Positions 1-64,000 of a stretch of 64,000 nucleotides of DNA are shown here, in pieces. The DNA is taken from positions 1-64,000 of the forward strand of contig KE561265.1 in NCBI GenBank assembly GCA_000442015.1, read 5' to 3'. The notes under the pieces are model-generated. The model was not told the origin of the DNA and did not search any database. It was given only the letters and a program-made list of their open reading frames with translations. The position numbers and the translations under genes are program-made. Within the stretch, counting starts at the first letter, position 1. The number at the start of each line of letters is the position of its first letter. The stretch comes from Rozella allomycis CSF55 (taxonomy: Eukaryota).

Positions 1-794
1 TAATAATCCTGTTTAAGTAACTTTTAGAATACGATCGTGAAGAGTGCTACAACGAAGCTAAATATGATACGGTTACATCGGATTTCTCACTTGGTGAGTT
101 ATCTGAATGGGTGTTTGAAAGTGTGGAGGAAATTGAGGAACTACCTCTGCTTTTGTCATCATATTTGACAATAGTAAAGAAATATCACACTTTTAGAAGT
201 GAAGATTCAAGGCACTCTATTATTCAAGTTTACCTCATTTGTGCCCTTGAATGTCTTGGTACATGCAAGATGAGACTAGATGAGAATTCGTCAATGTCTT
301 GCGTACTGCAGAAAGCTTATGAAGTGGTCCGATATCATGGATATGCTGACTTTGTGTTAGGTCATTCAATCTTTAACAAAAGGTTAGTTAATCACTCTAA
401 GGAGTAATTTAGATTTCCTGATGATGCAATGTTGACAATAGTGGAAGCAAAAAAGGAGAAGGACCAAAATGATGCTGTGGCACAACTTGTTGCCGAAATG
501 GCTACCTCTAGAAGCAATAGACTGCTCAAAGGAAAAAAAGGTGTGTCTTTTGGCATTCTTACTAATGGGGAAGACTGGCAATTCTACAAGCTAGATGAAC
601 AGAAGGAAATTTTTGAATCCAATTGTTTAACAGCCACTTTAGATCAAAGGTTCAACTTGAAGAAAGTTCAAGCAGTTCTCAGTGCAATTTTATATGTGCT
701 GAGAGAGGCAATGTCAACGACTTCATTAGACTTTGGAACTAGTCAAGAATTGGACATTGACGAAGAATTTGCCAGTATATCAATTAATGAATAA
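1..794 (+). CDS. PD-(D/E)XK restriction-endonuclease-fold protein (Crinkler/CR-REase-like), 5' partial
   Basis: ORFs 111-407 and 429-794 join in frame via a 30-nt GT-AG intron at 383-412. The motifs YHGYADF...IVEAKK...AVAQLVAEM...FGILTNGEDWQF fit the REase fold (D...ExK, Q-helix, GilTnG..W). Confidence 0.6.
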
Positions 795-1739
795 AATCCT
801 ATTGAAACTCGCACTCAAGAAAGTATATCAATAATATAGTCATTTCTAAAATCAATCAAGACAATGCTTTACTTTATCAACCTAACCACAAATCCTTTGT
901 GCACCTCAAGTAATTGATCGTAACAAACAAAAACATGAGCAGAAGTATTAGCTGCAGGAGCCCCAAAATGTGAATTAACCAAAACCAAATCNTGTTGTAC
1001 CATCACTCATTTGAATTTGTACCGTACTAAGACTGACATGGGGAATGCCATATCTGTAGCACTCGATTGATTGTCACTGGTTCGATGAACCATGAGAAGA
1101 AAATTCGCACTGCGACGCTTGGCATTGATAACAATTCATTGCGAGTAGTAGCCGAGCCGCGATCGGGAGTAAAAGATGCGTACACACAGACACTCACATG
1201 ATCACATCTGACACGACTGTGTAAATCCCATAAAGTGATGATAAAAAATGCTTACACACACACACTGACACCANGGATAAGAATTAGATCTCCTCAAAAT
1301 GATAAGGAAGCAGAATATTGTGCTAGTCATGCATCATATCCCAGAATTGTTACAAAGCTCAAAACCTCGCAACACGTTCAATAAACAAAGTTAATTCTTA
1401 AAAAAATCCAATTTGTAATAGTTGATCCATGTTAAGTTGAAGAATTTAATATAGTGTAAAAATTGTTTTTTTATTAGTTAGTTATGCGAATACTTATCCT
1501 TGATTGACACGACTGTCAAGATTGATTATTGATCTTCTTGTCTTCTGTCATTACATATGTTTCCATATATGATTCTAAATCTGGATCAATGATAAGTTCA
1601 TTTTCTTCCTTCAGTATGTTTATTGTTTTTGTTTTTTTGCCGAAATGACTAATACTCAATTCGTAAGTTGTCTTATTCAAGGCATATCTAAAGANAATCG
1701 TCAGTTTAAAAGATCTACAGTCACGTTGACATGGGACAA

Positions 1740-1797
1740 AATATAGATGATATAATAATTCATTCCAAGTCTTACGAAGAACATCTGAGGCATGTAA
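1740..1797 (+). mobile_element. Degenerate Ty3/gypsy-type reverse transcriptase fragment
   Basis: Translates NIDDIIIHSKSYEEHLRHV, matching the YxDDIII.SK..EEHL.H RT motif with Y mutated to N. It lies in a short N-bounded fragment with no long ORF. Confidence 0.6.
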
Positions 1798-2692
1798 TTA
1801 TGCATCAAGTTGTGACCGGATTTGACTTTGAAAAAANAAATCAAGTTACTTTGACAGGGTAATTTTCTAATTTCCTTTAAGACAGAAAATTCAAGCAAAT
1901 GGCTGTGAATGAGAATTCACTCTACCTTGTCCAAGAGAATTCAACAATGATTAAATGTATAGTGAATGNCTTTGACGAAACTTGTTGCATGTCTACGGAC
2001 TGAATTTTAAAGCATTAAAGAATAAATGCGCAAAAATGGGTCAAGTAGTCACCGGAAATTGGAAACATACATAACTGATGACCCCCTGGCCCTATCATTG
2101 ACCGAATTTTCTCCATTTTACATTTCTTTTTCTATGCATTTTGAAAATATAAACATTGAAGAGTTGATTAGTGCCTTTCTAACGTCAATTTTTTTATCGA
2201 TGCTTTAAGAGTCATTTAACAAAATGAATTAAATTGGAAAAGCACATTTTAAGAGAAATATAAAAAGAATGTCTATTGTGACGTTATTATTTTTGTGGAA
2301 ACTCCCGGATGCTGCTGGTTGATGTGGAGTATGCAGAAAAAGAGCCAATGCTTGCACTGATTCAAGAACATCAATATGTTTGTAGACCTTCAAGTTATAA
2401 GTATATTAGTATAATGTTTGACTATTGTTTCAACTTTTAATGTTGATAAAAAGATCAATATGCATAACTACACAAAATTAGTTCCATTTGCAATATCAGT
2501 GTCTCCTATATTAATGTAAACAAAAAACCAAACAACAGTTCACTGTTATGGTTAAAAGTCAAGCTTATATGACTGTTTTGTTAATTTTCTACATCGTGGA
2601 ATTATTAATGTAGAGACAAGACCTTGATTGGAATAAGAATAAATGACAACTACATAAATCAAATCAAAATAACAATTACAAAAGAAATCTTT

Positions 2693-4283
2693 TTATTCAA
2701 CTATATACACTGGCACCCCATAGCAAACGGGAGCCGCACCATTAAGAAACTTCAATTTACAGCTCCGCCTGGCCATCTGCACCGCCCTTCCAACGGACAC
2801 CCATTCTTCTTGTTTTTCATCACCCAGCCCCACCAAATGCATCAGATCCATCGTAAACTTGTCGATATCCTTGTCAGTAACATCCCACAGATTGCCGAGC
2901 ACACACGGCGACCCAGCCAACACCAGGGCCAGCAGCTGCCCGTGCGGACCGAATGTGCCGCTAAAAGCCAGTTTTGCACTACTGCATCCCATGAGCATGC
3001 AGAACGCTTTTACATTTACGTTGGCTAGTTTTCGGCCTTTTAGGTACTGTTCGGACGAGGAGTGGCCGAAATACATGAAGATATCGTTGTTGGAGAATGC
3101 AGAGATCATTTCGTCTTCGGATGGCTTGCGTTGGACGATGCCGGACCATTTTGAGAGGATTGATTCGAATTGCGTTTGGGTGTTGGGAATGTCGTCGCCT
3201 GGGTTTAGGAGATAGAATGTTTTTGATTTGGAAACATTGATGGGATCTTGTAGGAATGATAAACAAAAGTGGCGGTATATTCCAATGTTTGAGAGACAAT
3301 CCATAGATTCAAAGGGAATGGAGAAGAGTGAAGAGTCTAGAATTAATATTATGTCAGAATGTTTTAAAGCAAAGAATGGATTCTCTTTTTCACTGTTAAA
3401 GATTTGTATTAGAGTCTTGAGAGTGCTTGATTTTAGTTTAAACGTTGCTGCATCTTTGTAAAAGACAGACAATAGAGGCAGAACTGATGATTCGTCTATT
3501 TCTTTTAGAGACAAGATCCAATTTATTAAAATATTTGGAAAATTTTCAAACTCTGGCAATTGAATAATTTTCTTTTTAATATTTTCAACATTTGTAAAAG
3601 GAAAGATTGAATAAAATGAATTGAAGATTGAAGATTGTAAATTTTCTATTAAAGATTGAAGTAAATTGTCATTTTTAAATCTATTTTTCCACCAATCTTG
3701 TTTTGAATCAACTTTTGGGATTGAAGTTTCAGATTCTAGAATTAGATTATTAAGTTTTAATAAATTTGATGAAATAGATTTTGTGGAATAAGAAAAGATT
3801 AAATTTTCATTTAAGATTATAATAATGATTCTTTCTTCATCCTTGTCAAACAAAATGGTGTAAACAGGACAAGGGTAATCTAATGGCAAGGGTAAATCAT
3901 CTAAACTAGAATTTTTAAATTTTGATTGTCTGAGAATATTAATAGAATTTGAATAATTTAGAATTTTAATTAAGAATAATTTTTCATCTTGGTTGATTCC
4001 TTTTAATAAAGAATAATAACAAATAGTGAAAGCGAGAGATAAAAGAAATTCTCTTGATTCATAAAGAAAACAAGATTTGTAAACTTGAATCATTGAATTA
4101 ACTTCAGCTTTGAATTTAAATCTTGGATAAACACTAGATAAAACTAAAGTTATTAATAATTAAAGTTGATTACTTTGAGGTAATTCATTTAAAGCTTTCT
4201 TTAAATGTAATTTCCATTTTAATAAAAGATTTCTTGGATTTCTTTTTGTTTTTTCTTTTAATAGATTTAACCCTTGTTCAATT
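2693..4283 (-). CDS. ESP1: Separase (peptidase C50), C-terminal part, truncated at the N at 4284
   Basis: YLLNPGDD, FMYFGHSS, MLMGCSS, VLGNLWDVTDKDID and NGAAPVCYG motifs are present. The frame continues upstream of 4093 across a ~30-nt intron up to the N. Confidence 0.93.
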
Positions 4284-4284
4284 N

Positions 4285-7200
4285 AAAACACTCAAAAAAC
4301 ATATCAAGTATCATTTCCTCACCGGATATCTTTGTTTCAGCCGACGACAAGAAGGTAAGGTGGATGATGTATTTAGCAAAGGTGTCTGTCAATTCTTTGA
4401 ACGGTGATTCGCTATTGGAAATTACAGTTACTAATGTTCCTCGGGTTCTTAAAGTAATATTTTATAAAACATTTTTGCAAGTTCATCAATTGCAAAGGAA
4501 AAGAGGCAATTTTGTTTTCGTGTGTAGGAAGTGCTACATTTGTATACCTGGATTCTCTATTGACAAGTTCTTTTGAATTGTGCAAAGATGAGATAATTGA
4601 CGTGATTTATTTCAACGACTATGTTTATGGAATATCTATTCACGGTTACTTGTATCGCACTCACTGGCGTAATCATGCAAATAGGATGATTACAGAGGAT
4701 CCTAAAACTATCGACAAGGTACCGATTAGAAGAAAAGGTATTTCCGCGGCATTATTTTATGATGCAAAATTAATTGTTGGATTTGACGGGAAAATTGAAA
4801 TATTTGCAATAGAGGATCCAGAGGTAAATGAAATTTTGTTTTTAGATGGCAGGAAGCTATTGATGAAATTATTGATTCGCGAATCAGTCACATAAAGGAC
4901 TTATCAGTCAAGAAAGGAGTAGTTTGGGTTGTTACAAAATTGTAATAGTTGAATCATTTTGATATTATTGAAATGGACTTTTATCTTTCAAAATTAGACT
5001 GAAGAGATCTGATTATGTATTTAAAGATGATTACTTGGTAATTTTGTCCCTCTAGTCAGACAGGCTTTTTACAAAGAGTCGGACGAATTGATCTTTTATA
5101 AATTGAATGACAATATAGATTATCCTCTGATGACGTATAATGCCAAAGGGAACATAAGCTCGTTTGACGTTTCTAAATCATTGGTAATTTTTTTTCGTAA
5201 TATTAATGGATATCAATTTTATATGAAGATGGGCGAGTTTCCACTGTAGTGTTTAGTGATAAAGGTATACTAAAAGAAATTTGGACAGTGGTAAATGACG
5301 TAGAAAAACTGAAAAGGAATGCCCGGGGGCAATCAAAGTTTTGAATAATCAGACTGTAGTTTCAATTGTTTGTGAAGGCAATATCATTCTATATTCCGCC
5401 ATGAACGGTCAAAGTAATTCGCTAATTCTCTAAACAAAAGAAATTGGAATCATAAAGCACGAAAACGTTAAGCAGTTTAGACTTTTCTCGGAGTTTTTCA
5501 TTTCCATAGCCGGCAAGGACATTGAATATTATGCTCTGAATGGAAATTTACTCCATTCATACAAATGTGACGACAGCATAAATAATTTCTGTGTAAATTC
5601 AAACGGCTCGAGGATCTTATTTACTATTGCGGGAAATGAAAATATTTACATGTATAAACCGAGCAGAGTTATTCAACTATCAATAAAGTCTAAAGTAGAA
5701 AGCTGCTACTTTTTTGGTGAATTAATAGGTTTAAAGGAAAAGAATAATCTTGAAATTTATTCATGTGAAGAAGAAAATGTTGATCCTGCCACTAATGGAG
5801 AATGTTTTAAAGTTTGTCAAGTAAATTTGAAATCAAGTTCAAATTCCTTAATTGACATTTATAAAGGCGCAAAGATTGCTATTTTATGTGATAATAAAAT
5901 TGAATTTGAAGAGTTGATTTTGCCTGAAAAGAAGGTTGATCAAATAATTCCCTTGTTTTACTTAAATCGATGTCAAGAAATGATGAAAATGGGTGAAAAG
6001 ATGAAAGAAAGGAAGTTTTTTTCTAAACTAAATTCGATTGCTGAATATTTTTTGTTTCGATTTAGGATTCTACATGCTAAATACTTTTATGGACTTGCTG
6101 GCAACATGGCCAATGCCATGGCTTTAGAATTGTTGTTTAATCCGAATAAAGCGTATATTAGAGGTTTTATTTACTACTTGATGGCAGATTATTCTAGAGC
6201 GCAAGTAATAAATAGTAGTTGCTTAATACAAGGAATGGTTTTTAAAGTCTGATACACCAAAGCAAGCCCTTCAAATGAGAATTGAATTGAAGAACTGGGA
6301 ACAAGCCCTAGTATTAGCGCAGCGACTAGATGAAATTCAAATACCTAAAATATTAATCAACTATTCTCTTGAATTAGAACGTGAAGAGCAATTTACTGAC
6401 TCTTACAAAATGTGCCTAGAGGCTTTGTCAATACCCTCACTTGGCGATACTGATCGAATTGAAGCAACTAAATGTCTAATTAGATTGTCCTTTAGAATGG
6501 GGAATATCACTAAAGGAAACGAACTAATGAATACAGTGAATCCAGAAAAGTCTTTTGTTTTAGATTGTGCTGGTTTATTAAACCAAATTTGCCAATTTGG
6601 AGAGGCCGCCAAATATTTTGAATCAGCAAATGATCTTGAATCTGCAGCTGAATGCTATTTAAAAGGTTATATTTTTCTTATATCATAATTAGATAAGAAT
6701 TATTCTAAAGCGAAATCATTAATTCGTCATGTAAAATCAACAAAGGCTTTAATTGATTACGGAAAGGCTATGCTAGGTAAAATTAGTAAATTTTTCGGAA
6801 TAGATTGTGGAGATTTTGAGGAAGCGATAAAAGCCTTTGAAATAGTGAAAGATTATGACAAAGTGGTTAAAATAACTCTATTCAATCTAAATGATCCTGA
6901 AAGAGTATCTTTAAAAATTTTTAGTAATAAAGGCGAAAGAAATTGTCAGAAGAACAAAGTCAAAGAATGGCGCGAAAATGTTGGCAAACTACTTTTTTGA
7001 AAAATCAGATTTAAAGTCTGTCGTTGAATTTTATTTGACTGCTGGGTTAACAAGAGATGCATTTGAAATCGCCCAAACGCAAGGACTAGTTGTCTTTTAC
7101 GCTTCACTGATTGAAGATCCATCCATTGAAGAGCTAAATGATCTTGCTATATATTTTATGAATAAAAGAGACTATTACAATGCCGGAGTATTCTTTTTCA

Positions 7201-8403
7201 AGGCCAAAGACTATGTTAAATCGATTAAAGCATTTATTCAATGTGGAAATGATCCCAAAGCACTTGATATTGCAATTGAGGCTGTTGGATTGGCTAATAA
7301 CAATGATTTGGCGCATCAGTTGATTGATCATTTGATTAATCAGAGTGATGGATCACCCCATGTAAATTTTATTGATTACTTGAATTTAGGAAGCAAAGTA
7401 TATTTTCAGACTATATTCATGTTTGGGGCAGTACAAGGAGGCCATTAAAACAATCCAAGCTATTTCCATGGATGAGCAAGTGCAAGGTAATTAAATTTAT
7501 CAAGATATTTAATAGGAAACTATAAAATAGCGCATCAGCATCTAGTGGATTGTATATCCAACTTGAAAGATATGAAAATACCATTGGATTTTGAAAACTC
7601 ATTTATTCTTCTTCATTCATATCTTTTAATAAAAGTAAAAAATAGAATTGCTGAATAGAGAGTTTAACTAGAATTGATGAGCATGAATTGGCAGCAAGAA
7701 TGTTATTGAGAGTGTGTGGAGGGTTAACGAGCTTTCCATTTCGTAAGCTGAATGATATAAACTGAAAAGATTCTGGGGCTATTCTGACATCTACTGTGAT
7801 TCAGTGTTTAAAAGTGAATTTGAATAAATCTGCCTATGAAATTGCACTGATAGCCATGAGGGCAGAGAATAGAAATAGTATTGATTCAAAGTTTAAAAAG
7901 AGAATTGAAAGTCTTGTGAGGTAATTATTTGAACATTTAAAATAAAGACATCCAGATAAAGATGCTGTGGATGTAGAAGAAGAGATTTCCAGATGTATTA
8001 ATTGTGATAGTCTAGTTAAAATTACAAGTTTGGAGTGTATGTCCTGTAGAGAGAGAATGCCGATGTGTATTCTGAGTGTAATTGATTTGTGTGTTGTTGA
8101 TAGGGAACCCATGTAGATGGTAATTGTGGATTGTCTCTTTGTTGTTCACAGACTGTGAATATAAAATATGCTGAAAAGTATATTTCAGAGGGTCTTGGAT
8201 GTCCATTTTGCAGAAAGGAACTATTTGAATATCAAAGAGTCAATGTCAAGGAATATATAGCTGAGCGACAAAAGAGATTGAAGCCAATTGAAAATGGTTC
8301 ACTTGTGCCATATTTGCCCCACAAGGGATCATCAAGTGAAAGTTTTGAGATGAATTTATCAATTGACAGCGAAAGAAGAGCTCGCGTTAGTTTTGCACAA
8401 TAA
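4285..8403 (+). CDS. WDR19: Intraflagellar transport protein IFT144/WDR19, multi-exon, probably 5' partial
   Basis: The spliced C-terminus reads LLHSYLLIK...AARMLLRV...ILTSTVIQC...MRAENRNSIDSKFKKRIESLVRHPD, followed by Cys clusters. About 18 mini-introns traced. Confidence 0.88.
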
Positions 8404-8481
8404 AACCTTTTAAAGCCTATTAGTTTGAAATGAATTTACATGATCTTAAATTTACTGAAAAATCGTGATAAATTAATTTTA

Positions 8482-11928
<3,447 letters not shown>

Positions 11929-12217
11929 TTTTAACAAGGGTTTCCAAAAATTTATAAAAATACCTCGATTAGCTGCTCCAAATTTGAATGTGAAATAATA
12001 TATATTAATGATTTATAATGATTTAAAATTAAGTATTACGAATGAGATCTCGCGATAAAGGTAATACTACTAGTACTGCTTTGTTGAATTAAAATTTAAT
12101 TAAATAANGAATTAGAATTTAATTAAAAATAAATAATAATAGGCTTTCTGTTTTTAAGTTTTAAATGTACATTCAAGTAATCTCGTGTAAAACTTTTTTT
12201 CTCCCATTCGCCACTTC

Positions 12218-15190
12218 ATGGAATATTATCCGCCCGAAAAGATTAGAAATATCTGCATCTTGGCACACGTAGATCATGGAAAAACTACACTCTCTGATAG
12301 TCTTATAGCTACAAACGGTCTAATCTCTTCAAAAATGGCTGGAAAACTTAGATACCTTGATAGCAGACAAGATGAACAGGAAAAAGGTATTCTTATTATT
12401 AGCACATTATAATAGGTATCAAAATACAATTATATTTATAGGGATCACAATGAAAAGTAGCTCTATCGCTCTAAAATTTTCACTAATGTCGGCAGAGTCG
12501 AAGCAAGGTATATAAACTATGTGAATTTTAATGCAAGATTACATGGTACATGTAGTTGACTCTCCAGGACACATTGATTTCTATGGAGAAGTTTCCGCCG
12601 CGTCCAAACTTTGCGATGGATGTCTAGTTCTAATAGATGTCGTAGAAGGTGTGTGCACACAAGTAATAAAAATCATGTAATAAAATAGACAATATCAGTA
12701 CTACAGCAAGCTCTAAGAGACGATTTAGTGCCAGTTCTTGTCTTGAACAAAATTGATAGATTGATATTAGAATTGAAGCTCACTCCTATGGATGCATTTA
12801 CTAAACTCTGTCAGATTATTGAACAAGTTAATGCACTAACTTTTACATTCATCTCTCATAAGAATGTAAGATCTATCTGTTCTGTTTTCTAGGCGGCAAA
12901 GGAAATCGGAGTCGAAAATTTTGAATCAAGTGTGTACCACTTTTCACCTGCCAAAGGAAACGTTATTTTTGCGAGTGCTATAGATGGTTGGGCTTTTAGA
13001 ATAGAGCATTTTGCTAAATTCTACCATGAAAAGTTGGGCTTCAGCGAATCTGCTCTATGTAAAGCTCTGTGGGGTTACCACTATTTTGATGCAAAAAATA
13101 AGCGTGTTGTTTCCAGGAAGCAGGCTGATGAGATTGGGTTAACAAGACCATTATTCGTACAGTTTATTTTAGAAAATATTTGGCATGTTTATGACACAGT
13201 CATGAGTAGAGTGTAAAAATTGTTGAAAAATATGAAATAGAAACGTTGAAAAGATTGAAAAAATCATTGAAACCTTGAAAATTAAAGTAATTTGATTTCT
13301 TTACTTCGATAGGTTCCCTTAAGGGACTTTAGATCAAAAGAGCCTAAGGTTTTGCTTGAAACAATCTTCCAACAATGGATACCATTGTCCTCGTGTGTTC
13401 TATGTAATGTTTTAAACTTAACCAATAAAGTAACTGTGGTCAAAAAGATACCAAGCCCAAACGCCTTGCAAGAAACAAAGTTCGAAGGCGTTCCTGAATA
13501 CACGAAACAGATGATTAAATCATGCGATAAACAAGGATCGATAATCGCGTACGTTTCAAAGGTAGTATCAGTTCCACTCTCTAACATTCAACTAACCAAA
13601 CCACGTGATTTGTATAATCCAGAGATCTCAATTGCCATGTCGCGCATATTTAATGGAACTATAAGGGTTGGTGATTTTTTAAGCATAATAGATGCAAAGG
13701 GGGAAGTACAAGAATCTCAAATGGTGCATAGCTTGTTCATGTTTATGGGGAAAGATTTGAAGCAAGTTGAGATATTGCCGCCCGGTCATATTGGTGGAAT
13801 ATATTTTGAAAACAATAAAATATTCAAATCGGCAACGCTTACCAATGACAAAAGCGTTTGTTCTTTGGATTTTTCCAATAACCTGCCAAATCCGATTGTT
13901 AGAGTAGCTGTTGAACCAGAAAATCCCAGTATGTTTATGATATTTGAGTTAATAGGCGAATTAGATAAACTTGTTCAAGGGTTGAAACTTTTAAACCAAG
14001 CCGATTCAGTTGTAAATGTTCTAGTGCAAGAAACTGGTGAGCATGTCCTATTGACCGCTGGGGAGTTGCACTTGGAAAGATGCATTCGAGATTTGACAGA
14101 TACATTTGCCAAAATAAAAATTCAAGTTTCTCAGCCAATCATTCCCTACAGGGAAACAATTGTTTCAGAAAGAGGTAAAAATGATCAGATGAAAAAACAT
14201 AAGTGACTGATGAAATAATTGTAGTAAATGAAACGCCGAATCGACAAATTTTATTTAAAATTAGTGCGAAACCCCTTGAGAAGGAAATATCTGAATATCT
14301 ATACGCANACAAGGAAATATCTGAATATCTATATGCAAAAGAAAATGATGAAAAAAGTTCTGTAGACGACTTGAAAAAGAATATTGAAGGCAAAATAGGG
14401 TAGCTGTAATTTTTTCTTTAAATAGGAAACAAATTGTAGCGTTTGGGCCGAAAAAGATAGGAACAAATATATTGACTACTGAGCAGCCGATTGAAAAAGA
14501 TATCGAATCTTCTATAGTGAAAGGATTTCAGATGTGTTGTGAAAAGGGACCTTTGTGTGATGAACCAATGAATGGTGTATTATTTGTAATCCATGAAATA
14601 AATAGAAATGATGTATGCGAAGGTAAAATAATAAAAATGTGACCAAAAGAATCAACTAATTTTGGTCCAATAACAGGACAAATCATCTCCACATGCAGTA
14701 CAGCATTTAGACAAGCATTTCAGAAATGGTCCCCAAGATTGATGTTGGCAATGTACACTTGTGAAATACAAGCTACAAATGAAGTTTTGGGAAAAGTTTA
14801 TAATGTACTTTCGAAAAGAAGAGGACAAATATTAGGTGAGGAAATGAAGGAAGGTAGTTCATTCTATACTATAGAAGCAATGATTCCAATTGTGGAGAGT
14901 TTTGGGTTTGCGGATGAAATGAGGAAAAAGACTTCTGGAAATGCGCATCCACAATTATTGTTTAAAGGCTTTGAGATTCTAGACATAAATCCGTTTTGGA
15001 AGCCAAAGACGACAGAAGAATTGGAAGATTTGGGAGAGAAAGCAGATAAAGAAAACTTAGCTAAAAAATACATGGATCCGGTTCGAAAAAGAAAGGTAGG
15101 CGAAATTCTCAGTGATAAAAATAGGGACTTGCTGTCGAAGAGTTAGTTGTTACTCATGGCGAGAAACAATCCACACTCAAAAGCAAATAA
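12218..15190 (+). CDS. RIA1: Ribosome biogenesis GTPase Ria1/EFL1 (EF-2-like)
   Basis: [51 protein letters not shown] and [12 protein letters not shown] motifs. 12 introns traced; a short duplication at the N near 14308 is an assembly artefact. Confidence 0.93.
12387..12441 (+). other. Compound 55-nt intron made of two abutting GT-AG units (29+26 nt)
   Basis: ag|gtattcttattattagcacattataatag|gtatcaaaatacaattatatttatag|gg. Removal restores the conserved DEQEKGITMKSS. Confidence 0.8.
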
Positions 15191-15357
15191 AAATAAATAA
15201 ATTTTTACATTTTCTTAAAATTTAATCAATGTAGTACACCATTAAGTTGGTTAACTTGAGAATTTCTCTTTAAACTACTTCTACATTGAGACGTAGCTTT
15301 CCAGAGGGATAGAACACTAAAATTTATAAATGCCAATTATATTTAAGTTAAAATGAT

Positions 15358-16781
15358 TTATTTATGTTCAACTGAAACAATCTTTCCTAACATAACAGCG
15401 GTGTTTCCGTCCAAGAAGGCAATACGGGAAAGACCTTCACAGTTCTTGTATGAGTCGCAAACAAATGGTTGGATTGGTTCGAAAACAACTTCAGCTTGTT
15501 CGTTTGACTTGAGAGCGTGTGGAGCTTCAGCTTTCTTACCTCCAGTTTCCTTTCCAACCTTCCAGTTGATTCCGGTGAGTTTACAAGCAGAGCGACCGCA
15601 ACGAACGAAACCAATTGGAGAGTATCCCTTCTTAATTTCACCTGGAATATCGAGAGTTTGAATTTGAGCAACAAAAGATTTGACAGCCTTCAATGAAGCG
15701 TCTTCCTTGTAGATCATGACATCACCAGTTCTTGGCATGTTGTTCTTGTCGAGACCCTTGATGTTCATACCAATGTTGTCTCCAGTTTCTCCCTTTTCAA
15801 CCTTCTTGTGGTGCATTTCAACAGTAAAGATCTTTCCGGTACATGGAGTAGCAGTAGTGTGAGTTGGCAAAAAGATAACATCCTTGTTTGGAACAACTAA
15901 ACCTTGTTCAACTCTTCCGGTCAAGACATCACCAACACCCTTGATCTTGTAGACTCCAGAGATTGGAACACGCATTGGAGCATCTGGTTTACGTTCTGGT
16001 AGAGTAACAAATTTGTCCAAAACATCCAAAAGAGTGTCAACATGCATTTCAGTTCCCTTTTGGTTGACAACCTTTTGTCCCTTCCACCAAGCCATCTTTT
16101 CAGATTTCTTCAACAAGTTGTCTCCTTGCCATCCTGAAATTGGAAGAACTGGAACACACTTCTCAACAAAGTCTTTCTTCCAACCGACACGGGTCAACAT
16201 GTTCTTCATTTCATCAGAAACTTCCTTGTAGCGAGATTCTTTGTATGGACCAGCTGGGTCAGAGTCCATCTTGTTAACTCCAACAACCAATTGCTTGACT
16301 CCCAAAAGATACAACAAACGAGCATGTTGGCGGGTTTGTCCTTGAATTTCACCAGCCTTGTGGTTTCCTTTTTGGATAGCAGTGGTAAAGTTTCCGTCAG
16401 CTGGAACCATCAAAAGAGCAACATCAGCTTGAGCAGCTCCAGAAATCATGTTCTTGATAAAGTCTCTGTGACCTTTAGTCAAAATAATCAATCTTAATTA
16501 CCTGGAGCATCAATGATGGTGTAGTGCCATTTATCAGTAAAAAATTCCTTGGTGGTGCAAGAAATGGTGACACCACGTTCACGTTCATCTTTTTGACGAT
16601 CCATATAGAAAGCAAAAGCGAAAGATGACTTTCCAAGGCGGTCAGCTTCTTGCTTCAATTTTTCCATTTCTCTTTCTGGGATACCACCGAGTTCGAATAA
16701 CAAACGACCAGTGGTGGTTGACTTTCCAGAATCGACGTGTCCACAGATAACAACTGACAAGTGAGGTTTTCCTTGTGACAT
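15358..16781 (-). CDS. EFL: Elongation factor-like GTPase EFL (EF-1alpha paralog)
   Basis: [32 protein letters not shown] and the EFL-type [27 protein letters not shown]. One 29-nt intron at 16473-16501. Confidence 0.95.
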
Positions 16782-17102
16782 TAGTACCAGGGTTCACTTT
16801 CCGATTTTTTTCTTTTTATACCTTGGTGGCTTAGCGTTGTCATTTCGAAATTTCTTTCAATTTCGAGGCACTTTTTCGTGCCTATATACGTGCGAAACAA
16901 CTCAGTAAACATCGTATTAGAGCTCTTTAAACTTCTCTATCGGTATTTATAGCAATGTTACTGTTGCCGAACTTTTTGAACTGAACCAAGCTATCAATAT
17001 GGTTTACTTGTGAACAATAAACTAGATTAAATCATTATTTTTACAATTTGAAAGTTATCTAAGATGAACTTTTTTTCTTTTTTCATTATAAAATTTCTGG
17101 AA

Positions 17103-17696
17103 ATGAACATCCGTCAAGCTAGAGTACACGTTTCTAAAAGCTTAAAAGTAGATAGATGACCTTTCCGCTGTACAAAATTGCAACTTGCACAATCTACCAG
17201 AAAACTATCAAATGAAATATTACTATTATCACCTTCTGTCGTGGCCACAATTGTCCTACGTTGCAGAAGACACAAAGGGAAGAATAATTGGCTATGTCTT
17301 GGCGAAAATGTAAAATATTTTTTCAATCCTAAATTTAGGGAAGATGATATGGATGCACAAAACAGTCAAAGTGTTCCACACGGACATATCACTTCTCTAG
17401 CAGTTATGCGTACGTACAGGAGGTTGGGCGTTGCCCAAAAATTAATGACTTTATCACGTAATTTTGCTTTTATTTTATTAATCTGAAAACGCAATGAGAG
17501 ATGTATTCAATGCTAAGCATGTTTCTCTTCATGTACGAAAGAGCAATAGAGCTGCATTCTCACTATACAAAGAAACACTTGGATTTGAAATACATGAAAT
17601 AGAAAAAGTAAGCAAATATATAACTTCTTTAGAACACAGAAATATTATGCGGATGGAGAAGATGCGTACGCAATGAGAAAATATTTAGATAAATAA
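17103..17696 (+). CDS. NAA10: N-alpha-acetyltransferase catalytic subunit Ard1/NAA10
   Basis: Spliced sequence MNIRQAR...[11 protein letters not shown]...HGHITSLAV...[12 protein letters not shown]...[11 protein letters not shown]. 4 introns, one requiring a TG acceptor. Confidence 0.95.
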
Positions 17697-17792
17697 AGTC
17701 ATACATTTTCTTTTTAATAATTGATTTCGACCAGAAACTCGGCCTTTAATTGAGACCTTGCCTTTATAGGAAAGTAGGCAATTTCCCAATTG

Positions 17793-18917
17793 ATGACTAG
17801 ATTGTCCAAATGTTTGTTTGAAAAATTAAAGCCTCAATTATCAAGAGTTATTAATGAAACATATTTCAACAGTGAAACAGCTAAGCATGTAGTCGCATCA
17901 AAGAGAAATTCACTGTGTCCGCAAAAAGATATTGCATTCATTTGCACAGAATTGAGATATGATGGACATATTCAAATAATTGGGAAGAGATTCGCTAAAT
18001 TGGAACTTTGCGGCCTCCATGGCATACAGGTACGTGATTTACGAAAGTTGGATGGCGCATTAAAGTCCCAACTTCACGGTATACTTGTGCGCCCTCATGC
18101 CATCTTATTAAATTTGGGAATGCTTAAGGCGATTATAAAGTCGGATTTGGTCATATTTTTTGACAGTCTAGATCATTGTGAGCGTTCGAAACAACATAAC
18201 TTTATATTACAGTTACAGCAGAAGTTGATAGAGCTGTCCAAAAATGATAAAGAAACATACAATACATTACCTGTTGAGCTTCATGTACTTGAATTTATTT
18301 TATTGGAAGTATGTAGCTCTTTACAATCTGAGTTTGATGAACTTCAATTAATTCTTGAAAAGACATTAGTCAATTTGCACGAAGTTCATTGGCAAAAGCT
18401 AAAAGCTCTTTTGGAAGCTAAAAGGGAACTAAATCATTTTAAATCTAAGGTGGATTCCATTAAGGATGCATTGTCTGAACTATTAGAGTCTGATAGTGAC
18501 ATGTCAGAAATGTATCTTTCAGCAAAAGCAGTTAATGCTCCTCGCCCAGTTCATTCTCACGATGAAGTTGAATTATTATTGGAGGCATACTTAAAGATTG
18601 CCGATGAATTATCTACCAGACTGGAAGAAATTCTATCCAACGTTGAATCGACTGAAGATATTATAAACATTGGACTTGTTGGACAAAGAAATGAACTATT
18701 GATATTTGAATTGAAATTAGCCATGGGAACTTTTGCGGCAAGTCTAGGTAGTTTTGGTGCAAGTATTTTCGGAATGAATTTAAAGTCGTATCTGGAAGGC
18801 AATCCAAGTGCTTTCTATATTGTATTAACATCCACATTAGCATTATGTGGATTAGTCTACAGATGTGCAGTGTCAAGAATGTTCTCATTGATTCGAAAGC
18901 ATATTTATCGGAAATAA
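17793..18917 (+). CDS. MRS2: Mitochondrial CorA-family Mg2+ transporter Mrs2/Lpe10
   Basis: RDLRKLD, ILVRPHAILLNL, EVELLLEAY and QRNELL motifs, plus the GMN motif (FGMNL) between two TM helices. Confidence 0.9.
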   Translation: MTRLSKCLFEKLKPQLSRVINETYFNSETAKHVVASKRNSLCPQKDIAFICTELRYDGHIQIIGKRFAKLELCGLHGIQVRDLRKLDGALKSQLHGILVRPHAILLNLGMLKAIIKSDLVIFFDSLDHCERSKQHNFILQLQQKLIELSKNDKETYNTLPVELHVLEFILLEVCSSLQSEFDELQLILEKTLVNLHEVHWQKLKALLEAKRELNHFKSKVDSIKDALSELLESDSDMSEMYLSAKAVNAPRPVHSHDEVELLLEAYLKIADELSTRLEEILSNVESTEDIINIGLVGQRNELLIFELKLAMGTFAASLGSFGASIFGMNLKSYLEGNPSAFYIVLTSTLALCGLVYRCAVSRMFSLIRKHIYRK

Positions 18918-18940
18918 ATTTTTATGCATTTACATTTTTA

Positions 18941-19535
18941 TTACATTTCTCCACACTCAGTTATACTAATAACAACTTTTGGTTTGTTTTGCCCGCCAGT
19001 AGGAACATTCTCTAGTTTTCGCACGATATTCATTCCTTCAATGACTTTGCCGAATACTACATGTTTCCCATCCAAAAATTCACATGGTGCACAAGTTATA
19101 AAGAACTAAAAATGTAAAAATTCGGAGTTACCTGACATCCATTTGTATTAGGTCCAGAATTAGCCATAGACAACAAGCCAGGAACTGAATGTTTATGGAT
19201 AAAGTTTTCATCTTGAAATTTCGAACCGTATATACTGGCAGAACCTGTACCATCACCCTACTTTACATGGCGTGACAAGGTTACCTTTACAAAATCACCT
19301 CCTTGAACCATAAAGTCTTTAATAACTCTATGAAAGGTGCAACCTTTATATCCTCTGGGAACGCCGTTTATCTTATAGTCACCAGTGCATAACTGTCTGG
19401 AATGTATTTACTGAACCCTTTTTACCTAAAATTTTCAGCCGTTTTGGGGCAGGTATCAGCAAATAATTCAAACTTTATCCTTCCAGCTTTTTCTCCGCCG
19501 ATAGAAACATCAAAAAACACAACAGGATTCACCAT
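18941..19535 (-). CDS. PPIH: Cyclophilin H-type peptidyl-prolyl isomerase
   Basis: Spliced sequence [14 protein letters not shown]...TAENFRQLCTG...[14 protein letters not shown]...NTNGCQFFITC...LDGKHVVFG...ECGEM. 3 introns; not in the ORF track. Confidence 0.88.
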
Positions 19536-19703
19536 TGAAATTCAATAATCAAAATTCCATTTTTGCAAAAACCCTTAATTATTGTTTCAGGCATTTTTTG
19601 ATATATCATCTTATCAATTTATTTATCATTATTATTGTGATTAACAGTGCTTTTTGCCCTTGATTAATAAATCAAAAAATCGTAATTCTTGATTTGGCAA
19701 TTT

Positions 19704-20056
19704 ATGGCTTCCGTGTCAACAAAATTAACACCATCCTTTCGAGCACAATTTATTGGTCTTGTAATTGGAACGGCCATGAAAAAGACGGCAAAAGTACTCG
19801 TGCTGAGACGTGATATCCACAGAAAATATAAGAAAGTACAATTTTGAAGTATATTATATAGGAATTCGTCAAAAGAACTGTATTCTTTGCGCATGACCCG
19901 AATGAAGTAACAGTTATAGGCGATACTGTACTTCTGGAAAGAGTTCGAAAAACAATGTTCAAGAGTGAAAGGAAAAACTTTGTATTAAAAGAGATTGTTA
20001 AGGAAGCACAAAGATTTAAAGATCCCGAAACAGGGGCGTTATTTACAGCACCATAA
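19704..20056 (+). CDS. MRPS17: Mitochondrial ribosomal protein uS17m
   Basis: Spliced sequence FIGLVIGTAMKKTAKV...HRKYKK|EFVKRTVFFAHDPNEVTVIGDTVLLE...RKNFVLKEI. One 26-nt intron. Confidence 0.85.
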
Positions 20057-20075
20057 ATAGCTTTATTTTTACCCC

Positions 20076-21239
20076 TTACCTTTGGTAGTAGTAGTTTCTT
20101 CTTGACGGAGTTTGAGCAATGTGAGGAGGGTAAACAGAGTTAAGATAGGAATCACGAAAAGGACCTTTAGGGCCTAAAGGATTCGGGATATTTCTTCTAT
20201 ATGGTTGAAACCCTTGCGGCTGAGGAGCGTATAGAGTGTCTGAAGCTGGGGACGGGGTCCGTTGTTGTTGCCTGTGCTGAAATGTGTCTTTCTAAGCATT
20301 CGAATTCAATTACTTATATAATGCCGTTGAGATTGAAATGATGGTGTGATTTCGGAAGAATTTCTTTGCCCGTAGCTATGGTTGGGCATACTTTGTGGAC
20401 TTGGCTGGATAGGAACTGTTAAATATTCCGATAATGATTACCGGATGGAGAAAAATTCGCTGATTGAGTTATTATCGCTGGATCCTATAGTAAAATATGC
20501 GCCTTCATACCATATGGCTTTGAACGTCGCGAAATTGTTCATTCAAAGTCGGCGCCAAAGATTTCCGTCTAAGTTTTTCGCAGACATCCTGAAATTCGCT
20601 CGTTGCTTATTTACCTGTAGTTTTTTAATTTGCCGAGCCTTTTCTGCCAACTGCTCGCCGAATTCCACCGCTTTCTTTTTTTCTAATTCACATTCCTTCA
20701 TCAAACCTATCAACGATAATAATTAATTATGTACTAGAGTGCTTCTCTTTAAGTGTGGCTAATTCTACTTTTAATTGCCCATTGAGTTGCAGGGCTTCAT
20801 TTTCTTTGGCGCTTCTCCTTTGTTCACGATCCTTGTACAGCATTTGATTGTACATAGCTTCCTGTGACACCTGATAATTCCAAAAAGCTATAGATCTTGA
20901 TGCTATATCCATAATTATATCGGGTTTCATGCCACATAATATCATCTATTTAGTTAATGAGATATTTGGCTACTGATTTCCAAGATTCGGAGGGGTTAGT
21001 ATTAACCATACAAATATCACTGAAAATGAACAAAGATTCCACTTACGAATTATCTGTCAACGAAGATTTACACGTTGGACAAACCAAAGCTCTTTGAAAG
21101 GTGTGATTAGCGCAAGCGGAACAAAAAATATCAATGACATTAATAGAATTCACTTACGTGAGCAAGAGGTTATATATGCTTCAGTGTCCTTCAAACTTTT
21201 TCTGCATTTCAGCAAATTGCATTTCAATTCCACTTCCAT
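20076..21239 (-). CDS. HEI10: Meiotic crossover RING E3 ligase Hei10/CCNB1IP1
   Basis: LKCNLLKCRKSL...ITSCSHIFCSAC...CPTCKSSL...MILCGMKPDIIMDIASRSIAFWNYQVSQE, then a coiled coil. 7 introns. Confidence 0.9.
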
Positions 21240-21364
21240 GTCCTTAAGCCACCCAAATTTTGTCACACTCCGATTCAAAAAATAAATTCCATTTTTTCTA
21301 AATATATTATCAGTCATCCTTTTTCAATTTTTTGAATTTAATTTGTTTTTGAATCCCTGCAAAA

Positions 21365-22510
21365 ATGTTAAGGGTTGGCTTAGTAGTCTCGTCATCGGAT
21401 GTTGATTCATATATCCCAAAACATGGAAACAGAGTAGGAAAATAATGATAATGTTTTAGGCATACTTAACCCACAGTCTTATTAAAGGGTATAATGTTCC
21501 TGTTATACCTTTGAAGGCCCCTAAAGCTACAAAGAAAGAACTTTTAAATTTTCACGATGAAGAATATATAGCTGCAATATTTTCTGATGATGAGAATGAG
21601 TGCGAAGGGCTTTTTGGCCTAACATACGATTGCTTTAAGTTCTCTGGTCTAAAGCATTATTGTTGCACAATCGCAGGTGGGTCTATTTATGGCGCAAAAC
21701 AGCTACTGAATGACAATTTGGATACAGTTATTCATTGGGAAGGTGGTAGACACCATGCCTTCAGGTGATGACCAAAAGCACTCAATAAGTTAGAGATTTC
21801 GCTTCTGGATTTTGTTACGTCAATGACATCGCTTTAGCTATTCATGAAATTTTATTAAACATTAAAGGGAATATCCTTTATCTTGATTTAGATGTTCATC
21901 ACGGGGATGGGGTAGAGCACGCCTTCAAATACACTAAACGTGTTACTACTTGCTCTTTCCACCTATTTCATCATGGATACTTTCCTGGGACAGGGTCATG
22001 GGATGATTGCACTAAAGGTTCCATGAATGTGCCTTTTACAGCCGATCAGCATACTTTATGGAAAGATGCTATTCAATACACTATATCTAACTTAATATCT
22101 ATTGTTTCTCCTGAAGTAAGACCTTTATTTTGAATATATTGATTTTGATAATACAGTTTGGCGTTGATACTTTGAAGGGTGATCCTATAGGGCAATGGTG
22201 CATAGATCCATTAACCATTGCTTCTGTAATGAATTTCTTAAATGGGTTTTCAATAAAAAAGATGGTTTTGGGAGGAGGTGGATATAGTCCTTGTGCTACA
22301 GCAAAGGCTTGGGCGATGTTAACTGCCGAGGCATGTCATATATCACTCTCAAATGAAATACCCGTATTTGATGACTGGGATCTATTTTCCAAGGAACCAT
22401 ATTTGTATTCTACAGGCTTTGATCGCACTACTTCTAATCAAGAAGTGGATTTCAAAAGTTCATTTCTGAAAAAACAAATAGATTTATGTTTAATGAAGCA
22501 ACGGAAATAA
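21365..22510 (+). CDS. Class I histone deacetylase (Hos1/HDAC8-like)
   Basis: FGLTYDC, WEGGRHHA, SGFCYVND, YLDLDVHHGDGVE, YFPGTG, QFGVDTLKGDP and LGGGGY motifs. Confidence 0.88.
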
Positions 22511-22585
22511 AAGTTGAATAAAAATATCAACTTGATTTTTACTTCCTTTTTACTTGATGGCGCAGCCATAGAAAATTTTAAACTC

Positions 22586-23425
22586 ATGACAACTAAAGTT
22601 TTCAAAAATGACGTGGTATAAAATCATATTTAAACATCAAGTAGGATGGCCTTACTCAAAAGTTATCGTTGATATCTTGCAAAGCATCCAACTTTATCAA
22701 ATTTTTGGATGTTACTTCGTCAAAACCAATAACAGTGGAAGATATTCACGATGATATTAAGCGTGAACTTGCCTTCTATAATCAAGCTCTTGAGGCTGCT
22801 GCAAAAGCAAGAGAGGTGTTTTTGGCAAATAACAAGCCGTTTACGAGGCCCGATGATTTTTTTGCTGAGATGCTAAAGTCAGACTCGCACATGAATAGGG
22901 TAAGTCTTCTATTTATGTCATATTAGATTCGTCAAACTTTGCTCGAAGAGGCTACTGTTCTTCAAGCTAAAGAAGATGCTAGACAAAGACGCGAGCAACG
23001 CAAGTATGCCAAAAAGGTTCAAGCTGAAAAAAAAGTTGAGAAGCAACGCCAAAAATCCAAGGAAATTGAAAAGATTGAAGCATTTAAGAAGAAGAGAAAA
23101 GGAAACGATAACTTTGATAATGACGATTTTGACATTGAACTTGATGATGTTGAAGATCTTGAAGAAAATCCTAAAAAGAAACAGCGCGTTTCTGGAAAAG
23201 GAACTGCAATGAAGAGAGCAGCCAAGGATAAAAAATACGGCTATGGTGGAAAACGCAAGTATGCCAAGGAAAATGATTCTAAAAGTTCAAGCGATATGTC
23301 TAAATTTAATGCAAGCAAAATGAAGTCAAAAAGTTTCTTGAAAAAGGTATGAAATTTTTCAAGTTTTATAACATTAGAGACCCGGGAAGGCGAAAAGGGC
23401 TAAAGTCAGAAATAACAAAAAATAA
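22586..23425 (+). CDS. EBP2: rRNA-processing protein Ebp2
   Basis: DDIKRELAFYNQAL, PFTRPDDFFAEMLKSDSHM, KYGYGGKRK and C-terminal RPGKAKR motifs. Confidence 0.92.
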
Positions 23426-23494
23426 AGTTGTTATGTAGTTATTTTTAGAAATACACTTGGTTAGGAATATTATATAATTTTCCGAAGGCGATCA

Positions 23495-26052
23495 ATGAGC
23501 AACAAATCCTCTAATAAGTCAAGTACCTTGCGTAAAGGAGGAGGTGGCCTGTTGGCAAGACTGGTAAATTTTATCGACATATGACAGCGAGGACGGTCAT
23601 GATTCAACTTCTTTGACTACTTTCGAATCCAAGGATTCTAGATTTTCTGAATTGAACGATGTCGGATTAATTAAGGATGACTCGCCCATAATGTGTCGAT
23701 TGTGTGAAGACACAATTAAAAAGTCGTGTGTTCATGAGCACACTAAGTATTGTGTTCTTATGTGCCAATGTTTCACAAGAATTAATGAATACAACGACCT
23801 CTTATTACATGTATGAATCCCAAACTATTTCGATAATAGGATATAACAGAGATAGGAAAAATAATGTCGAAGAAAGAGTTTGAAGTAAAACAAGTTCTTC
23901 TATTGCGATAGCCATTTGTGCAAGACCTGAAGCAATTAATAAATATATACCAATAGTAGAAAATCATTCGACAACAGATTTAGTTTGTTGGAAATGAAAA
24001 ACGTGGAGTCATCAAATCAAATTAAAATTATGTGGCAAGGCTTTAATTGGTCTAATATCCCTGAAGAAATACCAGATAATGTCTCAAAATATAGAAATAT
24101 CTTGGCGAATCTGGTAATTTAATGAAATGAATAATACAGATTGGAAGCAAAGTACATGTTCTTCGAAAACTCAACTTTTCAACACAAAAGCGAAACGAAG
24201 TAACCTTAAAAACAAGTGAAAACAACGACGCCGAAATTGATACATCTTTGGGAAAAAATCAATCAACTTTTAAAATAGAAGTACGATTTTATGCACAAGT
24301 TTCATTAGATCGAACCTTCTATAAATGATTTTGAATTTGTCAAAAAGCTGAGTAGAGGGGCGTACGGGTAATGATTTGCTCATGTTTAAAAATATAGACG
24401 AGTCTACCTTGCCAAAAAGAAATCAACTGGCGATCATTATGCGGTGAAAGTAATCAGTAAGAGGCACATGAAGAGCAAGGCGGATGTTGAAAGGATATTG
24501 CTGGAAAGAAATATATTAGCGATGGTCGACAATCCTTTTATTGTTAAATTGTTCTATTCTTTTCAAACATTTGATCAACTTTATATGGTGATGGAATATT
24601 TGAATGGAGGGGATCTCTTGTCATTACTTGAAAGTGCTGGGCACTTTGGAGAGTCTTGGGCTCAATTCTATACTGCCGAATTAGTACTTGCTGTAGAACA
24701 TTTACATTCCCTCGGGATAGTACATAGAGATATTAAACCACAGAATCTATTAATAGACAAAAGAGGGCATTTAAAGTTAGCAGATTTTGGGCTTTCGCGA
24801 ATGCGTACATAAATTACTTTTTATTGACATAGATGACTCCACAGTAGTGAAGTAATTTCTATATTTACAAGGATATTACAACAGAGCCAAAAACTGATAT
24901 TGAAATATGGGTCTCAGGTCTCAGATTGAACGACAGAACTTCAGATAATGCTTCATCTGGGTTAATTATGCCCAAAACTAATTCTTTCGTTGGTACTCCG
25001 GAATACCTGGCCCCAGAAATGCTCTTGGGATCAGGATATGGTAAAATGTGAACTTTAATTGTGTTCCTAGATGAATCCGTTGATTGGTGGGATGTTGGAA
25101 TTATTCTATATGAAATACTAGTCGGAAACAATCCATTTTATGATGATGACGTAGAAAAGACTTTCGAAAACATTCTGAGCAGAAGTATGAGCTTAAATTT
25201 TAATTGAAAGAATTTACTTGGCCTAAAGGTGTTTCTTCAAGTGCCATGGACATTCTTGATGGCCTTTTGACAGTTGAACCAAGCGATCGATTAGGGTACA
25301 ATGGTGCGGGAGAGATTAAAAAACATTCATTTTATAACGGAATCGATTGGGACAATATATCTAATGTACAAGCAAGTTTTATTCCCATTCTTGAAGGGAA
25401 TGATGACACTAGATACTTCACAGGCACTCAGTGGAGTCAAGACTCCGTGTTTGAACCTCATGACAATGAAGCAATTGAAGACCCATTTCTTGATTTTACG
25501 TACATAAATGTTAAGCAGCTTAAAGAAGTTACAAAAGATCAGATAAGAAAAAAGGCAATTATAAGAGAGGATTCTCTGAAAACAATCTATAGTGATGACG
25601 TTTTGGGTTCCAATCATAAAATAAAGGATGGCGCAAAAATTCTAGTTGAGAAAAAAGAGCTTTGTTGCTTGATTGCAGAAGACAATCCGATAATTCAAAA
25701 GGTGGCACAAGCCCTGCTAAAGAGCATTGGATTCCAAACAACTTGCGTTGATAACGGACTAAAAGCTGTAGAAGAATGTCAAAAAGTGAAGTTTGATATT
25801 ATTTTCATGGACATAATGATGCCAGGTATAATTATTACTCATTACTCATTAGAAATGGATGGCATAGAAGGAACAAAAATCATCCGTTCAAGCAAAGGAA
25901 TAAATGAAAAGTCTCCTATTGTAGCCTTCTCTGCAATAGGCTCCGATGAAAATCGTAAAGAATTTATCTCTCAAGGATTCAATGATTGGCTTGAAAAACC
26001 CTTCACCAAAAATGATCTTTATAAAATGATCAAGAAATGGATTCACGAATGA
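23495..26052 (+). CDS. RIM15: Rim15/Cek1/Greatwall-like AGC Ser/Thr kinase with N-terminal C2HC finger and C-terminal receiver domain
   Basis: CRLCE...HEHTKYC; kinase motifs PSINDFEF..LSRGAYGRVYLA, HRDIKPQN, DFGLS and FVGTPEYLAPE; receiver domain AEDN...FMDIMMPEMDG...KP. 12 introns. Confidence 0.75.
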
Positions 26053-26238
26053 TAGTATTGTAAAACATAAATTATAGATTAATAAAAATGAAACATTTGT
26101 TTTGTGTAGCCATTTTTAAACTTTATAGTTACTATTTGAACTAGAATTAAATCAATCAAATAGCTGCTACGTTGTTTAATACAGAAGACTGTACTGACTA
26201 CTGCCTACGATTTTTTGAAAAATTGCCAAATTCCTAAA

Positions 26239-28854
26239 ATGAATTTTATTGCAGATGGATCTTTACTAGAGGAATCCAAAGAAAATATTGTACCAAATCC
26301 TCATGGTCACTCTGCTATTTCGTTGCAATATGCTATTCAACACAAAAATGATTATGCTAAAGAGAAGGCGGAATTCCTTGCCTATATTCAATCTCAAAAG
26401 GAATCTCAAGAATATGAAGATGATCCACTTGACTTGTATTACCAATACATAAAATTTCTTCAAGAGTTTATGGCCACTGGCGCTGTAAATTATCCAGATT
26501 GGATGGAGGGGCTGGAACTAGTTACAAAAGCTTTTGTAGACGATAAAAGGTAATTCTATGCATAATATTTAAAACGATATGCAAATGATATAAGGTACGT
26601 TTATGTTTGGTGTTTGTATGCCAAATGTTGTATAAAACCAGAAGAAGTATTTGAATTCATGCAGTTAAAAGGAATTGGGGAATGCTTGAGTATATTTTAT
26701 GAAAAATATGCAGAATATTTAGCTCAGCGACTGCAAAGGTAAAGCGTGGGAAAGTTAGGCAATTTAGATATAATGATGCCTTGAATATTTTGGATCAAGG
26801 AATTAAATCCAAAGCAAGTCCGTTAAAAAGACTAGTGAAAACTCATGCCGCCTTTTCGTTACAGATCAGTCAGATTCCAACGGAGTCCAAAAAGAGGACC
26901 ATTCAAGGGATAATGCTTGATATGCCTAACCAAGGGAAGAAGAAACAATCTTTTACTGTTTTTCAGGATGAAAAAGAAAGTTATACCAAAGATAATACAA
27001 AGAATTCCTGGTTTAAAACTGCCGATATCTTTTCGAACGAACTACTACACAAAGTAAATCATGCTTGGTTAAATTGATGATAGGAAAATATAAAGCTAAG
27101 TGTACCATGGATGGGCGTGAAAATCCCGCAAAAGAGATCAATATCTGTGGTGCACAAGCCACCAAGTTTTGCGGTTTACAATGATACTCAAAAATATGAA
27201 AGAGATGCTAAATATTTTTCAGCTGAAGAAAAGAGAGCAGAATTTTATTTTTCAAAGAAAGAAACTCTAGTTGTCAAGGAGGCCAAGAAAATGGATGCAG
27301 TCCCATCGCCTACAATTCACACTAAAGAAGCTTTAAAAGATATCATGGGAATGTTTAATGACGAAATAGAAACGAAAGAAGAAACCAAAGAGAAGATTAT
27401 TCAGGACACGCCAAACAATCCCTTTTGTTGTCCTGTAGGGGATGTTGATGAACAAAGGACGAGAAAGAAATTCAAGCCATCAAAATTTGCGATTTTTAAA
27501 GATGCCCAAACACCCGTAAAGACTCCAACTAAACGCGGGACTCTTGAAATTTGTGTCAATTTAAGTACCAAGCAGATAAAGACATTAAAAACTGATATTA
27601 CTGTACCAAAATTGCAAATAGTGCCAGTCGATAAAGATGTAATTCTTTGGAATAATGAATTGATTCAAAGCCATTCAGAGAAAGTTTTACCCTTGATCAA
27701 ATCAGATGCATGCGCCACATTCTATGAATGTGATTTTATTCCTTTTTACGAAAACTTTGAGAAAATGAAGTCAAATTCGATGCCATTTTATTTTAAGCTT
27801 GATAATCATCTATTGTACGCCGTTCAATATAGAATAGGTGAAGGAGGATTCGCATCTGTTTTCATGGCAGATCAAGAAATTACAACACCGACTTCAATGA
27901 ATGCGAATTCGGTAATTTTAAAGCTTCAGAAACCTTCTTGTCTTTGGTAAAGATTTTAACGTCGAGTTGAAAGGGAATTTCACATTTTAAAAAAACTTCA
28001 AGATGAAAACATGCATGTTCCTATTGTTAAATTATTTCAAGGCCATTTCTTTAATCGAATGAGTTGTTTGTCGTTGGAATATTTGGAGCATGGGACAATT
28101 TTAGATTCCATTAATGCATATCGCGCCAAAGGGAATTTTCTCCCTGAACAAATCACTGCTTATTATTCTCTTTGTCTTATTAGAATGATAAAATATTTAA
28201 TTCAAAATAACGTAATTCATTGTGACATCAAAGTACTTTAATTTTTCTTCTTTAATAAGCCCGAAAACATTCTTGTTAGATTCAACGCAGACACTAAAAT
28301 GCCCATGATGGTGAGCGAACACATCGATCCATACATTTTTGATTTATGGTTTCAAAGACACGAATTAGTTTTAATAGACTTTGGAAGATCCATTGATTTG
28401 GATTTGTATTCCCCAACAACTAAATTTAATGTATTCCATGAAGGAATTCATGAAAAGGGAAGCATTGAAAATTTGGTTTCCGCATTTCAAAAAATTCACA
28501 AATCTTGGCAACACGAAGTAGATTTTTTAGGTATGCGAATAAACAATGCTTAATTCAGGTATTGGGAATTCTATTCATTGTCTATTAAGCAATGATTACC
28601 CTGACCTTAAATTAACACCAAATAGATTAGATTTTGAATTTATTCTTAGAAGATCATTAAAATACCCTTGGGAAGTTCTTTTGAATAAGTTAATGCATCC
28701 CCCTTCAGATAAAGGTGAATCTCTTTGTCTACTCAATGATTTGGAAGGAGAATGGAGCATCATTTTGAATTCTGAATGCTTATCAAAACCTTCCTGGCGG
28801 CAAATCCTAAGAAAACACGAAATAGAATTAGTTCAAAAGTTAACTGAAAAATAA
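26239..28854 (+). CDS. BUB1: Spindle checkpoint MadBub (Bub1/Mad3) kinase
   Basis: KEN box (ESKENIVP), TPR region (DDPLD, YANDIRY), GLEBS-like FSAEEKRA, CMI motif PSPTIHTKEA, and kinase motifs GEGGFA, HCDIKPEN and IDFGRS. Confidence 0.92.
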
Positions 28855-28903
28855 AAAGCAATAAAAATGACAAAATTAAATAAAAGCAATTTAGCAAAAT
28901 AGT

Positions 28904-29549
28904 TTATTTTTTCCCGGTTACTGGATGCTTTACTACAATAACTGGACAGTGACAATTATGAACCTAAGAATTATTAAATAGTATTATATTTACGCAGTAA
29001 TCTCCAACTGATCCTAAAAAGGCTCTCTTCAAGGCACCCAATCCTCTGCTTCCAACTATTAAAGCATCTGCCTTGACAGTTTCAACATAGTCAACGATTT
29101 CATCTCTCGCATCACCTTTTCCAACAATCATCTCTACTGGAATTTTATCCTATTCTAAATAATTTAATCCCATACTTGAAATTTCTCCTTTATAACATGA
29201 TGATATCTTCTTAATAAAGCTGATGCTTCACCAAAAGCCTTTTTATGCATTTCCTCGATATAAGTAGTTGTATAGACAGCTATTTCGTCTTTTTTTAAAG
29301 AACAGGATTTTTACCGGCGCCAGCTGTGTAGTAATATCCAGCTTCTGCTGGTGGGTTCAATATTGTCAAAAGAACTACTTTTTGGGTATTTGGGCGAAGA
29401 AAATGTTCAATTGCCCAATGAAAGGCATAGTCGGAATGCTCAGAATCTGAAATGGAAATCACTACAGTCTCAATTGGTTTAACAACAGGTGGATTCTCAT
29501 ATGCGGCCATTGCTCCTTCAGTAGATATAACAGTTGGTTTGTTTGTCAT
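28904..29549 (-). CDS. Universal stress protein (USP-A family); start uncertain
   Basis: VVISISDSEHSDYAFHWA, GDARDEI and LIVGSRGLGALKRAFLGSVGDYC|VHNCHCPVIVVK motifs. Confidence 0.85.
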
Positions 29550-29737
29550 CTCGTTAGTGGCTGGCTCATCATCTGATTAGGAAAGTTACATATGCAGTCA
29601 CAATTAAAGTTGAAAGCCTAATAGATTATGATTACTTTATGCTTGCGAGTTGCATGTTCTTATAGCTTCTGGGAAAAAGTATACGCCGTTTATAAATTCT
29701 AGTCTGAAAAATCGGAATATATTACTTAAAAGCAATT

Positions 29738-29749
29738 TTTCGCGCCAAA
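29738..29749 (+). promoter_or_regulatory. E2F-type binding site TTTCGCGCCAAA, 10 nt upstream of the CDC7 ATG
   Basis: Matches the E2F consensus TTTSSCGC with the extended CCAAA flank, in a ~200-nt AT-rich intergenic region. Confidence 0.5.
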
Positions 29750-29759
29750 TTTGTGTGGC

Positions 29760-31293
29760 ATGACAAAGAAACAGAAATCCGGCAAATCAGATGGAACAAC
29801 AGGTACTCTTTACTCTTTTAAATATTTCTAGCATTGGATTTATATAAAAAGCTAATTTCAAATGAAATTATACCACTGTTGGAGCAATTTCCATCGGTTA
29901 AATATCTTCCAATTGAAAGAGTTGGTGGAGGTAATATGTGTAAGTAGTATTTACAGGATCCTTTTCAGAAGTATACAAGGCGATCGACATTTTCGCTGAT
30001 GAATATGACAATTCATCTTATCGTTTTAGTGTATATGTACCCCCTAAAGAAGAAAGGGAATGTGATATTAAGCATTTAGAGAATATAATATTTACAATGC
30101 AAGAATTAAAAAGCAGCTGGGTTGATATTTATATAAAATACCACCGACTACTTGCCAACTTTGATAATAAAGTCNGGAGAATATAATATTTACAATGCAA
30201 GAATTAAAAAGCAATTGGGTTGATGTTTATATAAAATACCACCGACTACTTGCCAACTTTGATAATAAAGTCCAGTACGTTGCCTTGAAGACTATAACTC
30301 CCACCTCAAGTCCAAGCAAAATAAAAGAAGAATTGGAATTTCTAATCTTACTTCGAGGCAAATTCTTCACCAGTCCGGTGATTACAGCAGTAAGAAAAGA
30401 AGATCAAGTGATCGTTGTTATGCCATATTTCAGTCATGACAGTGCAATGGAATATATTCCGCGAATGAAAGAAATAGATATTAAGCTTTACATGGCACAA
30501 CTATTATTTGCCTTGTCTTGGTTGCATACGATGAACATTATTCACAGAGGTATCATCCATACAATTGAAATAATGTAGATGTCAAACCAGGCAATTTTCT
30601 GTTCTCTTTGAGTACTAGAAGAGGTTTGCTAGTCGACTTTGGATTGGCAGAGGTAAATGAATTGTTTGAAAATAAAAGTATTTTGACGACTCGTGTCAAG
30701 AAGAAAAAGAAACAAAATCAACAATAGACGCTGAGATTCATAGAGGGCTTAGAGAAACTTATGGCGATGGTATTTTACCAAAGGACTCTAGATCACAACT
30801 GAAAGCAAATAGAGGTGGTACAAGAGGATTCAGAGCACCCGAAGTTTTAATGCGCTACAAAGATCAAACACCGGGTAAACTAAATCAATGAATTTTAGTA
30901 GCGATCGATCTTTGGGCTGCAGGAATTGTATTACTTTGTCTAGCTACTAAACGGTTCCCATTCTTTCAATCAAACGACGATGATGACGCTCTAGTTGAAC
31001 TTGCAATTGTATTTGGTAGAAAGAAAGTAGAAAAGGCTGCTGCTATATGCAACAGAGTTTGGAAGTGCAATGTCCCTGGAATTACCGATGAAGGAAAATT
31101 CAAAACTCTGAAAGAACTCTGCCAATCATTAAACCCTTATGATGAATGGTCAGATGATCTTTATGATTTACTTGATAAACTGTTAGATTTCGATTTCAAT
31201 TCTAGAATAACTTCCCTAGACGCATTACAACACAAATTCATAAACTCGCAACAAGTCTTGGAAAAATTAAATAAAGAACTTCTAAATTTTTAA
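29760..31293 (+). CDS. CDC7: Cell division control kinase Cdc7
   Basis: GGGSFSEVYKA, YVALKTITPTSSP, DQVIVVMPYF, HRDVKPGNFL, LVDFGLA, ANRGGTRGFRAPEVL and FPFFQSNDD motifs. Confidence 0.93.
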
Positions 31294-31474
31294 ATTACAC
31301 TTATCTAATGTCTCAACAAAAAGAAAAGAATATCGTCAACTCTCAAATCAATTCTTACAACAGTATGCAGCGCACTAATCACTATCAATCATTATTTGAA
31401 GAATCTATGATTTTAAATTATCCATTTGACTACAAAAACATTTCATCTATTTTCATCTGATAAAACCATAACAA

Positions 31475-31547
31475 GCCCTGATAGCTCAATCGGTAGAGCG
31501 TGCGGCTTTTAACCGCAAGGTTCGGGGTTCAATCCCCCGTTGGGGCG
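31475..31547 (+). tRNA. tRNA-Lys(TTT)
   Basis: Cloverleaf with GCCCTGA/TTGGGGC acceptor stem, TGCGG-CTTTTAA-CCGCA anticodon arm and GGTTCAATCC T-loop; T-run terminator downstream. Confidence 0.95.
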
Positions 31548-31697
31548 CATTACTTTTTTACTTTACACAAACTATTTAGTGTAAAAAATAAGAATTATTC
31601 ATCAAGACCATTTTTAATTCCGATCATTCTGCCATTTCTATCTGAACTTTTCCCCCTTATTTCTTAATTTTGGATAAAACTTTGTCGACGCCACTTT

Positions 31698-34274
31698 ATG
31701 AGAGTTGTCAAAGGCATAGTTTTATCAAAGACAGAAATATTTCATTTCCAAAATCTTTTTTTCCTGGTACATCTTGATTCTGGATTATGCCTATATTTTT
31801 CTGATGTAAAGTTCCACAGCAAAATTAGCATTGGCGAAGAGTATAATTTCATTAACGTCCAAAAGAACAAGGTTGTAATAACCAACGAATTAAATATGCA
31901 GACTACAGTTGCAGTATATTCTTTTACCAGTGAATCTTTGTTAGAGAAAGTTGGTGATAAGGTATTGTGCAGTCAGATGAAGATTAATCCTTCGATAGTA
32001 AATTATAAAGGCACAATCACCAAAATTATTAATGATTTATTGCAGATAGTTGAGATTGATGATGATGTAGTTTGTTTTCTTCACGCCAGTTCGAAAAAGT
32101 ATGATCTTTGTGTAAATCAAGAATTGGAGATTTATAATGTGCATGTGTTTTATGAAGAAACTGGGGTATTTTATAATTACTCTACATTTATTGTAGCTTG
32201 TGCATATTCATATATAGAAGGCGTTGAAAAACATGAACAGGATAAGATATTAAAGATAATGTCTAATTGTACTTGGAAACAGATAAGTGTTATACATAGT
32301 CAATTTGAAATAATAAAAATTCAATTCCCGCGACTGAATGCATTGAATTTTATACCGTGGCTTGTTCAAGAATTGCAGATATCAAAAGCGCGAAATTTTA
32401 TTTCAGAATTTGTAGAAAAACATATAAAGTGTTTTGATTGTCCATCATTTGATGAAGATGCAAAAATGTTGACTGGATGGAAAACGATTAAAGAAATAAA
32501 AGAAAAGGCGTATGAAGGGTTTAATGGTAAAAGGTGTGGCTTTGGATATAAAAATAACATTTCTGGTGAAATTCTTGAATGGAAAGAAAACTTTAAATGT
32601 AAAATAAATAGAATCGTTGGAGTTTTATCAAATGAAAATGGTCAGATGGTTATCCTTGATTCAACGGGTTCCATACCAATTCATGTCGAGCAAGTTGATG
32701 TTGTTGAATTTATTGGTCATTTGGTGATAATTGATGAATGTGAATTATTTCATTCTTTAATTTCTACTTTTGAATATCAAATGCTTCAAAGTTGGATTTC
32801 TGTTGAAAATATTTTTACGAAAATTGCTAAAATTTCCCTTCAAAATTTCAATGAATCAAATTTCCCAAAAGGCGTTGGAATTCTTTTTGAAATCAATCAA
32901 GAAAATTTCACTTTTTTCATTTTAAAATTTCAAACTTTTCCAACAGCTCGATGGATTCATTTAAATGTTAAAGAGCCTTCAATATTTCTTTCAGCTGCAA
33001 AGATTGGAATGATTTTTGAATTTTATTGCGATTTAACCGAGGCGATTCTTCTTGATGAAAACGACAAACCTTGCAAAATGGATCCCTTCAGAATTATAAA
33101 CGCGTCACTATGCTTTGCTAGATTTGTTAAATCAAATTTAGATTTTGAAAATTTTGATCTTTTAAATACATTTTGGACAAGGGTCAAAAATTCATATTTT
33201 CATGTTTATCCTCTGCTTTTAGAGTTATCAAATGAAAATTCCAAAGTTTCGGTTCAATCTATAGATTTTGATTTTGGCAAGGGTTATTATTACGCAGTGC
33301 CTAAAGTTGTGGGTGTTTTATCGTCATATTCCTTAAGATCTTGTGGCTTAAATTCTGATCTATGGCTTAGACTTGAGCTATTTGATTTTTTTGATAAGAA
33401 AAACAGCGTTTCGTTATTTTATAAATTGAAAGATAATAAAGTTCCTATTGGACTGGAAAAAGCAAAAGGGAAAGATTATTTTGTAGTTTGTTCAGATCTG
33501 TATGGAAAATATGAATACAGCATCCCAGTTTTATATTCAACAAAGTCTTCAAGATTAGAATTTTTCAAATCTCCAAAATCTTTAATAAAAGATTGTCCCT
33601 TTCTTTCTATTATAAAGTTCAATCTAAGTCGATCAATTCCATCATTGGTTCTTGAAACTTCTGTTGAAAGAAATTTAAATGAATTAGATTTCTCATATTT
33701 AGGAATTTCCAAATCTTCTTTTTCTTTGCAATCTTTTTGTGGCTCAGTAACAAAAATTTATGAAATTCACTTTGAAATGTCTACAGGGATTTTAAAATCT
33801 TCAATGAATTTTCACTTCCAAGATGGGACTTGGGAATGTCGTTGCAAAACTGATTTGATTAACGTTATTTTCCAAATTTTAACTTTTGATTTATCAACTT
33901 CATTAGCAGATGCTATTAAAGAATCTCTATTCAAAACTTTATCATCGTTAAATTCTTGGACTTTCATCCCCAACCATAAACTAGAATACATTCAAGAAAA
34001 TATAATTGAAAAGTTCTTTCAAAATAGGAAATATGACGTTCAAACTCTTCTGCAAATGTTAGTTAATCATATTCATTCTCATCCTGGAATGTTTATCATA
34101 TCTGGCTATTTATCTGTTAACGATAAAGATAAACCATTTGTCAAAGAAATACAAACTCAACAAACAAGCATTCGTGTACTCAAGCGTTCTATTCCTAAGC
34201 TCAAGGTCATCAATGCTTCTTTATTTAAACCAACAATAGACTTCATTCAGAACAAACTAGACGCCTTCGACTAG
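31698..34274 (+). CDS. CTC1: CST complex subunit CTC1-like multi-OB-fold protein
   Basis: VNYKGTITKII...IVEIDDDV...LEIYNVH, VGVLS...VILDSTGSIP and FQDGTWEC resemble CTC1 OB-fold motifs (recalled, not searched). 858-aa single ORF. Confidence 0.6.
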   Translation: MRVVKGIVLSKTEIFHFQNLFFLVHLDSGLCLYFSDVKFHSKISIGEEYNFINVQKNKVVITNELNMQTTVAVYSFTSESLLEKVGDKVLCSQMKINPSIVNYKGTITKIINDLLQIVEIDDDVVCFLHASSKKYDLCVNQELEIYNVHVFYEETGVFYNYSTFIVACAYSYIEGVEKHEQDKILKIMSNCTWKQISVIHSQFEIIKIQFPRLNALNFIPWLVQELQISKARNFISEFVEKHIKCFDCPSFDEDAKMLTGWKTIKEIKEKAYEGFNGKRCGFGYKNNISGEILEWKENFKCKINRIVGVLSNENGQMVILDSTGSIPIHVEQVDVVEFIGHLVIIDECELFHSLISTFEYQMLQSWISVENIFTKIAKISLQNFNESNFPKGVGILFEINQENFTFFILKFQTFPTARWIHLNVKEPSIFLSAAKIGMIFEFYCDLTEAILLDENDKPCKMDPFRIINASLCFARFVKSNLDFENFDLLNTFWTRVKNSYFHVYPLLLELSNENSKVSVQSIDFDFGKGYYYAVPKVVGVLSSYSLRSCGLNSDLWLRLELFDFFDKKNSVSLFYKLKDNKVPIGLEKAKGKDYFVVCSDLYGKYEYSIPVLYSTKSSRLEFFKSPKSLIKDCPFLSIIKFNLSRSIPSLVLETSVERNLNELDFSYLGISKSSFSLQSFCGSVTKIYEIHFEMSTGILKSSMNFHFQDGTWECRCKTDLINVIFQILTFDLSTSLADAIKESLFKTLSSLNSWTFIPNHKLEYIQENIIEKFFQNRKYDVQTLLQMLVNHIHSHPGMFIISGYLSVNDKDKPFVKEIQTQQTSIRVLKRSIPKLKVINASLFKPTIDFIQNKLDAFD

Positions 34275-34391
34275 ACAATGCGTCATGTGCATTGTGCGTT
34301 AAGAAACCTTTTACTAGATTTTCGGATAATAAATTGCATTTTTATTGCCCCTTCTTAACGTACTTCCTTTCTAAAATTTTCTTATTTTCCA

Positions 34392-34876
34392 ATGACAAAG
34401 TCTATTCTCCAGAACTTACTCAAGAGCAAGAGCTTCTTTTCTTTATATGATGCACTTTCAATCGATCATGATAAAACAGAGGAAATCAAGAATGAATTGG
34501 ACACGCTTGTTAATGAAAACTACATCAAGGAATGTCGCTCAACAAACGGCATGATCATCTACGTTAAAATTCCAGTAAATATTAATATCTTTCAAAAACT
34601 ATAGAGTTCCGAGAGAATAAAATTATCTCTTCAAATGAAAATTGATTCCCTTCAGCAAGAAGTTGATGAAAAGATGGACGAATTAGAGTAAAGATAATTT
34701 TTGTTACAGATAGGATAATTGACATTGAAAATGAATATAAAGACTACTTGAACCTCGTACATACTTATAATGACTTGAAAGACGCGGGCCAAAAGATTAT
34801 TGGCATACTTGCAGTGAACAAAGGCGTAACTTCAAGAGAATTATACAAAGATTTTGATCTAAACATTGATGACTGA
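34392..34876 (+). CDS. SWI5: Swi5/Sae3 recombination mediator
   Basis: The spliced C-terminus reads LVHTYNDLKDAGQKIIGILAVNKGVTSRELYKDFDL. 2 introns. Confidence 0.82.
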
Positions 34877-34995
34877 AATGTTTTTATTAAACTAAATTTC
34901 AATGGCTATTTGAAATTTTCTGATGTTCCATCAAATCAAGTGCTATTTTTAAACTATGCCACATTATAAAACGACCCCTAACGCGGAGTCTCTAA

Positions 34996-35676
34996 ATGAA
35001 ACATAGTCTGCAAATACAACTCTCTATCCTTTGTCTTTCAATCCTCTTTGGGAATGCACTTGCTCTTCCTAACGCAAACTTTAACGCGTGTATGGTAGCT
35101 TTCAACGCATGCTATTCGAACTGTAATAATTCGAATGCAGCATCACAAACAGGCTTTACCGAATGCACTAAAAGTTGTAAACTATGTGATGAAGCAGGTG
35201 CCAATGTTAACGCCGCAGCAACCCCTACTGTGAATCCAGCTCCTGTTCAGACTCCTACGCAGCAAACTGGAAAACCGCTCAAAGACCAGACAGTCGAAAA
35301 TAAGAGCTTTCAAACTGTAACACCATCAGAAGGTGCGGCAATTACTGGAATCTTCAATGTGGCCCCACACGAAGATTACAGCGATTTTGCTTGTAAAAAT
35401 GACAACGATCCAGCTAAGCCTTACAAAATGTTTGATGTATTTCCACCAAATGGAGTAAGCTTTCCGGCCCCCGGAAATAAGAGTCTGTGCGGAAAGAAAA
35501 TAATCTTTACTGTCTCTTCACCGGATAACACCAGAAAACAGTCCTTTGAAGGAATTATTGCAGACTTACCAACAAGCTCATTAGATATGACCGAAAGTCT
35601 ATATCAGCAGCTGCGCGCCTTTACTGGCACGATAGATGGCAATAGAATTCCAGCAGAGGTCAAAATATTTCAATAA
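34996..35676 (+). CDS. Secreted protein: signal peptide, Cys-rich module, T/P linker and RlpA/expansin-like double-psi beta-barrel domain
   Basis: Hydrophobic N-terminus ending ALA; six-Cys segment; TPTVNPAPVQTPT linker; LCGKKI...IIAD...SLDMTESLYQQL. Confidence 0.6.
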   Translation: MKHSLQIQLSILCLSILFGNALALPNANFNACMVAFNACYSNCNNSNAASQTGFTECTKSCKLCDEAGANVNAAATPTVNPAPVQTPTQQTGKPLKDQTVENKSFQTVTPSEGAAITGIFNVAPHEDYSDFACKNDNDPAKPYKMFDVFPPNGVSFPAPGNKSLCGKKIIFTVSSPDNTRKQSFEGIIADLPTSSLDMTESLYQQLRAFTGTIDGNRIPAEVKIFQ

Positions 35677-35943
35677 ATACTTTTTAAGAGGAAACAGATC
35701 TGTTTTTAGTGATACAGTTTGTTGCGCGAGGTACCGAGAAAAGCCGATCCGAATCTATCAATAAGTTTCGCGACTAAGGAATACAAGAAATTTGTCGTAA
35801 CAAAGATATTCCAAAGATCAATTATCCAAGAAAAGATGGTCTAAGATTAATAGCAACAATCTAGTGCCATGTCTATGATGATCACGGGACATTATCCGGC
35901 GATAACTTATGTCAGTTATTCAATATGCATCACAAATAGATAT

Positions 35944-37065
35944 TTATTTTTCTTTTTTCATAAATTTGCTGACCTTGTTATAACTTGCTGGTTTACGTTT
36001 GAGAGTACCCTCCACTTGTTCGAAAGCCATTTCATCTTCACTTTCAAAAACTAAGTGCTCGTTTTCTTCCTTTGATATGCTTTTAAGACTTTGAGGCTCA
36101 TCTCTTTTTTCTCTTGGTGTAACATTTTTTCGATATTGATATTCTTCAAGGGCTAATTAAACAAAGCAAAATCCTTTACGATGAAGTTTTGCTAGCTTCC
36201 GAAATGGCTTTTCTTCAAGTTTATTTATCTTATCTGTTGCATTAAGCATTTCTTGAACATTTTTAAATCGAACAAATGCCTTGTTAAAATCATATTATAA
36301 AATTACAAATGGGCGCCCATTGAAATAATCGAGGAACGCTACTTGACCATATTTTTGAATAAATTGCTTCAAGTCACTATATACAATATTTGGTGTAATG
36401 TCAAGAACCTGACATATGGTTCCCTTAGGCTGTGACCATCCTAACTTTGATTCATGTTTATTATTTCTATCGCATTTCTTTATTTCCTTCATTAAATGCA
36501 AAAGCTCTTTGTATTCCTTGTTTCTTTGTGACCAAATATGTCTATTCTGGATTATAATAAATAACTACTTCTTCAAGATCCGCTTCCTATACAGTTTATG
36601 GCCTTCATTGTCGCGATTTTCTTTCCAAAGACTAATACCTTGTTCCATAGTGTCTGGGTCATTGAATTCAATGAATCCATAACCTCTCACTTTGCCAGAT
36701 TCTTGTTTAGGTACAGCCGCAAAAGCGACTTTCAAAGGCTTAAAATATTCATGCAAATCTTCGTGTGTTACGTTACAAGGGAGTGGTTCTATATAGATTG
36801 TTCTGTCATCAGAGTTTATTCTTTGGAAAGGGATTATTCTACGAATACAGGTGCCTTCAGGATTTAATTCCAAAAGATTTGAGAGTAACACAGCATTTCT
36901 AATATGACTTGGAGTACATTCCATAGATTTCAGTTTGTTAAATGTTAAGAGAATTTCAACTGGTAGCCATCCGTTGTTTTCCTCCATTTTATCAATTATG
37001 AATCGATTTTTGGACATATTAGCATCGCTAAAATAGAATTCTAACTGCTCCTTTATATCTGGCAT
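35944..37065 (-). CDS. LARP7: La-related protein LARP7/Pof8-like (La motif + RRM1 + xRRM)
   Basis: QLEFYFSDAN...LLTFNKLK La motif; RRM with TIYIE and RGYGFIEF; W...KEYKEL linker; second RRM GTICQV...VAFLDY...AFVRF. Confidence 0.7.
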
Positions 37066-37227
37066 TTTTCAGAAATTTCTCCACTCTTCGGTCTTCCACT
37101 ATTTGAACTTACTAAAAAAGAAACATTATTTAAGAAATAGACAAAGCTTTTGACTACTTTTTTTACCACTGAATTTTAAAACTCGTAGGTATAACCAATT
37201 ACCAATAAAATGGGCATTCAAAAAAGC

Positions 37228-37300
37228 TAGCAGCGCCAAGTTTCGATCAAGGGACCTCTGAGTTATGAGCCCAGCGCTCTTCCAACTGAGCTACGCTGCT
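37228..37300 (-). tRNA. Initiator tRNA-Met(CAT)
   Basis: A1:U72 acceptor stem AGCAGCG/CGCTGCT, anticodon loop CTCATAA and initiator-type T-loop ATCGAAA; T6 terminator follows. The T-stem has two U.U mismatches. Confidence 0.88.
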
Positions 37301-37335
37301 ATAGCGAAAAGTCACAAATATAACAATTAACATAA

Positions 37336-39764
37336 TCAGTACTTTATTTGTTTGCTGTTGTAGTAACTGTATGATTTATATATTGTAGCATCCAAATTAT
37401 TCTTTTCTAAAAGTTCAGCGAATGATTTTGCACCGCTTGATGTGAGCTGAATTTCATCATTTTTCATTATGGAAATAAGTTCTTTGGCAGCCTCCAGATT
37501 GTCTACTTCATTAAGGAATGCCAAAGCGTGTTCACAAAAGTCAGAGTCTGGACTTCCTTTATCTAATATTGCCTTTATAATCTTCATTCCAGTTTCAGAA
37601 TCTTTATTTGTAGAACAATTGTCTAGAAGTCTAATGTAAGTTTGCAGATAGACTTTGTATCCATCACTACAAAGGTTTTGAATAATTGGAAATGCAAGTG
37701 ATGGTCTGTTTAATTCAATACAAAGATCAACCAACTGCATTAGAAAGACCCCTAGTTGGAAATAGCTTCCAAAATATCCAAGGCGTTTAAAATCGCTATA
37801 TTTTAAGGCATTGTCTAAATCTTTTAATAAAATGTATTTTCTCATTAGAAAACTGATTGTGTATGCATTCCATTCAACATGAAGCCTTTTCATATCGTCT
37901 AAAACCTGTGCAAGGGGCAAACATATTTTACTTTGTCAATTTTATCGAAATCTTTAAAATTTAAGTAATACTCCATCATGACATTGAAGAGTGACGTTTT
38001 GACGTTGTCTAGTCTTGTCAAGGCTAAATTGTAAACTTCTTCTGCTTTATCTGGGTTTCCAGCGCTGAACAATAGTTTAATAAAAGTAACGTAGCTTTTA
38101 GTTTCCAAGTAGGCATTTTCTTTTATGGCTCTTTCCAACCAAACATGGCTTTGATCTACATTGTGTGAACTCTGTAATTGTTCAAATACTTTTACAAAAA
38201 AGGTTTGAGAGAATGGCATTCCTTTTTCTTTCATAGCGCTAAATACAATAGAGTCATTCAATGAATCTTTGTTGGCTAACAATGCCAACAAATGTTCTTC
38301 ATACAACTCCCCAAGTATATCAAGAGGTAAATCTTTATTTAAGCTTAAGATTTCATTGGAATTTTGTATTGCTCCATTTCTACTAAATGACCAAATTAAA
38401 GCTTTGATGTGACTCTTTTCAATTGGAATTTTCAAGTCATTTAGCCTATTGAACCAAGCCACGCATTCATTGATTTTTCCGTTTGCTCCAAACTTGCGAA
38501 TTATATAATCCATCAATAACGCGGAAGGTTTTTCATTAAATTTCAAGTTTGTTTCAATTTCATTTACTATCATTAAAAAGTAATAATCGTCTTTCGTTTT
38601 GACTAATGTGCTATTGGTTGTTAAAAGCTCATTTAACAAAACTTCTAAAATTTTATTTGAAGTTTTAAACGATAGTTTTTTCATAAACATAAATTCATCA
38701 AATGCATTTAATGTTCGTTTGTATTGCAAGCAGCCCGATATCACTGATTCAAACATTTCAACTGATAAATATTTCTAAATTGTCATTTGTTAATCTAAAT
38801 GTTACTTTATTAGAACGATATCTATTAAACAATTTAAACAACATGTCAAACTTTCCAAGTCGCTTCAAAGTCTCCAGTTTCACTTCAAACATTTTCTTTG
38901 TAAATATTGACTTAAATTGATAGCATTGTTCAAAAATTTTATACGCTCTTTGAAAATCATTATGCCTAACTGCAAAATTTAAAATTTCTTCAACAGTTTT
39001 TGGACTAAAAATGGCAAAATGCTTTGATAAACTTTCAAACTCTCTCCAGAATTCTTCTTTTTGATTATGTTTAGACAATTCTTTGAAATACTTTTCAATA
39101 GATGAAGAACTCAAAGTTTGTAGGTCTAAAAGGGGTTTTTCATAACTTTTAACATCATTAGTCACATTTTCATTGCAAGATACATTGATTACAAGTAATT
39201 CTTTCGGTATATCATACACTTTTATATCATCAACATTTATTTCGTCGATTCCATTTTTTCTCATTACATTTTTCAATACATCAATAGTAAGTTTATTATC
39301 TATTTTCTTCCTCTCCAAGGCAACTTTTGCTAATTCTTGAATCTTGTCAACTTCTTTCATTTTATCATAATACTGTAAAATGCATTGCAGTATTTGTTCA
39401 TTGAAACATGGGCCATCAAAATCAAGAATAAAGTCACACAGTCTTTTAAATTCTTCTCTAGAATTCTAATTTAAACGATTATATTAGATATTACATCTTC
39501 AATCACATATTTGCTATAAAATTCGTCCAATAAATTCATCAGATCCCTTGTTTCAATCATTCCTTTCGCTAAAATTGCATGAGGCTTATTTTCCATCTTC
39601 AAATTTATCCACGTCACTATATTGTCGCCAGATTCAGGTTTAGAGATACAATTCAGAGACCGAACCATTTCTAAATCCCTTTTTACCAGTACGGTACTAG
39701 AATATAGGCGTTTAAAGAATATATTTTTGCACAAATGTTTCACGTTAAAAGACTTTAGATACAT
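37336..39764 (-). CDS. PPR-like helical repeat protein, probably mitochondrial
   Basis: Basic N-terminal presequence-like segment (FFKRLYSS); ~35-aa helical repeats (LFNVMMEYY, WNAYTISFLM, QTYIRLLDNC). 3 introns join the four ORFs. Confidence 0.7.
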
Positions 39765-39773
39765 ATGTAATTA

Positions 39774-40904
39774 TTAAAATTGCCAGGGTAAGTACAAAGT
39801 AATATGCCATTTTATTAGTATTCCGTCATCATCACAAGTTACAAATTCGTTTTCTCCTATCCATTTAATGTCGTTTATATCAACTACGGAAGCATTTTCA
39901 TAATATTGCATCAACTCCAAAATTTCCTTCTCCTCGTCGTTTTTACTCTAAAACAATATAAATAATGATATTTACCAATTTATAAATTGAGATACTTCGA
40001 TCAGCGCCAGAGCATACTATCAAATCCGGTCGCCATTTATTCCATGATACACAATAAGCAGGTAATGGAAACATTGTCTCTTTCCCTTCTTTCCCAATTT
40101 TACACTTGATAATATTCTCGTATTCTATTTAAAGATAAATAAAATATTACTCGAATCAATCATCTTAAAAATGGCAATGTTACTGTCTTCAGAAACTGAC
40201 ACAAAATAATCACCAATTGCATTGAAATCAATCGCCCAAACAATGGATTCATGGACTTGTATCACCTGATCACAAAACCATTCGTCATCATTAGGATCTG
40301 CTTTCCAAACTCGAATAGTATTGTCATAACTGCAGGATAACAATATTTCGTCAGACGGGTGCCACAAGACCTTTTTAACGTCTTGAGAATGTTCTTGAAG
40401 AATTGAAAGACACTCAAATTCATTGTCATCTTGTGCTTCCCAAATCCAAACGCTCTTGTCACGACCACAAGTCGCAAGTAACTGTCCGTTAGAATGCCAT
40501 GTTACACATTTCACCTCATTTTCATGGCCCTCCAAAGTCGCAATCAATTCGAAATCTTTTTTTAAAAGATTATCATTGAAATACCATCTTCTAGTTNATC
40601 ATTGAATTACCATCTTCTAGTTCTTTTCGCAAAATATTGCACACACCATCAAAACCACATGACGCAATTTTATTTGGAAAAGGAGAAAAGCATATATTCC
40701 TAACTGTTCTATCATGGGCATTTTCAAATTCGCTCATGATCTCCATCGAAGGGATCTTCCACAAAATAATCTTCTTGTCGGATGAACAAGACAACATATA
40801 TTTGGCATCAAATGATAGAGATAAAGCCCAGGCACATTCGGAATGCGCTAAATTAATTAAATATGACATGTACCTTTGAAAGAATCAACTTTTTCTATGA
40901 GCAT
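39774..40904 (-). CDS. CIA1: Cytosolic Fe-S assembly WD40 protein Cia1
   Basis: [51 protein letters not shown] and SCSYDNT motifs. Confidence 0.93.
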
Positions 40905-40921
40905 TATTGTGAAAAATCAGA

Positions 40922-41720
40922 ATGGTGACTTTTCTTTCTGAATCTCAAGAATCATCATCCGACAAGGAAAATCGATTTAAAAGTAAAAATCTCATTTATC
41001 ATGAAACTAGTTTCAAGAAAGAAAAGATCTTCTTTCACTATCATCGACAGTCATGATTCTCAGATGTTATCCAGTCAAAAGTCAAGTCGGAAAGTGAAAA
41101 GAAGTCCCAGTTTCAATATTACAGAAAACATGAGTCAGAATCTCTTTGATACTGAGATGCATGGGAACATAGAATACGAGAGCAGTCAACCAAGTGAAGA
41201 ATTGAAACCAATTATTGAATTATACTCCAAAGAATACATTAATAGCATTGAAGACAATCCTTTTACCACTACGGACTCAGATACTATGATGAATGAGCTG
41301 TCTATACATCCCATTAATCACTGTGACATAATTAATGTCAATGATATAACAACTACGGATTCAATAGATGAAATTCATTTTAAATACCGTAATGAGGAAA
41401 GAGAACAGGTGAGGAGTTTATTGACTGCCAAAGTCGATGTGGCCGCGACGGCGACAAATAGCGTTGTACTATTTGAACGATTAAAAGGAGTCATTGATGA
41501 TAAAGATATTGATTTACCTTATATTCAAAACACTGTGTTTACTGTTATCAGTGAGCTAGAACCCAAATTTGACAATGTCCACGTTTATGATGTAGAAATT
41601 AACAAGGAACAAAGGGGAACATTAATTTCTCAAAGAATATTAAATAATGGTAGTGTTTTAAATAGTGACCATTATAAATTTGTGGAAGTTTCATTAAATA
41701 GTTACGTCATGAAAAACTGA
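40922..41720 (+). CDS. Hypothetical protein (S/Q-rich N-terminus)
   Basis: 239-aa ORF, extendable to the ATG at 40922 via a 28-nt GT-AG intron (40983-41010). No family recognised. Confidence 0.5.
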
Positions 41721-42010
41721 GATGCCGCGCATATCATGGTCAGTTAAGAATAAGCTGTGCATTTTATGAATAAAGCAATTTATTGTATTTAAAGTCATGT
41801 TAATGAATTACAATTATGCTCCAAGTTTAGGGGTAACCTCCCAACTAGATGTATTTGTAATTACCCGTTAAGTTCAAACTTCTCATACCTACTATATATC
41901 TAGTATCTACTAATATTAATGCAATCAATATCATTTTTAATATTAATGCATTCATTTTTTTCGGCTTCAGAATTTCCTAAAAGTGAACAAAACAATATTG
42001 ACAACAGGAT

Positions 42011-44091
42011 ATGACCAGAAACATACAAGATTTGATTTCATTCTTTACTAGGAATAAAGACTTTATTCCTCCTAATTATGAAGCAACATTGGATGGTTGG
42101 AAAACATTAACAAATGAAGAAGTGTTAAGAATTCATAACTTTGTTCCATTTTGGGCAGAAGAGTATTTCATCAATATAGTTATTCAAAATTACTTGTATG
42201 ATCATTCAAACGAAGAGGTATTGCAGAGATTGGCTACAACAAAGCCCAAAGTATTTGCTGGATTTATTTCAAGGGAATGGTTGAAGGAAAGTAATATTAA
42301 ATGTCTGTTGAATATTCTATCATTAATATCTGATCATCTTAAACCAGAATTTGTTCTTGAAATCCTGGAAAATGCCATTGAAAGAATAGATGACGAGACT
42401 GTTTTAAAGTCGACAACAGCATATTTAATGAGAAACACGAGTAAATTTAGCGAGGCTCTAGTTTATAAACTCATTGATAATTTGTCTGAGACGCAAGATA
42501 GAAACCTGGTTTATACATTACTACATGTACTANTTATACATTACTACATATCGTAGTCAAAAATAGACCTGAATTTATTTCATTATGGAAAGATTTATTG
42601 CTTCCAAATTTAAGTCTTGACATTGAGATTGAAAAGAGAAAGAAATCATGGATGATATTGTCCATGCTATGCGATAGCAACGATTTTACTGAAAAGGCCT
42701 TGAATATGGATCAAATGGAGTCTATTCTAGAAGATATTGAGTTTGAGAGTGAAGATTGCGTATTAAGTATTCTGAAATGTCTAAATTGTTGGCAAAGAAG
42801 AAAGGAAGCGCGAGAACTTTTAAGTCTAAAATGCAAAGGTTTTTTAAAACAAAAAGTACACATTGAAAAGTACAAAACACTTTCGCTTGTTTGCTTGAGC
42901 AAAATTGAACCAAAGGTTGAGTATTTTAAGCAACTGGTTAGACAGTTTCCTTTGGACAGCAGTAAAGAAGAAATATTAGAAGCATTAGTTGCAGGGTCTT
43001 CTATTGGTGAGATTAAAGAATATTTGTGCAAAGAAATTGAAATATTTTACAGATTTATTGAAAATGATTGTAATGAATCTTTGCATTTAAGTATTTTAAC
43101 AATAATAAACAATATTTGTAATTTTAAACCTATTCTTTCTAAAGAACAAGAAGAAATGAAAAAACTTGCGAAAATTGCAAAACAATTTGTACCAGATGAT
43201 GATGCATTGAATGAGGATGAATTTGTTTCCAAAAGATGTAAAATAATTTTAAAATCCAAAATTCTTTCTTTATTAATAAAAAAGAGCAAATCTGAAGAGA
43301 ATTTGAAGCTCTTTGTAAAGCTCTCGAATTCGATTGTGCGTGATCAAGAAAATAGAAATGAATATGTGAAACAATGCGGAATAAAACACTTACTGAAATC
43401 AATTTCTTTTAATAAAGATGACAATGAAATTGTTAATTTAGCCAGTGTTGCATTAAGCAGAATCTGCATTAGCGTTAATCCAAATTTAGGATTTTCGACA
43501 TCTCAACAACAAGAATTATGCGTTATTTTTAATAATATGTTGAAAACTGAAGATTCTTTGACTTTATTTGAAACTTTGCTGGCGTTGACAAACATGGTTT
43601 CAATTGGCAAAGAAATTCAATCGTTTGTATTTGAAAGAAAAATGCATAAAAATGTTGAGGTTCATTTATTGCATTCTAACGAGAGGATTCAATGTGCTGC
43701 AGCAGAATTCTTTTGCAATTTATCAATGTTTACTCCATTTGTTGAAAGTTGTGCTTCCAGTTCCAAATTGCAATTGTTTGTGTATTTAATGGATGCTCAT
43801 ATGACTGAAACTAGATCAGCTGCTAGTGGATGCCTTGCTATAATGTGTGAACAATCAGACCAAGTATGCCAAGCGTTAGTTAAATGTGATCGTTTCATTA
43901 ACATTTTATCTTTATTAATAAAAGAAGAAAATCATTCTTTAGTTGAGAGAGGGCTTGTAATTCTAGCGTCCTGCGTTCATTATCTTCAGAGAAAAGAAAG
44001 ACTAGAATTTATTCCAATGATTTCCAAAAAGACGTTTGATCCACAAATGAAAGAAATTTTAAATTATTTAAATCAAAATTTAATATTGTAA
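42011..44091 (+). CDS. UCS-domain myosin chaperone (She4/Cro1/UNC-45)
   Basis: KLAKIAKQFVP, ALSRICISVNP, LTLFETLLALTNM, IQCAAAEFFCNL and RSAASGCLA motifs. The N at ~42533 interrupts the gene. Confidence 0.85.
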
Positions 44092-44152
44092 ATAAAATAT
44101 TTAAATGAAAAAAATAAATCACGATTTTTATTTGTGGTTTCTTTAGGCCTTT

Positions 44153-45123
44153 TTATCGTTGATTTTTCATTTGTTGGGCTTTGCGGAGTTTCATCAAAAT
44201 TGTGTTTTCGAATTCATCAAAATTATCAAGAAAGTTTTTTTCTAAATTTAAATTCTTCTTTTCTGTTTTTTCTTCATCAACTTTCTTTGCGATCATTGGA
44301 GCGCTTCCTTTGGCCCAATTGATTGTGAATGGCTCCAACCTTTCATCACCCTCGCTCTTTTTTGAAATTACATAAAACTACTCAATATTTAAATATAAAT
44401 TTACAGCTTCTGTTGTTGTTTTGAATAAAATCACTGCACTTGGCTTCGTAGTCGACATTACTAAATGCTCAACCATCCCATAATCATTAAATAAGTGAAG
44501 TAGCATTTCTTTATCATATGAATCTATATTCAACCATTTAATGTGCAATGTTCTATCCAATTCAGATTCCTTTTGTTTTTCTAATTCTACATTCTCTTTG
44601 GAATCGAAATATTTTCTCAGCAGAATATCTTCTTCTTCTTTAATCTTTTCATACCCTTGTCTTTTAAGTTCGTTTAACTATTTAATCATCTATCTAATGG
44701 TTACTTGCATTTGTCTTTTAACTTTCTCTTCATACTCCTCATCTTTTCTCTTTTTAAACGCAGACTCTCCATTAACAAGTTCTACTCAAACTAATTATTA
44801 ATTCTTACTGTCCATCATTCTCTTCCTCACTGCATCCATTTCAGCATCTCTCTTTTTTCTTTCCAATTTCGCCTTGTACATTTCATCATACTTTTTCCTT
44901 GTTTCAGGATTATTTAACACATCAAATGATTTTTTAACCAACAGAAACATCTTCTCTATCTTCTATCACTAATAAAAATACCTGCATCAGGATTATCTGG
45001 ATTCTTGTCTGGATGATACTGCAATGCCTTCAAACGATACGCCTTCGATATATCCTTTTCATTTGCAAAGGGTTCAACTTGCAACAACTCATAAATATCC
45101 TGTGAAAAATCAAACTCTGACAT
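44153..45123 (-). CDS. CWC23: Spliceosomal J-domain protein Cwc23/DNAJC17 (J domain + RRM)
   Basis: DIYELLQV...[19 protein letters not shown], coiled coil, and an RRM beginning TLHIKW...LFNDYG. 4 introns. Confidence 0.8.
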
Positions 45124-45182
45124 AAATACAAATGTGGCGCTGCATTAGGTCTAAACATTTTTAATCTATTCGAAAATATTTA

Positions 45183-46607
45183 TTAATGTAGATGACGATT
45201 TAAGCAAGAATCCTTACAAACACGCTGCCGAGTTGGGATTTTATTGTGGAACTGATCACTCTTCATATCAATTTGTTCAATTAAATCAACGTAAAAATCT
45301 AAATATGGCCCTGAGCAACTCTCACAAACACTTTCATACTTGTTCAAGTGGCAGTAAAGAAGAAAAGGCAACAATCTATCTTCAGCGCTCATCATTGAAT
45401 CAAGAGAACCTTCATTAAACTCTATCATTTCCAAATTGTTCAATTGATTCATGTCTTGCTCGCCCTTCTTGTTTTCATTAATCATAATTTTCATTGGTTC
45501 AGCAAATTTTCCAATAATAAACATTCTACTACAAAGCTCCTTCAAAGTGGGCGTATTTGAGTCATTAGGATAATACTTGCCAGTACTTGAGAGTAGCGGA
45601 TTTTCTGTCGCATTAAAGTTTTCCACCTCTCGAAGCATTTCAAAGGTAGCGGGGAACCAGCTTATTCTATTTCTTCTCAGGTCAAGTTTAACCAACTGTC
45701 TAAGATCTCCTAGTTCAATAGGCAGCTCCGTGATATAATTTTGAACAAACCCGCATTTCTTCAAACTATGCAATTTCCCTATAGTAGATGGTAATTCTAC
45801 AATTCGGTTATCATTAAGATTCAAATATTCCAGCTTTGACAACATCCCAATTTCAAAAGGTAAAGATTCAATGAGATTAATTGCTAGATTCAAACGCACC
45901 AAATTGCATAGACGATGGACATCAATTGGAATCTTTGTTATCCTATTTGTATGCATTATCAAAGATTTGAGCATTTTCAAGTCCACTATTTGCGGCGGGA
46001 AAACATTAAACGTATTCACCGAAAGATTAAGCTCATTTAGAGATTTCAAATTTGAAAATGAGCTTGGCAGGGAAGTCAAATGATTATTCGTAGCTGATAA
46101 AGAGCTCAAGTTTTTCAGATTACCAAACTCTTGCGGCAGAATAGTCAATTCATTCCACGAAACATCCAAAAAGGTCAAATTCGTCAAATTACATATTGAA
46201 TCTGGAAGTACTGTAAGAATATTCCTCTGCAAATCCAACGCCTTCAATCTAACGAGTTCCCCAATGCTTTCTGGCAGTGAATGCAGCTGGTTACTAGCCA
46301 CAGTCAACAATTTCAAGTTTTTCAACAACCCAAAATCTTGTGGCAGTTCAGTTAGTCTATTAAACGACAATGATAGTTTTGTTAAATTTTTGAGTAACAA
46401 AAACTCTTTTGGAATTGACTGGATGAGATTTTCTCTGAATGAAACTTCGATTAGCTTTTTAAAGTGAGAAATCCTGGGATCTATTTTCGTGAGTTGATTG
46501 TTTCGCAAGTGAATCGAGGTTATTGAAGAGTATTTGAAAATGTCGTCTGGGATTGACACTAGTTGTTGGTCACTGAGGTTAATGGCGCGTGAATCCGTGT
46601 TTCCCAT
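45183..46607 (-). CDS. Leucine-rich repeat protein with a predicted N-myristoylation motif
   Basis: About 13 LxxLxLxxNxLxxLP repeats; MGNTDS N-terminus; C-terminal PTLKELC and Cys motifs. Confidence 0.85.
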   Translation of the reverse strand: MGNTDSRAINLSDQQLVSIPDDIFKYSSITSIHLRNNQLTKIDPRISHFKKLIEVSFRENLIQSIPKEFLLLKNLTKLSLSFNRLTELPQDFGLLKNLKLLTVASNQLHSLPESIGELVRLKALDLQRNILTVLPDSICNLTNLTFLDVSWNELTILPQEFGNLKNLSSLSATNNHLTSLPSSFSNLKSLNELNLSVNTFNVFPPQIVDLKMLKSLIMHTNRITKIPIDVHRLCNLVRLNLAINLIESLPFEIGMLSKLEYLNLNDNRIVELPSTIGKLHSLKKCGFVQNYITELPIELGDLRQLVKLDLRRNRISWFPATFEMLREVENFNATENPLLSSTGKYYPNDSNTPTLKELCSRMFIIGKFAEPMKIMINENKKGEQDMNQLNNLEMIEFNEGSLDSMMSAEDRLLPFLLYCHLNKYESVCESCSGPYLDFYVDLIEQIDMKSDQFHNKIPTRQRVCKDSCLNRHLH

Positions 46608-46934
46608 TTCGTGTGGGGAGCTGGCATGATATTTATATAGAGATTTGAATGAGCCAATCGTTTAGTGAGGGACATGCGGTACCACTTTTGTCTGCCTAAA
46701 AATAGGCTTGAAACAGATCGTGTCCGTGGTGGGTTGTGAGTAATGAGTTTAAACCAAAGACAAAATCCTTTGTTGAGTTTATGAAAACCAATTACTTTGA
46801 GTGAGTCGATATTTTTCTAAATACGCATATGTGCCCTGAAAAGTGAAAAGAATTTATTTCACAATTCCAAATAACTATCACACTGAATAAGCTCTGTCAA
46901 ATCAACATTAGAATTTAGATTTACTTTGCCACCA

Positions 46935-49900
46935 ATGGAATCAACGAGTGTCAAAGTGGCGCTCCGGATCCGCCCTTTATCAACGAGCGAACGTCTGAGC
47001 GACTGTTCTGAATGTATATTTGTGCACCCTGACGAAGCGAACCAGGTTGTGTTGGGGCAGAACCGCAGTTTCACGTTTGACCGGGTGTTCCCTAGCGAGA
47101 GTGACCAGAGATATGTGTATGAGGGGGTAGTTGAAGCGATGGTGAAAAAGTTTTGCGAGGGGTATAATGTGACGATCATGGCGTATGGACAGACGTGCAG
47201 TGGGAAGAGTTATACGATGGGGACTAGTTTGGATGGGAATGAGGATGAAGATGCTGGGAGCCAAGGTATGGAGTTGCGTTTGTGGAGAGATAGGTAAGAT
47301 GATGGGAGGGGAATTGTGTAGGTAATTTGGAGGTGGGTGGTAGAGTAGGTGTTATATCGAGGGCGATTGATACGTTGTTTGGGATTGTTGGGGACAAGGA
47401 GCACGAGATGCGAGTTACGTTTGTGGAGCTGTATAATGAAGATATTGTTGATTTGTTTTCGCAAAAGAGCAAGTCGATCCAGATAAGGGAGGATGTGAAT
47501 GGCAGTATAGTGCTTGTTGGAGTGACTGAAGAGAATGTGAGGAATGCGAGTGAAGTGATAGAGTAAAATGAATTTGAAACAAAAAGTAGATTGATGAGAC
47601 GTGGATTGTTGAATCGGAGTACGGGGAGTACTGATATGAATTTGGTGTCATCGCGGTCGCATGCGATATTTAGTGTGTGTTTGAGACAGATGCGTGATGG
47701 AGTGAGTGTGATATCCAAGATGAATTTTGTTGATTTGGCAGGATCTGAGAGATTGAAGCGAACGAATGCGACTGGCGATCGGGCTAGAGAGTCAATTTCA
47801 ATCAACTCTGGACTGTTAGCACTTGGGAATGTGATCTCAGCGCTGGGAGATGAGAGCAGGAGGGGTGGACATGTGCCTTATAGAGATTCCAAGTTGACGC
47901 GACTGTTGCAGGTAACAATGATGAAGTTTGATGAAAGGTAAAAGAAGAGAGGGTGTTAATGAAAGGATTCACTTGGAGGCAATAGTCAGACGTTGATGAT
48001 GGCGTGTGTGTCACCTGCTGATAGTAATTTTATGGAGACGTTGAATACGCTAAAGTATGCGAATAGGGCTAGGAATATAAAGAACAAGGCGATGATTAAT
48101 GAGGAGAAGAGTGAGATTGAGCAGTTGAAGATGCAGATAAGGATGTTGAAGAATGAGGCAGGGAGGGAAAGGAATGTAGAGATTGAAAAGGAGATTAAAG
48201 AGATGAAATTGGCGTTGATTGAAAAGGATGAAAGATTGAAGAGAGTTTTGGAAGAGTTGAAAAAGGTTGAAATAGAAAAGGAGTGTTTGAAGTTGGTTCA
48301 TAAGGGAGAAGATGTAGAAGAAATGATAAAGAAGATTAAAGTTCATGTTGAGCCAATGATTAATGATTACATTAAAGAGATTCAAGAGTTGAAATTTATG
48401 CAAAGTAATGTGAAGAGTGCTAGTAGTAGGGATATGCAAAGCATTAGTAGTACTAGTAGAGATATAAGAAGCAGTGGAGACTCGCCAATTAATGGTAGTG
48501 GGGAATTACTTTTACAGAATAGTTTGATTAATAAGAGTTTAACTTTGAATAAATCTGAGAGTTTTAGTGGAGATTTGATTTCTAGTTTTGAAAGAATAAA
48601 TTTGAATGAGCAAGAGAATAAAGAGAGATTGGAGAGAGTTGAGAATGATATAAATTTAAAAGAGAGATTGGTAGAAAAGTTGAAATTAGATCAAGAAGAA
48701 TATGAAAAGATTATAATTGAAAACACCCGAAAGATGAATGACTTGATGCAAGTTAGAGAAGGCGATGATTTTAATGACAAGTATAACGACAAGGCTAGTC
48801 TCTACAGTCTCAGTACAAACTCTAACCTCAATAACCCTGTTAATAGAAACTTTAAAAGTAATTCATCGAATGCATTGGTTGAATTGAAAAAGAAACATCA
48901 ACAAGTAAAAAGAATAAACTTAAATTAAAAAGGATTTATTGATTGCAATGAAAAAGACAAAGGCAAATGAACAATTGATAGAATCAATGAAGAATTCAAT
49001 ACAAAATCTAAAGAGTGAGAAGATCAAATTAATGAATAAAATTAAGCAAGAAAATAATAAATTTAAATTAATTGAACAAAACAAAGAAATGGAAATTAAA
49101 AGATTGAAAAGAAAAGAAGCAAAACAAAATTCAGAAATTAAAAAATATTTCAGAAATTTAGAAATTAAAAATAATCTACTTGAAAGAAAAAATGAACAAG
49201 TTTTAAACTTTAAAAATAAATTAAAATTAATGTTGAATAGTAAAAAAAGAATTCGCAAAAATAATTTCAAACTAGAAGATTTTGAAGACTTGGGTGGTGA
49301 AAGGGTTAAGAGAGTAGAAAGTGATATTGAGAGAGTAGAAAGGGTAGAAGGTGATAATAAGAGAGTAGAAAGGATAATAGGTGATATTGAAAGGGATAAA
49401 CTTACTAGTGTCAGTGGGAGAGATAAACTCACTAGTGAGAGGGATAAGCCTACACTTAAACAATACCCTTTACCAATGTCTCTTTCATCAACAAATTTAT
49501 CGTTGGCTGATTTGTTGATTAATAATTTAATAAGAGAATTGGATGAATGCGTAAAGATTAAACAACAAGATCAATTAATGAATGAAATGATTAGATTCAG
49601 AGAAAGATTAGTTTCAGAAAGAAATAAATTACTTGATAAAATTTATAATGGAAAAAAAGATTTAAATCTAGAAAAAGATCTAGAAAAAGATTTGGAAATT
49701 TTAAATTCTCAAATTTCTTTTCTAACAAATGAAAAAATTAAAGAAATTCAAAATGAAATTTGTTTAAATTCTAATTATTCTTCTTTTGATGATTCTCTTT
49801 CTAATCTAATAAATATTCTCAAATCTCTATCTGTCAAAGAAGCTGATGAAATATTCAGATTCATCATTGAAGAAATTGTTAATCTCAAAATATCTGAAAA

Positions 49901-51194
49901 GACTTTGGAAATGACAATCAAATCTTTAAAAGAAGCCATCAAAGGTAGTGAAGTAGGAATTAGTGGGGAGGGTGAAGGTGAACTAGGTGAGGGAAGAGAA
50001 GGGGTAAGTGAGGGAAGAGAAGGGATAGAAGTGGATGCAACGGTAAGTGGAAGGTTATCAAGTGAAGGAGTAAGTGGAAGTGTAAGTCAAGAAGTGACGC
50101 GTGAACCTCTTCTTCATGATTATTCTACAACTGTAGAATCTTTGAATAAAAAAGTTAAAAAACCTTCTATTAAAACTTCTTCTATTGATCCTTCTAAATG
50201 GGATTGTAAATCTATTCTAAAAGGTCACATTGGTCAGGTTTATTCTCTATTCTATAACAATGATAATAAATTATATTCAACTTCTCAAGATTCTTCTCTA
50301 AACATCTGGGATTTGGATTCTGGAAATTTACTAAATTCTATTTCATTCAAAGAAGGGCCAATTAAATGTCTCAAAATAATAAACAATCTCCTAATCATCG
50401 GTCATCAATCTTTCATCAAATTATTTGATCTATCCTCTCTAAAATTAATAAAACAATTATCTCTCCACTCAAATGACATTGAATGCTTCTCTCTAAACAA
50501 CAACAATTCCATTCTATTCTCTGGCTCTTCTGATTCTACAATCTCTATTCTAGATCTCAATTCTTTCAATTGTCTAAACACTCTCTCAAATCACAAAAGT
50601 TCAGTCTTTTCTCTTCAATCTCACAACTCTTATTTATTCTCTGCGTCTAGAGACCATTCTGTTAAACTCTACAATTTAAATTCTTTCGAGTACATTTCCA
50701 CTCTCTATCCTCCTCACTACGATGCTGTCCAATCTTTATGCATCTCTCAAAATTATCTCTACAGTGGATCGCGTGACTATTCTCTCAAAGTTTGGGATTT
50801 AAATCACATAAACAATGCTATTGATAATAATTCAGTTGCTGTTAATTCACCCATTAAAGATTCAAAGTCTTTTACTTTTGATGACGCTATTCCCAAAAGC
50901 ACATCTAATCAAATTACATCTAATCCTCTTTTAATTCCCATCAAACAAACAATATATTCAGCTCACAAAGATTGGATCAAAACTATCATTCCTTTTCACA
51001 AACAGAATCACATTGTTTCAGCATCTAGAGATGGTATTATAAAACTATGGGATACTACAAATCAATCAACTCTGGTTCATGAACAGCCCCTTCACTCTGC
51101 TTCTATAAATGATCTTTGTTTGTTAAATTCAACCCTGGTAGCTTCATGCTCTTCTGACAGAACTATAAAGATTTGGAAACCCAATCAATTGTGA
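46935..51194 (+). CDS. Kinesin-4 family KIF21-like motor (motor + coiled coil + WD40)
   Basis: [31 protein letters not shown] and [19 protein letters not shown] motor motifs; C-terminal WD40 repeats including PPHYDAV and AHKDWI. Confidence 0.9.
47266..47348 (+). other. Compound 83-nt intron made of three abutting GT-AG units (28+28+27 nt)
   Basis: ag|gtatggagttgcgtttgtggagagatag|gtaagatgatgggaggggaattgtgtag|gtaatttggaggtgggtggtagagtag|gt. Removal gives SQGVISRAI, the kinesin GIIPRA motif. Confidence 0.78.
47912..47965 (+). other. Compound 54-nt intron made of two abutting GT-AG units (26+28 nt)
   Basis: ag|gtaacaatgatgaagtttgatgaaag|gtaaaagaagagagggtgttaatgaaag|ga. Removal restores RLLQDSLGGNS. 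Confidence 0.82.
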
Positions 51195-51654
51195 ATGCTA
51201 ATCAATTTTAAGTTTGTAAATAAACATTTTTCATCATTTCTTTATTGTAGTCAAAGTTTATTTATAGTCGTTTTCCTTTCATTTTTTGTTGTCAAGGAAT
51301 TATTTACTGAAGAAATGGAAACTCGCTCTTTACAAAGGGCACTCGAAAAATCTTCTTTACAATCTATTTCTACTCTACATGACTGTTGCAACAAGTTACA
51401 GCAATTGGGATTAACAGACAGTCAAGATGAGAGAATTGATAAACCTGAATTTGTTTCACGATACAATGATCATGCTAGAATTTTAATTAATCCTAATGAC
51501 AATCTTGCTAAAATTATTGTTTTCATCAACGAACACTGTCAATAAATAGAAATTATTACAAGCAGAATATCTAAAAGAAGAATATCAAATCGTAAAAGTG
51601 TTTAAATAATCAACACAAATGGTACAAATGGAAATTGAGATTTATTTCATCGTC

Positions 51655-54600
51655 TTATTTCAGAGCTGCCTTTTCACTAGCCAACGCCAATCTATCCTTG
51701 AATCAACTAAAAACATTTACCTTCTTATATTCTCAATACATCCAGCAGCAGCCTCCTGCAACTCCTCATCTCTAGATCCAACCATTCCAAGCAGCAACTG
51801 CACTACCCCATTCTCATGCATCGACACACAATTATCAGCATCCTTTGACAACTGATGCAACGCCTGCGCAGTCGATCTATGCACCTTCTCATCAGGCGAC
51901 TTCAAATACTTCACCAACGGCGCTACAGCCCCCGCACTGCCAAACGCTACCCTATTATTCCCCCATCGGCAGCATCTAGCAATCGCTTCAGCTAAATGTT
52001 TGCGCAACTTGTCGTGCTTGGTTGTTGTCAGTTTCGCTAACAGTGGCACTACGCCATGGTCAGTTATCACCGCCAAGTTTTCCTCTACAGTCATGTGATA
52101 TAATTAATTATACCGTCTTTGGCTATATTCGCTATAGCAGCACACACTGATGCTAGAACCTCGGTGTTTTCGGATTTCAACAAACTCACAATCAATTCCA
52201 GTCCTCCGACAAATGATCTGACCATTTCTCCAGCATCTTTCGCATTCTCTATACACGGAGAAATGGCCCAGGCAGCACTCGCTTGGACATTTGGATTTGG
52301 GGATTTCAATAGGGACCAGAGCAATCGGACACCGTCTAAACGGTCTATTATTGCCATAGAGTCGGCTATATAATACTTTAAATCACTATTTACCGTCACA
52401 TGCACATACACCAACGGCAGCTGTTACATTTACAAGGAGCGCTTGGTTGGTTCCAGTCAACAATCCAACCAATGGTGTGATCCCGTTACTCTCTCTGATT
52501 GCAGCCCTTCCTTCCGCTTTATAAATGAAAACTTTGTATTTTACGAGATTTAGCACACGCACCAATTGCACCCACGATATTGACGAGAACATCTTCCGGT
52601 TGGTCTGCTATCAACCCAACTAGCTTCTTCACTGTCTTTAAACTATTAAATTTATCCACATTTTGTGCTATTTTAGAAGCTTTAAAATATTACGTGAATG
52701 AGCACATTTCCAAATTGCTCCCGTTGATGCAATCAAAAGTTCTCGATTGCTCTTGTGGTCTAATAGCTGTACCAGTGGAGCGAGGCCACCGTGTTCATTC
52801 ACAAGTACTCTGGTCTCCTCTAAAGTAAATCGCACTATTTTCAATTACCGTCTTCAGCACATTTAAATATTGCGCTCGCGCAATACGCTTGGAGTTCGTG
52901 ATTTTGACTCGATAAATTTTCTACAAGGAAGCGAATTATCCCTGAAGATCTAATTGAAACTCGATATTGCGCTAAAATTGGTATTGGACGTATTATTTAC
53001 GGTCTGATGCACATTCTTGTAAAATTCCTACAACAGGTATCAGAAGATCAACATTTTTAGATTTTAATAGTTCGGCCAAAAGTGGTATAGATCCAGACGC
53101 GCGAATGGCATCCTTGTTCTTGTCACTTTTACTGCAGCTGCAAAGTGCAAGCGCTCCACATCGAGCGACGTTTTCATTTTTAGATTTCAATAATCTTATC
53201 AGTCTTCTTATACCGCCTTCCTTTCTCACCATTCTTCTATTTGTCGCTTTTAAAATAACCAACAATAGTTACCATTCTTTGCGCAATGTGATATTGTTTC
53301 AGCTGCTAGACATCTTAAAATTTCTTCGTTTGACTCACGCAGGAGTTCTACAAGTGGATGAATACCATTCATTTCCGCGACTGAGCGTCGAATATGGACT
53401 ATCTTTATTTCAATGTTGTTGGTACCATTTTTTGTAACTTCTTTTAATATTTGAAGCGCCCCCACTTTACATTTCGGATCATCAGTTCCTAGAAGGTTTA
53501 TTAAGACTTCTAAACCACCCATATCTCTAATGGCGATTTGGTTATGATCAAAAACAGATTATATAATTGCTTACCATTTGTTAAATCAAGATCTTTTATG
53601 GCGCACAAAGTTATAACCGTGGCTGTTTGGTTTCCAATTTTTAGGTACTTAATTAACTTTTGGATCTGCCAGTATTCAGGTGGCGCTTCAGCTACAATCA
53701 AATTTTGAATAACGCTTTACTGCCTTCTTGTCTTTTTTCAGATACTTCATCATCTGTTGAGACTTGTTCTGGATCTGAATCTTCATCCTGGTGGGCATTA
53801 TGATGTCGATTCTTCAATTGGGTCTTTTTTCCACTTTCAGGCTTCAGAGGAATTTTATATGTTTGCTTTTTCATACATAAAGTATCTTTACTCTTTCCTC
53901 CTCAGGAGCATCAATAGGTTGTGTCAAGCTCACGTCTTTCCATCTTAGTGAAGGTTGTTCTTGCGTATTTGAGACCCTTGGGACATTATTATTTCTGAAA
54001 ACAAGACAGGTAATTAGTTACTTTTTTCTTTGCGCTGCGTTGGGTTGTAGTTTTGGTTTAAGTAAATCTCGAGATCCTAGAACCTCTTTTTCGTTCCTTT
54101 TATCGTTATTATTAAGCTTTTTCGTTTCATTCAAGTTATTTCTTTTTTCATTTTCTTTACAATATCATAAATCTTAATACCATTTGATTTGACAGTAGCA
54201 TCTTGGTTGTCAATGTTCTTCGCAAAATGTTGACTTTTGGCTCGCAACAAATTGATCAAAGAATTATATATCTCGCTATCTTTTTCGTAGTTTAAATTTG
54301 TTTCTCCATTTTCATCCTTAACGTAACCTTTGTTAATAAAGTAGCCAGATTGAGATGCTGTAATAACAATCCGTTCTTGGTCAACTGGACTTACAATTAT
54401 GTACGCCAACTCTCCGTGTATTTGGCGCCAAGGTGGAACTCGATAGCCATTTGCAAACACAAGAGCTATAAAAAGAATACTACTTCCTTACGGTTTTCCC
54501 AATCAATGGATTTCAATGAGCAAGTAGGAGAATTGCCGCAAAATGTTTTTAGCAATTTCACTTCATCGTTAACCTTATTCATGTTTAGAAAGACATTGCT

Positions 54601-55284
54601 TTTTTGATAAAAGCGAAGAATTACTTTGATAAATTTTTGACAGATTGCATTAATATTTCCAAGTCAAAATTATTGAGTAACATCAAAAGATGCATTAAAC
54701 GTTTTTTTGAGCATTTCTTTTCAACCTTTTCTTCCTGTGATGTTGACAATGCTTCAAACGCTTCCAAATACGTTGCATTAAGATCATCCAAGCCAGTTAT
54801 ATGAGCTAGAAAGTCTTTATTTCCTGTTAATGTAAATATAATAGCATACCTTGTACAGCACTTTGTAGGTCAATCAATTTGTTAGATCCAGCCAAATGCA
54901 ACGCAATCTTAAGCATAGCGAAATTGTAAACTTTCAATACATATTTTTCTTTTTCCACTTGATTTAATTCTAATAAAGGATATCCTGAATCTGATTGTGC
55001 AGTAGAAACAACGGAAAATCTATTCTGCCAATTTGGCGATATGTTTACTTTCCACCAGTCGAATGAATAGAAAAGTCACTTGAACCATCAAAATGTGATG
55101 ATCTTAAGGATGTTACATATTGTAATGGTTTTTTGAACTCAGTCTCTGCATCAGTGGGATACTTATCGTACAAAACCTGGACGTAGTTGGCTAAATCATT
55201 TAAAACAGCCTCATTCTGTATTCCTGTAACCAAATTAGATCCTGAATTTGTCCATTCAAGCCGCGAGGAAATTGTTTGCCCCAT
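51655..55284 (-). CDS. ARMC4: Armadillo-repeat outer dynein arm docking protein ARMC4/ODAD2
   Basis: [48 protein letters not shown] and [18 protein letters not shown] motifs. About 17 introns. Confidence 0.93.
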
Positions 55285-55318
55285 TGGTCTTCGATACCCA
55301 AATACAAAACAAACAAAC

Positions 55319-56805
55319 TTAAATGGTTTTATTATCGTTATCGGAATCAATATTTCTTAAACAGAGATTATTATTATCGTTATTAAAGCTTTGAAGGGCG
55401 AACACCCCATTCAAATTTATGTGGTCCACAGCGACATGGGAAATGACGGGTCGCCTTGTTAATTGAGGTCTTAGGAATACTTCCACGGCGATATCAATAA
55501 GGACTAAATTAGATTAAATTATTGAAATACCTTGAATCAAGCTGAATCCTGTGGTGATTCCCAATAAACCATAGGTGTCATTCTCTACCCATATCATCGA
55601 TAGCAGTATTATAGAAGTTATAAATCTCGACACATAAACGATTATAGATCTCTTCTCTATCATGAATTTAATCAGCAAATTACGCGTTAATTGTTTCGAA
55701 GCGAATCCGGCAATTATTTTGACGCATGCGTTTACAAAGAATAACAACGATCCTACAACGCAAAAATGAATAACTGTGGAGATACTCGGTTCCAGCGGAT
55801 AATATCTATAAACATCAACAATAACAACGCTAAACATTAGATGAAACAGGTGCAAAGGTAAATGCACAAAAATCCAGGCACTTGTTGCCATTTTACCTTC
55901 ATGAATAAAGTCTTCACGCATATCATTAAAGTATATCCACCATAAGGCGAATGTTATTACTGTTCCTAATGCAACTAAACCCCTTAAGACTACTAAGTTA
56001 GTCTTTTTACCACTTTGCGAGAGATAATGATTCCTCTTTCGAGTAAGCCCAAAGTAGATTCATTACATTTTCACCGAGAAAAATAATTGTCATTAAGCCA
56101 AATCTTTCAGGCAAATGGCTTTTTGCGAAGGTCAACTGGCCTAACCATAACGTAAGGAATTACTTTTCTTGTTTTTTCTCCCTCTAGTATTTGGATGATA
56201 GCTTGTATCCCTATGGATATAAACCAAACTATTATGTTGTATGGCATTGGAATGAAAATAGAAGTAGTCCAAAATGCTATAGAAAAGAAATGATTTAAAC
56301 ATTGTTTTAATGCAAATAATTTTGCATTTTTTACATATATACCAACCAATCCATAATTTACGAACAATGTAAACTGTATCGTTATGAACGAGATAGAATA
56401 AAATATTCTCATTGAATCGTTTTCGGTGGCATATTTTATAGAACCTGCAAATGCTGTGACAGCCAGCATTTGAATAAGCAAAATAAATCGATGGTAAAGA
56501 TCATCAATATCAAAGCGGCAAGAAAAGATGGTAACCTGGAACCAGGACCACCAAACAGGCACAAAGACAAATGTAAAGTCAATTAACCCTTCATTGGTTA
56601 TTATCGAGTCTCTTTTTGACAATTTACTGAAAACAGCTACGAAGAATATGTCATAGAATAGCTCCATCCATGTGGCGCGTCGATCTTCGTCAACTTCTGT
56701 TTCTTGACATTCCTCATTTAAATCGTACGAGGGTAAGCTAATAAGTAATATTTTTTTAGTTTTCTATTACCCGAAAAGTTTTTGCAAATTGGTTTGGAAA
56801 GACAT
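55319..56805 (-). CDS. Low temperature requirement A (LtrA)-family membrane protein
   Basis: RATWMELFYDIFFVA, WWSW...FSCRFD and HLPERFGLMTIIFLGE motifs; multiple TM segments; 4 introns. Confidence 0.85.
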
Positions 56806-56876
56806 ATATGTATATCGTTCACGCAAACAAAATTCAGCAACAAAATAATCAATTTTCAAAATACACTTTTATTATT

Positions 56877-59148
56877 TTAAATTTCCATTCTTTGAATGTT
56901 TTGTGCTTTATTAACTGAAGTGAGTGGCCTACAAGCCTCGTTTGATTTATTAATACATTTTGACTTGACTTCCATTAAACCAATCAAATTTCGCAAAACG
57001 GATTTTTCTGCAATTTTAGAGTCATACATTTCCTAAATTATTGTTTGGTGATTTATTACCCTAATCTGTTGATATTTATCCTTTTTAGTCTCAATTTCCA
57101 TTTCCAACTCATGTATAGTCTTTTGATATAATTCTCGGTAGGTTTTGCAATTATTCTTGTTCAAAATAGAATCCACCGAAGGAAAGCTTGCACCTACATA
57201 TGCTTTCATTTCGTATTGAACTTTAATAACTTGCATTGATTATACCCACCTTGATCACTTAAAATTTCTAAATGATTAAGTTTTAAATTTGTTTCAAAAA
57301 TCTGTGATTCAAAATCGTTAATATCTTTCCTTTGAGACTTTAATTCTTGTTCAATTGGCGATGCTTCACTACATTTGTCTATAAAAGTTTTGAAACCTTT
57401 CTAAATGTGCCATGGCCAGATCAAATGCTTTCTTTTTAGCTTTATAATTTGAGGATAGCTGTGAAAAGTTATTTTTAATACTCCCCAAGTCAGATTTCTT
57501 TGTCAATAAATGATTCGTTTCATTTTGAATTTCATCCAGAACTTTTGATAACTCACCCAAGAGTGCTTTGTCGTCTATTTTTATATTCAGCTTAATTGAA
57601 AGCTATGTAATTACCTCACGGCTTGTTCTTGTCAAGTTTAATGACTGATACTGCTGATCTAAAACCGATTTTTCGTTTTGAAGGACTTGTTCCGTTCTTT
57701 CTAAAATAGATACTTCACTGGCCATCGCTGCTAGTAATGTTTTCTTTGATTTGTAATCATTTGACTTAACTCTTAGTTCGGCTACAAAATCTTTTAGACC
57801 CTCAGGAGTGAGCAACTTGTTAGATCACGTTGACAAACATTACTTTGGGAAGAAGGTCGGATTTAGTTTGTGCCGCTTTTGATAACTGTTCTTCATCTTT
57901 TGATAATTGAATTAATTCATCTGCTCTTGCAGCCTTTTTAGCAGCTGCCATACTTGCTTGTTGTCTATACATTCCTATTTTATTTTCAAGCGGGCTGTTT
58001 TATCCAAATATATATTTTTACTCATTTTCAAATGCTTTTGCTTGGTTTATTTGATTAAGCTTTTGCTGCAAGGTTTCTAATTCTTTTTGAAGTGGGAGTA
58101 GGTCCCACTCAGACTCAAAATTCAATGGATTATCAATGACTTGCTGCGAAGCTTTTATTTTGATCTTTAGAGTTTGAAGTTCTTTCGGATAAGTATCTTC
58201 GATTAGATATGTCGACATTTTGACTTCGCGCCTCAAGTCTTCTAAGATAGCCTCACTACTTCCTGAATTAATCTTTTTAAGAGTTTCCAATTTTATTTTG
58301 GACGACTCAATTTCATTCTTTATATTTTTGGTTTTGTTTTTAAGATCTTCTATTTTACGTTCATTAGACGTCAAAGAATGTTTAGCAATGCGAAAATTTC
58401 TCGCTGCTTCTAACCAAACATCTTTGTTAGTCTGTAATGCATACCGTAATTAATTACTAATTCGCTTGATTTTCTTTTAAGGTTATTAATTTTGAACATT
58501 AGCTGCCTTTGAGAATCTTCCATGTCTTGTATGTCTTTTTTAACCGTTAATATAGGTGTATCTATGAATTAATGAATGGTTTGTAAGTTACATGACTCTT
58601 TATGCTGTGCATAGCTTGAATATAGTTGCTTAAACTCTTCTTTGAGTTCATCCAGTTTTTGATTCATGGATACCATTTCTTTTTACACTAAATACTTAGA
58701 TATTACCGCCATCTTGTTGTAATTCTTGGGGAAGAAACAATGGCGTTAAAAATTGAGCTAAATAACATCTAGTTTTCAAGTTTTCGGTATTGGACAAAAT
58801 AAACTTTAGTATCTTGAAAACGCAATCTCTGTTCGCTGCCAAAAGCTCATCCCGTAGGTACAATCTATTTGCGGCGAGAGATTGATCAACTTACGGATCT
58901 TCTGGATATCGACCAATTTGCAAAAAATCTAACAACTTGGTTACAATTTCATCTTCTCCTTGAGATTTAGAGTTTAGATTGAAACGTTGAGTACTATCGA
59001 TAGTGGCGATGACATCTCCCACCAAGTTAATCAATTCGTAAAATGGAAGATCCTGTTGAAGTTGGATGAATGATAATGATTTTGAGTATGGGGGTTGAGA
59101 TAAAAGGTCTTGTATTTCGTAAACGATATTGTCAGCTTCTTTTACCAT
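56877..59148 (-). CDS. IFT81: Intraflagellar transport protein IFT81
   Basis: N-terminal PPYSKSLSF; YLAQFL; KIGMYRQQASMAAAKK; FVAELRVKSNDYKSKK...EVSILERTEQVL; long coiled coils. About 9 introns. Confidence 0.88.
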
Positions 59149-59298
59149 TGAGAAAAAAGTAAACAAAAAACATGAATTTATAATTTGCTAAAAGTCTATT
59201 AAAATGCTGTTACAGTTTATTGTAGCATTTTAATTCTAATCCATGATTGCTTTTTAAAGACAAAATCTATAATCATTTCAACTGCGCCACCCAAGCCA

Positions 59299-62200
59299 AT
59301 GACAAATTTATTTCAAAGCTTTAAAGAATCTTTACCGAAAACAAGAAAATATCAGACTATACTTTTATTTGTTTCTATTTTAATTTCGTCCTTTATTGCT
59401 TTTGGTGTGAACGCGTTGATTGTTACTTACGACTTGAAGAAGTTTTCCTCGCTGGGGATAAACGACTTGACGATAAATTTTGTTGATATAAAAGAAATTT
59501 GCGATTTGAGAAGTTTTAAAGGTAATGTAGAGTTTGTAGTGAAAAATCCGTCATCTTACCCAGTGACAGTGCAAGGAACTACAATAGATCTTTTAGATCC
59601 AAATTCCAAAGAAATCATAATGACTTTTAATTATTCTGGACATTTCACCCTTGAGCCTAAAAAAGAATCTACTGTACTTGCGCAAGACTTTATAGTTAAC
59701 ATGAAAGAACTGTCAGGACTTTTTAATGGGAGAAGATTCAACGTTGATTTTAAATTCAATATAATTACAGGGGCATATTGGATTCCGATATCTTCAAACA
59801 AGAACATGAAACCAACTTTGGATCTAGGCGAATTGAAATCCAATTTTTTTAAGTTTCAAGTTAACAAAGTAGGATTTGATGGAGATGAAAACGGCGCAAA
59901 TGTNAAAACGGGGCAAATGTTTTGATGAGTTTGGGCATCTTTGGATTTAAATCTGGTCCCAAGATTTCATGGAAAATGTGTGAAACGAAAATTGGTGTGT
60001 CTGGAAAAGACGGCAATGTTTTTGGATCGATTATTATTCCACGTCATAAAGTTTCAAATTTAGAGAATGAGAATTTAGATATTTCAATTTCTCTGATTGC
60101 TGGTCAAGAACATCGACTATCAAACATCATAAAAGATTCAAAGGATACAAAAGAAATGAATCTCTTCTTGCATTCTACTGCAAAAAATATTTCTTCAAAT
60201 TCTTTAGAAAATTATCAAATCCCGCTGTCTATTAGAAATCCAGAATATTTATTTGATACTTCCAGATTGTCACGCAACAAGGATAATTTGATTGACAAAG
60301 CTTCTGTTAAAGAACTTCATTTTTACAACGATGGTGATATATTTAATATAGACATTGGTTTAACATTAAAGAAGAATGTTTTTGGAAAGAATTTCAATGT
60401 TTACGGAAGATTACCTCCCTTATCTTTGAATGGAATGTTGGTCGACACAGAAATTGTTTCTATTGATGTTGTTAGTCCTTCTATTGAAAAAGAAACATTA
60501 AAATTAGATTGTAAAATACAAATTAGAACTGAAAACTTTTTTTCTGTTATCAATTCACTTGTCAGAGACGATTCAAATTGGGAGAAAATAAAAACAATCA
60601 ATTTTTACGGAAAGAAAGGCGAAAGTTTCTTATCAACAGTCTTCTCATCCGTCCCTTTCTCATTCTCTTTGTACGCGCCACTTAAAGACACTGAAGAATC
60701 TGTATTCCAGTTCATGTATCAGCGATTAAAGTATAATTTTGTATCTACAGAAAATACACTTGAAGTTCATGTAAATGGCAATTGGAATGAAAACTCTGTT
60801 GGTTTGTTTGAACCCGATGGAAAAATTTCTTGGAATGCCTTGAATGCTTCTGTTGGTTTATTGGATGCTTCAATACCAATGTCATTTTTTGTAAATTTTA
60901 GTAAAGGGAGTTTGGTAATGGATAAAAAGACTTGGAAATTTCCTGAAGCTAATATTCATAGCGTCATGGGAATAAAAATTGGAGATTCCGTTAATGATAT
61001 TACGATTACAAAACTTTTAAGAATGTTTAGTTTCCGTGATTTACCAGAAGAAAATATGGCAAAATCTGATAAATTTATTCGATCTCTATTTACTTTTGCA
61101 TTTGTATTTCTAGGACCAGGATCTGAACGTCTAGTTCATTTTACACCGGTTCAACCTAATCCAACAAAAGATCAAGTTTGGATTCGAGAGTTTATAAGGA
61201 AATTTATTCGTCTTATTCCTTTGGAGAATGCAGTTGAAAGAATCAGTACGTTGTTTCTAAAAGAGAAAGACATGATTTTGAGCATCTTATCTAATCCAGA
61301 ATATTGTGCTGAATTATTTAAATTGGTAGAATTGAATCAAGAAATTAAAGAAAAATATGAAAATGTTATAACAAGATTGGTGATCAAGTATTCCAGACAA
61401 GTCTTTAGTCTATTTTCATTCTTTTTAGATAAATATAAAGAGAATCATTTGCAACAAAAAATATTTATGAAGATTTTAGAAGATGTTGTTGAGAGAGCAA
61501 TTTCATATGTTAGCGAAATAAATTTGTTGAAATATTTTGATGAGAAAATCAACAAGCTGGTAGGAGAGGATATTGACATGAAAGAATTACCTCAAGGTCT
61601 AGTTCCCGTTCTTAAAGAATTTATTAAAAGATATATTCAAGATGTTCACTATTCAGTAAAATTTGATATTCTAGCCGCTTATTTAATGACTTCAAGTTCA
61701 GCTACAGATGCCGAAAAGATTAACAATGTTTTACGTCATTCTGGGCCCTTTATTCAAAAACTATTTCAACTTTTAGGCGATTCTGTAAAGCACGAAGAAA
61801 TAAAGAATTTACTTTCTGGGTTAAAGACAAGCATCCCTCCAATGGATAATGATGATTTTAGCATTCAAATCCTTGATACATTTCAAACGTTTAATGAATT
61901 TGATGAGAGATTCCCTACTTTCAATAATGATTCTATCAAGGCCGCTAGTGTTAGTCAAGTACATTTAGCACAATATAGAAGCCCTGATGGACAAATGCAT
62001 GACGTTGTAGTTAAAGTTTTGAGACCATATTTAACACGAAAGATGCATTGGGAATTTAGTCTTCTTAGAAATATAGCAAAGAAGCATGGTATGATAAATA
62101 TTGTAAATGAAATGATTCCATCGTTTGAGAAAGAATTAAGCTTTCTTCAAGAATACAAAAATGGAGTTGAAGGATTCAAATTATACAATGAAAGCAAGGG

Positions 62201-63095
62201 GTCTTTAAAGAGTGTAAAATATTTTGATCCCAATGAAGTTATTGGGAGAGAGTTATCAGAAGAAGATATTCTCAACGTTTTAGTTTTGGAAAAAGCCCCT
62301 GGGCATCCGTTATCAGAAATTTTGGAACATGATTTACCAATTGAAAAAGCTTGTTTTGTTATTAATTCCATTGCCAAATTCTTATCCAGGTGGTTTAGTG
62401 TAGCGTTATTTGGGACTGGTTTCTTCCATGGTGATCCTCATGCTGGAAATGTTTTAATATCGTTTGATGGTGAATCTGAGCCGTTGTATACAGTTATTGA
62501 TTTTGGAAATGCACAGAGAGTTGATAATGAAATATTCAAACCTACTTATATGAAGTTTGGATTGGCTGTTTTGGGTTCAAACACTAGAGATATCTTGAAT
62601 GCGTTCAATTTTGAATCAATTCCAAAAGAAAGTGCAGAATACCCTGAATGGTTAAAATTGGAGTCGGAATTGAAAGAGAGATTTAATTCTGAAGAATACA
62701 AAGAGATTGATGACGTTGAAGAAAAGTTTGATAAAATTGTTGAAATTATTGGGAAATACACCCATCTATCGTTTCCAAAGAAATCAATCGACTTTTTTAA
62801 ATCTAAAATTTTGATTGAAAAACAATTTAAAATAGTTGCAGATGCAGTCGCCAAAAAGTCTGGATTTAAACCTCCAAACAAATTAACAGATGAACAGAAA
62901 CAACGAATGTATCTCAACGAAGGAAAAAGAATATTGAAAGAAGCTAAATGTCCAATTCCCAGACTAATCGATATATTCAGAAGACCTGTAGTTACAGACG
63001 CGTTAAAGACAGCCGCAAAGTTACACCTTCCGAGTTTCTTTCAAGTTTACATTTGGCCAACTATAAAAAATGGAATCAATTATGCTCTTTCTTAA
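59299..63095 (+). CDS. Membrane-anchored ABC1/UbiB/AarF atypical kinase with a long N-terminal extension
   Basis: The two ORFs join once the duplicated aaaacgg(c/g)gcaaatgt around the N at 59904 is collapsed. N-terminal TM helix; GPFIQKLFQ, AASVSQVH, VVVKVLRP, FFHGDPHAGN and IDFG motifs. Confidence 0.82.
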
Positions 63096-63133
63096 ATTAA
63101 ATAGTAAAAATAAATCATTAAATAAATTTCTTT

Positions 63134-64000
63134 TTATTTACTCTTTTTTGGGCGCAATGGTGCTTCAACTATTTTTTGGTATTTTTCAGATAAAGAAACA
63201 TCGGGTTTAATATTTGCTAAAGATGGTCCATGAGTGAGTTTTATTGTTCCTGAAGGCATCAACAAAATCGTTGTGGCGAATTGAGCAACAATTTCGTTTT
63301 CTTTGTCAACTAAAACTTCGTATGGCAACAGCACGTTAGTCTTTAAACATTCAGTCAAGCCCAATCTCGCAATCTTTTCATCATCAAAAGATCTTTTAGA
63401 ATAAATGCTTTAGTTTACCTCAAAGAAAATGCCATCGTTCCAAATTCTTTGCTTACTTGACTGTACAAAGCTCTACTTGCCTTAATTTTAAGCATGTAGT
63501 TTTGATTTGACTTGCGGAAAATATTTGTTTTAAAATCACTCGCAGTTTTTACTTTTCCATCACCTGTTGTCACCAAAACATCTACATTGTAAATTTCATG
63601 CTCTTCAAACTTTGCTTCTTCATGTGCCTTGATTTGACTTGGATTGCTACACAATAAAATCGATTTATTTGAGGTTAAATTGTTTCTTTCAATCTTATGA
63701 GATAACATGCCTAATTAAATACATTATCTTCGACTACCTTCAACAACATTGCATTTAAACTCTTTGACTACATCATTAACTGCATGAGTGACTTGCACAT
63801 TTGAATTTCCAGGTCGGATAGTCCTGATAGCAACTTCAAGGGCATTATGTGCAGCTGCAATAACATTGGCCTTTCTTCCAGCTGCAACTTCATTTCCTAC
63901 AATAATGGTATGCGCGACCATAGCAGGAAAGCCATCGATATGCGCACCCATTTCTATTTTAACAACATCATTATTCTTCAATAAAATAGGAGCTTCCGTT
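63134..64000 (-). CDS. PA2G4: Proliferation-associated 2G4/Cdb4 (M24-fold, non-catalytic), 5' end outside the window
   Basis: VVKIEMGAHIDGF, GRKANVIAAAH, VEGMLSH and VAQFATTILLMPSG motifs. Confidence 0.88.

Follow-up and report, generated by a model that had tools for sequence, protein, structure and literature searches.

Candidate non-AG 3' splice sites among the ultra-short introns of Rozella allomycis

Introduction

Few signals in eukaryotic gene expression vary as little as the AG at the end of an intron, and work with yeast mutants and cryo-EM continues on how the spliceosome verifies it. A stretch of 64,000 nucleotides from Rozella allomycis CSF55 (GCA_000442015.1, KE561265.1:1-64000; this whole stretch is "the window" below) raises the question of whether introns in conserved genes can end without it. 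The window is gene-dense, with introns of about 26-32 nt. An initial annotation had singled out seven introns in it that carry GTAA donors, measure 26-29 nt and have no AG at the modal distance, and had proposed that they end in TG, CG or GG followed by an exonic A. Such ends are written here as BG, where B is C, G or T (U in RNA).

Results

The ordinary introns of the window

Of 141 modelled introns, 132 are 26-32 nt long and 93 begin with GTAA. All verified long introns are stacks of modal-length units, and within the window no verified intron exceeds 32 nt as a single unit. A clear branch-point motif was not found in 111 canonical introns (YTRAY occurs in 32 of them, and TNA is slightly enriched at -4 to -7). 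From intron length alone, we infer that the distance from branch point to 3' end is short.

In 107 of 109 canonical introns the acceptor is the first AG that ends at least 25 nt from the donor, and with a cut-off of at least 26 nt the first-AG rule is true for 108. Unused AGs end at positions 22-26 in 20 introns, 18 of these at 22-24. The earlier idea of a length ruler thus fits the canonical introns, both in this choice of AG and in the stacking of long introns. The rule attached to it, that a G at a fixed distance from the donor is chosen, does not hold: seven canonical introns have a BG that ends at position 26 and is skipped for an AG 2-4 nt downstream. This suggests that BG is a fallback, to which splicing resorts only when AG is absent from a reach of about 26-32 nt; BG ends were seen only where no AG lies within reach. 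Between position 27 and the AG used, no G was observed (about 2.4 expected); we make no claim from this, because most of the absence follows necessarily from the AG itself and from how seldom G occurs at -3.

Seven introns without AG at the modal distance

All seven introns of the initial annotation were located, and AG is missing from positions 8-40 in every one. Their donors are GTAAG or GTAAT, as in the bulk introns, and their lengths (26-29 nt) fall in the length class of the organism's other introns. The proposed 3' dinucleotides are TG (five), CG and GG, within the triplets TTG (four), TGG, ACG and CTG. Neither the U12-type 5' end [AG]TATCCTT nor the U12-type branch site TCCTTAAC occurs in any of the seven sequences.

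To find canonical alternatives, all GT/GC...AG pairs that join the same two reading frames were enumerated exhaustively. The shortest solution is 56 nt for the upstream of two WDR19/IFT144-like introns, 41 nt for the class I HDAC intron, 44 nt for the RING intron, 45 nt for the Mad3/BUB1 intron and 43 nt for the NAA10 intron, none of which is of modal length; those for the downstream WDR19 intron (32 nt) and the ODAD2 intron (29 nt) are. Sliding the boundary never recovers GT...AG, as the bases on its two sides either differ or give GG...NN. Three of the seven have their first downstream AG in frame, with about one in three expected by chance.

Introns placed by protein homology

The NAA10/ARD1 intron (17458-17485, + strand; 28 nt, GTAATT...CTG|A, phase 1) splits the codon c|aa (Gln). 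In alignments with NAA10 chains of the PDB, residue 37 of the upstream exon falls on residue 93 and residue 2 of the downstream exon on residue 98, with no indel; the junction is likewise indel-free in 4kvm, 4xnh and 5nnp. Against a profile of 84 orthologs, the 28-nt TG model scores 302.1 bits, a 25-nt model 295.5, a 31-nt model 294.0 and the 43-nt canonical AG model 283.3 (18.8 below the TG model). The canonical model deletes or replaces QNAMRD. A search for a protein identical to the window's NAA10 exon returned none among database proteins of at least 92 residues.

The zf-RING_5 HEI10-like gene contains a phase 1 intron at 21157-21132 (- strand; 26 nt, GTAAGT...TTG|A). Its upstream exon matches positions 1-21 of Pfam zf-RING_5 and its downstream exon positions 23-42, leaving position 22; the split codon c|at therefore supplies the RING His there, and the spliced protein reads C-S-H-I-F-C-S-A-C. 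Canonical alternatives are all at least 44 nt long, and all remove motif residues (the RING His and two Cys).

The Mad3/BUB1 intron (26550-26576, + strand; 27 nt, GTAATT donor, ACG|A end, phase 2) splits ag|a (Arg). The upstream exon matches Pfam Mad3_BUB1_I up to position 56, one residue before the exon ends. With the CG model the downstream exon matches from position 59 at 55 bits; with the 45-nt canonical model, which deletes or replaces YANDIR, it matches from position 65 at 42.3 bits, a drop of 12.7 bits. Aligned to S. pombe Mad3 (4aez_C), upstream residue 125 falls on 108 and downstream residue 1 on 113, and exactly D, D, K and R are left between these flanks.

In the ODAD2/ARMC4 gene (53574-53549, - strand; 26 nt, GTAAGC...TTG|A, phase 1) the split codon is g|at (Asp). 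In chains 7rro_H7, 9cpc_1A and 8j07_m7, upstream residue 45 falls on 481 (485 in 9cpc) and downstream residue 3 on 487 (491 in 9cpc), with T, N, D and H among the residues between. This gap-free alignment led us to reject both a 29-nt rival at 53555-53527 (GTTTTT...TAG) and a 50-nt canonical model; the canonical models delete or replace QIAIRD.

The class I HDAC intron (22116-22141, + strand; 26 nt, GTAAGA...TTG|A, phase 0) precedes the disputed residues LIIQFGVDTL, which align to HDAC8 260-269 (VVLQLGADTI). Under the TG model the downstream exon matches Pfam Hist_deacetyl from position 231 at 35.4 bits, and under the 41-nt canonical model from position 237 at 29 bits, which is 6.4 bits lower. 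The canonical model deletes or replaces the VVLQ strand, a core strand that lies right after the junction. In-frame ends at 23, 26 and 29 nt would be TA, TG and TT, and none of these is AG. Judged from the encoded protein, the HDAC intron is certainly non-AG, with its exact end placed within 3 nt.

Gap-free continuity of the predicted proteins pins the NAA10, RING, Mad3/BUB1 and ODAD2 junctions to the exact base. Homology thus upholds the non-AG ends first proposed at these four introns and, to within 3 nt, at the HDAC intron; the two in the WDR19-like gene have canonical rivals. The protein comparisons support the reading that no fewer than five of the seven cases are genuine introns of ordinary length that are unable to end in AG.

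The WDR19/IFT144-like gene

Both introns of this gene on the + strand remain candidates. At the upstream one (4942-4970; 29 nt, GTAATA...TTG|A, phase 2) the frame is joined only by the TTG end or by a canonical intron at 4942-4997 (56 nt), which drops NGLLSFKIR from the protein. The flanking exons have coding scores similar to those of verified exons, and no non-modular intron of this 56-nt size was verified elsewhere in the window. The downstream one (5184-5209; 26 nt, GTAATT...TGG|A, phase 0) has a rival at 5197-5228 (32 nt, GTAATA...AAG|A) that uses another donor and joins the same frames. The codon score is +2.4 for the disputed exon piece versus +0.1 for the rival extension, a weak preference.

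One publicly available protein prediction (P0118), made on a second assembly, skips 4942-5303, an exon-like stretch of 362 nt, and so avoids both candidates; it is a prediction only, and is 91-96% identical to the window in some exon pieces. The 272-aa WDR19 exon gave two weak matches among representative proteins, and a further protein search gave only two proteins, both of the same species. Exon 5064-5183 found no WDR19 match in the PDB, and no homolog alignment was found that reaches the region of the two candidates.

Frequency and chance

Non-AG ends account for 7 of the 141 modelled introns if all seven are admitted, as in the share of about 5% given initially, and for 5 of 141 if only verified cases are counted. 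Non-AG acceptors would thus make up about 4-5% of introns, or roughly one in 25.

When a gene finder was allowed one non-AG dinucleotide at a time, it picked TA 13 times, TT 10, TG 9, AT 8, and AA, CA and GT 7 times each, often at the same donors with a shift of 3 nt. Since frame restoration alone does not single out TG, it is the pinned sites that carry weight. At these, position -1 is G in four of four, for which the chance is about 2.5e-4 given a G background of 12.6% in intron interiors (223 of 1776 positions). The exonic base at +1 is A in all four, with a chance of about 0.03 on these small numbers (A follows 55 of 134 canonical AGs, or 41%). The G|A context noted at the outset, BG followed by exonic A, is thus borne out at all four pinned ends.

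Four further candidates were rejected. At 47938 (+ strand), a 24-nt TG|A intron is incompatible with the kinesin sequence LLQ|DSLGGN, which requires two tandem canonical introns at 47912-47965. The site at 63141 (- strand) is probably a mere gene end. At 57245 (- strand), a non-AG gene-finder pick is resolved by a canonical GTGGGT...AAG intron at 57249-57221, and at 57614 (- strand) a canonical 24-nt AAG end is available. The remaining non-AG gene-finder picks lie at gene ends, on antisense strands or in intergenic sequence.

Searches beyond these genes

In a public protein collection, the organism is likewise named Rozella allomycis. A search of sequencing runs listed no RNA run that contains the window, and the one RNA run available for it had almost none of the sampled words. 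Pfam scans of the window identified no genes for Prp18, Slu7, Prp22 or Prp8. A metagenome scan with the HDAC exon found no relatives, and one with an MRS2 alignment found four loci, none with a tiny-intron peak. The literature search, with the original genome paper and supplementary files outside it, found no description of non-AG or ultra-short introns in Rozella.

Discussion

Proposed mechanism and alternatives

We consider it probable that these are ordinary major-spliceosome introns with a narrow reach, for which BG followed by an exonic A serves as a fallback. The introns would be kept to about 26-32 nt, and the zone in which a 3' splice site can be reached would be narrow, opening about 25-26 nt after the donor. 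As a rule, exon joining would use the first AG in this zone. Where the zone holds no AG (about 4-5% of introns), ligation would occur at a BG with an A as the next, exonic base; this BG would mostly be UG, in some cases CG and perhaps GG. From the conservation of the proteins, we infer that the mRNAs are joined at the BG sites.

Pairing with the first intron G in the ligation active site may be the reason why G is retained at -1, and the exonic A may aid docking on loop 1 of U5. Checking of position -2, which in yeast is the job of Prp18, Slu7 and Prp22, may be relaxed because the branch point must sit a few bases from the 3' end. Slu7 is reported to be dispensable for branch points no more than 9 nt away from the 3' splice site (PMC10158995).

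The BG sites could instead be real but weak, with inefficient or conditional splicing leading to retention or decay and acting as a brake on expression. AG is clearly preferred in the window, as the seven skipped BGs at position 26 indicate, and in yeast BG is poorly used unless Prp18 is missing (PMC10711555). Set against this are the conserved nature of the genes concerned (NAA10, Mad3/BUB1, class I HDAC and an outer-dynein-arm docking subunit) and the fact that no second copies of them were seen within the window. We regard this explanation as unlikely.

Rather improbable, too, is a spliceosome that accepts AG only, so that the introns are longer canonical ones or use other donors, and the proteins lack the disputed residues, or such transcripts are the main product. 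The canonical models of the HDAC, RING, Mad3/BUB1, ODAD2 and NAA10 introns lose residues that align gap-free to Pfam families or solved structures, and verified long introns in the window are stacks, with no single unit above 32 nt among them. In its favour, an in-frame canonical model exists for all seven (56 and 32 nt in the WDR19-like gene, 43 nt in NAA10, 41 nt in HDAC, 45 nt in Mad3/BUB1, 29 or 50 nt in ODAD2 and at least 44 nt in the RING gene), and nothing contradicts those of the WDR19-like gene.

That the non-AG ends are assembly errors or unresolved variants of a genome that truly has AG is highly implausible: the 12 single N bases in the window point to an imperfect consensus and the second-assembly protein differs at some residues, but all seven errors would have to strike position -2 (7 of about 141 such positions), all as A-to-B changes that spare the G at -1, in a sequence whose reading frames stay open for up to 1068 codons and whose exons align cleanly to orthologs.

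Implications

If BG does serve as a fallback, these introns would serve as a test, provided by nature, of which contacts splicing cannot do without (the G at -1, perhaps the A at +1) and which it can (the A at -2), and would link minimal intron length to second-step fidelity. Gene finders restricted to GT-AG will break or skip such genes; the public WDR19 model skips 362 nt of exon-like sequence.

A more far-reaching proposal, which we offer tentatively as possible, is that a Rozella-type spliceosome no longer checks position -2 and joins exons at the first AG, or, where there is none, at the first G with an A behind it, within a ruler of about 26-32 nt. Such a spliceosome would be nature's equivalent of the yeast prp18 deletion, tolerable by virtue of ultra-short introns. 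The same ruler would explain why long introns occur only as stacks, with modal units removed one after another. If so, Rozella-type fungi, as the closest intron-rich relatives of microsporidia, would have a spliceosome intermediate towards the reduced microsporidian one, and BG ends would mark a spliceosome change on the way to microsporidia.

Comparison with known systems

U12-type and AT-AC introns are a known source of non-AG ends. Unlike U12-type introns, the seven candidates have the 5' ends and lengths of the bulk introns. In human U2-type introns, TG reportedly serves as a rare alternative 3' splice site, as described by Szafranski and colleagues in Genome Biology in 2007. Such excision of GT...TG introns by the major spliceosome is the shared feature; the human TG sites are very rare and lie beside a normal AG, whereas here about 3-5% of introns would have TG as their sole site within reach.

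Ultra-short introns are known from Paramecium, Stentor, Nyctotherus, microsporidia, mikrocytids, dicyemids and myxozoans (PMC10245619 and PMC13644364; see also PMC2633312). Rozella shares with these lineages a narrow range of intron lengths at the minimum that splicing allows, a scarcity of internal signals and a gene-dense genome, and with microsporidia and mikrocytids a parasitic lifestyle. Exceptions with introns below 30 bp are given as ciliates, microsporidia and dicyemids, and Rozella is not listed, in the available part of PMC13644364. The available passages of PMC10245619 and PMC13644364 make no mention of non-AG acceptors, and the term "non-canonical" occurs in neither.

A close parallel is Saccharomyces cerevisiae without Prp18, which uses BG 3' splice sites with G kept at -1 and with UUG, UGG, ACG and AUG favoured (Roy et al., 2023; PMC10711555). 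The Rozella ends likewise have C, G or U at -2 and G at -1, and their triplets (UUG, UGG, ACG and CUG) are much as preferred in that yeast. The yeast sites lie near the branch point, a proximity that in Rozella would follow from the 26-29 nt length alone, and in both cases exonic adenosines and pairing with the first intron base are proposed to help. The yeast BG events are low-level errors, unmasked by mutation, that compete with a normal AG, whereas in Rozella BG would be the sole productive site in wild-type conserved genes. By analogy, the predicted Rozella pattern matches that of yeast without Prp18.

Gene content and introns

The window is eukaryotic, with about 33% G+C and a very high gene density, and the standard code gives its best reading. 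On both strands, the lengths of frame-bridging candidate introns peak sharply at 26-29 nt. Genes were modelled with a small purpose-written dynamic-programming gene finder, and seven introns ending in non-AG (A to G) were admitted by hand in the final run. This run yielded 35 gene models and 141 introns; 132 of the introns measure 26-32 nt and 93 open with GTAA. The counts are approximate, as a few false joins of adjacent genes remain.

The protein search with the WDR19/IFT144 gene returned two near-identical R. allomycis CSF55 proteins (96% and 100% identity). For a different gene, the nearest relative under another name is Paramicrosporidium saccamoebae, at 43% identity, with zygomycete fungi next. 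That WDR19/IFT144 and ODAD2 are encoded fits a flagellated stage. A response-regulator receiver domain (Pfam PF00072, 74 bits) was identified in a eukaryotic gene at 25204-26052 (+), a predicted two-component signalling remnant in this parasite. Two tRNA genes are encoded, at 31475-31547 (+) and 37228-37300 (-) (Rfam, 67.9 and 53.1 bits); the coding model that the gene finder placed across the latter is wrong. Twelve isolated N bases occur, some within introns or donors (e.g., GTNAAA at 59902), and a protein from a second assembly shows scattered residue differences from the window. Both could stem from allelic variation or from errors in amplification.

Introns without a terminal AG

The initial annotation listed five introns ending TG|A, one CG|A and one GG|A (intron end | first exon base) within 4942-53574, with GTAA donors and modal length. 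All seven were recovered there from three-frame views and the gene finder: A, 4942-4970 (+), ending TTG; B, 5184-5209 (+), TGG; G, 17458-17485 (+), CTG; D, 21157-21132 (-), TTG; C, 22116-22141 (+), TTG; E, 26550-26576 (+), ACG; and F, 53574-53549 (-), TTG. As described, their lengths are 26-29 nt and their donors GTAAG or GTAAT. In all seven, no AG occurs from intron position 8 to position 40.

Restoration of frame, which had been offered as support, shows that an intron is needed and leaves its end loose. With one non-AG dinucleotide allowed per run, the gene finder picked TA 13 times, TT 10, TG 9 and AT 8, with others less often, and commonly with shared donors and ends displaced by 3 nt. 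Early runs also over-penalised non-GTA donors, producing false non-AG calls. A non-AG call at 57245 (-) was rejected because a canonical GTGGGT...AAG intron (57249-57221) resolves the frame. This intron and another with a GTG donor, 21765-21793 (+, GTGATG), are required for conserved residues (HHAFR-DFASGFCYVND in HDAC), so donors are not always GTA.

Given the loose ends and the false calls, we listed exhaustively, around each of the seven, every GT/GC donor and AG acceptor joining the same two frames. For A, C, D, E and G, all canonical solutions in this listing measure 41 nt or more. B has a 32-nt canonical rival (5197-5228) and F a 29-nt one (53555-53527, GTTTTT donor). Sliding the boundaries fails to regain GT...AG in all seven: in A, C, D and G neither pair of bases that would have to match does so (last of exon and last of intron; first of intron and first of downstream exon), and in B, E and F shifting by one base yields GG at the 5' end, still without AG.

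Homology at the junctions

Each exon was searched as an unaltered translation and residue numbering was compared across the junction, which is possible because the residues in dispute run on into the downstream exon without a break. In G (NAA10), upstream exon residue 37 matches human NAA10 residue 93 and downstream residue 2 matches residue 98; the positions between, 94-97, are exactly accounted for by two leftover upstream residues, the Gln of the split codon and downstream residue 1. Numbering is also exact on the S. pombe, S. cerevisiae and 5nnp chains. Scored against a profile of 84 of the 120 listed NAA10 orthologs (those 140-200 aa in length), the 28-nt TG model reaches 302.1 bits; displacing its end by 3 nt lowers this to 295.5 or 294.0, and the 43-nt canonical model gets 283.3. 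In D (RING finger), zf-RING_5 positions 1-21 come from the upstream exon and 23-42 from the downstream exon, with the position-22 His from the split codon completing C-x-H-x2-C-x2-C. In E (Mad3/BUB1), the Pfam match stops at profile position 56, one residue short of the exon end, and restarts at 59; with the 45-nt canonical model it restarts at 65 and is 12.7 bits lower. Numbering on S. pombe Mad3 is exact (108, then D, D, K, R, then 113). In F (ODAD2/ARMC4), comparison with three solved chains puts the upstream exon's end two residues past 481 and the third downstream residue at 487, with no indel across the junction and a 17-residue stretch aligned to the ODAD2 chains. This gap-free numbering rejects both canonical rivals of F, the 29-nt one and a 50-nt one.

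For C (HDAC), the residues lost in the 41-nt canonical model align to the HDAC8 VVLQ strand, immediately ahead of the GAD metal-ligand motif, and are worth 6.4 bits in Pfam. A variable loop upstream blocks an exact residue count. Still, the three in-frame ends are TA at 23 nt, TG at 26 nt and TT at 29 nt, and with any of them C is a non-AG intron.

The WDR19/IFT144 gene has A and B in its N-terminal propeller, where conservation is poor, and homology searches with pieces of this gene gave no match reaching them. The small exons flanking both have coding scores similar to those of verified exons. The public predicted WDR19 protein P0118, from the second assembly, passes from 4942 straight to 5303, omitting 362 nt that score as coding. 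A is likely real, as its rival is a 56-nt single-unit intron, a type unverified elsewhere in the window; for B the chances are about even. Among stored proteins of at least 92 residues, none identical to the NAA10 exon was returned. Public gene models seem to fail at the introns of 4942-5303 (+) and 17103-17702 (+).

Thus, of the seven proposed introns, C, D, E, F and G hold, the last four to the exact base by homology, and A and B carry canonical rivals. Non-AG splicing appears a reasonable interpretation, its basis being protein conservation, not RNA.

Sequencing errors are a very unlikely source of these ends: they would have to hit one given position seven times among about 141 introns, against open reading frames as long as 1068 codons. 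The four homology-fixed ends all have G at -1 (G is 12.6% of intron interiors; ~2.5e-4 by chance) and A at +1 (A follows 41% of canonical AGs; ~0.03 by chance). U12-type identity was rejected for all seven. The fifth intron base is G in three, T in four and A in none, compared with A in 44 of 111 canonical introns (~0.03 by chance), which hints that a weak 3' end is paired with a stronger 5' splice site.

Length rule and stacked introns

Among canonical GTA...AG introns of 24-32 nt (111 in the rule set), the AG used is the first to satisfy a minimum distance from the donor to the end of the AG: with 25 nt as the minimum this holds in 107 of 109, with 26 nt in 108 of 109. An unused AG ending at 22-26 is present in twenty of the introns, in 18 of them at 22-24. 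A strong branch-point motif was not found in the canonical introns. In all seven non-AG introns the proposed end is the first G at or past position 26. However, eight canonical introns of 28-30 nt also have G at position 26 (seven BG, i.e., C, G or T before the G, and one AAG), and all eight skip it for an AG 2-4 nt downstream. AG is thus preferred, with BG ends seen only where no AG is within reach. The proposed length ruler survives for AG choice, and a plain fixed-distance G does not; the rule should be refined to choice of the first AG lying 26-32 nt from the donor or, failing that, of a BG with A after it.

Conserved motifs also demand removal of 50-89 nt stretches in which two or three units of 22-31 nt follow one another head to tail, with a GTA...AG in every unit and no exon between. 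These stacks occur in kinesin at 47912-47965 (+; LLQ|DSLGGN, 26 + 28 nt) and 47294-47343 (+; 28 + 22 nt), in an EF-2-like GTPase at 12387-12441 (+; DEQEK-G-ITMKS, 29 + 26 nt) and in USP7 at 9845-9757 (-; 31 + 31 + 27 nt). That long introns are tandem modal-length units is evidence for a genuine upper limit to the length of a unit; if so, stacks would need stepwise (recursive) removal. The near-identity of the first two USP7 units suggests that an intron was duplicated in tandem. In a CIAO1-like WD40 gene at 40610-40556 (-), a 26-nt tandem duplication (AACTAGAAGATG GTAATTCAATGAT...) of exon end and donor contains an N. The frame demands removal of 55 nt, and the first unit would end TG|G; the duplication may be an artefact of assembly, or it may be a stacked intron that has only just arisen.

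Comparison with known splicing

We found no report of non-AG acceptors in the Rozella group in a literature search covering main texts other than the original genome paper. The available sections of a 2026 paper name ciliates, microsporidia and dicyemids as lineages with introns below 30 bp, and do not mention Rozella (PMC13644364). According to one study, Slu7 is dispensable if the branch point lies at most 9 nt from the 3' splice site (PMC10158995). The available text of another describes BG 3' splice sites activated genome-wide in yeast lacking Prp18, with AUG, ACG, UGG and UUG the best-used triplets and CUG confirmed by RT-PCR, and discusses exonic adenosines as second-step aids (PMC10711555). 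The triplets in the window (TTG four times, TGG, ACG and CTG), and the short branch-to-acceptor distance that such small introns would force, fit these accounts.

What the first reader, a model, noticed from the sequence alone, without database searches (positions are those of the whole stretch)
21132..21157. HEI10: a GT-TG intron splits the zinc-binding His codon of the RING finger
Seen (minus strand): tca c|gtaagtgaattctattaatgtcattg|at att ttt tgt gives TSCSHIFC. The intron has no AG apart from the donor's own GTAAG. The His is required by the RING motif, so the junction is fixed to the base. This is the strongest single case of a TG acceptor.
Basis: partly seen in the sequence, partly recalled or inferred. 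Interest (0 to 1): 0.75.

Follow-up and report, generated by a model that had tools for sequence, protein, structure and literature searches.

The report
HEI10 intron ending in TG
A 26-base intron that ends in TG instead of the near-universal AG interrupts the zinc-binding histidine codon of a meiotic RING-finger gene in the fungus-like parasite Rozella allomycis, and two neighbouring genes show the same oddity, suggesting that this organism's splicing machinery places the intron's end by distance rather than by the AG signal.

Summary
On the minus strand, 21157-21132 is a 26-nt stretch that starts GTAAGT and ends TG, and its only AG lies inside the donor. Removing these 26 bases, and no other set, joins two exons into a complete RING finger with the His codon split C|AT.

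The gene is a HEI10/CCNB1IP1-type protein. The spliced product aligns from residue 1 with 49 homologues, and 43 of 49 have His at that column. A family HMM scores the TG junction 42-49 bits above any AG alternative.

The window comes from Rozella allomycis CSF55, a standard-code eukaryote with introns of mainly 26-29 nt. The public protein for this locus lacks the RING.

The case is not isolated. Homology also demands a 26-nt GT..TG intron in the neighbouring HDAC8-like gene and a 27-nt GT..CG intron in a BUB1/Mad3-like gene. That is 3 of about 170-185 inferred introns, all three changed at position -2.

Canonical introns carry a conserved A at position 23 from the 5' end whatever their length, and all three odd introns have it. 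My best reading (about 0.6) is a U2-type intron whose 3' end is set by a 5'-anchored ruler and is spliced at TG. No RNA or read data could be checked. A base-call error or a dead acceptor remain live rivals.

The parts
21158..21239 (-). HEI10-like exon 1: ATG at 21239, 27 codons plus the first base (C) of the His codon; first half of the RING.
   Evidence: Translation. Pfam zf-RING_5: residues 6-27 match profile positions 1-21, E 0.011. 21 of 49 homologues start with M at the same column.
21132..21157 (-). Intron 1, the finding: 26 nt, GTAAGT...ATTG, phase 1, non-AG (TG) 3' end. A at intron position 23 is window base 21135.
   Evidence: A23 rule. A family HMM prefers this junction by 42-49 bits.
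21047..21131 (-). Exon 2: AT completes the His codon, followed by the second half of the RING.
   Evidence: Pfam zf-RING_5: residues 1-21 match profile positions 23-42, E 0.0058. Exactly one profile position (22) is missing between the two exons.
21020..21046 (-). Intron 2, 27 nt, GT..AG.
20974..21019 (-). Exon 3 (46 nt).
   Evidence: alignment with homologues.
20946..20973 (-). Intron 3, 28 nt, GT..AG.
20735..20945 (-). Exon 4: the conserved helix segment after the RING and the start of the helical region.
   Evidence: phmmer of its 70 aa against 1.84 billion representative proteins gave 211 hits at E<=0.001.
20707..20734 (-). Intron 4, 28 nt, GT..AG.
   Evidence: The junction is also present in the public protein P0001.
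20615..20706 (-). Exon 5.
20589..20614 (-). Intron 5, 26 nt, GT..AG.
   Evidence: The junction is also present in P0001.
20511..20588 (-). Exon 6.
20485..20510 (-). Intron 6, 26 nt, GT..AG. The public protein P0001 reads into it and stops there.
20442..20484 (-). Exon 7.
20416..20441 (-). Intron 7, 26 nt, GT..AG.
20306..20415 (-). Exon 8, running to TGA at 20308-20306 (248 aa). A further short intron near 20313 is possible, so the 3' end is not resolved.
22116..22141 (+). Second non-AG intron: 26 nt, GT..TG, in the divergently transcribed HDAC8-like gene. An in-frame AG lies 15 nt further on.
   Evidence: Pfam Hist_deacetyl profile runs ...229 | 231... across the junction. The five residues after the TG align with human HDAC8 259-263. 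HMM of 96 homologues: 288.5 bits against 270.3.
26550..26576 (+). Third non-AG intron: 27 nt, GT..CG, in a BUB1/Mad3-like gene. An in-frame AG lies 18 nt further on.
   Evidence: PDB 4aez_C Mad3. The upstream exon aligns to residue 108, with 3 residues left over, the split codon takes 112, and the downstream exon starts at 113, without a gap.

Best explanation
The locus is the HEI10/CCNB1IP1-type gene of Rozella allomycis, encoding a RING E3 ligase of the meiotic crossover pathway. Its first intron is an ordinary U2-type mini-intron of this genome in every respect but one: the base at -2 is T, so it ends TG.

I propose that it is still spliced at that point. In this genome the 3' end of an intron appears to be set largely by geometry. 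The presumed branch adenosine sits at a fixed 23 nt from the 5' splice site, and the cut is made only 3 or more nt downstream of it. With so little room, the terminal G may suffice, and the A at -2 may be preferred but not required. From recalled structural work, the terminal G pairs with the first G of the intron in the catalytic centre.

What is shown:
- the exact ends of the intron;
- that the gene needs exactly this excision;
- two further non-AG introns, both changed at -2 like this one;
- the conserved A23.

What is inferred:
- that A23 is the branch point;
- that the TG site is used in vivo, and how efficiently.
For: Junction and gene identity:
1. The two exons are complementary halves of one Pfam zf-RING_5 domain (profile 1-21 and 23-42), with one position missing between them, which is the split codon.
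2. The product, spliced by coordinates in a script, aligns from residues 1-5 to at least residue 100 with 49 homologues. The His column holds H in 43 of 49. The Cys columns hold C in 49, 49, 47, 43, 49 and 48 of 49.
3. An HMM built from those 49 gives 255.3 bits for the TG junction. The alternatives score 213.3 (62-nt AG), 206.2 (68-nt AG), 34.7 (first AG, 66 nt, frameshift) and 31.3 (unspliced).
4. The rest of the gene is intact, with six GT..AG introns of 26-28 nt.

The case is not isolated:
5. Two more homology-validated non-AG introns lie in the same 64 kb. One is HDAC8-like, GT..TG, 26 nt. The other is BUB1/Mad3-like, GT..CG, 27 nt. All three are changed at -2.
6. No non-GT donor and no change at -1 could be validated.

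Ruler model:
7. A stands at intron position 23 in 92 of 137 canonical 26-31-nt introns, against a background of 0.357 (p about 1e-13), whatever the intron length. All three odd introns have it.
8. Their lengths of 26, 26 and 27 nt sit at the floor and mode of the length distribution. Of 162 introns, 39 are 26 nt and only 1 is 25 nt.

Precedent:
9. TG, GG and AT acceptors are used by U2-type spliceosomes in man and in C. elegans (PMC2374985, abstract and section 12; PMC4176328, passages; PMC4484395, passages).
Against: - No RNA evidence of any kind was available.
- In man, TG acceptors occur only as alternatives to an AG within 28 nt, and AG>TG mutations activate neighbouring AGs rather than splicing at the TG (PMC2374985, section 12). 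Here the nearest AG is 40 nt away.
- In this window the rule 'first AG whose G lies at least 26 nt from the donor' fits 136 of 142 canonical introns. For HEI10 that rule predicts a 66-nt intron and a frameshift.
- My own gene finder did not choose this intron at a mismatch penalty of 4, only at 2.5, because exon 1 is just 27 codons long.
- The public protein for the locus lacks the RING.
- The assembly has 12 single N, so it is not flawless.
- The intron survey rests on a home-made predictor and on gene intervals I picked by hand.
- Of 18 non-canonical calls at penalty 4, only 2 were validated.
Confidence: 0.6

Rival explanations
1. The acceptor is dead. An AG-to-TG mutation sends splicing to the next AG, 66 nt from the donor, which shifts the frame and truncates the protein after about 38 residues. 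Splicing to the AG at 68 nt instead would give a RING lacking three zinc ligands. Either way, HEI10 would be a young pseudogene or a crippled gene in this strain.
For: - Human AG>TG mutants behave this way (PMC2374985, section 12).
- The first-AG rule fits 136 of 142 canonical introns here.
- The public annotation has no RING at this locus.
- From recalled general knowledge, obligate parasites with small populations fix mildly harmful changes.
Against: - The 14 codons that would be skipped match the family consensus.
- The other seven exons and six introns carry no lesion.
- The same single-base pattern occurs in HDAC8-like and BUB1/Mad3-like genes, where the skipped residues are again the conserved ones.
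- Three hits in about 170-185 introns would scale to hundreds of broken genes genome-wide, which is hard to square with a working genome. This last point is inference.
Confidence: 0.2
2. The T is a base-call or assembly error, or a rare allele, and the real genome has AG. The intron would then be entirely ordinary.
For: A single base separates TG from AG. The window holds 12 isolated N. There is also an odd 98-99-nt tandem duplication with an N in it, so the assembly is imperfect.
Against: - Three independent non-AG acceptors all fall at -2, and none was validated at the other three canonical positions.
- Reading frames of up to 1068 codons are intact, which argues against a high substitution error rate.
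- At an assumed error rate of 1e-4 per base, about 0.02 such hits would be expected in about 184 introns. The rate is my assumption and the figure is my arithmetic.
Confidence: 0.12
3. [quoted passage not shown] They might instead be cut out of the DNA, like the TA-bounded eliminated sequences of ciliates, or bypassed during translation.
For: The size matches the minimal class of ciliate eliminated sequences (recalled). A TA lies near each end.
Against: - Excision between the two TAs would give Arg, not His, at the zinc-binding position. This follows from reading the sequence.
- The 5' end is a perfect GTAAGT donor, and the stretch has the A23 of this genome's introns.
- The organism is a fungus relative with the standard genetic code.
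- The HDAC8-like intron has no TA at its 3' junction.
Confidence: 0.02

Closest known systems
TG 3' splice sites of U2-type introns in human genes (Szafranski et al. 2007, PMC2374985; GNAS and TSPYL2 in Parada et al. 2014, PMC4176328)
   Same: A GT donor of normal consensus, a TG in place of AG, and a pyrimidine at -3 and a purine at +1, as reported for the human sites (here T at -3 and A at +1).
   Different: The human sites are never the sole acceptor. They always sit within 28 nt of an AG that is also used. The HEI10 intron has no AG for 40 nt, and that AG is out of frame, so TG would have to be the constitutive site. The HDAC8-like (AG at +15) and BUB1/Mad3-like (AG at +18) introns of this window do fit the tandem pattern.
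Germline-preferred proximal non-AG acceptors of C. elegans (par-4 TG, ubxn-6 AT, icd-2 GG; Ragle et al. 2015, PMC4484395)
   Same: Non-AG sites are chosen by their nearness to the 5' end of a short intron rather than by consensus. The affected genes here are meiosis and chromosome-segregation genes.
   Different: In the worm a strong AG lies within 18 nt and is used in somatic cells. Tissue or stage dependence is unknown in Rozella.
Ultra-short introns with reduced signals and an A run placed relative to the 5' end (myxobolid cnidarians and Dicyema japonicum, PMC13644364; Stentor, cited there)
   Same: Introns of about 26 nt, a donor reduced to GTA, an acceptor reduced to AG, and conserved A residues that move away from the AG as the intron lengthens, which means they are fixed from the 5' end.
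   Different: That paper reports only canonical AG ends taken from annotations, and it concerns animals. Rozella is a fungus relative, and non-AG ends are the point here.
HEI10/CCNB1IP1 family (Chelysheva et al. 2012, PMC3405992; Sordaria Hei10, PMC4035539, listing only)
   Same: An N-terminal RING, a conserved segment after it, and a helical region, with homology over about 200 residues.
   Different: Nothing in the protein is unusual. The oddity lies in the gene structure.

Membership tests
HEI10/CCNB1IP1 RING proteins | N-terminal RING finger with the C-x-H ligand pair | tested here: met
   Pfam zf-RING_5 halves on exons 1 and 2. Cys and His columns are conserved in 43-49 of 49 homologues.
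HEI10/CCNB1IP1 RING proteins | Conserved segment after the RING plus a coiled-coil region, as described in PMC3405992 (passages read) | tested here: inconclusive
   Homology with 49 relatives runs to residues 100-240, and the family HMM scores 255 bits. No coiled-coil predictor was run. The homologue library carries no names, so the label HEI10 rests on my recognition of the vertebrate-type members and on the paper's description.
HEI10/CCNB1IP1 RING proteins | Role in class I crossover formation | not testable with these tools
   Needs genetics or cytology.
U2-type spliceosomal intron of this genome | GT donor with GTA(A) consensus | tested here: met
   The donor is GTAAGT. +3 is A in 147 of 188 training introns.
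U2-type spliceosomal intron of this genome | Length in the modal class and A at position 23 | tested here: met
   26 nt, with A23 at window 21135.
U2-type spliceosomal intron of this genome | AG at the 3' end | tested here: not met
   The intron ends TG.
U2-type spliceosomal intron of this genome | Removed from the RNA in vivo | not testable with these tools
Human-type TG-AG tandem acceptor | An AG acceptor within 28 nt of the TG (PMC2374985, section 12) | tested here: not met
   The next AGs end 40 and 42 nt downstream. The feature is met for the HDAC8-like intron (+15) and, with CG in place of TG, for the BUB1/Mad3-like intron (+18).
U12-type intron | Extended conserved donor and branch motifs (consensus recalled, not from a call) | tested here: not met
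   The donor is GTAAGT. No U12-like donor is visible in the 26 nt.
Ciliate-type eliminated DNA segment | TA at both boundaries, with excision leaving one TA (recalled) | tested here: not met
   TA-to-TA excision would replace His by Arg (read).

The most novel reading that the evidence does not exclude
Rozella allomycis splices by a 5'-anchored ruler. The branch adenosine is fixed at +23, the cut follows 3 or more nt later, and only the terminal G is strictly needed. As a result, one to two per cent of its introns are GT..NG.

The HEI10 intron would then be the first natural TG acceptor that is the sole 3' splice site of its intron, which goes against the rule drawn from human genes.

A bolder form of this reading notes that all three weak acceptors found here lie in meiosis or chromosome-segregation genes (HEI10, HDAC8-like, BUB1/Mad3-like). 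They might therefore be stage-regulated switches, in the way non-consensus sites are in yeast meiosis (recalled) and in the worm germline (PMC4484395).
Probability: 0.4. Interest if true: 0.78.

Novelty: new variant of a known kind. Interest (0 to 1): 0.6.

Why it matters
The AG at the end of introns is among the most constant signals in eukaryotic genes. If a natural spliceosome routinely accepts TG or CG when the branch point is only three bases away, that shows directly which of the contacts seen in spliceosome structures can be given up. It would also offer a natural system for studying how the second catalytic step picks its site.

There is a practical side. Gene finders that insist on AG have mis-annotated all three genes I could check. 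The public HEI10 protein lacks its RING. The public HDAC protein lacks five core residues and is fused to its neighbour.

Inventories of meiosis and checkpoint genes in Rozella, a key lineage next to microsporidia, may therefore be wrong in a systematic way.

Tried and rejected
Searches that gave nothing:
- The word-index search with exon 4 found no homologue.
- Pfam and the PDB gave nothing for the IFT-like gene, so the candidate TG intron at 4942-4970 stayed unresolved.

Gene-finder candidates I rejected:
- 5184-5209 (GT..GG): a canonical 32-nt GT..AG intron at 5197-5228 gives the same downstream frame.
- 12387-12412 (GT..AA): homology needs the 55-nt span.
- 18944 and 63141: true stop codons.
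- 55362: a gene boundary.
- 9845 (GT..GG): really an 89-nt span.
- 29688, 30121, 23435, 41983, 42553 and 59919: no support, or confused by an N or by a tandem duplication.
- All non-GT donor calls lay at gene edges, in a tRNA or near an N.

Approaches that failed:
- A cruder ORF-pair scan was too noisy to use.

Wrong guesses about the organism:
- I first took it for a dicyemid or a myxozoan, because of the intron size.
- The EFL gene, the kinase with a receiver domain and the named 100% hit showed it to be Rozella allomycis.

A pattern I do not trust yet:
- All three non-AG acceptors are followed by AT, against 26 of 162 canonical introns. I noticed this after the fact and on three cases only, so I do not build on it.

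Full report
**The observation.** The string GTAAGTGAATTCTATTAATGTCATTG occurs once in the window, at 21157..21132 on the minus strand. After the donor, AGs end at +5 (inside GTAAG), +66 and +68. An ATG lies at 21239. Removing the 26 nt, together with six further short GT..AG introns of 26-28 nt, gives an open frame of 248 codons ending at TGA 20308-20306. The junction cannot slide, because the bases on either side of each end differ. If the His codon C|AT is real, the intron is GT..TG to the base.

**What the gene is.** Each exon alone gives only a weak Pfam match, but the two matches fit together. Exon 1 residues 6-27 match zf-RING_5 profile positions 1-21 (E 0.011). Exon 2 residues 1-21 match positions 23-42 (E 0.0058). 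The single missing profile position is the split codon.

A full HMMER scan of 1.84 billion representative proteins with the 70 residues of exon 4 gave 211 hits at E<=0.001. I spliced the gene by coordinates inside a script and compared the product with the 150 hits that were returned. It aligns from residues 1-5 to at least residue 100 with 49 of them. In those 49:
- the two first Cys columns are invariant (49 of 49);
- the C-S-H-x-F-C block has C in 47, S in 48, H in 43, F in 42 and C in 43;
- the last Cys pair has 49 and 48.

The six homologues without His have gaps or odd residues exactly there, which looks like mis-spliced gene models at the same spot.

An HMM built from the 49 scores the alternatives as follows:

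| Junction | Bits |
|---|---|
| TG, 26 nt | 255.3 |
| AG, 62 nt | 213.3 |
| AG, 68 nt | 206.2 |
| First AG, 66 nt, frameshift | 34.7 |
| Unspliced | 31.3 |

The homologues were picked with the TG product as the query, which is mildly circular. They had first been found with exon 4 alone.

The library has no names. I call the family HEI10/CCNB1IP1 because some members are of the vertebrate type I recognise, and because the layout fits the description in PMC3405992 (passages read).

**The organism.**
- The window has the standard genetic code, with open frames up to 1068 codons, and about 33% G+C.
- Its introns are very short.
- It carries flagellar transport genes, a protein kinase followed by a receiver domain, and LtrA-like and PPR genes.
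- It has an EFL-type elongation factor rather than EF-1 alpha.
- A 100% identical public protein is named as coming from Rozella allomycis CSF55.
- I had first guessed a dicyemid or a myxozoan from the intron size (PMC13644364, results section read). That guess was wrong.

**The intron landscape of the window.** I wrote a simple Viterbi gene finder. It uses codon log-odds trained on the window's long ORFs, GT donors and introns of 18-70 nt.
- Within gene intervals that I chose by score and Pfam hits, it GT..AG introns, 162 of them 34 nt or shorter.
- The length counts are 39 at 26 nt, 27 at 27 nt, 29 at 28 nt, 21 at 29 nt and 14 at 30 nt, but only 1 at 25 nt.
- The signals are minimal: GTA at the 5' end and AG at the 3' end.
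- One internal position stands out. A occurs at position 23 from the 5' end in 92 of 137 introns of 26-31 nt, against a background of 0.357 (binomial p about 1e-13). This holds for every length class, for example 17 of 21 at 29 nt.
- No position counted from the 3' end is as constant.
- The acceptor is the first AG whose G lies at least 26 nt from the donor in 136 of 142 cases.

These numbers come from a home-made predictor and should be read as approximate.

**Other non-AG acceptors.** I then allowed one mismatch in the four canonical bases. At a penalty of 4, the finder GT..AG introns and 18 others in real genes. Most of the 18 do not survive inspection (see Tried and rejected). Two do.

In the HDAC8-like gene, a 26-nt GT..TG intron lies at 22116-22141. 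This gene is transcribed divergently from HEI10, with 125 nt between the two ATGs.
- The Pfam profile runs 229 | 231 across the junction.
- The five residues after the TG align with a core strand of human HDAC8.
- An HMM of 96 homologues prefers their inclusion, 288.5 bits against 270.3.
- The public protein skips them by using the AG 15 nt further on.

In a BUB1/Mad3-like gene, a 27-nt GT..CG intron lies at 26550-26576. The two exons abut without a gap on fission-yeast Mad3: residue 108 plus three, the split codon at 112, and the next exon from 113. The AG alternative, 18 nt on, would delete six residues that include the family's conserved Tyr, Asp and Arg.

The HEI10 intron itself was not chosen at penalty 4, only at 2.5, because exon 1 is short. 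Its support comes from homology.

The tally is three validated non-AG acceptors among roughly 170-185 introns. All three are changed at -2, all keep the terminal G, all have A23, and their lengths are 26, 26 and 27 nt. No non-GT donor and no change at -1 could be validated.

**How it most likely works.** The fixed A23 is best read as the branch point, set by distance from the 5' splice site. The same pattern was noted for other ultra-short introns (PMC13644364). In a 26-nt intron the cut is then only three bases past the branch. I infer that in so tight a geometry the site is chosen mainly by position. The terminal G would make the essential contact and the A at -2 only a helpful one. The structural basis for this is recalled, not taken from a call. 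TG, GG and AT acceptors are used by ordinary spliceosomes in man and worm.

**What speaks against it.**
- In man, TG sites are never the sole acceptor. They need an AG within 28 nt, and AG>TG mutations redirect splicing to other AGs (PMC2374985, section 12).
- The two validated neighbours fit that tandem pattern and may well give two isoforms.
- HEI10 does not fit it. Its first AG is 40 nt on and out of frame, so either TG is used or the gene yields a stub of about 38 residues.
- The first-AG rule of this very window predicts the stub.

**Why I still favour use of the TG (0.6).**
- The 14 codons that would be lost are the conserved ones.
- The rest of the gene is clean.
- Three independent single-base lesions of the same kind in 64 kb would imply hundreds of broken genes genome-wide.
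- A dead acceptor (0.2) and a base-call error or rare allele (0.12) remain open.
- DNA-level excision or translational bypass is very unlikely (0.02).

**What is known and what is new.** GT..TG introns are known. A TG that is the only acceptor of its intron, in a genome where about 1-2% of introns may end NG, is not something I found in print. The only remark on Rozella introns that I found is that two introns of about 30 nt in its S23 gene lack the usual motifs (PMC6349667, passages). The original genome paper was not seen. I rate the finding as a new variant of a known kind.

**Limits.** I had no reads, no transcripts and no other Rozella DNA. The whole case for in vivo use of TG is inference from conservation and from the pattern across three genes.

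Noticed in passing
window 22116-22141 (+): The HDAC8-like gene has a 26-nt GT..TG intron. The public Rozella protein instead uses the AG 15 nt further on, lacks five conserved core residues, and is fused to the next gene (EBP2-like).
   Followed up: yes
window 26550-26576 (+): The BUB1/Mad3-like gene has a 27-nt GT..CG intron. The junction is gapless against fission-yeast Mad3, and an in-frame AG lies 18 nt further on.
   Followed up: yes
window-wide (canonical introns of 26-31 nt): A stands at position 23 from the 5' end in 92 of 137 introns whatever their length. Only 1 of 162 introns of 34 nt or less is 25 nt long, against 39 at 26 nt, although 19 of the predictor's calls are 22-24 nt. This looks like a branch point set by a ruler from the 5' splice site.
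   Followed up: partly
window 9757-9845 (-) and 12387-12441 (+): Two 'long' introns are stacks of complete mini-introns lying end to end, with no exon between them. In the USP7-like gene the units are 31+31+27 nt, and the first two are 27/31 identical, a tandem duplicate. In the EFL1-like GTPase gene the units are 29+26 nt. Each unit has its own GT and AG, which suggests stepwise removal.
   Followed up: partly
window 20306-21239 (-), protein P0001: The public protein for the HEI10 locus is a 117-aa fragment. It starts at an internal Met of exon 4 and reads into intron 6, so the RING is missing from the record.
   Followed up: yes
window 21240-21364: The HEI10-like and HDAC8-like genes are divergent, with only 125 nt between their start codons, and both carry a GT..TG intron.
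   Followed up: no
window about 30075-30270 (+): An in-frame tandem duplication of about 98-99 nt, with an N inside it, lies within a protein-kinase gene. It may be real or an assembly artefact.
   Followed up: no
window 15361-16793 (-): The elongation factor here is of the EFL type (71-73% identical to algal and dinoflagellate EFL fusions), not EF-1 alpha.
   Followed up: partly
window 24390-26049 (+): A protein kinase domain is followed by a response-regulator receiver domain (Pfam E 1.2e-20), as in fungal Rim15 (recalled). Whether it is one gene or two was not resolved.
   Followed up: no
homologue alignment: Six of 49 HEI10 homologues have gaps or odd residues exactly at the S-H-I-F-C block. 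An intron at this position may be widespread and often mis-annotated.
   Followed up: no
the three non-AG acceptors: All three are followed by AT in the exon, against 26 of 162 canonical introns. This was noticed after the fact and is too few cases to judge.
   Followed up: partly
window 4942-4970 (+): A possible 29-nt GT..TG intron in the IFT140/172-like gene. The exon structure around it could not be settled, because no PDB or Pfam match covers that part.
   Followed up: partly
window 31475-31548 (+), 37226-37301 (-): tRNA-Lys(UUU) and tRNA-Met(CAU) genes. Twelve isolated N are scattered through the window.
   Followed up: no

What the first reader, a model, noticed from the sequence alone, without database searches (positions are those of the whole stretch)
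47266..47348. Triple mini-intron in the kinesin motor domain, with G-rich units lacking any pyrimidine tract
Seen: 28+28+27-nt units, each GTA...TAG and strongly G-rich, with no recognisable polypyrimidine tract or CTRAY branch site. The third unit is in frame and stop-free, so retaining it would add 9 aa (GNLEVGGRV) just before the GVISRA helix. Inference: splice sites plus spacing alone may define these units, and partial removal could give an alternative isoform.
Basis: partly seen in the sequence, partly recalled or inferred. Interest (0 to 1): 0.75.

Follow-up and report, generated by a model that had tools for sequence, protein, structure and literature searches.

The report
Three abutting mini-introns in a Rozella kinesin
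An 83-base gap in a kinesin gene of the fungal parasite Rozella is built from three normal-sized tiny introns joined head to tail, one of several such arrays nearby, which suggests that this organism removes longer intervening sequence piece by piece.

Summary
Window 47266-47348 is 28+28+27 nt, each unit GTA...TAG, with 38 G and 1 C in 83 nt.

The window is from Rozella allomycis or a very close relative (public proteins 98-99% identical). The gene is a KIF4/KIF21-like kinesin. Orthologues and the public Rozella model show the whole block is absent from the protein.

In this window the ordinary intron is itself 26-31 nt. It is marked by little more than GTA, (T/A)AG and spacing. CTRAY occurs in only 9 of 114 predicted introns, so the missing branch and pyrimidine signals are the local norm.

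The G-richness is regional: it is shared with the flanking exons.

The block is one of four homology-supported arrays in three genes: kinesin 83 and 54 nt, USP7 89 nt, Ria1/EFL1 55 nt. All 10 units fall in the 26-31 nt range of 16 validated single introns. Interior shuffles of the 83-nt block can be split this way in only 26 of 20000 trials.

Best reading (about 0.6): three autonomous mini-introns with dual acceptor/donor TAG|GTA junctions, removed one after another. This is inferred, because no RNA data were available. The 9-residue isoform idea is untested and orthologue loop lengths argue against it. Verdict: a new variant of recursive (zero-length-exon) splicing.

The parts
46938..47265 (+). 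Kinesin exon 1: start codon, P-loop and the first part of loop L5.
   Evidence: Pfam Kinesin model positions 1-96. Public model P0002 maps to 47064-47264.
47266..47293 (+). Unit 1, a 28-nt GTA..TAG mini-intron.
   Evidence: Splice-model score 12.0 bits, 43rd percentile of 114 single introns.
47294..47321 (+). Unit 2, a 28-nt GTA..TAG mini-intron. Its 5' boundary TAG|GTA is both an acceptor and a donor.
   Evidence: Score 10.3 bits, 27th percentile.
47322..47348 (+). Unit 3, a 27-nt GTA..TAG mini-intron. It is in frame and stop-free if retained.
   Evidence: Score 11.1 bits, 33rd percentile. It is absent from P0002 and from the orthologue alignment.
47343..47348 (+). Tandem acceptor GAG|TAG. 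The public model's extra V fits the upstream AG (47345); the fungal orthologues and the splice score fit 47348.
   Evidence: P0002 carries an extra V before the G-V-I-S motif. A 24-nt unit ending at 47345 scores 4.6 bits (4th percentile) against 11.1 for the 27-nt unit. Orthologues show no hydrophobic residue before the G of that motif.
47349..47562 (+). Kinesin exon 2.
   Evidence: Pfam Kinesin model positions 99-178; P0002.
47563..47589 (+). Single 27-nt mini-intron.
   Evidence: P0002 reads through the junction. Score 13.5 bits.
47590..47911 (+). Kinesin exon 3 (switch I and switch II region).
   Evidence: 99% identical to P0002.
47912..47965 (+). Second array in the same gene: 26 + 28 nt, with the junction AAG|GTA at 47937/47938. 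It splits the invariant L-L-Q / D-S-L-G-G motif.
   Evidence: P0002 and all orthologues are contiguous there. Interior shuffles can be split this way in 287 of 20000 trials.
47966..48904 (+). Kinesin exon 4 (end of the motor, coiled coil).
   Evidence: Open reading frame; Pfam Kinesin 289-327.
48905..48932 (+). Single 28-nt mini-intron, supported only by joining reading frames.
48933..51194 (+). Kinesin exon 5 (coiled coil and C-terminal WD40 propeller; KIF21-like architecture).
   Evidence: 756-aa open reading frame; WD40 families.
9757..9845 (-). Sister array in the USP7-like gene: 31 + 31 + 27 nt. Units 1 and 2 are 27/31 identical.
   Evidence: Public model P0122 skips exactly these 89 nt. 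Tandem Repeats Finder: period 31, 2.2 copies, 89% matches. Unit alignment. Shuffles: 4 of 20000.
12387..12441 (+). Sister array in the Ria1/EFL1-like GTPase gene: 29 + 26 nt. It splits the conserved GTPase motif D-E-Q-E-K-G / I-T-M-K.
   Evidence: The product with the block removed is collinear with orthologues P0331, P0332 and P0247. Shuffles: 1282 of 20000.

Best explanation
The 83-nt block is a head-to-tail array of three autonomous ultra-short spliceosomal introns (28+28+27 nt). It sits in the loop-L5 coding part of a KIF4/KIF21-like kinesin gene of Rozella allomycis or a very close relative.

In this genome the ordinary intron is 26-31 nt. It carries little information beyond GTA at the 5' end, (T/A)AG at the 3' end and the distance between them. 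Each internal boundary TAG|GTA is at once the acceptor of one unit and the donor of the next, so it amounts to a zero-length exon.

Removing any one unit recreates an AG|GTA junction. The units can therefore be excised one after another, in any order or in larger in-register steps, and every route gives the same mRNA, joining 47265 to 47349.

Such arrays most likely arise when a mini-intron is duplicated in tandem between its flanking AGGT microhomologies, a state seen fresh in USP7. They persist because the extra copy is spliced out.

Shown: the anatomy, the absence of the whole block from the protein, and the class of four arrays whose units match single-intron lengths. Inferred: unit-by-unit excision, its order, and the duplication origin of this particular array.
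For: 1. Organism and gene. P0002 and P0122, both named Rozella allomycis CSF55, are 99% and 98% identical to window exons. Kinesin is confirmed by Pfam and by KIF4 structure 3zfc.
2. The whole block is non-coding. P0002 and 9 fungal orthologues are contiguous across it.
3. Normal introns are this size. There are 16 single introns validated by a public model or by orthologue collinearity: USP7 26, 27, 30, 28, 26, 31, 28; kinesin 27; Ria1/EFL1 30, 26, 27, 28, 26, 29, 26, 27. All are 26-31 nt. My own gene models give 114 single introns, peaking at 26-29 nt.
4. All four homology-supported removed blocks of 50 nt or more are exact concatenations, and 10 of 10 units are 26-31 nt.
5. Each kinesin unit scores like a genuine intron, at 10.3-12.0 bits against a mean of 11.9 (sd 3.8) for true singles.
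6. Chance is small: 26 of 20000 interior shuffles for this block and 4 of 20000 for the USP7 block; three-unit arrays 2 observed against 0.073 expected.
7. The three units share no similarity beyond composition, yet both TAG|GTA junctions and the unit lengths are intact. That is what selection on used splice sites would leave.
8. The kinesin 54-nt and Ria1 55-nt arrays interrupt invariant contiguous motifs, so loss of a small exon cannot explain them.
9. The 27/31-identical USP7 units show that tandem duplication of a whole intron unit does happen.
Against: - No RNA evidence of any kind was available, so stepwise excision is inference.
- The public models are themselves computational predictions, and they cannot tell one 83-nt intron from three.
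- One decoy inside the kinesin exons (10.4 bits) scores just above unit 2 (10.3), and two more (10.2, 9.9) just below it, out of 163 decoys examined. The features I modelled therefore do not fully specify splicing.
- The 114-intron set comes from my own gene finder, which was given a length prior favouring 22-33 nt.
- One probable single intron of 45 nt (BUB1-like gene, 26550-26594) shows there is some tolerance for longer units.
- The sample is one 64-kb window, and the three validated genes were partly chosen because they hold arrays.
- The USP7 duplicate cannot be fully excluded as an assembly artefact, because other short direct repeats in this window sit at single-N joins. The USP7 repeat itself has no N.
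Confidence: 0.6

Rival explanations
1. The block is one ordinary intron of 83 nt (or 80 nt, as the public model implies), removed in a single step from donor 47266 to an acceptor at 47348 or 47345. The internal TAG|GTA sites are unused relics of old duplications, or coincidence.
For: The mature product is the same, and the public model P0002 is compatible with it. A probable 45-nt single intron exists in the window, so length is not rigidly fixed. Decoys scoring 9.9-10.4 bits sit unused inside the exons if the gene model is right, so good-looking sites can be ignored.
Against: This reading needs a coincidence of about 1 in 1000 for this block (26 of 20000), and similar ones for three further arrays. 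The unit interiors have diverged to background similarity while both junctions and the unit lengths are intact. All 10 of 10 units fall in the 26-31 nt range of validated single introns. No homology-supported removed block of 50 nt or more in the window fails to split. The one apparent exception, the CIA1-like 55-nt block, lies on a probable assembly join.
Confidence: 0.25
2. Only units 1 and 2 (56 nt) are intronic. Unit 3 is coding, always or in a share of transcripts, which gives a loop L5 longer by nine residues.
For: Unit 3 is 27 nt, in frame and stop-free. Its composition matches the flanking G-rich exons. L5 is a variable surface loop, 9-16 residues in the orthologues. Reading-frame logic cannot tell a stop-free 3n intron from an exon.
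Against: With unit 3 retained the loop would be 24 residues, longer than any of the 9 orthologues aligned and than KIF4. Unit 3 has a full GTA...TAG frame at the modal length and scores 11.1 bits. The public model removes it.
Confidence: 0.1
3. The block is not spliced at all: the gene is a pseudogene, or the block is an assembly artefact.
For: Six of the 12 single-N positions in this window sit at the joins of short direct repeats, so the assembly does contain local duplication artefacts. The P-loop carries C where the orthologue consensus has G.
Against: The block has no N and no internal repeat. All exons are open. Switch I, switch II and the neck motifs are intact and 57-64% identical to the orthologues. 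The C-terminal 756-aa reading frame with WD40 repeats is intact. A second, slightly divergent assembly encodes the same protein.
Confidence: 0.03

Closest known systems
Recursive splicing at zero-nucleotide exons (ratchet points): Drosophila (bioRxiv 10.1101/006163, abstract seen in a search listing), human, and two cases in S. pombe (bioRxiv 10.1101/226894, passages read)
   Same: A 3' splice site sits directly against a 5' splice site (AG|GT) inside a removed segment. The first splice regenerates a donor, so the segment comes out in steps and leaves no trace in the mRNA.
   Different: The known cases subdivide long introns (hundreds of nt in S. pombe; described as large introns in Drosophila) and use canonical signals. 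Here the whole segment is 83 nt and each step is a complete 27-28-nt intron of normal size for the genome. No pyrimidine tract or branch consensus is present. Stepwise removal has not been shown experimentally here.
Dual-specific splice sites (AGGT) and the repeat-expansion model of intron creation, e.g. human UBC and VCX3A (PMC10809524, passages read)
   Same: An AGGT motif can serve as either donor or acceptor. Tandem repeats that carry it can be spliced out in register, which makes an expansion harmless.
   Different: In UBC the repeat units are coding ubiquitin monomers, and splicing varies the copy number. Here the units are non-coding mini-introns, and all must go to give the conserved protein.
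Spliceosomal twin introns (stwintrons) and complex intervening sequences of fungi (PMC7138796, abstract read; other titles seen in a search listing)
   Same: These are fungal intervening sequences removed by consecutive standard splicing reactions. Duplication of a donor element is proposed as their origin.
   Different: Stwintrons are nested: an internal intron interrupts the donor, branch site or acceptor of an external one. Here the units abut, and none interrupts another's signals.
Ultra-short-intron genomes: Paramecium and Nyctotherus (about 25 nt), Stentor (15-16 nt), dicyemids and myxobolid myxozoans (22-27 nt) (PMC13644364, parts 1 and 2 of 3 read; PMC6543705 and PMC6736024, passages read)
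   Same: Narrow intron length peak below 30 nt. The 5' signal is reduced to GTA and the 3' signal to AG. There is no clear branch site or pyrimidine tract.
   Different: That paper's introduction names ciliates, Microsporidia and Dicyemida as the earlier reports of sub-30-bp introns, and does not name Rozella. For Rozella I found only a passing remark on about 30-nt putative introns in the S23 gene (PMC6349667, passages read). None of the texts I searched or read describes abutting arrays.

Membership tests
U2-type GT-AG spliceosomal intron (Rozella mini-intron class) | GT at the 5' end and AG at the 3' end of each unit | tested here: met
   All three units start GTA and end TAG.
U2-type GT-AG spliceosomal intron (Rozella mini-intron class) | Length within the genome's own intron range | tested here: met
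   The units are 28, 28 and 27 nt, against 26-31 nt for 16 validated single introns and a 26-29 nt peak among 114 predicted ones.
U2-type GT-AG spliceosomal intron (Rozella mini-intron class) | Removal restores the conserved reading frame and protein | tested here: met
   This holds for the block as a whole. It cannot be tested per unit, because there is no exon between the units.
U2-type GT-AG spliceosomal intron (Rozella mini-intron class) | Recognisable branch site and polypyrimidine tract | tested here: not met
   No CTRAY or YTRAY; pyrimidine fraction 0.25-0.33 at positions -14..-3. This feature is also missing from most introns of the window: CTRAY in 9 of 114 and YTRAY in 43 of 114.
U2-type GT-AG spliceosomal intron (Rozella mini-intron class) | Excision seen in RNA (junction reads, lariats) | not testable with these tools
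Recursive splicing via a zero-length exon | Juxtaposed acceptor and donor (AG|GT) inside a segment that is wholly removed | tested here: met
   TAG|GTA at 47293/47294 and at 47321/47322. The whole segment is absent from the protein.
Recursive splicing via a zero-length exon | A 5' splice site is regenerated after the first step | tested here: met
   By sequence, exon 1 ends in AAG and would be joined to GTAAG (unit 2) or GTAAT (unit 3), which are donors typical for this window.
Recursive splicing via a zero-length exon | Splicing intermediates or segment lariats observed | not testable with these tools
   No RNA data.
Recursive splicing via a zero-length exon | Serves to subdivide a long intron | tested here: not met
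   The whole segment is 83 nt, and each step equals a normal intron of this genome.
Stwintron (nested twin intron) | An internal intron interrupts the donor, branch site or acceptor of an external intron | tested here: not met
   The units abut, and each has an intact GTA and TAG of its own.
Introner-like or mobile intron family | Multiple similar copies at other loci | tested here: not met
   The best ungapped matches elsewhere in the window are 17-19 of 27-28 nt. Only this 64-kb window could be searched.
Kinesin-4 group motor (KIF4/KIF21-like) | Kinesin motor domain with P-loop, switch I and switch II; best matches to KIF4, KIF7 and KIF21; C-terminal WD40 as in KIF21 | tested here: met
   Pfam PF00225. 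KIF4 3zfc E 1e-88 and KIF7 E 2e-81. Hits named KIF21 by their sources. WD40 families on the last exon.

The most novel reading that the evidence does not exclude
Rozella's spliceosome measures a short, nearly fixed distance, so single excisions above roughly 45 nt are rare or impossible. Any longer intervening sequence must then be built from abutting mini-introns that are removed recursively through dual acceptor/donor AG|GTA sites. Tandem duplication of whole introns between their AGGT microhomologies would be a routine, selectively invisible way for introns to multiply without any exon between them. This predicts a periodic genome-wide spectrum of removed-block lengths (about 27, 55 and 83 nt). 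It also predicts purifying selection on the internal junctions but not on the unit interiors.
Probability: 0.35. Interest if true: 0.8.

Novelty: new variant of a known kind. Interest (0 to 1): 0.62.

Why it matters
If the units are excised one by one, this is recursive splicing at the smallest scale yet described. It would also be direct evidence that, in an ultra-short-intron genome, the distance between splice sites is a primary recognition signal. The units carry no compositional contrast with their exons, no pyrimidine tract and no branch consensus.

It would give a simple route by which introns multiply without exons, through duplication between AGGT junctions.

It would add Rozella, a sister lineage of Microsporidia, to the short list of lineages with introns below 30 nt.

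There is a practical consequence for annotation. Gene finders with conventional minimum intron lengths will mis-model such genes. The public kinesin model is a 294-residue fragment of a protein I estimate at about 1360 residues from the exon coordinates. No Rozella Ria1 model was found in the protein search.

Tried and rejected
- **Origin guesses.** A ciliate was excluded because long reading frames are open under the standard code. Dicyemid and myxozoan origins were considered from the literature and rejected when the protein search named Rozella.
- **Raw pattern search.** It gave 9 hits. Four are supported. Rejected:
  - 28531-28589, whose second "unit" is exon by frame;
  - 10426-10374, whose first "unit" is exon in the P0122 mapping;
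  - 21530-21478, which is antisense to the HDAC-like gene;
  - 42196-42244 and 63771-63711, where my gene models do not remove the full two-unit block and which I did not examine further.
- **CIA1-like 55-nt "intron"** (40610..40556, minus strand). It contains a 26-nt direct repeat with an N at the join. It is probably an assembly join, and the true intron is probably 29 nt.
- **HDAC-like 41-nt intron** (22116-22156) from my gene finder. Rejected because the HDAC8 alignment shows that it would delete conserved residues. That junction stays unresolved: either a 17-nt GT-AG gap or a frameshift.
- **First gene finder**. Without a length prior it fused mini-introns with small exons, so I replaced it.
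- **Test for stop-free 3n introns** (0 of 35). It is biased by my gene finder, which reads such introns as exon, so I did not use it.
- **Similarity among the three kinesin units.** None beyond composition.
- **Copies of the units elsewhere in the window.** None.
- **RNA structure.** z = +0.74. Rfam finds only two tRNAs in the window.
- **Third protein search**. It returned no Rozella Ria1 model, so I used orthologue collinearity instead.
- **Literature.**
  - Searches found no description of tandem mini-introns in Rozella or elsewhere.
  - The Rozella genome paper (Curr Biol 2013) is not held and may contain intron statistics that I could not see.
  - I did not open the supplements of PMC13644364.
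Full report
**What is at the coordinates.** There are three consecutive units of 28, 28 and 27 nt, each beginning GTA and ending TAG. The 83 nt hold 38 G, 24 T, 20 A and a single C. Removing all 83 nt joins the reading frames in phase. Removing only the first two units (56 nt) also stays in frame and adds nine residues. Every other combination runs into stop codons.

**Organism and gene.** Long reading frames are open under the standard code. That ruled out my first guess of a ciliate. Dicyemid and myxozoan origins, which I considered after reading about animal introns below 30 nt, were ruled out by the protein search. Exon 3 is 99% identical to a 294-residue protein named [quoted passage not shown] (P0002). 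A neighbouring gene is 98% identical to a Rozella allomycis USP7-type protease (P0122).

These public proteins come from contigs of 7.7 and 18.4 kb and differ from the window at about 1% of residues. The window is therefore another assembly, haplotype or very close strain.

The gene spans 46938-51194 on the plus strand. It encodes a kinesin motor (Pfam PF00225 on four reading-frame pieces; mouse or human KIF4 structure 3zfc at E 1e-88). A coiled coil and a WD40 propeller follow, which is the KIF21-type layout.

**The block is non-coding as a whole.** P0002 and nine fungal orthologues are contiguous across the site. I counted the loop between the P-loop helix and the G-(I/V)-(V/I)-(P/S)-R motif on alignment A1. 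It is 9-16 residues in the orthologues and 15 in the window if all three units are removed. It would be 24 residues if unit 3 were kept.

The public model carries one extra valine at the junction. On the window sequence that corresponds to the AG three bases upstream (47345), the first half of a GAG|TAG tandem acceptor. The fungal orthologues have no hydrophobic residue at that place. The 24-nt unit it implies scores far worse than the 27-nt unit (4.6 against 11.1 bits).

**What a normal intron looks like here.**
- Mapping P0122 onto the window gives removed blocks of 26, 27, 30, 28, 89, 26, 31 and 28 nt.
- The Ria1/EFL1-like GTPase gene has blocks of 55, 30, 26, 27, 28, 26, 29, 26 and 27 nt. 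With these removed it becomes collinear with three orthologues over 860-870 residues.
- With the kinesin's 27-nt intron, that makes 16 validated single introns, all 26-31 nt.
- A gene finder I wrote predicts 114 single introns of 22-34 nt, with 90 of them at 26-29 nt. It was given a prior favouring 22-33 nt, so only the shape inside that range is informative.
- Those 114 introns have GTA in 108 cases. Position -3 is T in 55, A in 42, C in 12 and G in 5. Interiors are 37% A and 39% T.
- CTRAY occurs in only 9 of the 114 and YTRAY in 43.

So the missing branch and pyrimidine signals are a property of the genome, not of this block. A passing remark on about 30-nt putative introns lacking motifs in the Rozella S23 gene is in print (PMC6349667, passages read).

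**What is unusual about these three units.** Their composition is the outlier. Interior G is 0.45-0.52, higher than in all 114 predicted introns, and pyrimidine content sits at the 2nd-5th percentile. This follows the surroundings. From about 47000 to 48700 the coding strand runs at 30-40% G and 7-10% C, in exons and introns alike. A second such domain covers the 5' half of the USP7-like gene. The introns here have no compositional contrast with their exons. Even so, each unit scores within the normal range of the window's introns on a simple model of ends, length and interior (12.0, 10.3 and 11.1 bits; true singles average 11.9, sd 3.8).

**The block belongs to a class.** Four removed blocks in the window are exact concatenations of intron-sized GTA..AG units, and all four are supported by homology:
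- kinesin 47266-47348 (28+28+27 nt);
- kinesin 47912-47965 (26+28 nt);
- USP7 9845..9757 on the minus strand (31+31+27 nt);
- Ria1/EFL1 12387-12441 (29+26 nt).

All 10 units fall within the 26-31 nt range of the validated single introns. No homology-supported removed block of 50 nt or more fails to split.

The one apparent exception was a 55-nt gap in the CIA1-like gene. It contains a 26-nt direct repeat with an N at the join. Six of the 12 single N's in the window sit at such joins, so it is probably an assembly artefact.

A 41-nt intron that my gene finder placed in the HDAC-like gene is wrong, because it would delete residues that align to HDAC8. One 45-nt single intron in the BUB1-like gene remains probable, on reading-frame evidence only.

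**Statistics.** Dinucleotide-preserving shuffles of each block's interior can be split in 26 of 20000 trials (kinesin 83), 4 of 20000 (USP7 89), 287 of 20000 (kinesin 54) and 1282 of 20000 (Ria1 55). Arrays of three or more units occur twice in the window against 0.073 expected, and 1 of 300 shuffles reaches two. The bare two-unit pattern is not enriched (9 against 6.4 +/- 2.8), and five of the nine raw hits are false or unsupported. Homology, not the pattern alone, carries the two-unit cases.

**Origin.**
- In USP7 the first two units are 27/31 identical, which is a fresh tandem duplication of a whole intron.
- The kinesin 54-nt pair shows marginal similarity (about 3-4% of controls reach its score).
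- The three units of the 83-nt block show none beyond composition, and they have no relatives elsewhere in the window.
- The kinesin 54-nt and Ria1 55-nt arrays interrupt invariant, contiguous protein motifs. Loss of a small exon between two older introns therefore cannot explain them. For the loop-L5 array, exon loss cannot be excluded.
- Every junction in the arrays reads AG|GT. That short direct repeat around each unit is the kind of microhomology that favours slippage by exactly one unit. This last point is inference.

**How it most likely works.** Each unit looks like a complete intron to whatever recognises introns in this genome, and each internal TAG|GTA is both acceptor and donor. Taking out any unit recreates an AG|GTA junction. 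The block can then be cleared in successive steps in any order, or in larger in-register steps, always giving the same mRNA.

The strongest argument that the internal sites are used is this. The unit interiors have drifted to background similarity, while both junctions and the unit lengths are intact. The same holds for the other arrays.

The closest known mechanism is recursive splicing at zero-length exons (Drosophila, human, two cases in S. pombe). Dual-specific AGGT sites in tandem repeats, and fungal stwintrons, are related ideas. The differences are scale and signal. Here each step is a full-sized local intron of 27-28 nt, without a pyrimidine tract or branch consensus, and the units abut rather than nest.

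**What remains open.**
- No RNA data could be consulted, so single-step removal of 83 or 80 nt is not excluded (I give it about 0.25).
- One unused decoy inside the kinesin exons (10.4 bits) scores just above unit 2 (10.3), and two more (10.2, 9.9) just below it, among 163 examined. My model therefore misses part of what defines a site.
- The isoform that retains unit 3 is possible in principle, because a stop-free 3n unit would escape frame-based surveillance. It has no positive support, and the orthologue loop lengths count against a constitutive insert.
Intermediates in nascent RNA, or lariat sizes, are what would decide.

**Literature.** Searches found no description of abutting mini-introns in Rozella or in any other ultra-short-intron lineage. 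The Rozella genome paper is not in the held library, and I did not open the supplements of the 2026 paper on the shortest animal introns. The claim that this is undescribed rests on those searches only.

Noticed in passing
window 9757-9845 (minus strand): Triple mini-intron array (31+31+27 nt) in the USP7-like gene. The first two units are 27/31 identical, which is an apparently recent tandem duplication of a whole intron. There is no N nearby.
   Followed up: yes
window 12387-12441 (plus strand) and 13213-13312: The Ria1/EFL1-like gene holds a 29+26-nt double intron that splits a conserved GTPase motif. It also holds a 46-nt micro-exon (13241-13286) flanked by 28- and 26-nt introns.
   Followed up: yes
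window about 47000-48700 (plus strand) and about 10350-11850 (minus strand): Two domains of about 1.5 kb in the 5' halves of the kinesin and USP7-like genes. The coding strand is 30-40% G and only 7-10% C (GC skew +0.5 to +0.7), in exons and introns alike. Other genes in the window lack this. The cause is unknown; a strand-asymmetric mutational process is a guess.
   Followed up: partly
window 14308, 30175, 40597, 59904, 42533, 12108: Six of the 12 single-N positions sit exactly at the join between two copies of a short direct repeat (periods 30, 98, 26, 17, 23 and 23 nt). These look like unmerged overlaps at assembly joins. They create spurious duplications inside the Ria1-like, Cdc7-like kinase, CIA1-like and ABC1-like genes.
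   Followed up: partly
window 47230-47250 compared with P0002: Just upstream of the block the window encodes N-E-D-E-D where the public Rozella model has N-D-D-G-D. Across USP7 I count 9 of 1053 residues that differ (from the listing). The window is therefore a slightly divergent haplotype, strain or assembly.
   Followed up: partly
window 22100-22160 (plus strand): The junction between two HDAC-like reading frames cannot be made with a normal-sized GT-AG intron. Homology to HDAC8 requires the exon to start by 22139, which leaves only a 17-nt GT-AG gap (22104-22120) or a frameshift in the assembly.
   Followed up: partly
window 26536-26600 (plus strand): The probable 45-nt intron of the BUB1-like gene ends with about 14 nt that resemble the last 14 nt of the upstream exon plus the donor (my estimate, about 14 of 20 identical). 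This hints at intron origin by tandem duplication of an exon segment containing AGGT.
   Followed up: no
window 47160-47190: The kinesin P-loop has C where the orthologue consensus has G, and S where it has T (alignment A1). The other motor motifs are intact.
   Followed up: no
window 24390-26049 (plus strand); 55514-56763 (minus strand): A protein kinase gene carries a C-terminal response-regulator receiver domain. A separate gene matches the bacterial LtrA family (Pfam hits only).
   Followed up: no
window 49314-49390: A 30-nt period repeat (2.6 copies, 82% matches) in the kinesin coiled-coil exon, with no N. Short in-frame tandem duplications do occur in coding sequence here.
   Followed up: no
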